From Octopus vulgaris (lineage: Eukaryota): a stretch of 64,000 bases of DNA. The notes under the pieces are model-generated. The model had not been told where the DNA came from. It did not search any database and saw only the letters and a list, made by a program, of their open reading frames with translations. Location: NCBI GenBank assembly GCA_951406725.2, contig OX597821.1, forward strand, positions 51,770,001 to 51,834,000, written 5' to 3'. A program made the position numbers and the translations under genes. Each line of letters begins with the position of its first letter. Positions within the stretch are counted from its first letter, which is position 1. Shown here in pieces: positions 1-64,000 of the stretch.

Positions 1-579
1 CCCCAAAAAACATGGAAAGTCAATAAAGTTTTTTCATTAGATTATATCGCTAGACGAACAGAAACTTATGAACTAATGGGCTTTCTTTATTATTAAACTT
101 ACATTTGTCTGTCGTCATCATCGTGTTGTTGTTTTGCTAAAGATGAAGTAAACAAACTTTCTTTAGTCAATTTCGAATTACTCGAAGTTCTCAACAACTT
201 GTTTATCTATTTTATATTTTCTTCGTCAATTCTTTTATATCATGATTCAACTTGACTTTTCCGCCATTTTAGATTTTTACTGATTGCCTCATGGTTTCTT
301 TCCTGCCTTTATTTAACCTACCATAACCCTTCCATTTGTGTTTTGGTAGCAATCGCATAAAACCTAGAACTTCCATTAGTTTTCGGGTTGGCTTTTGTAT
401 ATTTTGTTTGTACTTTTTGTAACTTGTATTCTTTGTTTTAATCCTTGCTTTCTATAATCCAATCTATCCATTAGATTAAGTGAACTAAAGAACTAATCAA
501 TACCATTACTTATCCAATTGATGTACAGAAATGTTTTCTCTCTCTTATTAGCAGAACATGTAACAGGAATGTCCATTAG

Positions 580-1350
580 GGGACTCTGGCAGAAATAGGT
601 TCATTTGTGGTTACTTTATTATCATTTAGTAATAACCCTTTTCGTCCCGAGTTCAAATCCTGTAGGGATCGATTTTGCTTTTAATACTTCCGAAGTCGAT
701 AAAATCAAATATCAATCGAGTAATTTAATCAAATATCAATCAAATATATTTAATCGGTTCATCCCCTCCCCCTAAAAATTTCTTCCTTTGTGTCTAAATT
801 CTTTTTATTATAGGCACAAGGCCTGAAATTTTGAGGGATGTATCTAATCGATTACATCAACCCCAGTGATCAGTTAGTGCAATTTAATCGATCCCGGAAG
901 GATATATGACAATGTCGTCCTCAGCTGAATTTGAACGCAGGACTTAGTGTGGCAGAAGAAATGCCATTTAGCATTTTGTCCGACCTGATAACGATTCTGT
1001 CAACTCACCGCTTTAACCTTGTGCCAAAACTTAGAAACAATTATTTCTAAAGAAATGGATTGGCACAATTGCAAAGTGACGGGAAAGTGCCTTGCTGTAT
1101 TTGTTCTGGTTTTTAATGTTCTAACCTCAAATGATGCTGAGATCAACTGATCCATTCATTCTTCCGGAGTTGATGAAAGAAAATACCTCAGGTGGTGAGC
1201 TGGCAGAATCGTTAGCATACAGGGTAATATTCCACCAAGGTCGACTTTGTCTTTCTTTTGGAGTTGATAAAATAATGACCACTTAAGCACTGAGGCCAAT
1301 GTAATCGACTTGCCTCTTACCCCGAAATTGTTGGCTTGTACCTAACTTTG
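580..1350. mobile_element. Cluster of degenerate family A SINE copies (+ about 580-800, - about 810-1013, + about 1055-1350)
   Basis: gagttcaaat B-box, gtcgactttg...gtcgataaa core and ccttgtgcc tails in both orientations. Confidence 0.7.
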
Positions 1351-2440
1351 AAATTGATTTTTAAAAATATCTGTCAAGTCCTGGGTCGATAAAATCAGTT
1401 TGTCTCTTCCTTAAATTTCTAACCTTGAGTCTATGTTAGAAGCTCCGGGAAGAGATCATTGTTCCTCATATTAGATATACTAGAGAGTAGTAATAATACT
1501 CCGGAACGTTACAGTATTCACTAGTTGTATCGTTGACACTTTCTTAGAAAATCTACAAAAACGAACTCATGTTGTATCAGATAGTGGAGTAAGAAGACAG
1601 AAATATTCGATTGCAAAACGTCTAACAAGCTAACCACATAACACAGTTACTGCTGTTGTTTAGGCCCAAATCCGCTCTAACCGAGTATACATACGCACAT
1701 AGGCGCAACTAAGTGGGAACTAAAGATCTATTGTTACAGATATACCATGTTACCGAACAGATATGGATCCATACTTTTTGCATGCTGTTATAGATTGTAA
1801 GGTGGAGCGCTGTGACACTCTGAACATATAAATATATAGTTTTCGTGGTCTTGTGTGTGACCACGCAGAATCCATGTCATTGTCTTTGTTTTGTCTAGTT
1901 AGTTGCAGGATCCTTGCATGACTGGCGTATTTTCTTAGGGGTCAATTGTTTAAATGCCTCCGGTATTGCATCAAATAATAAATACAGCATACAGTCCATA
2001 TAACGTTATCTTAGGTATAACTGATAACAATTAACTTGTAGAGTTAACGTGAATGTCTTCTCATGGATACTACTGCGTATACTCAAGAGAGAGAGAAAGA
2101 GAAAGAAAGAGAGGGTAGGGTGAGTTCACACTTCCAAAGAGTTTCGTGATGCTTGCAATAGATTAAAAAAATACAGTTTGATACATAATCAAAAGACCTC
2201 TCGAGACGCCTGTGTCTCCAATTTCAGGAAACTAATCGTTATAAATATATGAAACTTTATCATTTTCTATCTCGAGAGCAAAATATATATCTATTAGGTT
2301 ATAAAAGAAACAATAATATTCATAGAAACTCACACCCGCGATCATACACACGCCATACTTATACATATGTATGTTCGTATATTATTGCTGTTTGAAATAT
2401 ATATGTGTGTGTATACACACACACACACACACACACATAC

Positions 2441-2524
<84 letters not shown>

Positions 2525-2773
2525 TACTTAATCCAGTGAGAGATAAATATTATTTAAGCTACAAATAGTTTCATGCAGTGGAAATATAGTCTGCACAAGC
2601 TATAACAACACGCCTTGTGCCTCAAAGAGATTGGTTTTATGGATTGCTACTGCCCTGGGGTTTGTTTTCTTTTATCTCACTTAACTGAAAGAAATATGGT
2701 TGGCTTTAATGGTGTTATTGTAACCAATGGTTGCATCATGCCTGTAATCCTTGTAGGTTCTCAACTCCAATAT

Positions 2774-3196
2774 ATATCTCTTTATTGCCCACAGGGAGGC
2801 TAAACATAGAAGGGACAAACAAGTTCAGACAAAGGGATTAAGTTGATTACACCGACCCCAGTACGTAACTGGTACTTATTTAATCGACCCGGAAAGGATG
2901 AAAGAAAGGCAAAGTTGAATTTGGCGGAATTGGAACTAAGAACGGAACGGCAGACGAAATACCTATTTCTTTACTACCCACAAGGGGCTAATTACAGAGA
3001 GGACAAACAAGGACAGACAAACGGATTAAGTCGATTATATCGAGCCCAGTGCGTAACTGGTACTTATTTAATCGAACCCCGAAAGGATGAAAGGCAAAGT
3101 CGACCACGACGGAAGTTGAACTCGGAACGTAACGGCAGACGAAATACCGCTCAGCATTTCGCCTGGCACGCTAACGTTTCTGCCAGCTCGCCACCC
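2774..3196 (-). mobile_element. tRNA-derived SINE family A, tandem dimer
   Basis: Head ggtggcgagctggcagaaacgttagc on the minus strand, two bodies, flanking near-TSD tctca(a/g)ctccaatat. Confidence 0.88.
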
Positions 3197-3420
3197 TCTC
3201 AGCTCCAATATCAGCAATAAACTAACTGATTTAAAATGATATAATCGTTTTATTTCTTTGCTTCTTGCATGCTCGTTAAAGCCACTTCTAGTTTTCTATA
3301 ATTTCGAAGGTTATTTTTCAAAATACCGTTTATCCACCATTATTGGTTGGAATCATCATAATCGATGTATTGTCTCACCTGTTTGATATTTAACTGGAGA
3401 TGGCTGCTTATATTCTATGA

Positions 3421-3950
3421 TTTAGTCTATGAATATATCAATAAAATTGTACACAAACAGCTGTCATAAATTTTTAACCTCATTTCTTTTTTATACCTAC
3501 GCCACACTCGGAACCAACCCCAGAGTAGTATCTACAGTTTAATTTGGATTTGGATTTACATATCAGCAGTATTCCACTAACACTTCAGTGCTGGTTGTGC
3601 ATAGCCATTTCTAGCGCCCCACGTGTTGATGTGCGTAGATTCTATTGGATCTTATAACTAATTTGTATATATGTGTGTGTGTGTGTGAGTGTGTGTGTGT
3701 GAGTGTGTGTGTGTGTCCCACCGAGGATTCGCAATAGGTGCTGGTGTGTTTACATCGCCCACCACCGTAGCTTAGTGGTTCGCAAAATCGGCACGATTGA
3801 ATAAGCACACACATAACAGAACATACGGGAAAACATAGAAATTCCCATCCACACACGCATCCTTATTTATTTATATGTATGTGCATATATACATTTATGT
3901 GTGTGTATTATGTGAGGTCTATTTCCCTGTGGCTATCTATATGTCAACCA

Positions 3951-3982
<32 letters not shown>

Positions 3983-4062
3983 GCACGCACATCATAAATA
4001 TGAATATTTCTATATTTAAATACGCAGATATACGTATACATATGTATGTATATGTTTGTATA

Positions 4063-4112
<50 letters not shown>

Positions 4113-4495
4113 TAAAGTTACACACACATTTATATGTATGTATATATATGTATGTATATGTACATATATATATGTAAATATATATATGTATATATATAAT
4201 TATATATATATGTGTGTGTATGGGGGAATGGAAGGTAGATAGCCGAATGGTTTAAAATTTAACCATCTATCCTTATTTCAACGTCTTGGTGTGCCAGGCT
4301 GCGTAGCGTTGATTCCACTAGAGTGCGTGTATTTGGTATACTCAGCCACGTGCACGCTAATTTATGGAGCTTAGTATTTTAGGTGATCGACTATTCATTC
4401 TTGGAAATTCTGGCTGAGAGCCATCTATATGAAATAAACGAATCCTTATATATGTGTGTTGGATGTGTGTGTATGTATGTATGATGCATGTATGC
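3421..4495 (+). repeat. Copy 1 of a local direct duplication of about 1.05 kb
   Basis: Collinear with 6552-7590 from tttagtctatgaatatatcaataaaattg to gatgcatgtatgc. Confidence 0.92.
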
Positions 4496-4743
4496 GTGTG
4501 TGTATTAAGATATTATATATATATATATGCACATATATAGTTTTATATATATATACTTATCTAAGTATATATATACCTATAGTATAGCTATATATATATA
4601 TAGTATATACATATATTTATGTTTTATGTTCATGTGTGTGCATAGGTGAGTACATATATGTATGTACATTATATGTATTCACATCTACACCTCTGGAAAT
4701 ACGCACATATACAGACGCATATAAACACACATATGTGTATATA

Positions 4744-4808
<65 letters not shown>

Positions 4809-6551
4809 TGTACGTATATATGTTACACACATAGAAGCATATGTATACGAATAAATATATATGCATATATATATGCATATATATATGCATGTATATATGT
4901 ACATGTATACTTATATAGAATACACACACACACACACACTCATACACACATGCACAAACACACACGCATACAAGCATCTTAGTGTGAGTGCAAGGAAGAA
5001 GAAACCCCATTAGAAAAATCTTCCAACTTTTATTAACGTTGTATCCACTGACAATTTTCTACTTTATTCCCCTCTTTGCAATACATAAAATGGTTTTTCC
5101 TTGTTGATCGTATTTATCATCCACATCTGACATGATCATCAAAGACAGTGAAAGAACCAAAGTGTGAGGAAGGAGAGTCTGGGTTGAGGAAATGATGTTT
5201 AATAAAACGCCACATACTCCAACATTAATGCCACTTAACGGACATTATGAAACTTTCTACTGTATTAGTTACTCACAAACTTAATACGGTTTCTCTTGCT
5301 TTCTCTCGCCCATTTGTTCATGTGTTAGAGACAGAGCTGTAGCTACTTCTCTTATTGTGGTTGCGCTTCTTCTCCTCTACTGGGTGGAGGTGATAAAGGT
5401 GGAAGGAAGCTGTATCTAGATATATAACTAAGCAAAGGTCTTGTGAATATTCTCGACATAATTTACGTTTCCATTTGGAAATGGTAAATTGATATCTTCT
5501 TTACGTTCAAGCATCTACATATTTATAAGAGAGTGAGATTAAGGTTATATGACTGTCACACCTTCCTCGGTAATGTCAGAGCTGTTATAAATGTACTTGT
5601 ATTGTCTTCTACTGGGAATCGAAACCAACTCAATGAACCACGTGCTTTCTTTCCACCAAATAGAATTTATCACAGCTTGAATAGATATATTGTTGTAACA
5701 GTTGTTATTTATTTATTCGAACATGAATCTCGAAGCACATACAACTATAAAAAGCAGCATGTAAAATTGGGCTCGAAAACTCTTTTGGATTGAAAGTATC
5801 GAGGCTCCTCTCGACTTTTTTCTCTCTAAAAGTGTTTTTCAACCCAATATTTACGTAGTATTATTTATAGTTTGTGTTTCAAAATCCATTGTTTCAAAGT
5901 AGAACTACTTCACGTTCTCTCGAAGTTTCTAAATTCTTATGATGTCATCTACAGTTGTTATTGTTTAACTCCTGATCAGCCCTGATCTTGCAGACTACTG
6001 ATCAAGGGTGTTTCAGATGTGACCATCCTATCATTTCTTTCTCCCTGCACAATATATCTGAACACTACGATTCACATAATCAAATTATGCAAAAGACTGG
6101 AAGAATTATAAGTAATCAGTTGTTCAGCTCCGAAGAAGTTAGTTCTTTCGTGTGCATAAGTAATGTGTGACCTTAAGCACGTTAATTACCTTTTTCAGAC
6201 ACTATAAATGAATTGTCAATTCTTTTATGTTCTCGTCTACTATAGACTTAAGAATTTAGAACAGAAATTAAGTATTGTGGGCACCTCTGTTACGTCTTTA
6301 ATTCTGCCTAACTCCAAAGAAACCATTAGATCTACGAAAGAAATGAAACTTCGGTACCAACTTGCAAAAATGAGACTGTAGGACGTATTATAGACATAAG
6401 TTGGTGGTACCTACTTTCCACTAAGGTAGACTGTGGCACCTACTCATGTAGGAATACTATTGTATCTATTTTCTAAGTAATACTTAGCACCTATTAGATA
6501 GGTGAGATTATAGTGCCTACTTACAACTTAGTGGACTGCGGTACCTACTAA

Positions 6552-7210
6552 TTTAGTCTATGAATATATCAATAAAATTGTACACAAACAGCTGTCATAA
6601 ATTTTTAACCTCATTTCTTTTTTATACCTACGCCACACCCGGAACCAACCCCAGAGTAGTATCTACGGTTTAATTTGGATTTGGATTTGGATTTACATAT
6701 CAGCAGTATTCCACTAACACTTCATACCGTCATTGTTGTTTATCCCACTGTGAACTCAGTGCTGATTGAGCCTAGCCATTTCTGGCGCCCCACGTGTTGA
6801 TGTGCGTAGATTCTATTCGATCTTATAACTAATTTGTATGTGTGTGTGTGTGTGTGTGTGTCCCACCGAGGATTCGCAATAGGTGCTGGTGTGTTTACAT
6901 CGCCCACGACCGTAGCTTAGTGGTTCGCAAAATCGGCACGATAGAATAAGCACACGCATAAAAGAACATACGGGAAAAGAAAGAAATGCCCAACCACACA
7001 CGCATCCTTATTTATTTATATGTATGTATGTGCATATATACATTTATGTGTGTGTATTATGTGAGGTTTATTTCCCTGTGGCTATTTATATGTCAACCAA
7101 TACACACCACCACATACCATAGATATGAATATTTCTATATTTAAATACGCAGATATACGTATACATATGTATGTATATGTTTTGTATATGCATATGTGTA
7201 TATGTATATA

Positions 7211-7252
<42 letters not shown>

Positions 7253-7590
7253 CACACACATACATAATTTATGTATATATGCATATATTTGAGGGTGTAT
7301 ATATATGTGTGTGTATGGGGGAATGGAAGGTAGATAGCCGAATGGTTTAAAATTTAACCATCTATCCTTATTTCAACGTCTTGTTGTGCCAGGCTGCGTA
7401 GCGTTGATTCCACTGGAGTGCATGTGTGTTTGGTATACTCAGCCACGTGCACGCTAATTTATGGAGCTTAGTATTTTAGGTGATCGACTATTCATTCTTG
7501 GAAATTCTGGCTGAGAGCCATCTATATGAAGTGAACGAATCCTTATATATGTTTGTTGGATATGTGTGTATGTATGGATGCATGTATGCC
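6552..7590 (+). repeat. Copy 2 of the local direct duplication
   Basis: Same unique sequence and SINE remnants as 3421-4495; differs in microsatellite lengths and one indel of about 33 bp. Confidence 0.92.
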
Positions 7591-7924
7591 TATTAAAGAG
7601 GTGAAATGTATGCCTATTAAAGAGGTGAAACTGTGATAGTTATTTATAAAAGAGAGACTATGATAGTTATTTCAGAGCCGAAAGAGTGGTACTTAATTAC
7701 AACTAGGTATTGATAGTTATTGCCTGAAATCTAGACGAGTGAAACAGCACAACAGAGGGAGTCTTTAACCTACCAAATTGTCGAATGTTTGTCCGATATT
7801 CTATTACCTCCAACTTCACTTCCTTATTCGTTATGTTTTAATATTTTAATATGTGTGTTTATATATATATATATTCAATTTAGGAGTATTAGCTAGTATG
7901 TTCTTTGTATATTCCTTTATTCTT

Positions 7925-8290
7925 TTGTTTGTTTTTAGTCGTTTGACTGCGGCCATGGCTCGAGCACTGAATTTTAGTCGAAGAAATCGTCCCTAGGACT
8001 TATTCTTTGTAAACCTGGTATTTATTCTATCGGTCTCTTTTGCCGACCAGCTAATGTTATGGAAACGTAAGCACACCGACATCGGGGTAATAAATACAGA
8101 TACAAAGACACACACATAAATGCATATATACAAACACTACGGGCTTCTTTCAGTTTCCTTCTACCAAATCCACTCACAAGGCTTTGGTCGGTTCGAGGCT
8201 ATAGTAGAAGACACTTGCCCAATGTGCCACGCCGTGGGACTGAACCCGGAATCATGTGGTTGGGAAACAAATTTCTTACCACGACTTATG
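7925..8290 (-). mobile_element. tRNA-derived CORE-like SINE family B
   Basis: Reverse complement of gggttcagtcccac...ttgggcaagtgtcttctactatagcc...gtgagtggatttggtag and of the cagtcaaatgactgaaac-type tail. Confidence 0.85.
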
Positions 8291-8291
8291 C

Positions 8292-8349
<58 letters not shown>

Positions 8350-8713
8350 TTCAATACGGAGTAAATAATTCAGGAGAAAATATCTGCGAAGATATTCTTT
8401 TCTAGTCTAGGCACGAGGCGCGAAATTTTGGAGGAAGAGGCCAGTCAATTAGATTAACCCCAGTACGCAACTGGTACTTAATTTGTCGACCTCGGCGGAA
8501 TTTGAACTGAGAACGTAAAGACAGACGAAATAATATCTGCAAAGATATTATTGACTCTATTATTATCTAGTATAACAATTAAAAATTATAATAACAGAAT
8601 CAGTAATATAGGCGATTGCAGGCCTCCAAAAAGCATTAAATAGCTGAAGCATTAAAATTAATCGGACATACTAAGTATGTCTACCTGCTGAAAATAACAG
8701 TCAAAACTCTCAG

Positions 8714-8735
8714 GCATTGTGTGTATTTTTAGGAG

Positions 8736-8789
<54 letters not shown>

Positions 8790-8811
8790 CTCCTAAAAAT
8801 ACACACAATGC
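8714..8811. repeat. Perfect palindrome: 26-bp unique arms around (TA)n
   Basis: gcattgtgtgtatttttaggagtgaa-(TA)n-ttcactcctaaaaatacacacaatgc. Confidence 0.9.
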
Positions 8812-9227
8812 ACTCGCATACAGCACGCCTGAACACAGACAATATACACACGCACACAGCATGCATAAACACATACAACTTTCGCACATAAACATACATA
8901 ACGCATATGCACACTATACGGCCACACATACTTCATGCACTAACACACACGCGCACACACATATACACGCGCTCTCATACGCACACAGGCCCACATAATT
9001 TTAAGCATACATTCACAGGCGCTCGCCCCCATTTACACGTATACACTCACATACACCATACTTACAGAGACACACGCTTGCGCCTCCTAGTTCAGCCGGG
9101 CCACCGTTATTATCTCCCTTTCATTCACCTTTTTATATTTGGTCATTTCATCATGTTGAACCGTTAATCCTTACACATTTTTCCCACTCTATTTTTTCCG
9201 TTCTCCCTCCATTTTTTTTCCTTTCAA

Positions 9228-9266
9228 TCATTTCTGTCGAAGAGCGTAGGCTCGAAACGTCAAAGA
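9228..9266 (+). ncRNA. Minimal hammerhead-ribozyme-like motif with variant core, probable PLE terminal repeat remnant
   Basis: ttt-CTGTCGA-A-GAGC-gtag-GCTC-GAAA-C-GTC-aaaga; the core differs from CUGANGA. Confidence 0.55.
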
Positions 9267-10432
9267 CATTTCCATTATTCCTGAGCGTCAAACTAATACA
9301 CCTGCTTGTTATTCCCTCACCTGTCTTTATCTTTCGTTTTCAGTAATTTGAATTATATATATATATGCGCATGTATATATTATATATGTCAAATTTAAAA
9401 TTAAAGAATTAAGGTTTAGAAAGTAGGTGTTACATGCAGTATCCAAACCTTGTTTCAGGGTGAGTCCCCGGTAGTGTGCCTGCAAAACGCACCCACCAGG
9501 GAGCAGTACAATATGAAGCTGAACCGACTGTTGTACTAATATATGCTTCTGGTTACACTCCGTCTTCCGTATTAATATATTAAAGCACACACACACACAG
9601 GGAGAGAGAGAGAGAGATCCATTTGTCTGTATGCCTATCTCAGTCTATATGGCTATCTCCTATGTGTTCTACATTTCTATCTACTAATCTAGATCCATAT
9701 ATATATATGTGTGTGTGTATGTACCTGTCTGTCTATCTATCTATCTATCGATCTATCAATCCCTCCATCGATTTGTGTATAATTCGCTATATCTATTCAT
9801 CCATTTCAGTATCGTTGTATATGTCTTCACACTTTTATCAGGCAACCATCTTTAGTATTTCCCAACATCAAATAAATCGACAACAACTGAACCACTCACA
9901 TTCAGGACACCAATATCTGGTTTAGCCGGGCATTAGAAAAAGCACATCTTACTTCATTCAGTATTGAACCGAAATATCACTGAACTGGAAAACAAGAATC
10001 TCATTCTGTGTCAGTCGCGATTGTGGGTGTGTTGGAGATGACGCTAGTTCTTTAGTTAAAGGGGCAGAACAACAATATTAGTTCTGCCTCGACACTGAAA
10101 TAAGAGGCGACGTGTTGTCTATATTGGCTCTTAATTAGAACAGAAGAAATGTACTTTTGTTCTTTGTTGAAAACTGAAAATCGGGAATAAATATAATTTG
10201 ATCTTTTCCTATGTCAATTCCATCAATTTCATCGTCTTTTTTCTACAGTTCATTTTCTGAAACAAAAACCAAAAAAAATATGCCTTGTCTTTGAATAACA
10301 AGATTCATGTTTAAATTAGTTATACTAAGTCGTAAGTCATTCGAGAGTTTAAATACGTTTTTATACCGCTGGGAGTAGGGAATGATCAATTATGCTTTCA
10401 ACCTACGTGCGTCTATAAACACACACACACAC

Positions 10433-10466
<34 letters not shown>

Positions 10467-10719
10467 GCATATGTGTGTGTGTATATATGTATATATATAT
10501 ATATGTATATATATACATATATTTATACATATATATGCATATATTTATATATACATATACATGTATATGTATATATAAATATAAATATATGCATATATAT
10601 GTATAAATATATGTATATATATATATGTGTGTGTGTGCATGTATATATATAGAGAGAGAGAGAAAGAGAGAGAGAGAAAGAGGGAGAGAGAGAGAGAGAG
10701 AGACATATATTATGTATTT

Positions 10720-10885
10720 AGGCGCAGGAGTGGCTGTGTGGTATGTAGCTTGCTTACCAACCACATGGCCAGGGTTCAGTCACACTGCGTAACAGCTTGG
10801 GCAAATGTCTTTTACCATATCCTCGGGCCGACGAAAGCCTTCTGAGTGGATTTAGTAGACGGAAGCTGCGAGGAGCCCGTCGCAT
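10720..10885 (+). mobile_element. SINE family B, 5' half
   Basis: ggcgcaggagtggctgtgtggta...gggttcagtc...gggcaaatgtctt...gagcccgtcg followed by (TG)n. Confidence 0.85.
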
Positions 10886-10915
10886 GTGTGTTTGTGTGTG
10901 TGCGTGTGTGTGTGT

Positions 10916-10963
<48 letters not shown>

Positions 10964-11019
10964 CGCTAAAACTTCCAAGTCACTGTCAATAGTATTCTTG
11001 TTTAAGAATAATACACACG

Positions 11020-11065
<46 letters not shown>

Positions 11066-12023
11066 AACACACACACACACACACATATATATATATGAGA
11101 AAGAGAAATGACAAAGGAATAAACGATTATCTTATGAACTTCATTGGCTTACAACTGTTTCTGCTGTGGTCTATTCTTCTGCTTGTTTCAGTCATTTGAC
11201 AGCGGCCATACTGTAGCACCGGCTCAAAGGGTAGAAATCAACCCTAGGACTTATTCTTTGTAAGCCCGGTACATATTCTATCGGTCTATCGGTCTTCTAT
11301 CGATCTTCTATCGGTCTTCTATCGAAGAATTGCCATTAGAACAGCAGAAATACAAGGTAAATTACCCTTACAAAGCATAAAAATTCATATACACATAGTT
11401 ATCCATTTAGCTATTTTAGCTATTTAGCTTCTAAATTTGTGGTAAATTTGTCAAGGGGCAGTTTAGCTTAAAGGTAAGACACTCCGCTAGAGTCTCGAGG
11501 GATTTGAATTCGAGTTCTATGGCTGTTTGTTCACAAATATTTCCGATTTGGAATGGTAATTTACTCAGTATTTCTGCTGTTTTAACTGCGTTCGGAAAAA
11601 TATCTTATTTGCATCGTACAATATAAATATATATATATTACTGATTTACTCTCTAATGCAAGACATAAACCTCTTAATCTTGTTTATATATTTACCATGT
11701 TTATTTATTTCGCTTTTCTTTTTTCCACCCACACCCACTAAATATTGTTTTTAATAATTCTAACAAAATACAAAATTCATAATGAGATAATTCTACAGAA
11801 TAATGGAATTACCGATCATTTAAATTAAAGAGGAAGATATTAAAACTGTATGATAAAATTTATATATTAATATTTCATAACACATTATTATAACGATTTA
11901 AGGGATGTTTAATTTTCAGAGGGAAAATATGCAATGAAAGGTGAAAAAGGAATTTGTTAGATGAAGTGATAATGGGATAGAGTGAAATAGACAGAAGTGA
12001 TAGCAACAAAGATTGATTCAAGG

Positions 12024-12104
<81 letters not shown>

Positions 12105-12460
12105 TTGTTCTATTCCTGATTCGAAGTTTGCAGTTAATTTTAATAGGCACCTGGTCACTGGCACTGTAGCAAAGAAGAAAGACATTGATTTAAACATTGA
12201 TAAATCAATTGCAGCGTGGAAGGTGTTTATAAGCCATTTAAGAAACACACAAAAGCCGTTCGATTCACTTCAACATTTAAGTTTAATATGTCAAAATATT
12301 TTCGTCGCTAAAATCCGCGACCTGTTCACTGACAAAAATCCGTGCTGCATCTGAGAAAGTAACAGTTAGTTCGTCATATATATGTACGTATGTATGTGTG
12401 TATGTATGTATACACGCATGTATGTATGTATGTACGTATGTATGTATGTATGTATGTATG

Positions 12461-12492
<32 letters not shown>

Positions 12493-12945
12493 CATGTATG
12501 TATATATATGTATGTGTGTGTATATGCACGCACATACACACTATAAACATAAAGTTATAAACCTGTAGTGATGGATAGATGTAGACTGACCACTCATCAC
12601 AATAATATCAAATTTCAACCTCCCCCGCCGAAACTAGGAAGTGATTTACGACCCTCACCCCCAAAACAAAACCCTAAAACCTATTATCAGACATTTATCT
12701 CTATATCACAGAACTTTTGTTTAACTATTACTTGTTTTTTTTTTTTGTTTTGTTTTTTCCCCTCCGTTTCTTAAATGGCTTACAAACACATTCCACGCTG
12801 CAATTGTTTTCGTTTCAGCACACGATCTCAGATCAAATCATTTGCTATGCGAGTACATCTCCGTAATTGATAAAATCGAATTTTGAAATCAATTTCTTTC
12901 TATAAGCACTCATCCTTTAGATTTTTCAGTATGTTGCAGAGTTCT

Positions 12946-13122
12946 GAATGCTTAGCGGCATTTCATATGTCTTTATGTTCTCAGTCCAAAATCCGCCGGG
13001 GTTGGCTTTACCTTTCAGCCTTACGAGGTCGATAAAATAAGTACCTGTTGAACACGGGAGTTGATTTAATCGCCTTAGCCCCTCCTCAGAACTTGCTAGC
13101 CTTGTGCCAAAATTTGAAATCA
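12946..13122 (+). mobile_element. SINE family A, short-tail variant
   Basis: atgcttagcggcatttc...gaggtcgataaaataagtac...ccttgtgccaaaatttgaaa. Confidence 0.8.
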
Positions 13123-13123
13123 A

Positions 13124-13555
13124 GGCGCAGGAATGGCTGTGTGGTAAGTAGCTTGCTTAACAACCACATGGTTCCGGGTTCAGTCCAACTGCGTGGCACC
13201 TTGGGCAAGTGTCTTCTACTATAGCCTCGGGCCAATCAAGGCCTTCTGAGTGGATTTAGTAGACGGAAACTGAGAGAAGCCTGTCGTATATATGTATATA
13301 TATATATGTGTGTATGTGTGTGTATGTGTGTGTATGTGTGTGTATGTCTGTGTGTTTGTGTTTGTCTCCCCCCCCCCCCCCCAACATCGCTTGACAACCG
13401 ATGCTGATGTGTTTACGTCCCCGTAACTTAGTGGTTCGGCAAAAGGAATCGATAGAATAAGTACTAGGCTTACAAAGAATAAGTCCTGGGGCCGATTTGC
13501 TCGACTAAGGCCGTGCTCCAGCATAACCACAGTAAAATGACTGAAACAATAATAG
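13124..13555 (+). mobile_element. Full-length SINE family B with internal TA/TG microsatellite
   Basis: tRNA-like head, CORE-like accttgggcaagt, internal microsatellite, 3' module ending atgactgaaac. Confidence 0.92.
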
Positions 13556-13580
13556 AGTGATAGAGAGAGAGAGTTCTTAA

Positions 13581-13808
13581 GACGGTGAACTGGCAGAATT
13601 CTCAAGCCGCCGGGGGAAATGCTTAACGGTGTTTTGTCCGTGTTAATGTTCTAAATTCAAATTCCACCGAGGTTGACTTTGCCTTTCATCCTTAGTGGTC
13701 GATAAAATAAATATCATTTGAACACTGGAGTCGATGTAATCGACTTATCTCCTCCTTCGAATTTGCTTGTGCCGAAATATAAAAATTGTGCCAAAATTTA
13801 AAACCAAT
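13581..13808 (+). mobile_element. SINE family A, short-tail variant
   Basis: gacggtgaactggcagaat head, gttgactttgcctttcatcc core. Confidence 0.82.
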
Positions 13809-14699
13809 TCCCAGTTCTGTCTCTGATATTGTTATCATACGCAGCATAAAGAATCATAAGGCCCCGTCCTTTTTCCGGAAAACCCTTCGGCATCTTAGTG
13901 ACAGTTCCTGTGTCACTATGGAGGAGTTATTTCGTACCACCTGGTTTGGACAACTCATGATCAATTAAAAGCTACAAAATTGCTAGAAAATCTAAACTTA
14001 GACATTACAGGTAATATTCTCCCCATATTTCATTGTTGAATTGACAAAAGGTAGTTTTTTTCTAATTTATATATATATTATATTTTGTGAAATTTAATTT
14101 AGTATTTCAAATTGAATTTTTCCCTGTAATTTTGGAATAATATTCCCTAATATATATATATATTACTTGCTATGCGAGTACATCTCCGTAATATATATAT
14201 ATATATAAAGTACTGTAGCACAAAGGATTAGTTTCCTTTTCCCAGCTTCAACAAGACACAACATATACAATGGAGTCATACGTCCATATTTGGGATACTG
14301 CTGCTGTACACATATGCTAGACCACATCTAGAAGACTATCCGACAGATTAGAAAAGACCCTTCACCATATATGCGCGCATATACACACACACACATACAT
14401 ATATACACACATACATATATACCTGCACGCATACATATATACATACATTTATGCATACATATATATAAACTTAAGTACATATATTTATGCATGCATACAT
14501 ACATATATACATACATTCATACATACTTACACATATGCATACATATATACAGACATGCATGTATGCATACATACATATAAAAATACATGCATGTATTCAT
14601 ACAAACATAAATGCACACATACATACATACATACATACATACATACATACATACATACATACATACATACATACATACATACATACATACATACATGCA

Positions 14700-15060
14700 T
14701 GCATGCAAGATGGCTGTCGACTCGTAGACGAGTCATGGCCATCACTGACAAATCAATGTCCCTGCAAAAGTTTTGGCCCAATAAAGCTTGCACAACACCA
14801 CATAGGTCTTCTCCACCCTAATGACATAGTCCAGTGACAAACCGGGTCAATATATCTAGTGTCAATATGAATCGGAGGCTCGGGAATGTGGAAGTACCAT
14901 GATAACCGCAATGAAATAATGCCCAAAATATCTAATGTCATTCCCAACACATCCGGTTTTATATCAGAGTAACCTTCTCCTGGAGACATACTTTAACATA
15001 CCTCCCTGTGGTTTTCCTGCACTACGGTCACCAGCACGGAGTTTCTGAGTTCTCGTGCAA
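14700..15060 (-). mobile_element. Decayed RTE-type LINE 3' end with (ATGT)n tail
   Basis: The minus-strand end ggccatgactcgtctacgagtcgacagccatc resembles the terminus of the RTE at 42926-42957 and runs into the (ATGT)n array. Confidence 0.5.
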
Positions 15061-15134
15061 AAAAATACATGCACACACATATTAACATGCGAGAGAGTTT
15101 TATTTGCCTATTCTATTGTTACAACACAGCTATC

Positions 15135-15367
15135 TGTTTCTTTATTACCCACAAGGGGCTAAACATAGAGGGGACAAACAAGGACAGACAAACGGATTAA
15201 GTCGATTACATCGACCCCAGTGCGTAACTGGTACTTAATTTATTGACCCCGAAAGGATGAAAGGCAACGTCGACCTCGGCGGAATTTGAACGCAGAATGC
15301 AACGACAGACGCAATACCGCTAAGCATTTCGCCCGGTGTGCTAACGTTTCTGCCAGCTCGCCGCCTT
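15135..15367 (-). mobile_element. Young full-length SINE family A with 19-bp TSD
   Basis: TSD ttgttacaacacagctatc at 15116-15134 and 15370-15388. Confidence 0.95.
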
Positions 15368-15713
15368 ATTTGTTACAACACAGCTATCACCTCCACCTGT
15401 GACACCGGTCTCTCTCTTCCTTCACTGCCTCATATTGTAATATTCTAAACAATTCTACTCATATCTCTATCCAGTCCTTTCCCATCCTTCCCCACAACGT
15501 CATCCTACTCGGATCTACTCCTTGCTCAGCCTCTTTCTGTAGATGTCTTCTTATAAATGTGTAAACTGACCAACAACATAAGTTTCACCCGGTAAGGACT
15601 GTCACATTATATACACATATAACACATATACACAGATTCATACGTGCATACACCACATACATACATACATACATACATACATACATACATACATACATAC
15701 ATACATACATACA

Positions 15714-15744
<31 letters not shown>

Positions 15745-15974
15745 TCAGTGAAAGGGAGAGAGATGAGGAAAGAGTTTTCTTAAAACTTGATATCTACTTA
15801 AAAAGACCCTTAGAAAAGCAAAATGAGGCGAACATTTTGGGAAAATCTTTTGTACATCGTGTGTATGCGCTTATACTTTATCCAGGCACACATTGCTATG
15901 AGTTAATCCATAGATGATTTTTCCTAATAGACGTGTTGACTATAAAGATCCGTGTGTGTGTGTGTGAATATATA

Positions 15975-16212
15975 TTCTCTTTACTCTTTACTCTCTGTTA
16001 CTTGTTTCAGTCATTTGACTGAGGCCATGCTAGAGCACCGCCTTTAGTCGAACAAATCAACCCCAGAACTTATTCTTTGTAAAACTAGTACTTATTCTAT
16101 TGGTTATCATTTGCCGAACCGCTAAGTTACCGGGACGTAAACACACCAGCATCGGTTGTCAAGCGATGTTGGGGGGACAAACACAGACACACAAACATAT
16201 ACACACACACAT

Positions 16213-16265
<53 letters not shown>

Positions 16266-16434
16266 TAAGAAAGTTTGTTTGGTAAAGCACGTGGGTGAAT
16301 ATATAAGAAAATATTAAAGAGTGAAAAAACGACAGAAGGCTTAAATGTTAAAAAATTAACATTTAAGCCTTCTGTCGTTTTTTCACTCTTTAATATTTTC
16401 TTATATATATACATATACATTTACATATACGTCG

Positions 16435-16482
<48 letters not shown>

Positions 16483-16678
16483 TATATATTTACATATACG
16501 TCGTATGTATACATATATATATAAATGTATATATATAAGACGGGCTTCTTTTAGTTTCCGTCTACCAAATCCACTCACAAGGCTTTGGTCGGCCCGAAGC
16601 TATAATAGAAGACACTTGCCCAATGTGCCATGCAAGGTTCGTAAGCAAGCTAGTTACCACACAGCCACTCCTACACCT
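15975..16678 (-). mobile_element. SINE family B with a hairpin element in its internal microsatellite
   Basis: Both SINE halves are present (15975-16190 and 16538-16678) around TA/CA repeats. Confidence 0.88.
16299..16408. repeat. Perfect hairpin with arms of about 53 bp, inside (TA)n
   Basis: ataagaaaatattaaagagtgaaaaaacgacagaaggcttaaatgttaa-aaaa-ttaacatttaagccttctgtcgttttttcactctttaatattttcttat. Confidence 0.92.
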
Positions 16679-16680
16679 AT

Positions 16681-18450
16681 AATATATTAAAACACTGTTA
16701 AAATCTCATTGAACAAACAAGATAACCATTGCACTTAATAATAAATATAATCTGCTTCCTATTTATGTTAGACCTTTATATTTTAAAAATGGTTTCGTAG
16801 ATTTGTACTTGTTACAATACCCAATAGCCAGAATATGAAGACAGACATAACTGACTTCAGCTTTATATCATTCCCTACAGTTTCCGATCCTTTTTCAACT
16901 TCAAACATCCAATCAAATTTCATAGATGTCGTTCGCCTTAGAGTTACATCAAATTTTATAACTTTCTCTTTTTTCTTTTTATCAGAAACTAATTGTAGCA
17001 ACGTGATTTATAGTCTATGGCTCATTAAACTTTCTTGATGGCATACTTATAATTATAGATAGAAAAAAGCAAATGAAACGTTTTTAGTAGTTACATTGAT
17101 ACATTTTAATATTATCACGTTCAGAACTGCAAGCATCGTATTAGCTTTTTCGTAAAACTTTCCATTACATAAGCCATTATTTCAATGAATTGAGATGTTT
17201 CATGTCCACTGATATTGATATCGATATCAATTATACGAAGTCCTACCTACATCCATTCTTCCCAAAGCCAGTCCTTCTGTGGTGATATAGTCGTATCACA
17301 TCTACACTGCTGTTATTAATCATTAGTATCATGTACTATTTGTACTGTCAAATTCAGCGCTTGAAGATCATAGCTTCTGACAAAAGTGAAAAACGTTTAC
17401 ATTATTATTTTGCTTTATATTTCTAATTTTCTATGGTTTGCGATCTCGCAAACCATATAAGATTCAAGGATTTTAGTCGATCGTATTTTTACTCTAGCTG
17501 AATGTCAGCAACTATAGCTAACATGACAAAAGAAGTTGAGACTTTCACAGAATGCTGCTCTTTAAGTGTTTCTTTTTATTGACTTAAAACCGAGAGGTAG
17601 CTCCTGGTTAGAGTGACTATCGCAAGCAATAGGTCAAACCGAAAGTTTTATAGTTTAATAATGTTTTGATATTAGATTTTAATTGGTAGCCGAGTGTTGT
17701 TGTAACTGTTTCTCATTGACTGTTGCTGGGGTTTCTCGTTGTTTCGACGAACAATCAGTTCTTCATTGTTCGTCGTTGTCTGTTGACGTAAATATTTCTC
17801 ATTGGTTCATAATGAATTTTAACTGGTCATTGACTGTGATGTAAAAATTTCTGGTTGGTCAGTGCTGGATTCTTATGTTTTGTTGACTGTTGGTATAATT
17901 GATTCTCATTGTTCATTGCTGGATTTTAATTGGTCTTTCATTATTAATACCAATCTTCATTTTATAATCATCCAAGAAATACTCTATGGGAAGTGATTAG
18001 TATTCGCGTATGGCGCTAATGTGTAGCTAGTGTGGACTTAATGCAGAAAGTTTATTTATTTTGATAACTATGTAGTGAAGCGGCGTTGATTTGTGTGTCA
18101 CATTTTGTTATTAATACAGCTACTGCGACAATTCTGTTGCATTTCTGTCTCCTTTTTTTTTTTTTGTTGTGTTTTAATGGCTTCTTAAAGATGCACGGTT
18201 GTCGGAAGGAAACAGAGATATTTGCTAGCCCCTAAGGTTTGCAATATTCATGTTTGCCTAAAAATGTATAAATTGCACTAATTATCTGGAGTTTATTCAA
18301 ATTTGCAGGTTAGTGGACTTTCTCTTAATAAGGGTATTTATAATTTTCTGGATGGATTTTCTTTTCTAATATATTACGATGCCAATTTATGATTAAGTGT
18401 AATGCTTATCTTGTTTGTTCAATGAGATTTTAATAACGTTTTAATATATT
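16681..18450. mobile_element. Putative non-autonomous DNA transposon bounded by inverted repeats of about 65 bp
   Basis: 16681-16746 is the near-perfect reverse complement of 18385-18450; no transposase or TSD recognised. Confidence 0.55.
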
Positions 18451-18584
18451 CTATACCCAGGGCAATTTGTTTTCATGCATATGAGTTAGCTGTTCCTCTC
18501 CTTCTTTTCATATTGAATACCCTGATATCTATTTTTCTATATTATTTGTAGACTGTTATACGAAAATAAATCTTATGGCTTTAT

Positions 18585-18757
18585 GGGCACAAGCGCGGCT
18601 GTGTGGTAAGAAGCTTGCTTCCCAGTCACATGGTTCCGGGTTCAGTTCCACTGCATAGCACCTTTGATAAGTGTCTTTTATCATAGTCTCGAGCTGACTA
18701 AATCCTTAGGAGTGGATTTGGTAGACGGAAGCTTAAAAAGGCCCGTTGTATCTGTGT

Positions 18758-18810
<53 letters not shown>

Positions 18811-19030
18811 TGTGTGTGTGTCCTTGTGTTTGTCTCCCACCACACACACACACACACACCATTTGACAGCCGGTATTTTGTTTACATTCGCGTAACTTAG
18901 CAGTTCGGCAAAAAGAGACGAATAGAATAAGTACCAAGATTACTGGGGTCGGTTCATTCGGCTAAAAGTTCTTCAAGGCGGTGCCCCAGCATGGCCGCAA
19001 TCTAATGACTGAAACAAGTAAAAGATAAAA
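18585..19030 (+). mobile_element. Full-length SINE family B
   Basis: Head, CORE-like block, (TG)n, 3' module ending gactgaaacaagtaaaagataaaaga. Confidence 0.88.
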
Positions 19031-19541
19031 GATGTGTGTGTGTGTAAGGTCAATAATAGGTCGAGTTACTCGTAGTTTCACAAGGCGTTGGTTCGGATTG
19101 ACTGAAAAATAAAATAGTATTTCCCCGATGAGGGAAAGGATATCACCTTTTGAACCTAAAGACACCTAAAGACATCTAATCCGTTTGTAATTGAAAACTT
19201 TTAGCAAAGATTTTATCATGTTTTTACAATATCTCAAAATATCACCCCTTCTGTTTAGTGACCATAAGTCTTTCATTAAGACGTAAAATTTTTCCAGTAA
19301 ATATAACGTAGATTTTTTTTAGTTCCATTGGTTAAAGAAAGTGTAGTGCTCCGGGATTTTTAGACACCACTGTTATTCAGTTTCCTAGCGTAGGGGGGAT
19401 ATTCATTCTATTTCTGCATCTCCATGATTGTTTCCGCTGGTTGAACTGCTATTAAATGTGTGCTCTGAGTTTAGCACGCTACATCATGTATAGAGTATCT
19501 TTAAAATTTTTCTTGTTTGTAGTTCTAAATATAGACGGTTG

Positions 19542-19589
<48 letters not shown>

Positions 19590-21486
19590 GTGCATATATG
19601 CATGTGTGCGTGTGTGTGTTATTCCTACATTACTACACGCTATGGTCAATTGCTTTAGCAAAACCCAAATGATATTGTAAAAATTAATACGAGTAAAATC
19701 CGTAATACTTGTTCAACTAAAAAATATAATGTTATACCTCCCTAGGAGTAAGCAAAGTCACGACAAAATATCTCTGAATAAAGATGTCTAAAAATATTCA
19801 TTCGAGATATATTGGTATTTAAGTTCTGAACTATCCAAAAGAAACTATATGTAATGAAATATTTCAGAAGTAGACTTTGCGTGTTTCTCTTATCTAAATA
19901 GCGCTGATCGAAACGTTTGACTAAATCGAAAGGTAGCTGAAAGTAATTAGGGTATTTCATCAACAAAATTGTTAACAGACGAGTGGAAGAGCTTACGTGA
20001 TCGTTCAAACTCCTGAAAATAGCAGAACAAAATATCCTTTAATTCCACCTTACGGTCTTTGGAAAAGAATGAACATATATGATAATGTAGTCTTATATCC
20101 TATAGATGAGACGGGATGATCATATCATACCAGTTTGATCGAGATTGAGCTGAGGGTTAAACTGCCATTGTTAAAAGAGCAGGAAACACAGAATATTAAC
20201 AGCAATTATAATAGCATTCTGAGTGAAAGTAAAGGATATACAATTATAAAATAAATAAGATAATTAACAATACTAAAGTGAGAAAGGAAACCTATTACTG
20301 AGTGATGCTAAGGAAAATAGGTTTGAAAAGACCGGTGATGAATGTAGATGGTATTGTTTTAACGGATTGCTTTATAATACATTACAACAATGAAACAAGA
20401 CTCTGTTTACACAACAGTAAACATGTTCCATGTAGCTGTCGGGAAATGTGTTAAATATGCAAATTAGTCTACCCATCTTACTTTAACTCCTAATATTAGT
20501 GGGTTTGCTTCGTCCGTCTTTATGCTCTGAGTTCAAATTCCGCCGAGGTCAACTTTGCCGTTCAGCCTTTCGAGGTCAATAAAATAAGTACCAGTTGAGC
20601 ACTGGGGTTGATGCAGTCGACATGTTCTTTCTTCGAAATTACTGGCCTTGTGCCAAAATTTGAAGGTAATTTTAATGGGTTTATAAACAACGTGTTCGAT
20701 AGTTAGGGAGGATACGCAGTTGCTGATGAAGATTCCAATAACAGCTTTTCCCTTGCAGAGTTGGCTAATAAATCTATAGATATGTTTTATGATACATTAC
20801 AGCAACAGAGTAAGAATATCTATTTATTTGGAGTGTTAACGAGCAAATGCCATAGAAGAAGTAGCAATTATATATTTTAATCACATCCTGTCAACGATAC
20901 AAGTAAATGATATCATTAATATTAATGATCTGTGATCTGCTATATCGTGGATCTACAGCTGCCATAGATATTATAGAAGTTGAACTTGATAAAGAAAAAG
21001 AAAACTGAAAGTGAAGCATTATGTAAAAGTGATTAGTTATTTTGTGATAAATCATTCTTTGACTAGTCGTTTTGGTGGTAGATAAACCCTGATAGAAAAA
21101 AAAAATTCTGGTCTAAATTTCCTCCATTTGGGGTTTGGGAGAAGATCTGAAATAAGAATTAAGGAGTTATTTCCTCAAACACAGATGATAGGACTGAAGT
21201 AAATAATTTGGTAAAGCAAAAGATCAATGATAGGTTAACGTTACAAAAAAATCTGTAGAGGATAAAACAGAAAGAATATCTGCGTTGCTGTCCTACCTAC
21301 AAGAAATAGCAGTTAAATCGCCCTCACATCCCACTGCAGCATGTTAGCAAAGGAAATAATGTATTTCTAAAAGGATGGAATTTAACATTTGAAACGTCTT
21401 TGATCAGCCAGTGATTCGAGGGCTAAACAACGGATTAGTGTAAAGTTTAATGATAGAAACCAGGGTTTTTAGATCATAAGGTAAAA

Positions 21487-21488
<2 letters not shown>

Positions 21489-21522
<34 letters not shown>

Positions 21523-21544
21523 GGTGGTGGTGGTGGTGGTGGTG

Positions 21545-21611
<67 letters not shown>

Positions 21612-21671
21612 GGAGGATGGGTGGAGATGGTGGTGGTGGTGGTGGTGGTGGTGGTTTTGCTGCTGCTGCTG
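21489..21671. repeat. Compound trinucleotide microsatellite (GTA)n(GTG)n(GTA)n...(GGT)n(GCT)n
   Basis: Seen directly. Confidence 0.95.
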
Positions 21672-22034
21672 TTGATCATTTTGTCTTCCGCCACTCCATC
21701 GGGGCAGGCAAAAGACGTGTTGGAGCAGCATCAAGTGACTTCCAGCTTGGATGGAACAAAATCTTTCACTGATGTAAATACTTCTTCGTGACTGGACTTT
21801 TGTTATTTTCATTCGTCGATATTAAAACAAAATACATACAAAAATAGATTAAACGTTGTTCTACAACTAAATTTTAATTATGGATACTATGGCTACGAAA
21901 TATACTGTTCAGGAACTTCATGCTCAAATGTACCGGCGTAAGCACCAGCTTCAACTTGAAAACACAAACATGCTCAAATAGTCTACGGAGTGTCTGTCTT
22001 TCTATCTTTTCAAATAAGCTACTGAATATTCGTA

Positions 22035-22543
22035 TTTGACTGGTACTTAATTTATCGACCTCAAAAGGATGAAAGGCAAAGTCGACCTCAATGGAATTTG
22101 AACCCATAAATTAGCGCCAGGCGAAATACCTATTTCTTTACTACCCACAAGGGGCTAAACACAGAGGGGACAAACAAGGAGAGACAAACGGATTAAGTCG
22201 ATTACATCGACCCCAGTGTGTAACTGGTACTTATTTAATCGACCCGGAAAGGATGAAAGGCAAAGTCGACCTCCACGGAATTTGAACTCAGAACGTAGCG
22301 GCAGACGAAATACCTATTTCTTTACTACCTACAAGGGGCTAAACACAGAGGGACAAACATGGACATGCAAACGGATTAAGTCGATTACATCGACCCCAGT
22401 GCGTAACTAGTACTTAATTTATCGACCCCGAAAAGATGAAAGGCAAAGTCGACCTCGGCGGAATTTGAACTGAGAACGTAACAGCAGACGAAATACGGCT
22501 ACGCATTTCGCCGGCGTGCTAATGTTTCTGCCAACTCACCGCT
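22035..22543 (-). mobile_element. SINE family A tandem trimer
   Basis: One head and three bodies, joined twice by cgaaatacctatttctttac (about 22125 and 22310). Confidence 0.9.
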
Positions 22544-22564
22544 TTATATGGATATAATAATAAT

Positions 22565-22990
22565 CCTTTCTACTATAGGTACAACGCTTGAAATTTTGGT
22601 GGAGGGCACTAGTCGATTATGTCGAACCCAGTGTTTCACTGGTACTTAATTTATTGACCCCGAATGGATCAAAGGCAAAGTCGACCTCAGCGGAATTTGA
22701 ACTCAGAATATAAAGATGGGCGAAATACCGCTAAGTATTTCACCTTATGGGTATTATAATGTCTAACATAAGACGGCAAGCTGGCAGAATCGTTAGCATG
22801 CTGGGTAAAATGCTTAGCTACCTTTCTTCCGTCGTCTTTACATTCTGAGTTCAAATTTCGCCGAGGTCGACTTTGCCTTTCATCCTTTCGGGGTCGATGA
22901 AATAAGCATCAGTTGAGCACTGGGGTCGATGTAATCGACTTACTTCCTCTCACAAAACCTTGCTGTCTTTGTTCCAAAATTTGAAGCCAA
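22565..22990. mobile_element. Two family A SINEs head to head (- 22565-22745, + 22772-22990)
   Basis: Core and short-tail motifs in opposite orientations. Confidence 0.85.
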
Positions 22991-24485
22991 TATTAATATA
23001 TAACATTGATTTAACGTCCCAAATTTGGGTAAGGAGTATAGTCGTTTAAAATCTATGCCATTTCGGGATCGTTACTTTAGTTTAGCGACCTTTAGAGGGA
23101 TGAAATATAAAGTTAACCTCGGCAGGATTTGAACTCAAAGCATGAAAAGCCTTAAATTAACAGGCTGAATATAATATTAGCTGAAAAAACTGAAAAAAAA
23201 AAGAGAGAAAAACGACTATACTGGTTGTCTGTAAATTATATTTACAATTCGAAAAACTCAGAAAAAAATGAAAAATAAGGATACCTCTGCAGATTTTGTT
23301 GGAAAAATTTAGCAAATAAGTAAAAGTGTTATTAGAAACTACATAATGTGGGCTCCTTTGGTCGCATGTAACTTATCTAGACCACAAAGTTTGGAAGTTA
23401 ATGGAGATGGTACATTAAGGAAACTAAAGACACGAAACTGAGAAACTTCAGGCACTACAGATTTTCAATTCATTCGGATTTATAATTGACAAGTCTCTTG
23501 TATTTGAGAAGACAGCTTACTCAGTGCTGAACAGATAATATCGTATCTTAGATGGATGACGGGAGAATTGTATTTACAAAGATAAGTTAAAGAAGAGTGA
23601 TCACCTGCAGTCTTATAACATGTTTACCACCGATCATGTAGTAGTTACTACTAGCATTAATAACTGAGACAAATATAATTCTTCTTAGAAAGGTCTGCCT
23701 CCTGAGTAACAGAATGAATGTAAAAGAAGGTGACAGAAGGTACCCGAAAAGATTGTTAAGAACCTAACAATGACTTCACTATCTGCTTTTGTGTGCATGC
23801 GCACGTGCGTACGCGTGTACATGTGTGTATATGTGTGTGTGTGTGTGTTCAAAATAGTAATATCAACTCCGGAAATCTCTCGCACAATAGCAAATTCAAC
23901 CTTCTACAATACAACTACATTAACTTCTCAACTTACTCGCTCGACGGATATTGCCTTGCAAAATAAGAGAGACAGACGGAAACGTTCTTTCTGTTAATGA
24001 CTTCTCCATTCCGACAGTACCTTTCTTCAAATAAAAGATTTATCTTTCTTTTTCCCACTCAGGTATTTCTTTACCTTTCCTCTCTTCTCATTCTCCTTTT
24101 CATAATTTCTTACTTTAAACCAACTTATTAATTTATACATTTATCTCCAGCTATTTCTGATGTCTTACTACCTGCATAAATATCATATCAAAACACTTAA
24201 TACGCGCTAAAAAAATAAACCTCCACATGACTGAATTAAGGTCCAGCAACGTAAATATAATTTCATTAAAACACATGATACTTACACAAGAACCCCTACA
24301 CGCTCATAAATCTACAACTCAAACTGTTTTAGCTTAATCATATAAAACATATGCATTGTTAAAAATCATGCTGCAAGAGACACTGTGTAAGCAAAATCAT
24401 TAGAGAACGTAAGTGGGTATGTCTGAAGAGCAATCAACAAACTGTGAACTGGTCTGCTTTAAGTCAACCCATGCCCCATCTTTTA

Positions 24486-24900
24486 TAGGCGTAGGAGAGG
24501 TTGTGTGGTAAGTAGTTTGCTTACCAACCACATGGTTCCGGGTTCAGTCCCACTGTGTGGAACCTTGGGCAAATGTCTTCTACTATAGCCTCGGGACAAC
24601 CAAAACCTTGTGAGTGGATTTGATAGACGGAAACTGAGAGAAGCCTGTCGTATATATGTATGTATATATATATATATATATGTATGTGTGTTTATGTTTG
24701 TGTTTGTGTTTGTCCCCCTAATATCGCTTGACAACCGATGCTGGTGTGTTTACGTCCCCGTCACTTAGTGGTTCAACAAATGAGACCGATAGAATAAGTA
24801 CTAGGCTTACAAAGAATATGTCCTGGGGTCGATTTGCTCGACTAAAGGCGGTGCTCCAGCATGGCCACAATCAAATGACTGAAACAAGTAAAAGAGTAAA
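24486..24900 (+). mobile_element. Full-length SINE family B
   Basis: Collinear with 13124-13555. Confidence 0.92.
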
Positions 24901-25129
24901 AAAAAAGACCAGTGATTCTCAACGTCTGAGTTAAAATTCTTCTGAAGTCAACTTTGATTTATATTTTTTAAGGATAAATAAAATGCCAGACAAGTACCAT
25001 GGACAACTAAGTCAACTAATTACATTCCACAAAGATATGTTACCTTAGAAACGATTGTTTCCATTTCTCCTAAATCTTAACCATAACTCGAGCCAAAATT
25101 CTAAGATATCTATTCCTATCCGCCAACTT

Positions 25130-25299
25130 TTATCTTTTCAATGATTTCACTGCGGTCATTCTGGAGAACTGCCATGAAGGATTGAGTCGAACAAATCGAC
25201 GCCAGTACTTATTTTTTTATTCTGTTACTTATTCTATCCGTTCCTTTCGCTAAACCGCTAAGTTGCGATGTCGTAAACAAACCAACAACCCTTACGTAT

Positions 25300-25335
<36 letters not shown>

Positions 25336-25672
25336 ATTTATCCCCCATCATCGCTTGACAACCGGTGTTAGTGTGTTTATGTTCCCGTAAATTAGCAGAT
25401 CGGCAATGAGACCGATAGAATAAGTACTAGGCTGTAAAAAATAAGTCCTGGGGTCGATTTATTCGACTAAAATCCTTCGAGGCGGTGCTCCAGCATGGCT
25501 GCAGTCAACTAAAAAAAAAGAAAAATAGATAGATAGATAGATACTAATAAAGGCATTGGTCGGTCCGAGGCTATAGTAGAAGACACTTGCCCAAGGTGCC
25601 GCGAGGTATGACTGAACCCGAAATTACGTAGTCGCTAAGCTGGCTTCCTAACTACACAGCCATGCCTGCGCC
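25130..25672. mobile_element. Rearranged or nested SINE family B pieces (- 25130-25290, + 25340-25510, - 25550-25672)
   Basis: 3' modules in both orientations and a minus-strand head. Confidence 0.78.
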
Positions 25673-26288
25673 TAGCCACGCCTCTATCTAGCCATGCCCG
25701 CGTCTAGCTTTTTTTTACATACATTTTGTTCTTTGTATTTTTGTAGTTTCATGACCGGTTTTTATTGATAGTTTTTAATAAAAATTGAAAGTTTTAACCT
25801 TTTTTTTCCCCGCTCATTAATATAAATCCCATTGCGAAGCAATTTCTTGCCAAGCTGCTTTTGGTGAGAGTTGAACAAGATTCTGAATCATTTAATCAGC
25901 CGCCTGGTGATCGGAAACAAAAAATAAGAAAACCAACAAGTAATGACTCACAAGAAATAAAATAAAAAACTCTGTGTGTGTGTGCGTGTGTTTGGAAATG
26001 CACAAATACACAGAAAACCTTTTATGTTTTGGAGAGGTATAACCTAGACATACAGAAAACTATACATTATTCTCCGTTGACAAGAATTGTTCAGAGATAG
26101 GCTAGATAGAGTAATGATATTAAAATTCCAGGATTGAATTCTGCAATCGTATGACATTCGGCAGCCAATTCGCCGAAGATAAGTTAGGAGAATCAGAATA
26201 TCAGATTAGCAGTTTCTTATGGAAAAGTGATCAGAAAAGATAGGTTGGTGTGCATTTTCTTTTTGTTCCAAATTATGTATTTGTGTGT

Positions 26289-26341
<53 letters not shown>

Positions 26342-26403
26342 TACGTACGTACATACATACATACATACATACATACATACATACATACATACATACATAC
26401 ATA

Positions 26404-26730
26404 CACGAGAAAGCTGATACGAAGACTACAAATCAAGCCATCGCTGAAACTAAAAATTTGTAAAACTTTCCAGAAGTTCCTATCTAGACATGCAACTACA
26501 AGCATGAGAATACATGCATAAAACAAAACAAATCTGCATACATACATACATACATACATACATACATACATACATACATACATACATACATACATACATA
26601 CATACATACATACATACATACATACATACATAACCTGTTGATGTTGAAATTTCAACAAAGGAGCCTTGAATCTCGGTTAGAAACTGATTCTTTCTCTATT
26701 GGCAAGAAATCTTGAAATAAAACTGAATGA
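26404..26730 (+). mobile_element. 3' end of an RLE-type non-LTR retrotransposon embedded in (CATA)n
   Basis: Encodes RKLIRRLQIKPSLKLKICKTFQKF, then (CATA)n, then a module of about 100 bp ending aataaaactgaat. Homologous pieces occur at 43060-43207 (-) and 41841-42085 (-), with a more distant one at 49035-49205. Confidence 0.6.
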
Positions 26731-27799
26731 GGATGTACATATGTATACATAAATAAAAATTTATAAAACATGTAGAATGAAGATGTTTTAATCACAAATT
26801 GCAACAATTGTTTCTGTGTATTGGCAATAGTTGTTAGCTGCTGAGTTTTCCCTACCATACTATTACATAAAACTAAGATATACAGAATGTTATCGAGAAC
26901 TATATACTGCTTCCGCCGCTGGTGAGCAGCAAGTGAATTACAGATTAATAGCCTAACGGATGGGTTTTTCGACACCATGATACTTTCTTCTATTGGACCC
27001 GAAAACAAAAAAAGGCAAAGTTGGACACGGTGGAATTTGAGCTCAGAGCATTACGACCCAGAATAAATACTGCGTGGTATGATATCTGATATATCTAACG
27101 ATAAAGATATCATTTATTGCCAACCATAATAATCGTAAGTACTCACGAATACATGCTTGTTAACATATATATACACTGATATGTATGCTTGCATATTCAT
27201 ACATGCAATTAACTTTCGGAAAGATAATCCAGCATACGGCCACGTACGCATAACCTAACCTATATCAGGGAATATATATGTATATATGTGGTGTCTGTGT
27301 ACGCGCGGTCACACACATACAAATATACCATAAATGGTCTTTTTACATACCGAACACTGCTCGGTCGAATTAATTAATAATTAATTAATTCTACCCTTTT
27401 TTATTGACTATATATATATATATATATATATATTATCCGAAGTCTACAATATTATATATCCATCACGGCTGATCTTACCAGCAAGGAATACTATAAAATG
27501 TTAGATAACAATCCGATTATATAAGCTTACGCTCATCAAAGTTAACCAATTGTTTGAAATTATGTATAAATTCTAAATATATTATGCATGTGAGATTATG
27601 AATCATCCCTTGTACACCTTAGTTAATGTCTGTCGGGTTGTTAACTAACACCCCATTGTATTCCTTGCGCGAAACTGATTGGTAAGATCAGCTGCGATGG
27701 ATATGTAATACTATACATTTCAGATAATGTATCCACTCTATTGACAGATGTGCATCTTTTCTCTGACTTATGGTCTCTTAGGCGACTGACGCACGTGTA

Positions 27800-28128
27800 T
27801 ATCAGAGCACTCCGTCGGTTACGACGACGAGGGTCCCAGCTGATACGATCAACGGAACAGCTTGCTCGTGAAATTAACGTGCAAGTGACTGAGCAATCCA
27901 CAGACACATGTACCCCTAACGTAGTTCTCAGGGAGATTCAGCCTGATACAGAATGTGACAAGGCCGGCCCTTTGAAATACAGGTACAACTCATTTTTTGC
28001 CAGTTGAGTGGACTGGAGCAACGTGAAATAAAATGTCTTGCTCAAGGACACAACGCGTCGCTGGGAATTGAACTCACGACCTTACAATCGTGAGCCGAAT
28101 GCCCTAACCACTAAGCCACGCGCCTTCA
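27800..28128 (-). mobile_element. tRNA-derived SINE family C, full length
   Basis: Minus strand ggcgcgtggcttagtggttagg (A-box), gagttcaattcc (B-box), CORE-like gtgtccttgagcaagaca, tail gtcgtcgtaaccgacggagtg. Confidence 0.88.
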
Positions 28129-28147
28129 CTGGCGCACTGACACACGA

Positions 28148-28180
<33 letters not shown>

Positions 28181-28181
28181 C

Positions 28182-28219
<38 letters not shown>

Positions 28220-28396
28220 ACGTACAGGTTTCTACAAATACACTCATATATACAATATACAGACGCACACATTCATATATGTATATACCCAGGCATATAT
28301 GTATACATGATAGCTGTCTATACGTTAGACGAGAATGACCATTGCTGACAGGGAAGTGTCACCTATAGCTATGCATACAAACATACATACATACTG

Positions 28397-28443
<47 letters not shown>

Positions 28444-28485
28444 TATACACGAGGGCATGCACACATACACACACATATATATACA

Positions 28486-28520
<35 letters not shown>

Positions 28521-28578
28521 GTCTATACATACATATATATGCAGGTATATCAATCTATATATCAATGTGTGTGTGCGT

Positions 28579-28669
<91 letters not shown>

Positions 28670-29359
28670 CGCGCGTGTGTGTGCAATCCGCTTCTTCCCA
28701 ATATCTGTCGATAACTTTAATTTCAGGTTCGATTTATTTACATTTTTCTTTTTCACATTTTTAATTACAATTGTTATGATTCTTGTGTTGGTGGTAACGT
28801 GTCTGTTTGGAGGAGACACCTTTTTCTTTTATAGTTTATTATCTCTCTCTTTCTCTTTCTCCCTCTTTCTTTCTCTCTCTGTCTCTCCCTCTGTCTCTCT
28901 CTCTCACTTGTCAGTCTATCTGTACATCAGCCTGTCCGTTTATCACTCATCTACATTTCTGTCCTTAAAATACAATGAAAGCCTGCTGTGATATTGGAAA
29001 TTCAATAAACATCCTGTATTAGACTGAAGAATTGGTTGAGAAGGCTTGGCAGTTTCAGAGACATGGTGAAAAATGTGTACTAAACTTTCTATTACATATA
29101 TATGTGGTTTGTGCGTGGGTGATAGTGTGTATGTATTTACGCATACATATACATATATACATGTACCTATACACATCTACTTATCTGTATACATATATAC
29201 ATCCACCTCTCTTTTTATCACTCTTCTGCATTTCTGTCCAGACTTAAAATACGATGAGAACCCAAGGCTATGGTAAAAAACATCAGTCCAAATTTTTTGG
29301 TAGCGAGATCGATCCCGGAATTTCATGATTGCTAACCACACTTCTTAACCGCTCGGCCA

Positions 29360-29785
29360 TCTTTTATCTTTTTTATTTACTTTCTTAAGTCATTAGACTC
29401 CGCCCATGAAGGGGCACCGCCTTTGAACAATTTTTAGTCGAATGAATCGACCCCAGTACATATTTTTAAAGCCTAGCACTTATTCTATTAGACTCTGTTG
29501 CCAAACCGCTAAGTTACCGGGACGTAAACACACCAACACCGGTTGTCAAGCAGTGGAGGTGGGACAAACACAGACACAAAGACACACATACATACACACA
29601 GAGAAATAGATATATGTATATACGCATATACGACGGGTTTCTTTCAGTTTTCGTCTACCAAATCCACTCACAAGGCTTGAGTTCGCTCGGGGCTATAGTA
29701 GGAGACACTTGCCCAAGGTGCCATGCAGTGGGACTGAACCCAGAACCATGTGGTTGGGAAGCAAACCACGCCATGCCTGCGTTCT
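29360..29785 (-). mobile_element. SINE family B
   Basis: Both halves on the minus strand. Confidence 0.88.
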
Positions 29786-29824
29786 TACACAAACACATGT
29801 GCGTGTATACACACACACATATAT

Positions 29825-29866
<42 letters not shown>

Positions 29867-29934
29867 TATAAATAATCTAGTAACAATAAACAAACTAACG
29901 TCCTGAATGCTACGGTATGTAATGATGATGAATT

Positions 29935-30355
29935 ATGGTTTCAAATTTTGGCACAAAGCCAGAAATTTTAGTGGAGGAGTAAGTAGATTAGATCGACTCC
30001 AGTACTTGACTGGTACTTTATTTTATCGACCTCCAGAAGGATGAAAGACAATGTTGAACTCAGAACGGCAAAAGCCGGGAGAAAGCTGGTAAGCATTTTG
30101 TCCGATGAGCTAACGAGTCTGACAGTTTCCCATTTTAATGACTTCAAATTTTGGCACAAGGCCAGCAATTTTAAAAAGTGGGCTAAGCCGATTACATTAC
30201 CCTCCACCCCTGTGCGCAGTTACTATTTATTTTATGCAGTGTTACTGGATGAAAAACAAACTCGACCTCGGCGATATTTGAAATCAGAACGTAAAGCCAG
30301 AAGAAATGCCACATAGCATTTCGTCAGACGGGTGGCGATTCTGCTAGCTTGCCAG
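29935..30355 (-). mobile_element. Two degenerate family A SINEs (short tail)
   Basis: ttcaaattttggcacaa tails at about 29940 and 30143; core motifs present. Confidence 0.75.
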
Positions 30356-30639
30356 ATTGCCAAATAATGAAGTTTCAAGACATTCTTGTGTATTAAATTC
30401 CACGGTGTGTCGAACTCCATGCAGAGGGTGTTGATAATAGACAAACCGCCTGACTGTAAAATGTGTCCCTTCACAAAAAGCGAAAGACAAGTGATTCCAA
30501 CCTGATCAAATGAAAGAGAAGTCCAACATGGCCAAACTTGAAACAGGGCAGGGCACGACAGTCAGGAGGATTTAAATGACGGTGGTGACATATGCGTTCT
30601 CCTTTCACAGATAGCTTTCACTCACTCCATTTGTGTGAG

Positions 30640-31060
30640 ACTGGCCACCTTGTTCATAACCTCATCTCAGTTCTTTCCAGACTAGTTGCCGGCCATGTTC
30701 CTATTGAGGCATAGACACCTACAAGTCTGAAGGTATCGCTTTCGCTGTTGTACATATCTAAGAACATCAACTTACCATCCGATTTTAGGAGAATTGTCAG
30801 TATCTCGAAATCCAGATCTTTTCGGATCAACACTGCGACTCCTTCTCCCGATCCATGCCTGCCAAGAAATGTGTCTATCTCGTAACCGTTAGATATAAGA
30901 GCCAGTGTGAGCAAAATCTTGGTTTTGATGACTGCTACCACATCTATAAATAATCACCCAAAGTCATTCAGCCGGTGAGTTTGTTTCCAAAGTGAGCCTT
31001 GAAGAATTGGTTGAGAAGGATTGACAGTTTCAAAGATATGAGCATGCATTTATACGCCTT
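30640..31060 (-). mobile_element. L1/Tx1-type LINE APE endonuclease remnant
   Basis: GVAVLIRK...SDGKLMFLD...FRLVGVYA are typical APE motifs; frame disrupted. Confidence 0.78.
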
Positions 31061-32779
31061 GCATAGATTAAAGCCATGTTGGTTGAAGAAAAGAGCAAAT
31101 GTGTTTACTCACCTTGACTTATAAGGCCTGTTACTTTGGGCTCCTTGACATGTGAGTGGAGGTTTTCAATAAGCCCTTTTAAGAGTCTCTTATCTATCCT
31201 CTTACAGAATTTTGCGGCATCACCTGCGAAGGTAGTTTTTATACTTCTGTAAGAACCCTCGGTTGGATGAGGGAGTTTATATAGGTTGTGTTATTTTGGG
31301 GTAGTTGAAACTCCACCTGCTTCTGTTTGTATTTCGTATACATATATTCTCTGTTCCATGTACTCAATTCTTACATCATTGTTTTAGATAACAACAGTGA
31401 AGTTAGTGGTTAGGGTTTGGTATGCGTTTGGTTATTGTTTCTGTGTATACATTCCTGTTCCTTTTATTTTTTTTAATATGGTCGGAGTTGTTGGTTGTGT
31501 GGATGTGTGCCTGTTTGTCGGGTTCTGAGTCACCTCATCCAATGTGATGGATTTTCTTTATGAATGACACATTTTTTCATACTATTTTTTCCTCCCAACT
31601 AGGTTCCATTTGGTAAGCCTTTCGACTTGATCTTGCCGCACGATTTCGTCTAGTAGAAGAAATCTACGGCAAGATGGAAAAAATATGTCAGTGAAAATAT
31701 GTCTGTGTGCATGTTTATAGTCTTGGAATTGTTGGGGGGGGGTTAAGGTTATGGTGGTGTTAATGTTTTGTCTAGACACATGAAAAATAAAGAATACAAC
31801 TGAAGATTATATAAATGTTTGCAATCAGTTTCAGGCTGCAGGTGATCGTCAAACATATTAAACAACTTGAAAAAAACTTGAAATTTTCAACTATTTCGCC
31901 AGACATTAAGTTTTGAATCAAGTGCCATTAGTATTTGTTTTGTTGTTATGGCGTTATGGTCGGTTTGCTTGTATGTTGATCATTTATTGGTAATACTTCA
32001 AATTATTCTAATAGAATTTATTCCTTGCCTAGAATTTGCTATTAATTCATATTATGTTTGGATTTTGTTATTGTTGTTATTGCTGTTTTTGTTGTCAAGG
32101 TCGTTTCCATCGGATGGTAATTGTTGCTGTTGTGGTGGTTCAGAAGACTGAAAAAAAAACATTTTTCTACTTCTTTTCTGTCGCTTGAACTGTAGTGACC
32201 ACAGTGTACATCTCCTTTGGATTGGCATATAAAACATATTTTCATTATAAAGCACGGCTATCTAAGTCTGTAAAGGTACTTGGCTACCACTTCAGATCAC
32301 ATCCTGTCACTGATATTCAGTCTTGCCCATCTACGGTCCACATACTACACGTTCACATCCCGCTTCACCGAGCTGTAAACAAGTGTTACAACTCATCGTT
32401 GTAAGCCGTAGAAGTAGCACTGTAAAATCACGAGTGTTTCGTTAGCTTGCAATGCTGAGTTCTAACTCCTCTCATGAGTTACAGCTTGAATGCAGAGATA
32501 AACTTAGGCATTTTTTTCTAAATACTTTAAATCGAGATGACCTTGGTCATTGAGGGAGTTTTTACATATCCTTATTTTCTCTAATTAGCTAAGATGAGGA
32601 AGAGAAGCATCCATGCTTTTTTAAGGACCCACACAGCTGACAGAGGTAGTTACTCTCGCACCTAAGACCTAGCCTGAATGCTTGCAAAAGAGATGATTCC
32701 TCTGAAGGTAATCAAGGACCTTGTAGTATGCTTTGAATGTGCTACAGAAAGCGATCAGTAAGAGTGTCGGGCTATTTCC

Positions 32780-33150
32780 TTAGTATAGAAAGCGCTGCTA
32801 AGTTTGCAAAAGATATGTGTGCCTTGCCAACCTGTCGCCATCAACTTCAACGCAACAAGCCATTCATTACTCGTTATCAGTTGCAGCATCTCCGCACACC
32901 TTGGTTCCACATACTCAACGAAACAAGGAACAACGTTTCATATTCGAACTTAGTACCATGTCACCGACAAGTTTAAATGAACGCCATTCCTTTTACTCCT
33001 CCATCTACCCTTATTTGAGCAATCTCTTTTTTATTCTTCAACTTCCTTCTCACCTTCACCTTTTCTCATTTATTCTCATTTCCTTTCCCTTTTCTCCTAC
33101 CTTTTCACCAAATTACTCTCTATTCCTATTTTTTGTTTACGTATGAAGTT
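32780..33150 (+). mobile_element. Penelope-like element GIY-YIG C-terminal remnant
   Basis: RNKEQRFIFELSTMSPTSLNERHSF resembles the PLE terminus EQxxIFxLxTxxPxGLNxxF; pyrimidine-rich UTR follows. Confidence 0.7.
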
Positions 33151-33377
33151 CATATGGTCTTGCATTCCTCATCAGTTGCAGCCAGTTTCTCATAGACATG
33201 CAACGCAAAACTCGCCTGTCTTTGTCTAATTTCACTGCTATCAACTTTTCCCTAAAGATGAACTCCATCCGAGACGTTGGATTTCCTACAACCCACGGCA
33301 GTTTCACTGTGCATTTTTTGTCGATCTTTCTAAATCACACATACATTTATACATATATATTTATACATATATATACA

Positions 33378-33810
33378 GAAGTGGTTGTGTGGTAAGTAGT
33401 TTGCTTACTAACCACATGGTTCCGAGTTCAGTCCCACTACGTGACACCATGGGCAAGTGTATTCTCGGGCCGACCAAAGCCTTGTAAGTGGATTTGGTAG
33501 ACGAAACTGATAGAAGCACGTCGTATATATACATATGTGTGTATATACATGTGTGTGTGTATACATGTGTGTGTGCGTGTGTGTATGTGTATGTGTATGT
33601 GTGTGTGTGTGTGTGTGTCCTCCATCGCTTGACAACTGATGCTGGTGTTTACGTCCCCGTAACTTAGCGGTTCGGCAAAAAAAGAGACCGATCGAATAAG
33701 TACTAGGCTTACAAAGAATAAGTCGTGGAGTCGATTTATTCAACTAAAGGCGGTGCTCCAGCATGGCCTCAGTCAAATGACTGAAACAAATGAAAGAATA
33801 AAAGAATAAA
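33378..33810 (+). mobile_element. SINE family B
   Basis: Collinear with the other family B copies. Confidence 0.9.
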
Positions 33811-34434
33811 AAAACGCATATAATAATGTATATCTGTTCACTTGGATTCCTCTTATAGCTACTCGTAACTACGCAGACTCGGTCCTCTGTAAAGATTTCA
33901 GATTGCAAGATGAAATCATTTGAGTGCTACTAAGCGTCTTCTATACTGAGCATCTCTGGATTTCATCTGATACATACATACATACGTACATACATACATA
34001 CATGCATGCATACATGCATGCATGCATGCATACATACATGCATGCATACATGCATGCATGCATGCATGCATACATACATGCATACATACATGCATGCATA
34101 CATATTACATACGTACATATGTACGTACATATGTACGTACGTAAGTATGCATATTCGCATATTCAAAATAACAGATGCGCACGCGCACACACAAACATAT
34201 ATACATACACAATTATTCAGTCGATTTCAAGCTATACATCTCCGACTAAACATTTTTATTATAAGACCTTTCCCCTCTATTAGTTCCTCGTATATTTTCT
34301 CGTTTAAATTTCCTTTATCACACAACTGCGGATAAGAAAAAAGATATCCCATTCAACTGACCAGTACAATGTTTCTCCTTATTCAATTGGCCAGTGTAAC
34401 TCTCTCTCTCTCTCTCTCTATCTATCTCTCTCTC

Positions 34435-34484
<50 letters not shown>

Positions 34485-34719
34485 CCTCTCCCCCCTCTCT
34501 CTCTCTCATCAAGAAAGCAAGTTAAGTATTCTTTTTATCTTCGAATTTGCATTTTGTTCTTCTTCATGAAAAAGCAAAATGGCCGACATTATTCACTCTT
34601 TCCGTTTTGAAAAAGAAATGAAATTCTTTTCCCCCTTGTATACTTCCTCCTCCCCCTCTCCCTGCTACCTCTCGTTCTGGTTTAATATGATTTGAAGCAC
34701 CGACGCATTTTACATCAGT

Positions 34720-34720
34720 T

Positions 34721-34763
<43 letters not shown>

Positions 34764-34904
34764 GCTGCTACTGCTACTGCTGCTGCTGCCACCATCACCA
34801 TCATCACTACTTCTTTTATCAATACTACTGTCGTTCTGCTTATTGTTATTATTATTATCATTATCCTAATCATTATTATTAGTAGTAGCAGTAGTAGTAG
34901 TAGT

Positions 34905-34962
<58 letters not shown>
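34720..34962. repeat. Compound trinucleotide microsatellites (ACT/GCT/ATT/AGT/AGC)
   Basis: Seen directly. Confidence 0.9.
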
Positions 34963-35209
34963 ATGTAAAGGATACTGTCGTGCCGCTTATTTTCATTGTA
35001 GCGCAATCATTAAATTCTATTAGTATTTCTTAAATTTTCCTATTTCATCACACTACACCAGATGGCATTCTCAATTATATTTTAATATCTATCTTTCTTC
35101 TTTAAAAAAATTTTTTTACCTCCAACAACGACGCAATATATAACCGCAGAAGAAATTACTGCGCAAAAGACCTTAGTTCTTACTCCAAAGTCTGAACATT
35201 ATCTTTTAC

Positions 35210-35505
35210 CAGCGCCTTGAAGAACTTTTAGTCAAATGAATCGGTTTCAAAATTTTTTTTTCTAAGCCTTGTCCTTATACTAGCTGTCTCTTTTATCGAA
35301 CCGCTAAAATATGGAAACGTAAAAACACCAATACCGGTTGCCAAGGGTTGGTAGGGACAAACATGCACACACACATACTCACATACACACATAAACACAC
35401 ACACATATAACAGGCTTCTTTCAGTTTCCATCAACCAAATCCACTCACAAGGCTTTGGTCGGCCATGCTGTAATAGAAGACACTTGCCCAAGGTTCCACG
35501 CTGCA
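35210..35505 (-). mobile_element. SINE family B, partial
   Basis: caaatccactcacaaggctttggtcggcc...agacacttgcccaagg. Confidence 0.8.
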
Positions 35506-35529
35506 CCTATAATTTTGCAATGAGATCGG

Positions 35530-36250
35530 TGAATGTTCCGCTTTAGAAAATTATAGAGGATTAGTGGCGGGGAAGTGCGACGACGTTCTCGGGGAGACTC
35601 TGGACACCCACGAGAACGAACTGGCTAGTCTGTTCCGGAGGACTTTCCGGTCGGAAACTCTCATAGATAATTTCCAGATGTCCTTGGCCTGGCAGCGCTA
35701 TCAGTGGGCGCTAACGGTTCGAGATTATCTCTACAAGCACGGATGTGCTGTCAAATGGACTTGTCCGAGGTGCGCGCAGACTGGCCCTCGTTCAGTGACC
35801 GGACATTGCTGACTTGTGGGGTTATGTTGAACAGCTGCTGTCACGTATGGGACAGATCCGTCTGTCGGCCGAGTCTGTAGTGATGATCGCACCGCCGCCC
35901 TCCTTCATTCAAGGAGGCAAGGCAGTTTTCCTTTGCCTGGTGACTGTGACGAAAGAGGTTGTTTGGTGAACATTCCTCTTTGGTAGAGCTCTCATTGACT
36001 TCTTCAAGTTTCACTTGAAAAGGAAATTGAGACTGGAGAGGGAATTTCTGTCCTCGAGTGAAAGATGGGTGAAAGTTGCGAAAATGGCAAAAGTGGATGG
36101 CACCTCTCTAAGTGTAGACCTTTGCGTCGGAGAGAAGGAATTGAAGAGGGCACTTGCTCCTAAGGTCTCAGGGAAATCTCGGACAATGGGGTTCCTCGAT
36201 TATCCCTAGAGACGTTCCTGTATGATGAGGGCTACATCTCTATCATTCTC
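35530..36250 (+). mobile_element. Tx1/L1-type LINE ORF2 C-terminal (zf-RVT region) remnant
   Basis: GC-richer island; SLAWQ...ALTVRDYLYKHG...CPRC motif; frameshifted. Confidence 0.75.
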
Positions 36251-36293
36251 CCCGCCAATTTTTTACCTTCGGGGTCGATTAAATAAATACCAG

Positions 36294-36348
<55 letters not shown>

Positions 36349-36349
<1 letters not shown>

Positions 36350-36560
36350 GGCGTCGAGCTGGCAGAATAGTTAGCACGCCGGGCGAAATGCTTAGCGGTA
36401 TTTCGCCTGTCGCTACGTTCTGAGTTCAAATTCCACCGAAGTTGACTTTACATTTAACCTTTCGGGGTCAATAAAATTAGTACCAGTTGAAGAGTGGGGT
36501 CGATGTAATTGACTCGCCCCTTCCCCCAAAATTGCTGCCCGAGTGGAAAAATTTGAAACC
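36349..36560 (+). mobile_element. SINE family A (short tail) between (ATT)n arrays
   Basis: aggcgtcgagctggcagaatagttagc head and core. Confidence 0.88.
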
Positions 36561-36620
36561 ATCATCATCATCATTATTATTATTATTATTAGTAGTAGTA
36601 GTAGTAGTAGTAGTATTAGC

Positions 36621-37905
36621 ACCTTCTTTCAATTCTGTTTCCATTTCTTGCCGAGTGTCTTCCTGACACCTAGGGCTGGGGAACGTACTGTATACATTGG
36701 TAGGCCATTAAAATAAACACACCAGATCGTTCATTCACGAAGTCATGTGATAGAGAAAAAGGAGAAGACAGCGAGATAAAGAAAAAATAACAAGTAAAAA
36801 AATAGACAAATAAAATAAAGAGGGAGAGAAAAGAAAAGAAAATTCACAGCGACACTGCCCTTCTCAATACCAGTTAAGACAATCTTTTGCACTTCCTGCA
36901 TGGATGAAAATAATTTTCAGTTCCTTTTTTGATCATTCTCAGTGCTCCTACAATCATTGATATTGTAACTGTCTTGAGATGCAACATCTTTTCGATTTTG
37001 ATTAGCAAATCTTTATATTTTCTGAGTTTATCAAATTCTTTTCCCGTGATATTATTGTCACAGGGTATGTTCATATCAATCAATAAACAGATTTTATTGT
37101 TTTTGTCTTTCACAAGAATATCTGGTATTTGCTTTGATTGTCTGGTTTGTACATACCGGGAAGTCCCAAGGAATAGTTACATTTTCTCCCTCAATTTTAT
37201 AATGCCGACACATTATCCAGTATAGATATTGGCCAACTGAGTCATGTCTTCATTTGTGCCCTACAGGAGCTAAAACCTTACATACAGAGATTAGGTGGGC
37301 CATTGTTTCTATCCAATCGATAAAGTATCGGCATTTTGGGTCTACACCATTTTTCACCACATTGGCTTGATAGTTCCAGGTCAATAAGCTTGGGCAGACA
37401 AAATAAAGCCTTCACTCACTGTCTTTAGCTCTGGTCTACATCAGCTTGTTTGCTACGGGCCACATATTTACCATGCAGAGCTTTTTGTTCCCACCTATCC
37501 ACCAATTATTCAAACGCATTTTGCTTTGCTATTGGTTTCACTTTCTTTGCAACTACAGTTGCTGCACTTCCATCAATGCTGTTCAACCTGCATTAAGTCA
37601 CTTGAAACTTTTTTGATCTCCATAACAGAATGAATCTTCTTGCGTCTTTCATGGTTTTCAACGAGCGTTAGCATCCAGTCGTTAGATGTTTCAAGATATC
37701 TTGCCAGTCCAGTTGTGGTAGTTTTGCAGATTTCAGATTGGATCAAGCCTCGACTTCCTTGAGCTCTGGGTAGGTAAAGTCGATCTGCGTCTGCTTTTGG
37801 ATGGTGCATCTTACTGCAAGTCAGCAGCTTACGGATTTTCCTATCAATCTTCCTTATTTCGCTCATATTCCAGTTCAACACATTGAAACTGAAATAGCAG
37901 CCATA
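36621..37905 (-). mobile_element. 5'-truncated R4/Dong-clade non-LTR retrotransposon (restriction-like endonuclease)
   Basis: IDRKIRKLLT..MHHPKADADRLYLPRAQGSRGL (post-RT) and KPDI..KDK..CLLIDMNIP.D.N...KE..K..KYKDL...IVGAL (RLE); the 3' end abuts a (TAC)n(TAA)n array. Confidence 0.88.
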
Positions 37906-38364
37906 CTGTGTGTATTATTTAAAAAAATATATATGTATGTATATGTATGTATATTTATATGCACACACATATCTATGTGTGTATATATACATATATATAT
38001 ACAGTCAATTTTAAAAATACAGATAAAAAAACAAACAAACGAACGTGGAGACATCGCATAAGTAATGTTTTAGTATGACGCTCAGAGAAAGAGGAGAGTA
38101 GTTGTTTTACGTTTCGAACATAGCTCTTCGGAAACAGGGAAAACAGGAAAGTCCAAAGGGAAAGAAGGAAGAACGAAAAAATCGCCAATAGTCCACGTGA
38201 GGTTACATTTCTGAAGGGACCAGAAGTAGAAGGAGGAGGAGAAAGTGCTTTCTGGGACAGAAGAGTCTGAAGACAGAAGGTGCGTGCGTGTGTATGTGTG
38301 TGTTGGTGTGTGGTGTGTCTGGTAGCCTTTGCGTGTGGTAGCCTCTGTGTGTGTGTACGTGTGC

Positions 38365-38419
<55 letters not shown>

Positions 38420-38834
38420 CGATAGCCTGTGTATATATGGTAGCACGTATGTGTGGCAGTAACTATACGCACGCGCGCATGTGTGTACGTGAGCGTGTGA
38501 GCGTGTGCGTGTGTGCGTGTGTGCGTGTGGTGGTAATTGTGAGTGTGTGTAAGGGTATGAGTGGAAGCGTGTATGTGCTATTAACTGTATGTGTGCGTTT
38601 GTGTTAACTTTAAGTGTTTGTGTTTGTATGAGAAGTATGTGTGTGTGTTTGGGGAGATTCTTTCCTTCATTTAGTTGATGGAGTTCCTCGTCTTTCAATT
38701 TCATTTTCTAATCTCCATCTATATTCTGAAGAACAACCATATCTGAAACGTCGTAATTAAATCTTTCCACTTCTCTGAACATCAAACTATTAATATTTTT
38801 CATAAATCTATCCCGAGTTGTTTTCGTTTACCTC

Positions 38835-38925
<91 letters not shown>

Positions 38926-38955
38926 TCACTATGTTTGTTTCTATCTACCGAGTTA

Positions 38956-38987
<32 letters not shown>

Positions 38988-39258
38988 CATACATACATTT
39001 ACGCGCACCACGAGTGTACACAACACAACACAGACACAACATACACACACAAACACACACACATGCACACACACACACACGCACATACACTCAAACACAA
39101 ATATTTTATCTTTCTAGAAAGCTATTAAAGAGAATTATGTGATATTAAGGCAACAATAACTCGACTTCTTTGAAATTCCCAGGAGTAAATACTGAAAATT
39201 AAGGATATTTTTAGCCTAACAATAAGAAAACTGATGTTGTGAGTGTGTGTATATCTGT

Positions 39259-39273
39259 CAGAGAGAGAGAGAG

Positions 39274-39331
<58 letters not shown>

Positions 39332-39640
39332 GAGGGAGAGAGATAAGGAGGGATAGAGAGAGAAGGATGGAGAGAGTGAAGGAGGGAGTGAGAGAAAGAG
39401 GGAGAGGGGAAGGGAGAGAGAAGAGGGAGAGAGAGAAGGAGGGAGAGAGAAAAAGAGGGAGAGAGAGAAGGAGGGAGAGAGAGATGGAGGGAAAGTGAAT
39501 ATGCTGGTGAGAAAGGGAGACAGCTAGAGAGTGTATGTATGTGTGTAAGCGAGAGAGAGAGAAAGAGGGTATGTCAGTGAGTGAGAGGGAAATAGAGAGA
39601 GAGAGAGAGAAGGAGACAGACAAGCAGACATACAGACAGA
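39259..39640. repeat. (GA)n/(GT)n and polypurine tract
   Basis: Seen directly. Confidence 0.9.
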
Positions 39641-39912
39641 GCGTGTGTTTGCGTATGCGTGTCAATTTATTCCTTTTGTGCGTACGTGTGCGTATATTTG
39701 TGCTTCATTCTCCAGTTATGTATGTTTGTGTTGTTAGCATATATATACATACATGCATCTATAAGCGTTGTATTTCATTGTGTTCGTGTTTGTGTGTGTG
39801 TGTGCACGCGAACATAAATCTTGATATACAGTTGTCAGTATGTGTTTGTTTGTGTTTGCCCTTCCGTCACTGGTGAACTACATGTACGCGTAAACTGTAT
39901 ATATATATATAA

Positions 39913-39971
<59 letters not shown>

Positions 39972-40189
39972 AGAAAGTATACTAGACCCTTAATATTTTA
40001 TATTCAATATTTCATCTATTCAATAAGACAATCAATACTTCATTTCATTTTATTATATATACTATTTATACTATATATTCTATGTTCTACATTAATATTA
40101 TAAAGAATATAAATAAAACAAAAAAAAACAGACAGAGTTGGAATTCCTTTGAATAATATATATCCATCTATACACAATCATACAAACCC

Positions 40190-40288
<99 letters not shown>

Positions 40289-40694
40289 TATATTTGTATG
40301 TATTCCTTTGTATGTGCGTATTTGTTTAAATGCGCAGAAGACAGAGAAAACAGTATTTCATGCGTATAGGCATAAATATTCGTGAATATACAAACATAAA
40401 CCTAGTGTATGTTTGTATATTCACGTCTACTTATTATCAGTTCGTCTGTGTATTTGTGTATTCAAGCATATCTCATATATTAATGCGTATATGCTATACC
40501 TGCCCGTTTATTTTGGTGGCTGACATTTTCGAGAGAGTATATATTTAAAATTCAACAAGTATCCTGCTGATAAAACTTCATTTAATATCTTTGATATATT
40601 TGCAATAAGAAAAGATTTATGGATGTAATTGAAGTCAATTGAACAATCGCATTTAATTTCATACAAAAACCTAATGAATAATCTTTAATGGTTG

Positions 40695-41215
40695 GGTGGA
40701 ACGAAGCTTGCTTACCAACCACACGGTCCGGGGTTCAGTACCACTGCGTGGCACCTTCGGCAAGTGTCTTCTACTATTATAGTGTCGAGCCGACCAAAGT
40801 CTTGTGAGTGGATTTGGTAGAAAGGAAACTGAAAGAAGCCCGTCGTATATACATATATGTGTGTATGTGTGTGCGCGCGCGCGTGCGTGGTTTTGTGTCG
40901 TTGTTTACCCCCACCATCGCTTGACAACCGGTGGTGGTGTGATTAAGGCGGCGAGCTAGCAGAAACGTTAGCACGCCGGGCGAAATGCTTAGCGGTATTT
41001 CGTCTGCCGCTACGTTCTGAGTTCAAATTCCGCCGAGGTCGACTTTGCCTTTCATCCTTTCGGGGTCGATAAATTAAGTACCAGTTACGCACTGGGGTCG
41101 ATGTAATCGACTTAATACCTATGTCTGTCCTTGTTTGTCCCCTCTATGTTTAGCCCCTTGTGGGTAATAAAGAAATAGGTGGTGGTGTGTTTACGTCCCC
41201 GTAACCTAGCGGTTC
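40695..41215 (+). mobile_element. SINE family B interrupted by a family A SINE
   Basis: Family B sequence resumes after the TSD at 41178. Confidence 0.88.
40946..41177 (+). mobile_element. Young full-length SINE family A with 12-bp TSD
   Basis: TSD ggtggtggtgtg at 40930-40941 and 41178-41189. Confidence 0.95.
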
Positions 41216-41709
41216 TGATACCATGAAAGATTAACACTTCGTTACAAATCCTCAAACTCCGTTCTTTATCATATAACATTAGTAATATTATGTCACTTAA
41301 TGGTCCTCCCTTTTTAGGTTTTAATTACTCGTGTTACCGAGATATATTCCAATCATACGTCCCTATTTTATCATGTTTTACTGTATCGTATCATTAATTA
41401 TTGTAATAGTAAATATCTAATCAGCCTCCTATTTCTATTTTTGCATCTGTTCATTTATATCGCTATTCAGGTGTTCAAGTACTCGTCTGCTTATTTATAT
41501 TTACCTCCTGTTTTAAAATATTTCCTTAAATATTCACTCATGCCAAAGTAATCACTTGTTCTCCTACGCCCTCACAAAAGATTCCTACAAATATTGGTTA
41601 CTTCTCGCTTGTAGCACAATTTGTATTAATCAATCATTTTCCACATCACATATTGATGTACCGTTATCATACTGTAATTTATCTCACTTTATTCAATAAA
41701 CTCTATAAA

Positions 41710-41745
<36 letters not shown>

Positions 41746-41840
41746 ATGTATGTATGTATGTATGTATGTATGCATGTATGTTTGTATGTATGTATGTATG
41801 TATGTATGTATGTATGTATGTATGTATGTCTGTATGTATG

Positions 41841-42085
41841 TCATTACTCAGTTTATTTCAAGATTTCTTGCCAATAGAGAAAGAACCGGTTTCTAACCTA
41901 GATTCAAGGCTCCTTATTGGATATTCAACATCAACAACAGGGTATGTTTGTATGTATGTATATATGTATGTATGTATGTCATTATTCAGTTTTATTTCAA
42001 GATGTCTTGCCAATAGAGAAAGAACCGGTTTCTAACCTAGATCTAAGGTTCCTTCATTGGAATTTCAACATCAACAACAGGGTAT
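41841..42085 (-). mobile_element. Two tandem copies of the 100-bp 3' module of the (CATA)n-associated RLE element
   Basis: 41841-41943 and 41979-42085 are both reverse complements of 26633-26730. Confidence 0.75.
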
Positions 42086-42159
42086 TTTCGTTTGTATGTA
42101 TGTATGTATGTATGTATGTATGTATGTATGTATGTATGTATGTATGTATGTATGTATGT

Positions 42160-42957
42160 TATGTCAGGTCGCTCTTGAGTGCTACTGGTACCATGTAGTC
42201 CAGTACAACCTGTTTCATGGCCGGGTCGTCGGCGACTGAACTGGCAACCCAGTAATCTTGAGATATTGGCTCTCGGTGTGAAAGTATAGAAGCTCTTGTG
42301 TTGAAGAAAAGGCTTAGATGGAGTGGTCATCTGGTCAGGATGAAAGATTCAAGGATACCAAAACAATTCTTTTATAGAGAGTTAGCTAAAGGAGAACGAC
42401 CTCCACATAAACCAAAACAGAGGTATTAAGACTTGCTGAAGGTTTCCTTGAAAGATGTTAGCAGCTCTCCAGACACTTGGGAGAGCATAGCTATTGACCG
42501 TAGCAGGGTGGAGAAGGATTGTGCATGAAGGGATGTCAGGAAGGACATCGCTGTTGTACTTCTAGACGGTAAGGGTCTTCTTATGACGCTGACATGCAGT
42601 ATCTTAGCAAGACTCTGCCTCAGTAAAGCTGGGCTCATGAGTCATCTTCGTAGTCATAAAGCGAGAACGATGATTGACTACCAGGCCGCTGGTGGTGGTG
42701 CTACACACAATACTAATCATATATGTCGGGCATGTGGAAGGATGTGTGATTCAGTGGGAGGACTTAATCGACATGCAAAGGTATATTAAGCCGAATTACA
42801 ATTACAGCCGGCTATTGCCAGTAAAGGTTTTAGCTGCCAATTCTGTCCAAGACATTGTAGGTCTTTAGCTGGGCTAAAAAGTCACATTCGATCACAGCAC
42901 CGTTAACAGTTAAGCCTCGTGCAATGGCCATACTCGATAACGTCGGGGCAGCCATCA
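42160..42957 (+). mobile_element. RTE-clade LINE 3' end with C-terminal C2H2 fingers and (ATGT)n tail
   Basis: LRWSGHLVRMKDSRIPKQFFYRELAKGERPPHKPKQRY*D...WESIAIDRS is a typical RTE C-terminus; stops and frameshifts present. Confidence 0.88.
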
Positions 42958-42987
42958 TGTATGTATGTATGTATGTGTGTATGTATG

Positions 42988-43021
<34 letters not shown>

Positions 43022-43039
43022 TGTATGTATGTATGTATG

Positions 43040-43207
43040 TATTGTATGTGTATGTATGTGCAGATTTGTATGTTTTATGTATGTATTCTCATGCAAATAT
43101 AGTTGCATATCTAGACATGCTCATATATATTTAAATGATAAACTGGAAAGTTTTACAGCTTTTCCAGTTCCAGTGATGGATTGGATCTGTAGCCTTCATA
43201 TTAGCTT
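43040..43207 (-). mobile_element. RLE-type LINE ORF terminus, same family as 26404-26540
   Basis: Reverse complement aagctaatatgaaggctacagatccaatccatcactggaactg...ctgtaaaactttccag. Confidence 0.6.
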
Positions 43208-44088
43208 CACTGGTACAATCCACCAGTATTCCTTTCTATTTATTATAAGTGGCTATGGCTTCTACTATATTGTGGGTTCTTATTTATTTGTCCTAGGGAT
43301 TATCCTTCCGACGGATGTGTGTATGTGAGTACTATAACGCGCACATGACAGATTTACAAGCATACACGCACATCACATAAAAAGAAACACAGCAGATATA
43401 CGCAAAAACTCTTCAAGTCAGCTCCAGCTCTCAACAGAGAAATAACACACATATATCAAATGCAAACGCACATGCACTAGACATACACACACAGCGGTTA
43501 CAAACGTATACGTTTATGTGCACGCACACACATAAACTATCATACGCACCATATCATGTAATACGCACGCATACATATATAGTGACGAAATGATGTTACA
43601 CAGCAGGACGAGCACACCGCATACACACTAACGAACTGATGTCGCTAACACACAAAATTCCACTTCCTAGACGGTGTTACCACCAACATCCCGTCCTAGC
43701 ACGTGATCCTCGGAATTCAGCCTGGCGTACAGAATTGGAATTGATGTCGCTTTTATATTAATAATACAATGTGACCCACGTTAGCCTTAGCTGCGCAATA
43801 TCCAGATATTTGCCTCAATCGGTTTCTACAAGCCTTGAAGAACGTAGGAAACTTCAAATTGTATGGAGTCATGTCAAACTGTTGATTTCTTGTTAAATAA
43901 ATTTTATGTGAGTGTGGGTGTATAATATATATATATAATATATACATGTATATATATATGTATCTCTCTTTCTCCCTCCCTCTCTCCCTCTCTTTCTTTC
44001 TCTCTCTCTATAAATATATATATATATGTACATATACATGTATGTATATTTATATTGTGTGTGTTTGTGTATGCATGTATACTTGTAT

Positions 44089-44152
<64 letters not shown>

Positions 44153-44382
44153 ATTTTAATATGGCTAACCCCTAAGGGTGGATGCTACTGTAGTTTGTAG
44201 CCCCAGGAAGACACCTCCTATTCAAATGGCAAATATACGTCACGATGTGTTACCGCTACTGTTTATAACTCGCTCTGAGATTTATCATTATATATATATA
44301 TATATATTAATTACATATGTCTATGTATATATATATGTATGTATGTATGTGCATGTATATATGTATTATACATACTGTATGT

Positions 44383-44437
<55 letters not shown>

Positions 44438-44744
44438 GTCAAGGTTTAAATAATTAACATTACACATTATTCTCTTAGAGTAAATTTACTACAGTAAAGC
44501 AATATGTAATGACAATAATTTATGCTTTGTCTTGTATATCTCGCTGTCTAAAAACCAATCGAATTGGCACACAACCATGGATTTACAATATAGAATGGTA
44601 ATCACAAGAATACGCGGAGTTCTTTATTAATCTAAAAATATTGTTAGCCTAGTGTACTAACAAGGACCTTATAAAGCATTTTGCCCGGATTGATAATCAC
44701 TCATTAAGATATATATATATATACATACGTACATACATACATAT

Positions 44745-44837
<93 letters not shown>

Positions 44838-44867
44838 CGTACATACATACACATATATAAATATATG

Positions 44868-44899
<32 letters not shown>

Positions 44900-45413
44900 T
44901 GCATGTATGTATGCATGTATGTATGTATGTATGTATGTATGTATGTATGTATGTATGTATGTATGTATGTATGTATGTATGTATGTATGTATGTATGTAT
45001 GTATGTATGCATGTATTTTTTACTTTTCCAACCTATGTCCTACAACAGAAAGGACAGGTCAGGAGAGGAAATAAAGCGTGTCTAAATCAAACGGTCAGGG
45101 CAGGCATGAACATATGTATATATATAGATAGATATATGTGTATGTGTGTGTGTGTGTAACTAAATATATATATGCATGAATGTGTGTGTGTGTGTGTATC
45201 TGAGTATGTGCGTGCGCGTACGTGCGTGTGTAAGAATGTTATAATGTAGAGAATGGAACTGGTAAAGGACGGACTGCACTTGTCTCAGAGCTAAAACAAT
45301 GTTGTTTACATAACCTGTAAAATATATAAAACCTTTTTAGCGAATTATCAGGTCTTATCGTGGATCATATTTATCAATTACTACATGTATGTGTGTGTAT
45401 ATATATATATATA

Positions 45414-45467
<54 letters not shown>

Positions 45468-45468
<1 letters not shown>

Positions 45469-45598
45469 TTTATTTAAAGCAGCAGAAAATTCAACAAAAT
45501 CTGTTACTCTGAATTTCTCGTTGCCGTTCATCAGATGAACGGCAACGAGAAACTCAGAATAACAGATTTTGTTGAATTTTCTGCTGCTTTAAATAAAG
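45468..45598. repeat. Hairpin with arms of about 65 bp made of two opposed hammerhead-bearing PLE terminal fragments, in (TA)n
   Basis: Arms are near-perfectly complementary; the minus arm reads CTGATGA-acg-gcaa-cga-GAAA-ttcagaGTA-acag. Confidence 0.8.
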
Positions 45599-45667
45599 CA
45601 TATTACTCTACCACTGGTATTTGAGTACTCTTTTTTCCACCTTGTTTCACATTTATGTGGTTACTCC

Positions 45668-45707
<40 letters not shown>

Positions 45708-45749
45708 GTTTGTGTATTTATTTGCATCATTGTATTATATATTTATAAC

Positions 45750-45802
<53 letters not shown>

Positions 45803-47247
45803 CATATATATATATATATCGATAAATACATGCCACTTCTCTGTGTATAAATATATGGTCTATCTTAAAGAATACTAATATTCTAATTATATCCAAAATG
45901 TATAAACGAGTTGAGATGTGAATAAGATTATGAGATCCCTTTTCTAGAGCCTCTCTTGCATGGGATGAGCAATGTAGTACTTTTATAGGGCTGCTTCATC
46001 ATACATACATCTGTAAGGGAAAATAGCCATTCAGTCACAGATGCCACTAAGCGCTGTTTCATCTTTTATATATACATAGTCTTACACATATTGTCATTCA
46101 CGTATGCTAAGAAACAGACACATACATGCATACATACATACCTTTATACCTACATATATTCAGACATATGAAGCCGTTACATGTCCGCTTACACACACAC
46201 ACTTACACACGCGCGCATAACACCGTTAAGTATATTTTTGATATGTGCTAGTTAATAGATGAAGGGAGATAATTCGGCTTTCTTTAAGGGAGTCATTAAA
46301 ACATCGGGAACTTTTCGCTGATTTTAAATTTTATATTTATTTTTTGTTTCAACATTACTAACTTTTCTTCTTTTGAATGTGGTTATGGTGCCTGCGTTTT
46401 AGAGATGAAGAAAGCGAACGAGTAGTGCGACAGAGAGTGGGAGGAAGAATAAAGATTTGCGTGTGTGTGTGTGTGTGTGTGTGTGTTGACAGTAACATAC
46501 GGTACAACATAAACACATTGATTTGACGTCAATGTAGTCCGATCAATGTGCCATTTCATCTGTCGTCAGCGTCCTACGGTTGGACGAACACGCAACATAT
46601 TGGAACAGATTACTAATCGATTATACCAATCGATCCCAGTTCTTCATTTTATCGATACAAGATGGATGAAAGACAAAACCTTCAAGTCATTTTATTCGCT
46701 ACTAAAAGTATTCTATCACCCACTGCAACACGCGTAGAAGAAGAAATACACTCAGTGGTTGAAATGGTCACGTTGTTGACACTGCAGTCATCTTCCTGCT
46801 TACCAACAAAAATAGCGTACAAAACTTATGGTATTGCTCCAGGATGGCTACAGGCCGCTAACCTTAATCTATAAAAATGGTTCGGGAATTTGGCTTTTAT
46901 TCAAGAACTCTGGAATTCGATTTCCTGTTTGAAGACTCTATTCTTGGTGTGGTAGACTTAACCTTTTGTTTGGGTAACTAAAGCAGGGGAGAATCGAGTA
47001 ATATGTCCGGTCTTAGGATCACTTCCGCTTTTCTTCTTTCCCACGAGTTTCGAAGATCCCTAAAAAGAGCTTCGGAATAACCGTATCTCTTGCTTCTTTC
47101 CTCCAGCCATCCCAGCAGTCTTGGAAAACCCTACAGAGGGGATGAGGATAATTTCCTTCCTTGCTCCCTTCCTCCTCTCAACTTGCAATTAATATTTCTT
47201 ACAAATTACGCACGAAAAGCCATTATTTTACCAGAAGCTCAATTCCG

Positions 47248-47665
47248 AAGGCGGCGAGCTGGCAGAAACGTTAACACGCCGGCCGAAATGCTTAGCAGTA
47301 TTTTGTCTGCCGCTACGTTCTGAGTTCAAATTCAGCCGAGGTTGACTTTGCCTTTCATCCTTTCGGGATCGATTAAATAAGTACCAGTTACGCACTGGGG
47401 TCGATATAATCGACTTAATCCGTTTGTCTGTCCTTGTTTGTTCATTCTGTGTTTAGCCCCTTGTGGGTAGTAAAGAAATAGGTATTTCGTCTGCCGGTAC
47501 GTTCTGAGTTCAAATTCCGTCGAGGTCGACTTTGCCTTTCATCCTTTCGGATTCAATTAAATAAGTATCAGTTATGCACTAGGGTCGATGTAATCGACTT
47601 GATCCCTTTTGTCTGTCCTTCTTTGACCCCTCTATATTTAGCCCCTTGTGGGCAGTAAAGAAATG
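47248..47665 (+). mobile_element. SINE family A dimer with 14-bp TSD
   Basis: TSD agaagctcaattcc at 47233-47246 and 47666-47679; internal junction aaagaaata/ggtatttcg. Confidence 0.95.
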
Positions 47666-47682
47666 AGAAGCTCAATTCCACG

Positions 47683-48746
47683 CTATATTCTATTTGGTAG
47701 GTTTCGAGGCAAAAACATCCCTGCACTCGTTTTCAACCTCACCCAACTTTTGAACCTCCATCTGTGCAGAAAATAAGCTGATGGTGCAAAGTCTGGACTG
47801 TAGGCATGGTCAGGCAGCACTTCTAGCCTCTCAAATTCCTCAAGTTTGCACTTGGTCATATTGGAAGTGTGTTCAGGGGCATTGGCATGCCGTATGAGTG
47901 AACATCTTCGATTGACCAATGCGGTCTTTCAAAGCATATACTCGCTGCAGTTATTAATCATAAAGGTTTGCGTTCACAACATTACCATCTGGGACAACCA
48001 CAAAAAGCAATGTTCCTTCAAAATTCCACCACCCACACTTTATAATGTTCTATTCCAACAACCCTTGTTTGACAACAGGCTCCGAAGCTTGGCCGGAACG
48101 AAGCCACTGAATTCTGTTATTAGGATTACAAAAATAGATCCATTTTTCATCCCCGGTTACAATTACGATACCAAAAACACGCATCACGAGGATTTCGAAG
48201 CAGCTATCTGCAAACGTTCACACGTCGCTGAGCCTGGTCATTAGTCAGTTCATGGGGGAGCTTCTTAACAACATCTGCTCACAAGTCCAAGCTTTTTGAG
48301 TCGTCGAGTGATGGTGCTTTGTGGAGGGTCAAGTTCTGCAAATAATGTACGAGTGCCTGTGCTTAGCTGTTGTTTAACCATTTCAAGCTTGGACTCATTT
48401 TCCACAACCGGTTTCCTTGGCCTTGGTTTGTCTTCAAGAGTGGCATCCCCTTCCTTAATATTTTAGCTCGTTATGTGCAACATGTTCGTTGACATTTCAT
48501 AGGCCTTCCGTATCATTAATTTATTTTTCCACTGCCCTTGCACTCCAACACTTTCTCCACACGTAGTGTCCAATGACTCTAATTGCATCTTTTTCACCGC
48601 TCATTATCAAAGTTCTAAAATAAATAATAAACAATTCAGCAACGATTGGGCAACGCGTTGTATCAAATTCATGATATAACATGGCGAGACATGTTACCCA
48701 AAATCATCAGTGAAAATCCAAAAAAATCTTCTGACTCCACCTGGTA
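47683..48746 (-). mobile_element. Decayed mariner (Tc1/mariner) transposon, transposase pseudogene
   Basis: Minus-strand motifs KEGDATLEDKPRP, IVTGDEKWIYFCNP and HANAPEH...VLPDHAYSPDFAPSAYFL; TA-flanked TIR-like end ccaggtggagtcagaag at 48744. Confidence 0.9.
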
Positions 48747-48993
48747 CATGATTATTCTTTCGTTACTGTCTTTACTTTTACTTATGTACATTTTCCCATT
48801 CTCCTAACAACTCGTCCGTTTTACCTCCAGTAGCATTTTGCTGTTGACTCCACCAAATTGAACAATATCGTCGATAAGGCGCCAAAAACGTGAGGAATTT
48901 TGGTGGATAACTAATTAGGATTTAGCGTGTCCATATCCTCTGTGTATATATGTTTCCGTCTGTTCCTTCGTCGTCCTCCTGTGCCACATTTTA

Positions 48994-49024
<31 letters not shown>

Positions 49025-49034
49025 CATACAATTC

Positions 49035-49385
49035 TCATTTGTACCTATCATCATAGGTGCATTTAGCACCGACAAATTTGCACAAGACACAAGAACCTAG
49101 AAGTGTTCGGTTTCATAGAAAAAGAGCAAAAGAATCAGACACGGATTCTCCAAATCCAATCTCTTAGAGGCACACTGAAGATTTGGAAGACATCCTAAAA
49201 ATTCTCCATCTGAGATTCTTAAGTAATTTAGATGTACACACTTAGGTGTATGCATTAACAGTTCAACCAACACAACAACTCAATCACATATTCACAAGCA
49301 CCGGGAACTCTCTCGACTGAAAAAGTATTGTAGCTTTGTTAGCGACCGGCTTGAACTCTCCGAAGAACGTAAATAAAACTCAAAG
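49035..49385 (+). mobile_element. RLE-type LINE 3' remnant directly after (CATA)n
   Basis: FVPIIIGAFS and LQIQSLRGTLKIWKT resemble the RLE C-terminus; ends about 60 bp upstream of the first exon. Confidence 0.6.
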
Positions 49386-49447
49386 AAAAATCATAGATAC
49401 ATTGACTCATCTAATTCATATTCTATTCTTCTTATTTTCTACTGCAG

Positions 49448-49519
49448 GATGTTTTAGAAAACGAGGAAATGAAGCTGGACACAATGTTTCGCTATTCTTT
49501 GATGCAAGATATTGTCAGG
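49448..49519 (+). CDS. NPR1: Internal exon of a receptor (membrane) guanylyl cyclase, natriuretic peptide receptor NPR1/NPR2-like, kinase-homology domain (DVLENEEMKLDTMFRYSLMQDIVR)
   Basis: Pyrimidine tract plus ctgcag acceptor, 72 nt in phase 0-0, gtaagt donor. The peptide resembles the NPR1 segment [24 protein letters not shown] (from memory) and joins in frame to the next exon. The symbol is a family-level call, not proven orthology. Confidence 0.92.
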
Positions 49520-50374
49520 GTAAGTTTAATCAGATGCTATTTTTCCCAACTCAATATGACGTTCGACGATTGTGTCAAGGGAAATAACTCTAAAAGTTTA
49601 AAAAGTTTATTTAGAGTAATTTCCCTTGGACTGCAACGTTTTTTGACTACATGTCATTTGTTGAATGACGTTGATTTAACAGTTACAGATACCAGCCGAT
49701 AATTTATGGTTTCAGTCAATGGAAAAGAAAAAAAAACACCATTGTCATGATCGTCCTCGTCGTCGACTTTAAAAATGAGGCATTTGTTGTATATTGTGGT
49801 TTTGGATTCCTGCACCAAGGAAAAAAATCGGACTCCATACCTGGAATGCATTTAATCAAGGCGAGCCTAGGGCTAAATAATTGATTAATTTATTTATTGT
49901 TTCGCTTCAGATCAACCCTGATTGAACAGGAGAGAAAGGTTGCTGCTACTAATGAGTTACAACTACATAGAGATCCTTATATTGCTTCACTTCGTGCTCG
50001 CGTTTTTTTTTGTTTTATTTTTTTTTTTTTCTCTTATTGAATATAAAGAGATAAAAGATTTAGTGGGCTTATTTGAGGATTGAATATAGAATATTTAGTA
50101 ACCGAACACTATTAATATTGTTTTAAAAAAAACGCTATAGGATATAACGTCAGAGGTAGCCTATATAAAGAGGAGGGATAAAGCATATATATAAATATAT
50201 ATACATATATATATATATATGTACACACACATATGTATATATATATATATATATAAGTTTAACAATTAAGGATAACTTCTTAATAAGGGATCTTAACAAG
50301 AAATTATCAGGTAGTTAGCGTGAAAACCTCATAAAAGAAAAGAATTCGAAAATAATTTTTTTCCTTTGAACAAA

Positions 50375-50637
50375 TTAATTATATCTATATTGTATAGAGG
50401 GCATTAATACACATAAATGCCTCACACTAAGAGGGACAAAGTCATTACTACCAAAATTACACTAATCATAATTACACTAATCATGCAGTTCTTCAAAGCA
50501 AGACATTTAAAATGTCTTGCTTTGAAGAACTGCATTTAGGTATGATTAGTGTAATTTTGGTAGTAATGACTTTGTCCCTCTTAGTGTGAGGCATTTATGT
50601 GTATTAATGCCCTCTATACAATATAGATATAATTAAT
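50375..50637. repeat. Long hairpin (arms about 125 bp) adjoining (TA)n
   Basis: ttaattatatctatattgtatagagggg...gcaagacattt / aaatgtcttgc...ccctctatacaatatagatataattaa. Confidence 0.92.
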
Positions 50638-51560
50638 ATATATATATTTTTTTTTTTTATTTGAGAACAGGGAAATGAATAGTACTTATACGCTGCTTAA
50701 TTGAGGCTTTATTTAATTTCAAACTCATAATTTTAAATTCTTACTTTTAAATCTTAATTGTAATTTGTAATTTTAATTCCTAACTTAATCTAATTTAAGT
50801 AGCATAACTCTAATAAAATAAAATGAGTTACTATAGCCCCATAATTCTATTTCAAAATTAAATAAATAAGGCTACTCCCTCGGTGATAATATGATTATCT
50901 TCATTATGATAGACAATCCCCTAACACCTTGTAAATGATCTTCTAAGATTTGACCTGTAGTCCGTCAATGTATGAATAATAAAGGCAACTCCTTAAGACA
51001 ATATAATGAATAAATTAAATAAGTAAACTTTAATGACTTTTTGATAAGATTATACTTAGATTTTCCTAATGTATTTTCTTTTGATTTTAGCATCTGACCC
51101 CTAAACCCCTGACTGTGTTATCTCTTTAGATTCTCTTTAAATTCATAGCTGATTTCAACAGCAATAAATTAGCTGTTTTACTGGTCAAAGAATAATATTC
51201 TCCTCTAGTTCCTAGATGCCTGTAAATTAAAACCAGACTTGCCGTCTGCTAATTCTTCTGTATAACTAGAACCCTCTTTTTTTCTTTTTCTTTTTCCCTT
51301 CTTTCCCTATTTCTTTCTCTTTTTTCTCTTTTTTCTTTTTCTTCTTCCTATTCTCTTTTTCCTTTTCTCTTCTCTTTTAGTCCCTCTCCCCCCCCTTTTT
51401 TGCTCCCTCCTCCTTTATTTTCTCTCTTTTCTTCTATTCCCTCCCCTTTTCTATTCTTTGCCTCTCTAGAAAGCCCTTCAGCCTTTAAAAGTTAAATAGC
51501 TACAGCCTCTTGTAAATAGCAGTAATGTGATTAATGTGGCAAATACCTAATCATATAACA

Positions 51561-51846
51561 AGAATTGATACCTACCTCATTGTGTTCAACCATTGATAAA
51601 TTTATCGCCTGTGAATATGAAATTCCTCTTCATTTCTCTGGAAATTTACATCTACACCATTGGAAATTGTGCATCTATACAAAGGATTAATTCACCCTCT
51701 CTGTAATGCTAATAAGCAGGAATTGAGACCCACCTCGTTGTGATTAACAATGGATAAATTTGTCGTCTGTGAGTATGTAATCCCTCATCATATCTCTGGA
51801 AATTCATATGTGCACTATGGATTAGGTCACCTTCTCTGTGATGCTG
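51561..51846 (+). repeat. Diverged tandem duplication, unit about 155 bp
   Basis: gaattgatacctacctcattgtg... repeated as gaattgagacccacctcgttgtg... Confidence 0.8.
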
Positions 51847-51991
51847 TTAAAACTTTTTTAAAATTCTGTGATAAGACTGTACATCATCTTTAAAGAACTT
51901 TAATGAACTTTGGAAATCTGTTTATGTTACTTAATTATCTACTTCATGAGTATAGCCTCAACCAATAGGATGTCTAGAGAACTCACATGTA

Positions 51992-52082
51992 TTTTAGCTG
52001 ATGAGTACAGGACACGTTTATATGCTGTAATTTTTGCAACTTTTAATAAAGCCTGTCCTTGTATGAAACGATTGTACTAAAA
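51992..52082 (+). ncRNA. Type I minimal hammerhead ribozyme (PLE-type)
   Basis: Stem I ttttag/ctaaaa; core CTGATGA 51998-52004; stem II gtacaggaca/tgtcc(t)tgtat; GAAA 52065-52068; minimal stem III C-gatt-G; cleavage triplet GTA ending at 52076. Confidence 0.72.
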
Positions 52083-52799
52083 ACCTATCCATTCTTGTTG
52101 CTTCTTTCTCACGTATATATATATATATATATAAGTACACACACATGCATATATGTATTTATGTATGCATATAAATATATTTATGCACACAAACACACAC
52201 ACACATGCACATACACACACAGAAGCACCCACACAAATATCCATTGTGGCACTAGAATTAATGGTGTGAGTTTAGTTAATGAAACTTACCCCAGAAAAGT
52301 CTGAACTCTCAATATAAAATATTGTCAGTTAATATCATGAGTTATCTAGCTGCGTGTGCTGTTCCTGCTCTCTCATCAATTTATCAAAACGTTATTCTTA
52401 ATAACCCCCCAACCACACCATCATCAGTATCTGGTTGGTATATATATATTATAGATCCCTCTCAAGTGAGATGAAACATAAAGTAGTGCCTATTTTATAT
52501 GTAACAGAACATGGCTAAATACAGCAGTGGTTTGGACTTTTTTTTTTTTTTTTACCTGAATCTATCAATTAGATTACTTCGCAGTAATCAAAGTTGTAAA
52601 AATCTGCTCTTATAGTTAACCTAATATTGTAGGGCTCATCGTTTTAGAAATCCATCCATATAAACCATGATTATCCATCTTTAAAATCACCCCTATGATA
52701 ATCCAACATTATAGCTATTGTTAAGCATTGGCAACAAGTCTAATATAATAAGAGATAACCTATAAAACACTAATGAACTCACAAATCTAAGGTGGTGTG

Positions 52800-53150
52800 A
52801 ATTCTCAACCAGAGTCCATATGGCTCCTGTGGGTCCATATCAGATTTTGCGGTGTCTACGCCACAAAATAGTAAATTGGGGATCCACAACGGTGCTTTAA
52901 GTGCCCTTGAAAAGGTTTTGCTTTAAATGAATGTATTGATATGTATTGCAAGACACAGCTAGGTTTCTTTCTCTAATATTTTACTTAGTTCAATCTACAA
53001 AGGTTAATATGCAAAAAACAAAATAGCAATTTTGAAACAAGTTTCTATAAAATTAGTTTGTTAACATCAAATAGCTATGGGGGTGGAGACCATCAGAAAA
53101 AAATAGTAATCAGAGATGCCCATAGATAAAAAATGATTGAGGATCTCTGT
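52800..53150. mobile_element. Degenerate hAT (Charlie-like) MITE
   Basis: Ends ttctcaacc... and ...attgaggatctctg resemble CAGTGGTTCTCAA-type TIRs; internal gggtcca/ggatcca subterminal motifs. Confidence 0.45.
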
Positions 53151-53249
53151 ATTAAATAATATTTAATAAGATTAAGATTAAATTTACTTAAATGTCATCT
53201 GTCCAAATATTCAACTCAGAATTTCTATGTATCTGTGTATTTATTACAG

Positions 53250-53415
53250 GGCATGGCCTACCTCCAAAACAGTGAGATCAAGAGTCATGGTAACTTGAAG
53301 AGTTCCAACTGTGTCATCGACAGCAGATTTGTGTTGAAAGTCACTGATTTTGGCCTTCACTCGCTGCGAGGACATGATTATACTGCTGAAACGGACACCT
53401 ATGCTTATTACAATA
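53250..53415 (+). CDS. NPR1: Next internal exon of the same receptor guanylyl cyclase ([55 protein letters not shown])
   Basis: ttattacag acceptor, 166 nt (phase 0 to 1), gtaagt donor. [23 protein letters not shown] is the pseudokinase signature of receptor guanylyl cyclases. Confidence 0.95.
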
Positions 53416-53941
53416 GTAAGTATTGTATCTATACTTGACATCTGATTCCCTACTCTTCTCTCTCTCTCTCCTTCTTATTCATATATATATTCATATATAT
53501 ATATATACACACAATACAAAATGGGACAAGAACGCAAAACATCCAGATAGATGATACAAAGAAAACAAGGACGAGTCATTCGGTGTTTTGTTTCCTGTCG
53601 AGTTCCAGATTATCTTTGCAATTTTGGCTGATTATTCTTGAGATTGCTCCAATCTGGCCAGTCCCAAGGAAAAACTAAGCTAAGAGCATTAGATTCCTTG
53701 GAAGAAATTAGCAAATATATACAAAAACAAGGATGAAAAGAATGGACAATGTTACACAAATACAATAAAAATAATAACAGGACATACAACAGGTGTCTTT
53801 CGACTAAGGACAAATTAAATTAAGCTGGCCTGTGTGGTAGTAAAGCCTTACTGCAGGGATACAAAGTTTCACGGGCATGGGGTCTGTTGTGCTTACATTT
53901 TATTGAGGTCTACACTGGTACAATCCACCAGTATTCCTTTT

Positions 53942-54152
53942 TGTTAGCACGCCGGGCAAAATGCATAGCTGTATTTCGTCTGTCGTTACGTTCTGAGTTC
54001 AAATTCTGCCACGGTCGACTTTGCCTTTCATCCTTTCGGGGTCGATAAATTAAGTACCAGTTACGCACTGGGGTCGATGTAATCGACTTAATCCCTGTGT
54101 CTGTCCTTGTTTGTCCCCTCTGTGTTTAGCCCTTTGTGGGTAGTAAAGAAAT
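53942..54152 (+). mobile_element. SINE family A, slightly 5'-truncated
   Basis: gttagcacgccgggcaaaatg...gtgggtagtaaagaaata. Confidence 0.9.
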
Positions 54153-54420
54153 ATATATATATAATTTATATTTTGTATCTTTTCATTTGTCTTGCTCGCT
54201 TATGTTCTGGCGTTTGCTGAATTTTCTTGAGAACAATCTTTTCTTAGTGGTCAGACCATATGGAGTCTACTTCCAGCATAATGGATGTCCACTTAGTGGT
54301 CATCCCTCTTATATGTATGTAATATAATTTTTCTGAATGTTCAGATTTTCAATATGCTAGGCCACTGATACTTAAATTGATATTAATCAAATTAATATTC
54401 AATTTTTCACCCTTATTATT

Positions 54421-54454
<34 letters not shown>

Positions 54455-54540
54455 GGGAGAAATTGATTTGGTACACAATATTATGATAATGACGAAATCA
54501 GCAGTTGCAACGATAAAAATTTGTTGTTATAATTGCATGT

Positions 54541-55160
54541 TGTAGGAAGTGAAAGATGAACAATGCATGAAGTTTTAAGGAAAGTATTTATTTACCATTA
54601 TATTACAAATACCTTGCATCGACGGGCAGGTTATGATAAATCCAAAAGCATGTGAAGTAAAGTTTGTGCTTGTGTACTCTTCATTGTTTAGTAGTAAATA
54701 CAGAGAGAGATAGAATGATGTTGTAAGAGAGCAGAATTAGAACTAGTGAGAGTTGTAAGGTGTGGGACGTTGTCTCACAGTTGCTGACAGTAAACTTCAT
54801 CTTCCTCTGACCAAGGTTCTAGCTGGTCAGCCAGACTTCATTGAGTCGTCACCGACTGTGACTAACTGATTTTTGCTTAGGGTGTGATTGCTTAAATAAC
54901 TATCCAGAAGGATAGATATATCATTGAGAACCATAGATTTAGTTGGTGGTCTTGTCCTCTCTATTCTAGCTTTTGGTGAAGTAGAAGAGGTTAGAAAAGG
55001 TCAAGTAGTGAAGACATTATTTCAGCCTAGCTAAAAGCATCTGGAAAATGTAAAACTGCTGTCAGAGAAAAACCATTGTTCCACCGTGGGAAAAGTTCTG
55101 CTGCAGTCTTAATTTAAATTTGGCTATGGTGGATCGAATCCACTTTATGTTTGCAAAATC

Positions 55161-55167
<7 letters not shown>
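54541..55167 (-). mobile_element. Possible solo LTR
   Basis: TGTAG...CTACA termini, minus-strand AATAAA near its 3' end, abuts (TA)n; no TSD verified. Confidence 0.35.
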
Positions 55168-55213
<46 letters not shown>

Positions 55214-55233
55214 TATATATATACACATGCACT

Positions 55234-55280
55234 CAGGGTGTCCCAGAATTAACTATCTATAGTTAATTCTTGGACTCCTG
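55234..55280. mobile_element. 47-bp Tc1/mariner-type micro-MITE hairpin
   Basis: cagggtgtcccagaattaactat / atagttaattcttggactcctg followed by TA. Confidence 0.55.
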
Positions 55281-55318
55281 TATATATATATTATAAAGTA
55301 AAAGGCATTGGAGATGCA

Positions 55319-55630
55319 TACCCGGCACGCATGCAAGGATAAAATAAAATTTTATTTAATAAATATATTCTCATATGAATTCAGATTTCAACACAATGGC
55401 ATCAAGAGTAATTTCCCCTGCTTATCGTTTATGCATATGTAATCAAAGAAACAATACATATTGATTAATCCATTCGCCACAAACCAAATAATGAATTTGA
55501 GCCATTCACCCAATGAGTATTTCCGCCAAATTTGGTGAAAAATCCATCCAGCCATTTTCCAATAATTTGCAAACGCATAAAGATGAACAACTACAATACC
55601 CTGCTTTCACTTACGCGTGCAGGGTAATAA
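55319..55630 (+). mobile_element. Helentron-associated (HINE/DINE-like) non-autonomous element
   Basis: 5' tacccggcacgc is inverted to 3' gcgtgcagggta; terminal hairpin accctgc...gcagggt; internal ccaaatttggtgaaaaatccatcc motif. Confidence 0.5.
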
Positions 55631-55652
55631 AATTGATATTACATAAAATATA

Positions 55653-55992
55653 TCTTTATATATAAAAGAGAGGTTTAACCAAAACCGGGTATCTTATAGT
55701 CGTGATTCATATCGAGCCCTTCTGGGTATTAGCGCGCGTCTACGATGAGTCTACGATTTTTAAAAAATTTACCACCATTTTTTTCCATTTTAATACATTT
55801 TTTTCGCTATTATATAAGGGAAGTAACTCTCTAAAAATGTCTACGATGAGTCAACGATTTTTAAAAAAATTTACCGTAATTTTTTTTCCATTTTTAATGC
55901 ATGTTTTTGCTATTTTTTGGCTATAACTCTCTAAAAATGCTTATATAGTTATTTCCCTTACAAACCCGAGCAACGCCGGGCGATACTGCTAG
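55653..55992 (+). mobile_element. Non-autonomous Helitron
   Basis: A|TC 5' end (tctttatatataaaag), subterminal hairpin cccgagcaacgccggg, CTAG|T 3' end, no TSD, internal direct repeat of about 100 bp. Confidence 0.88.
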
Positions 55993-56019
55993 TGATATAT
56001 AAAATTAATATTATATAGA

Positions 56020-56585
56020 TGTAAAAAGCACCTTTCGAGTGTTGGGCCTCATGGAGGCAATGACAAATGACTGAGACCTTTGGCAATATGTTGTACTTGA
56101 GAAGAAGACCCATCGAGACAAGTGAAATCATAGTGCTTGCAGACACTGGTGTCACGCAACTGGCACATGTGCAAATGGCATGTAAACACACCCATTACAC
56201 TCTCAGAGTTGTAGGGTATTAGGAAGGGCATTAAAGGGTATTAAAAGGCGGCAAGCTGGCAGAAACGTTAGCACACCGGGTGAAATGCGTAGCCGTATTT
56301 CGTCTGTCGTTACGTTCTGAGTTCAAATTCCGCCGAGGTCGACTTTGCCTTTCATCCTTTTGGGGTCGATAAATTAAGTACCAGTTACGCACTGGGGTCG
56401 ATGTAATCGACTTAATACCTATGTCTGTCCTTGTTTGTCCCCTCTGTCTTTAGCTCCTTGTGGGTAATAAAGAAATAGGTATTAGGAAGGGCATACAACT
56501 GTAGAAACAATGTCAAATCAGACTGGAATCTGGTGCAGCCCCTCATCTTACCAGCCTTGGTTAAACTGCCCAACTCCTGCCAGCA
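56020..56585 (+). mobile_element. Family D repeat (RTE-related SINE body) split by a family A SINE
   Basis: ggtattaggaagggca...gtagaaac...cagactggaa.ctggtgcagc is shared with 60760-60980. Confidence 0.7.
56246..56477 (+). mobile_element. Young SINE family A with 16-bp TSD
   Basis: TSD ggtattaggaagggca at 56215-56230 and 56478-56493. Confidence 0.95.
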
Positions 56586-56778
56586 AATTAAAAAGAAAGA
56601 AAAAAAAAAGAAAGCTGAAAATATATTATAATATAATATAAAATTACAATATTATATAAGATTAATATTAGAAACAAACTGGTTTCATATTTTTGTTCAA
56701 GGCCAGCAATTTTGAGGAGTGAGTAAGTTGTGAGCCTCACAGTTCACTGCCTTTCTTTTGTATAGATATTGTTAACAT

Positions 56779-57187
56779 TAGGCACAGGAGTGGTAAGTAA
56801 CTTGCTTACCAACCACATGGTTCCGAGTACAGTCCCACTGCGTGGTACCTTGGGCAAGTGTCTTCTACTATAGCTTCGGGCCAACCAAAACCTTGTGAGT
56901 GGATTTGGTAGGCGGAAAATGAAAGAAGCCTGTCGTATATATGTATATATATATATGTGTGTGTGTGTATGTGTGTGTACATGTTTGTGTGTCTGTGTTT
57001 GTCCCTCCGACATCGTTTGACAACCGACGGTGGCGTATTTATATGCCCATAACTTAAAGGTTCAACAAAAGAGACCGATAGAATAAATACTAGGCTTCCA
57101 GGGAATAAGTCCTGGGGGCGATTTGCTCGACTAAAAGGCAGCGCTCCAGCATGGCCACACTCAAATGACTGAAACTAGTAAAAGAGT
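56779..57187 (+). mobile_element. Full-length SINE family B
   Basis: Collinear with the other family B copies. Confidence 0.9.
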
Positions 57188-57571
57188 ATCATAATAATCT
57201 GAGATTGATTGATAATTCGGCTGATCAATAGTCTTTTCTTTTACTGAAAATATACTTCTTCCCTATTTTTCTTCTCTCCTCTCTCTCTATTTTCCCTATT
57301 GTTTCTCTCTTCCTTTCTCCCTCCTTCTCTCTCTCCCTCTAACTCTCTGTCTCACACACACACACACATACACACATACATGCACACATACACACATATG
57401 CACACACATGCACACACACACACACATCAATTTTATTTATTTATTTATTTAATTTGTCGATAATTCAACTTATTTATTAACATGTGAAATTTGAATAATT
57501 TGAATTAGAGTTAAACATAAAACTCCTAGAAGCTCTCTCAATCTTTCTCTTCGTTATTATTATTATTATTG

Positions 57572-57619
<48 letters not shown>

Positions 57620-57624
<5 letters not shown>

Positions 57625-57810
57625 TCAAATCTTGGTTCAAGGCCAACAGTTTCAATGGAGGGATAAGTCAATTACAATGACCCCAATTTATTTTATCGAC
57701 CCCAAAAAGATGAAAGGCAAAATCGACTTCGGAAGAATGTGAAATTAAAACGTAAAGACAGACAAAATGCTGCTAAACATTTTGCCCAGCATGCTAACGA
57801 TTCTGTCACC
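57620..57810 (-). mobile_element. SINE family A (short tail) between (ATT)n and (AAT)n arrays
   Basis: ttatcgaccccaaaaagatgaaaggcaaaatcgac core. Confidence 0.8.
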
Positions 57811-57835
57811 TCAATACCCTAATAATAATAACAAC

Positions 57836-57870
<35 letters not shown>

Positions 57871-57914
57871 TAACAACAATAACAATAACAACAATAACAA
57901 TAATAATGATGATG

Positions 57915-57967
<53 letters not shown>

Positions 57968-57989
57968 CACCACTGTTTAACATACAATG

Positions 57990-59220
57990 ATTAGATGTCA
58001 CAATAAAAGATGCTGAGTCAGGAATAGTAAAATAAGATAATTTCAAAGTTGGAAATTCAAAGAGTATACTTTGTAAGGTTGTTTTTAGCTGTAGAGAATA
58101 AGGAAGATTATACCATGTTATCTTTTTTTTCCCCCTTTTTTTGTTATTATCAAATATTAGTTGAGTATTGTTAGTTGGATGACAAGCCTCTTTATTTGCT
58201 GTAGATGATAAGTTAACAGTAAACATTTTAACAATATTATTTAATCAAGAGAATTAGTAGAATTTTATTGATTTATTAATAATATTAATATTCTACCCCT
58301 CTAAGTTTTATATACTACAATTATTGTTGCTATAATACTAATGATTAATATATGATATTTGTGGTCTATTTCTACACCTGGAAACACTAGTAACATTTGA
58401 GTGTACTTAATGACAAACAGTTTCTACTTTTTATTTACTCTGTTTATTATTTATCTGAGCATTTACATATGTTGGTAAAGTGCTATTGAGATTATTACTA
58501 AATGTGTTACATGTTTTAGATGAAAATTTAGAATTATAGAGATTATCTGTGGTATTATAGAAGTATTTCTTGTATTCCTACACTTAAGAAACACAGGTTC
58601 ATCATTAAAGCTTTTATGAATAATAGTGAGAATATTTATTAGATTATGTATCACCTTCAGTTTAGTATAATACTGTAGATATATCTATCAATGCATTATA
58701 ATCACTTCACATAAAAGTATCATCTTACTAGGATGTACTGTCATAAAAAATTCTTTCAGTGACTGAAAGATCTGAAATACTAATTGAAATAATCTTAAAT
58801 ATGTAAGCATCTTTTATAGATTAAGGGTGGTTAGAAATTTTACTTGTATAGCATAAACCTCTGTTAAGTACATTATAGGGATTTAAATTTAGAGTAGCAT
58901 CAAGGAAATTAATAATTTTTATATTCCTTCTAAATGTGATAGTGATTATCATTCCAAAAGTATTTATTAATGGCATTTTCAAGTTGTCTGATAAACTTAG
59001 ATAAAGAGCAATAAAAAAACTGTTGTAAGAACCTTAATCATTACAATATAAACCTCCATTCATATATAGGAAATTTCTATTTCATTTAAATAAGAAAAAA
59101 TTATCCTACTAAATCTGTTTCCTGGGCTGAATTAGATGGACCCATAATAGTATCAAAATTATGAGAACTGGATTTTGAAGTCTAAGAATAAGTTCTGGAA
59201 TAAGATTAGTGTATTTCTAA
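57990..59220 (-). mobile_element. Heavily decayed Penelope-like element
   Basis: Minus-strand FDTIMGPSNSAQETDLVG and GGLYCND (PLE RT motifs FDVTMGS.D.AE..ELVG and GLYRDD), KRGKKKITWYNLPYS (WFNPPYS-like), and a GAAACtgtttGTC hammerhead half near 58420. Confidence 0.7.
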
Positions 59221-59249
59221 CTGCTAATATTATGTGCATATACAAAGCT

Positions 59250-59460
59250 GTGAACTGGCAGAACTGTTAGCACACCGAGCAAAACGCTTAGTGGCACTTT
59301 GTCAGTCTTTACATTCTGAGTTCAAATTCCATCAAAGTCAACTTTGACTTCCATCCTTTCAGGGTAAATAAAATAAGTACCAGCTGAACATTGGGGTTAA
59401 TGTAATTGACTTATCCTCTCCCTTCTAAATTGCTGGCCTAGTGCCAAAATTTGAAACCAA
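59250..59460 (+). mobile_element. SINE family A (short tail), degenerate
   Basis: gtgaactggcagaactgttagcac head; gtgccaaaatttgaaaccaat tail. Confidence 0.82.
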
Positions 59461-60759
59461 TATTATTCACCTGCTTGCAAATTCTTGTGGGCAAAGGCAT
59501 AGGTTCAATCCCACTGTGTGAATACTGTTGGTTGGTGTTTTCTACTATTGCTAAAGGCTGCCCAATCTTTTCTGATTGGGATTTAGATATGGAAACTGGA
59601 AGAATCACATGGTGCATGAGTACATGCTTGTGTGTATGTGTATATAAATGTGTGCATGTGCATGAGTGTGAGTGAGTGAATATATATTCCCCATTTTTGA
59701 CAGGTGAATGTTGACTGGAAGCAAAAGTGGCTACTTGTAGACAGTGTACACATATACATACACACACACAAAAGTCTGCCTGTGTGTGGGTATGTATGTA
59801 TGCAAATGTGAGTATGAGAGGGGGTTTGGATGCCTGATGTGTGAAAACATAACAATAAAGATGTCACAAACATCCCTGATGCAGGTCTTTACTGACAAGG
59901 AGCAATAAGACCAAAACATGTCTTGCATTGTCACTGTAATCTGTCCATGATGAGACTTATATGCCACTAGTTTAGATTAAACTACATGCATACATACATA
60001 CATACATACATGTATCTATCTATGTCAGTCCATCAGCCCATCCATCCATCCTTTTCTGTCATTGGTCAATAGTATTGCAGAGGCAGTAACCTAGCCACCT
60101 CTGCTGTGCCTGTGCTGTTTCCAGAAGCAGACATCTAGCTCCAAATATACTTACCCACTCTTCACTCAGGAAAACACATCACAAAGGAAAGAAAACACAT
60201 CACCAGTCAACACATTCACAACATCCATGGAGCTCCAGGGAATGCCAGATACATAGCTGTCTAATGATCTCACCCCAAAGATTTTCTGTGTGAGTTTTCA
60301 CCCTTAGCCTTTTTTTAAATACTCAACAAATCGCCCACAAGGCAGCAGAGATATATTATAATGGACATGGTTCATGCAGAGCCAATCCCACTCTGTTGTT
60401 TTTCAAATGTGTATTGATCTGGTGCAACAAGTGTCACAAGCCCAATAGTTATCAGGATGCAGGCTTTGTATAGAGTTCTTTTAGATGAGCAGTTAAAGAG
60501 CTGAAGGATCTTATCTTCCTTGAGTTCATTGAAATGTTTGTGAATGGTCCCCTTCCAGTGATAACTCTGTGACATGCCAATTAATCCATAGCTAGGACTT
60601 TGACCAGAACTACTACTCTGGGGCAGGGTAAACCTGCAGACAATATTGGCTAAGAGCTACTACCACACTCCTCACCCTAACCCTAGTCCTCAAAACCCTA
60701 GAACCCTTGAAGCTGAGTTCCGCAAATGGATGTAGTTTATTTAGAGTCATACTCATGTA

Positions 60760-60980
60760 GGAGCATTCATGCCAGTGGCATGTTAAAAGCACCCAGCAGA
60801 CTCTGTAAAGTGGTTGGTATTAGGAAGAGCATTCAGTTATAGAAACCAGGCCAAGTCAGACTGGAACCTGGTGCAGCTTCCCAGCTTCCCAGCTCTGGTC
60901 AAACCATCCAACCCAAGCCAGCATGGAAAACAGACAAAAAAATGATGATGAAGATGATGATGATGATGATGATGATGATG
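60760..60980 (+). mobile_element. Family D repeat 3' end with (GAT)n tail
   Basis: ...ccaacccaagccagcatggaaaacagac...(gat)n, an RTE-like tail. Confidence 0.75.
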
Positions 60981-61172
60981 ATATATAACAAAAGAGGAAA
61001 GTGGAAACTGTTTTTGATATTATACTCTGGTACACATGTTTCATTTGCTAATAGGGATTACAAGATTTTTACATGTTAGACATGTAAAGAATTGTCTATT
61101 AGAAATTCTTCAAACAGAGAAAAAAATTATAATGTGTGTGTGTGTGTTACATAATTATTTTCTGCTAATCTT

Positions 61173-61203
<31 letters not shown>

Positions 61204-61319
61204 TCCTTTCTTTCTTTCTCTCTCCCTTCTTCTCTCTTTTGGTTTCACCTATTCTTTCAATATTCAATTTTCCAACTTCTCTTGTTCTTTTACCCTTTCT
61301 TCCCTTATTTGTTCTATTT

Positions 61320-61350
<31 letters not shown>

Positions 61351-62725
61351 ACATTTCTATTATTTATCTCTTTCTTCCTTTCTTTCTCTCTCTTATAATC
61401 ACACACACACACACACACAGTATATACATGTATGTGTGACTGCATAAGTGTATGTATTAGCTTATACATGTGATATGTTGTAAGATGTTCTACTGTACAC
61501 GATGTGGCATGCATCTAAATGTCTCTGTATGTTTGTATGGTGTTTATGTATGTGTATATGTACTTGTTCATACATACATACATACATACATACATGCATA
61601 CACACACACACCCATTTACATAAACACATATATGCATATAAAGTGGTACCATTGTGTATATGTACATCAGACTACAGATGACAAATTACATATTCATAAA
61701 CAAACACATAAAAACACATGCATGTGTGTATGTATACACACACACACATACATATATATATGTGTATACATGTGTATCTATATGTGTGTGTGTTTGTTGG
61801 TGTGTGCGTGTACATATGTATGAGTACATGTATTCATACATACCATACAAACACATGCATAGACATTTAGATTTATGCGCATACGGATAATGATCTCAAT
61901 CAACATCTCTATCTTCCCACCTTCACTCATTCCCTTCCTGTTTCCGCTCCCTCACTCAATCCCTCCTTCTCTCTCTCCCTCCCCATCTCTCTTTCTCTCT
62001 CTCTCTTTCCCCTTTTCTCTCTCCATATTTATGTATGTATGTACATCTCTACTTCTCTCTCCATCCCTATGTTATAATTATATCCATCAATCAATGCTAC
62101 AGCCAGTAATTCCTGTGTGAAGTTCTGTTGAATATATTGGTAACTGATGAGAGGGGATAGTTTTGGTCACACTTAACAATTCCAACAATAGCAACAACAA
62201 CAGCAACCACAGAAATCAATTTACTCTTAACAGCAACAGCAACAACAACAACATGTGTTATACATTATTTGTTTGGTTCCATTTATTTTTCTTATTCACT
62301 TAGTTTTCATTAAGTGTGGGTTGTATAGGTCTGGAATGATACATATTGACATGGTTAAATACATGGTTTTACAGTTGCCCTTCCATCTGTCCAATGAAGA
62401 ACAAGGTTATTTGGAGTCATCTTTGTTGTTCTCCAAATACATCATACATACTATATCTTATACATTACAGACACCTCATACTACATTCAAGACATACCAC
62501 AACTATTATATCACATACACTAGACATACACTACCAACTACATCCTACATCCAATGCACTACACATTCCACGCATAACATACAATGTCTTATACACTGTA
62601 TACATGATATGCATTTCCCACACAACATACCACATACTACACTCCACTCAGTCATACAGAGGACACCTTACATACTGTATCCCACACACCACACATACCA
62701 TATCCTGATTGTGATCATGCTGGTG

Positions 62726-63400
62726 TAGGCATGAGTGTGAGGTAAAAGGTTTACTTTCCAACCACAGTTCTAGGTTCAGTTCCACTGCATAGCACCTTGG
62801 GCTAGTGTCTTCTACTATAGCCTTGGGACAACCAAAGTCTTGTGTGTAGTTTGGTGGATGGAAACTGAAAGAAGCCTATCATATATATATATATATATAT
62901 ATATATCCTTCACCTTGACTGACCAGTCCATCAGGTGTCCATTTGACTCCGCTGGTCACAGCACGCTGTCTACTCCTCTCTGGATTGCGCTTTCCTCATC
63001 CATGTGATCCCAATCACCCTCCTGAAATCGTAACTCCACCGTCGTGGAGGCCTTTTGAGTGGTTGTCTCTGCTAGCATGGGTACCACTCAACAACTGCGT
63101 GGGTCCACCAATTATCGGAGAGCCAGGTGATGTGCCCAGCCCATCTAAACTTGCTGCGTATATATGCTACATATATATATATATATACATACATGTGTGT
63201 GTGTGTCTTTGTGCTTGACAACCGGTATTGATATGTTTACATCCCTGTAACTTAGTGGTACAGCAAAAGGCCAATAGAATAAGCACCAGGCTTTAAAAAA
63301 ATAAGTACTGGAGTTGATCAATTCATTTAACTAAAATTCTTCAAGGTAGTGCCCCAGTATGGCCAGAGTCTAATGACTGAAACAAATAAAAGATAAAAGA
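62726..63400 (+). mobile_element. SINE family B with a LINE fragment in its internal (TA)n
   Basis: 5' half 62726-62880, 3' half 63200-63400. Confidence 0.85.
62906..63158 (-). mobile_element. RTE-clade LINE 3' fragment
   Basis: Minus strand RSKFRWAGHITWLSDNWWTHAVVEWYP...KRPPRRW. Confidence 0.82.
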
Positions 63401-63619
63401 TACTGATCTATCATCAACAATATTCCAGCCATGACATACCAGGGAGCATGTGTCTTTTTTTTATAAATGGTAGTGAAGGGAGAATTGGCTACTCAAGAAA
63501 GTCATTGAAGCTTCCATACTAGCTCTTTTTGATAGTACTACATTGATGATCCCTTTTTTCAGTACCACTGTTTTATTGTGATGACCTCTTTTTTACATTA
63601 CTTAGTACTCCTCTTTACA

Positions 63620-64000
63620 TTATTTACATTCGATGGATATTTGTCCTCATCTTGTTTGTTGTTAACACGTTTCGTCTAATATACCCTCAAGCCTTCTCAT
63701 TCCTAAGGTATTTTTCGATGTTATTGTTCAGCTCACTGCTTGGAATCGAACTCGGAATCTTGGGGTTAGTAGCCTGTGCTCTTAACCACTATGCCATATG
63801 CCCGTGGGCAATTATGAAGTGATTTTAGGGCTTATAAATCTAATATTTTTCTATTCTATATTAGATTTATAAGCCCTAAAATTCTCTCCATAATTGCCCA
63901 CGGGCATATTGCATAGTGGTTAAGAGCACAGGCTACTAACCCCAGGATTCCGAGTTTGATTCCAAGAAGTGACCTGAGCAATAACAATAACAATAATAAT
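63620..64000. mobile_element. Palindromic element: two divergent tRNA-like heads, with a hammerhead 3' half on the left arm; cut by the window end
   Basis: 63720-63845 and about 63860-63985 are inverted; the head gcatagtggttaagagcacaggctactaaccccaggattccgagtttgattcc has A and B boxes. Confidence 0.7.

Follow-up and report, generated by a model that had tools for sequence, protein, structure and literature searches.

The window analysed here, 64 kb of an Octopus vulgaris contig, contains ends of dispersed repeats, remnants of PLE proteins, and ten hammerhead-like sites listed in an earlier note, which we re-examined one by one (Table 1). All of the strings named in that note are present where it placed them. 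Nine of the ten sites mark the 3′ termini of dispersed repeat families that contain a type I hammerhead in their other genomic copies. Within the window, the motif is complete at 51992-52082 and 9231-9265 only, and most of the copies here could not work as ribozymes. CUGANGA, GAAA, NUH and stems I–III occur together at 51992-52082 and in complete copies of families B, D, F, H, I and K. Tracts of (TA)5 or more lie within 10 nt of six of ten element ends, scored by eye, and 7.5% of the window is no more than 30 nt from such a tract.

Table 1. Repeat ends, hammerhead motifs and PLE coding remnants in the window
Feature	Position	Strand	Basis
Family F, Hydra-type hammerhead, 3′ half; window copy has lost the 5′ core	2557..2577	-	6 copies
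Family G, decayed hammerhead, stem II long; duplicated in part at 6582-6601	3392..3470	+	Majority of 12 loci has all parts
Family C, Neptune-type PLE 3′ end, terminating at (TA)n	9005..9352	+	Endonuclease in related loci
Family C, complete minimal hammerhead; CUG-U-CGA core (A6U) with an extra A, stem II of 4 bp, stem III ACGU	9231..9265	+	Copy alignment
Family H, hammerhead 3′ half; family core CCGAUGA, 5′-truncated	11146..11168	-	Family alignment
Family K, C-terminal remnant of PLE GIY-YIG endonuclease	32802..33020	+	Translation; frame ends alike in related loci
Family K, decayed minimal hammerhead; absent from earlier list	33248..33281	+	Majority of 15 loci
Family D, minimal hammerhead; window copy lacks 3 nt of the core, which in the family reads CCGAAGA	38103..38136	-	Family alignment
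Family E, decayed minimal hammerhead	38721..38757	+	Majority of 10 old copies has core and stem II
Family B, fold-back stub flanked by (TA)n tracts; hammerhead core contains the inversion junction; 65-nt tail on one side	45468..45669		Alignment, folding
Family A, 5′-truncated 3′ end of very young Hydra-clade PLE (by motifs), ending at (TA)n	50655..52114	+	98.4% identity to L031
Family A, complete type I hammerhead (CUGAUGA, GUA site) with stem I of 6 bp, long stem II and self-complementary 8-nt stem III	51992..52082	+	Descriptor scan, parser
Decayed Hydra-type PLE ORF	57990..59220	-	tblastn to L031 protein (E 2e-4); translation
Family I, hammerhead remnant; 35-nt deletion took 5′ core	63664..63696	-	Family alignment
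tRNA-like segment upstream of family I hammerhead	63728..63803	-	A-box and B-box-like motifs

The family A insertion is closely related to L031, a near-full-length copy elsewhere in the genome. In this family, a pair of hammerheads in direct orientation, spaced 4,599 bp apart, encloses an RT-GIY-YIG ORF that is split in two frames; the Pfam matches to RT and GIY-YIG are both below cut-off. The L031 ORF contains RWK, DKT and CxCx5C motifs which, together with the C-terminal GIY-YIG, match those in section 11 of PMC8557442. Judged by these motifs, family A belongs to the Hydra clade. The Hydra PLEs described in the parts of that source considered here (Craig et al. 2021), among them Hydra-1_Obim, likewise share RWK, DKT, CxCx5C, CxxC and CxH, target (TA)n, and carry a canonical hammerhead near the 3′ end. 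In contrast to their length of generally under 3 kb, the family A unit measures 4.6 kb, and it further differs in its Asn-rich insert, its long stem II, its 121-nt one-sided tail, and its hammerhead, which does not resemble the Hydra-1_Obim one. These differences make it a new family.

That 51992-52082 is a complete hammerhead, as claimed earlier, is borne out by both a strict descriptor and a parser. The motif is identical in all 40 scored copies, out of 1122 genomic candidates. Its palindromic stem III had been thought fit for dimer cleavage, and the co-folding model agrees: the predicted minimum free energy structure of two strands (-34.6 kcal/mol) is exactly the dimeric hammerhead. Single-strand folding recovered no monomeric hammerheads, as expected because these are dimer types.

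The earlier note regarded the families as unrelated. Instead, the motifs at 9231, 38103 and 38721, and the one at 33248, follow one common design, with families C and D homologous and differing by a compensatory change in stem I. The cores at 9228 and 38100 had been read 3 nt out of register, which masked the A6U variant in the former and a deletion in the latter; the first register at 9228 leaves one base pair in stem II and none in stem I, and was dropped. Complete parses were obtained for 8 of 20 family D loci and for one family K locus (L220), and for none of family E's own copies among those fetched. At L118, two family D copies 3.4 kb apart prove to be a local duplication without an ORF. 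A conserved antisense block at 33167-33189 is a doubtful candidate for a permuted (SGC) hammerhead: its stem II misfits, and one pairing is better on the sense strand.

At about 45500-45570, cores had been proposed on both strands. The family B repeat there does belong to a Hydra-type hammerhead family, with a layout like that in File S2 of PMC8557442, but the inversion junction falls inside the core and neither strand carries a full stem I; the whole stub folds as one hairpin (-93.9 kcal/mol). The link of this family to an ORF is loose: fragments of RT and EN lie close to a single copy. Complete parses are seen at one family F locus (L083), at 3 of 12 family H loci, and at none of 12 family G loci. 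The sites at 2557, 3452/6582, 11146 and 63664, described earlier as core-less halves, belong to families whose other copies have the 5′ core. The description fails for 58410-58430: nucleotides 58409-58426 lie in coding sense within the ORF remnant at 57990-59220, and the match is due to chance and is no ribozyme remnant. The PLE protein remnants themselves, at 32802-33020 and 57990-59220, are upheld by translation, with added support from related loci for the first and tblastn for the second.

Very probably, the motifs represent 3′ termini from some ten dispersed repeat families with a type I hammerhead, largely PLEs; one Neptune-type lineage carries A6U and is likely under selection. Four families are linked to PLE proteins: A, and also C, K and I, in which endonuclease ends lie upstream. 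No linked RT-EN ORF was found in the fetched 3-kb loci of families D, E, F, G and H, of which D is homologous to C; the families without a protein link are likely PLE ends too, and some may be non-autonomous. The hammerhead lies about 50-130 nt from the 3′ end of the element. Insertions are 5′-truncated and frequently accompanied by an inverted partner and a tail on one side, a pattern typical of EN+ PLEs and seen in families A, B and I. Therefore nearly every stub holds all or part of the motif, which later decays. The inverted partners and the one-sided tails of 121 or 65 nt match the PLE tail signature.

The PLE literature suggests how an intact pLTR-ORF-pLTR element may work. Its two hammerheads would pair through the palindromic stem III and cut slowly, possibly with help from the element's protein, and copying would begin in the downstream tail, on mostly uncut RNA. 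Copies that run across the cut site are as PMC11167929 would predict; this was seen in all 30 family A copies picked by sequence 3′ of that site, and in 29 of 30 young copies of the U6 lineage. In the portions of that study considered (Frangieh et al. 2024), Poseidon_Ac in vitro also gives one-sided tails and insertions that are continuous over the cut site, with tails of 30-40 nt versus 65 and 121 nt here.

The scatter of hammerheads is thus mostly real, and mostly already-known biology. Hydra PLEs with hammerheads at (TA)n have been published, octopus included (PMC8557442). As far as the consulted parts of Cervera and De la Pena (2014, PMC4209133) show, the minimal hammerheads of metazoan PLE pLTRs are alike in having an extra nucleotide after A9 and a palindromic or absent loop III, and in occurring mostly as solo dispersed copies, with opposite-strand pairs and many families per genome. 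On its own, a multi-family scatter is ordinary. The new point is the A6U observation in family C. The core variant reported in PMC4209133 is U3-A8; here there are instead U4C families and an A6U lineage.

Position 6 is T in 38 of 41 scorable family C copies. Since the remaining core positions and the stems are present, we file the motif as a variant. A Neptune-type endonuclease lies upstream in three of six related loci examined. The RT-EN frame of L394 has a CX2-5CxxC linker ahead of a C-terminal GIY-YIG with CCHH, in keeping with the Neptune clade in a comparison by eye with Fig. S2 rows of PMC8557442; a Pfam search of L394 gave no match. The U6 pattern has 19,023 exact genomic matches, so that the lineage numbers at least 19,023 copies, and a second pattern has 14,147; reversed-pattern controls gave 0 for each, and both patterns hold H fixed and so cannot reveal the behaviour of H17. 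The U6 copies form one clade of Neptune-type PLEs, which includes a very young subfamily. On a 60-copy tree, sampled through patterns that hold the core and stem II fixed, U6 is a single change (support 96/92) adjoining A6 copies with an identical loop.

Selection probably maintains the hammerhead fold in the U6 lineage, as several observations suggest. Between the window family and the young U6 subfamily, both selected without the core pattern, the motif differs at 2 of 36 positions (the free positions N7 and H17), versus 21 of 76 downstream positions (28%; binomial p 9e-4, a test based on majority sequences and a single flank, with the rate taken as uniform). Pair 4 of stem I is mostly C-G among U6 copies (25 of 30) and mostly G-C among A6 copies (21 of 30), a compensatory change. 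The U6 motif may be a ribozyme that is slow or needs assistance, or else a structure to which the element's protein binds.

There is about an even chance that the A6U hammerhead is catalytically dead, the founder mutation having been tolerated and the motif kept for its sequence or structure, for instance in protein binding, splicing or promoter function. Changes at A6 are strongly deleterious in Mg2+, and U6 may be dead for that reason; in one ribozyme, A6C slows the reaction in Mg2+ to about 4e-6 per min. Hammerhead core mutants leave in vitro PLE insertion unaffected, and on this reading the founder was tolerated because cleavage is unneeded for copying; the young U6 copies that cross the cut site accord with this. 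Loop II is conserved as well, and a polypyrimidine tract lies just 5′ of the motif. On the other hand, the differences between the compared subfamilies are confined to N7 and H17, and H17 remains A, C or U, as catalysis predicts. Young U6 copies start at the cut site in 6 of 31 loci and about as often, in 5 of 31, at another TA microhomology 15 nt upstream (by eye, distinct loci among 100 listed of 441 matches). The predicted minimum free energy co-fold of family C is a different dimer, with the ACGU duplex worth only -1.7 kcal/mol.

It is also possible, if on the unlikely side, that this large, recently active Neptune-type lineage uses a working hammerhead with U at position 6, which is otherwise nearly invariant; it would be the first such natural variant, rescued by dimer formation, the element's protein or another metal ion. 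The literature searched, whose scope stopped short of the variant list of Lünse et al. 2017, the bioRxiv supplements and file 1 of PMC4209133, contained no natural A6U or U6 hammerhead; elsewhere in the PMC4209133 supplement, CUGU occurs only within stems. The hammerhead of phage Bcep176 is a natural core position 6 substitution, as described in parts of PMC3088659 and PMC7151607, but it is A6C at a single phage locus, whereas the octopus variant is U in a large, recently active animal retroelement lineage. PLE hammerheads cut slowly and seem dispensable for in vitro insertion, yet are kept in most clades, and A6U sharpens the question of their role. Should U6 cut, the natural catalytic core would be widened and protein or metal assistance indicated; should it not, the fold would be held by selection for a non-catalytic role. 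Matched A6 and U6 sister lineages in one genome would, if U6 works, be a built-in control for the purpose of PLE hammerheads. Together with the near-intact young Hydra element, they offer a cheap test that is informative either way.

A further alternative, which we find rather doubtful, is that some families without an ORF link (F, G, H and perhaps B) are non-autonomous, either retrozymes or SINE-like elements, and make use of PLE enzymes. F, G and H lack an ORF link in the fetched loci, and family I has SINE-like traits. In family I, the tRNA-like head lies downstream of an endonuclease end, within the 3′ region of a PLE; it has A-box and B-box-like motifs, and ARAGORN called a tRNA in none of 12 loci. 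Among 30 copies chosen via the 3′ part, 17 start within 10 nt of the start of this head, as SINE-like 5′ ends would, none extends into the ORF, and nine have a T4 run within the tested segment. Variants without the 5′ core, found at 7 of 12 loci in a query-biased sample, have spread anyway; an inverted partner, core included, sits just past the window end. The order of promoter and then hammerhead recalls the schistosome SINE-like hammerhead repeats and animal non-LTR retrozymes, for which PLE ancestry has been proposed (parts of PMC6765202 and bioRxiv 10.64898/2026.07.22.740005). Unlike those, no named site shows head-to-tail tandem units each with a hammerhead; of the earlier proposal of several ribozyme-bearing PLE or retrozyme families, the PLE part, often at (TA)n, is supported. 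Moreover, the layouts match published Hydra pLTR hammerheads, and 5′ truncation yields the same picture. In the parts of the literature consulted on PLE-mobilised tRNA SINEs, nothing relevant was found.

That the scatter reflects chance matches of short motifs in AT-rich repeat DNA is highly improbable. In its favour, bare cores fall below shuffled counts, 58409-58426 is a chance match, and an Rfam scan had no hammerhead in the best 150 of 465 rows, which were microsatellite-driven; but nine of ten sites map to full-fold families, and the reversed-pattern controls and the compensatory stem I change also argue against it. Bare CTGANGA occurs 17 times in the window, versus a shuffled mean of 23.8, and is not enriched. 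The type I descriptor scan proposed earlier holds up at its strictest setting (one site, 51998, versus 0 in 60 shuffles), not for bare cores. The 3′-half motif count (63 versus 33.6 shuffled) was set aside, as abundant SINEs may contribute to it. With U accepted at position 6 as well, a relaxation introduced after inspection of family C, the parser finds two sites (9234 and 51998) versus a shuffled mean of 0.18, with two or more in 1 of 100 shuffles. In 623 kb of locus flanks, there are 46 complete parses, versus 0-5 in 8 shuffles.

Alignment to family D settles the register of dispersed repeat family C: its hammerhead core reads CUG-U-CGA, with U rather than the canonical A at position 6 (U6, or A6U). 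Of 44 family C copies, 3 gave no anchor for scoring; T occupies this position in 38 of the other 41. Across the searched genome (2.8 Gb in 227 contigs, with the window, whose repeats look cephalopod-like, on contig C8), exact patterns in the family C frame gave 19,023 U6 and 14,147 A6 matches, and reversed controls gave none. In a tree built from the first 30 matches of each, rooted only at its midpoint, a single change suffices for U6 (support 96/92), and the U6 group adjoins three A6 copies having an identical loop. All four bases occur at position 7, depending on subfamily, and pair 4 of stem I is C-G in 25/30 U6 and G-C in 21/30 A6 copies. T is also seen at position 6 in 2 of 20 family D copies (L089, L090), which may represent a second origin of A6U.

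The youngest U6 subfamily is linked to a Neptune-type RT-EN frame, and 40/40 scored copies are identical across 112 nt. When 30 young copies were picked by downstream sequence, 26 had the U6 core, the other four being truncated within or after it. Compared with window family C, the motif of this subfamily differs at 2/36 positions, N7 and H17, both free, while the downstream flank differs at 21/76 (p = 9e-4, assuming a uniform rate). Because change in the motif is confined to these two positions while the flank diverges, we infer that purifying selection has probably acted on the hammerhead fold in the U6 master lineage. According to PMC3088659 and PMC7151607, the A6C variant is very slow with Mg2+ and works with Mn2+; PMC11167929 indicates that hammerheads of Penelope-like elements (PLEs) may need protein for cleavage. 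No natural A6U variant was found in the literature searched, Lünse 2017 not included, and within that coverage the U6 lineage, as defined by sequence, appears to be a hammerhead variant not found in print.

Features of the window, by position
Position	Family	Strand	Feature
2557	F		hammerhead 3′ half; complete parses in 1/6 copies
3452, duplicate 6582	G		hammerhead 3′ half; complete parses in 0/12
3420-4495, 6551-7589			~1.1-kb local duplication, 84% identity
9231-9265	C		U6 hammerhead
11146	H		hammerhead 3′ half; complete parses in 3/12
22039-22496			abundant SINE in tandem array, period 183, 2.5 copies
32802-33020	K		endonuclease remnant, followed by the family K hammerhead
33167-33189		-	23-nt block, GAAA shortly before CUGAUGA, antisense to family K ORF
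33248	K		decayed hammerhead
36874-37914			open frames
38103-38136	D		hammerhead, 3 nt of core deleted
38721-38757	E		decayed hammerhead
45468-45669	B		fold-back stub flanked by TA tracts
50256-50637			another fold-back stub flanked by TA tracts, immediately upstream of family A; different family, one-sided extension
51992-52082	A		complete hammerhead
58409			rejected 3′ half
63664	I		hammerhead 3′ half; complete parses in 4/42
63728-63803	I	-	tRNA-like head within PLE 3′ region

A pyrimidine tract recurs in families C, D, E and K, and so does a minimal hammerhead that has an extra A and whose stem II is 4 bp long and stem III is ACGU. Thus the earlier note, which had not listed the family K hammerhead, was right that several PLE families are present, but not that all are unrelated. 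The 23-nt block near family K is exact in 8 genomic copies, divergent subfamily L226 among them, and is ringed by crossing complementarities; it may be a permuted hammerhead, or else the structure may form on the sense strand.

The strings read as a window-wide scatter of hammerheads are all present. Bare CUGANGA cores are rarer than in shuffles (17 versus 23.8), so the scatter cannot be assessed by cores alone, and each site was therefore checked through a collection of its genomic relatives. A strict descriptor gives a single complete type I hammerhead, the family A site; at its strictest setting, 60 shuffled sequences gave none. A parser permitting U at position 6, added later, additionally finds 9234 (shuffled mean 0.18). 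Flanks of fetched loci (623 kb) contain 46 complete parses, of which 12 belong to family A partners while the remainder comprise about twenty designs; 8 shuffles gave 0–5. The window is evidently typical of the genome, though the sampled flanks are repeat-biased. Two flank parses have a compensated U3-A8 core. Many PLE families per genome with dispersed minimal hammerheads were already described in 2014 (PMC4209133), and so the scatter as originally stated is known.

Family A is a young PLE, the best 40 of 1122 candidate copies being identical across 171 nt. On contig C4, an RT + GIY-YIG ORF split into two frames lies between direct copies that are 4,599 bp apart, and an additional inverted copy is present on the 5′ side. 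The protein has RWK, DKT, CxCx5C, CxxC and CxH, matching the marks of the Hydra clade in PMC8557442, where (TA)n targeting and hammerheads are described for that clade, Hydra-1_Obim included. In the window, family A is represented by a 5′-truncated 1.46-kb end with 98.4% identity to L031, a near-full-length copy. Two RNA copies are predicted to co-fold exactly as a dimeric hammerhead (-34.6 kcal/mol). All 30 copies picked solely by sequence 3′ of the cut site extend across it, the nearest start lying 5 nt upstream of the predicted cut, and a 121-nt tail on direct copies is mostly absent from inverted partners. These ends fit internal initiation on uncut RNA (PMC11167929). L031 also has a long Asn-rich insert in its ORF between RT thumb and linker (3400-3900) and a 107-nt internal repeat in its terminal repeat. 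No canonical hammerhead core was seen in the stub upstream of family A.

At about 45500-45570, complete or partial hammerhead cores had been proposed on both strands. Family B does have a hammerhead, of the layout published for Hydra PLEs, with complete parses in 15/55 loci (a few of them other families); in the window copy, stem I is missing from either strand and the whole stub folds as a single hairpin. The inversion junction lies within the core in at least 13/25 loci and elsewhere up to ~30 nt upstream. Junctions recur at the 5′ core across several sequence variants (L032-L056), which suggests that this position is a hotspot or that the RNA starts slightly upstream of it. RT and EN fragments occur near one copy, the linkage not being clean.

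Most of the proposed core-less 3′ halves proved to belong to hammerheads, since in families F, G, H and I the 5′ core is present in other copies, as are the two stems. The exception, 58409, is a chance match inside a decayed Hydra-type ORF. Family I runs from an endonuclease end, which we take to be of Penelope/Poseidon type, through a tRNA-like segment and (AAT)n to the hammerhead. Its copies begin at the tRNA-like head in 17/30 cases and extend to the ORF in 0/30; most short copies begin at the head, and in this they resemble a SINE mobilised by a PLE. Elsewhere in the window, the open frames at 36874-37914 look like fragments of the RT and endonuclease of a non-LTR retrotransposon.
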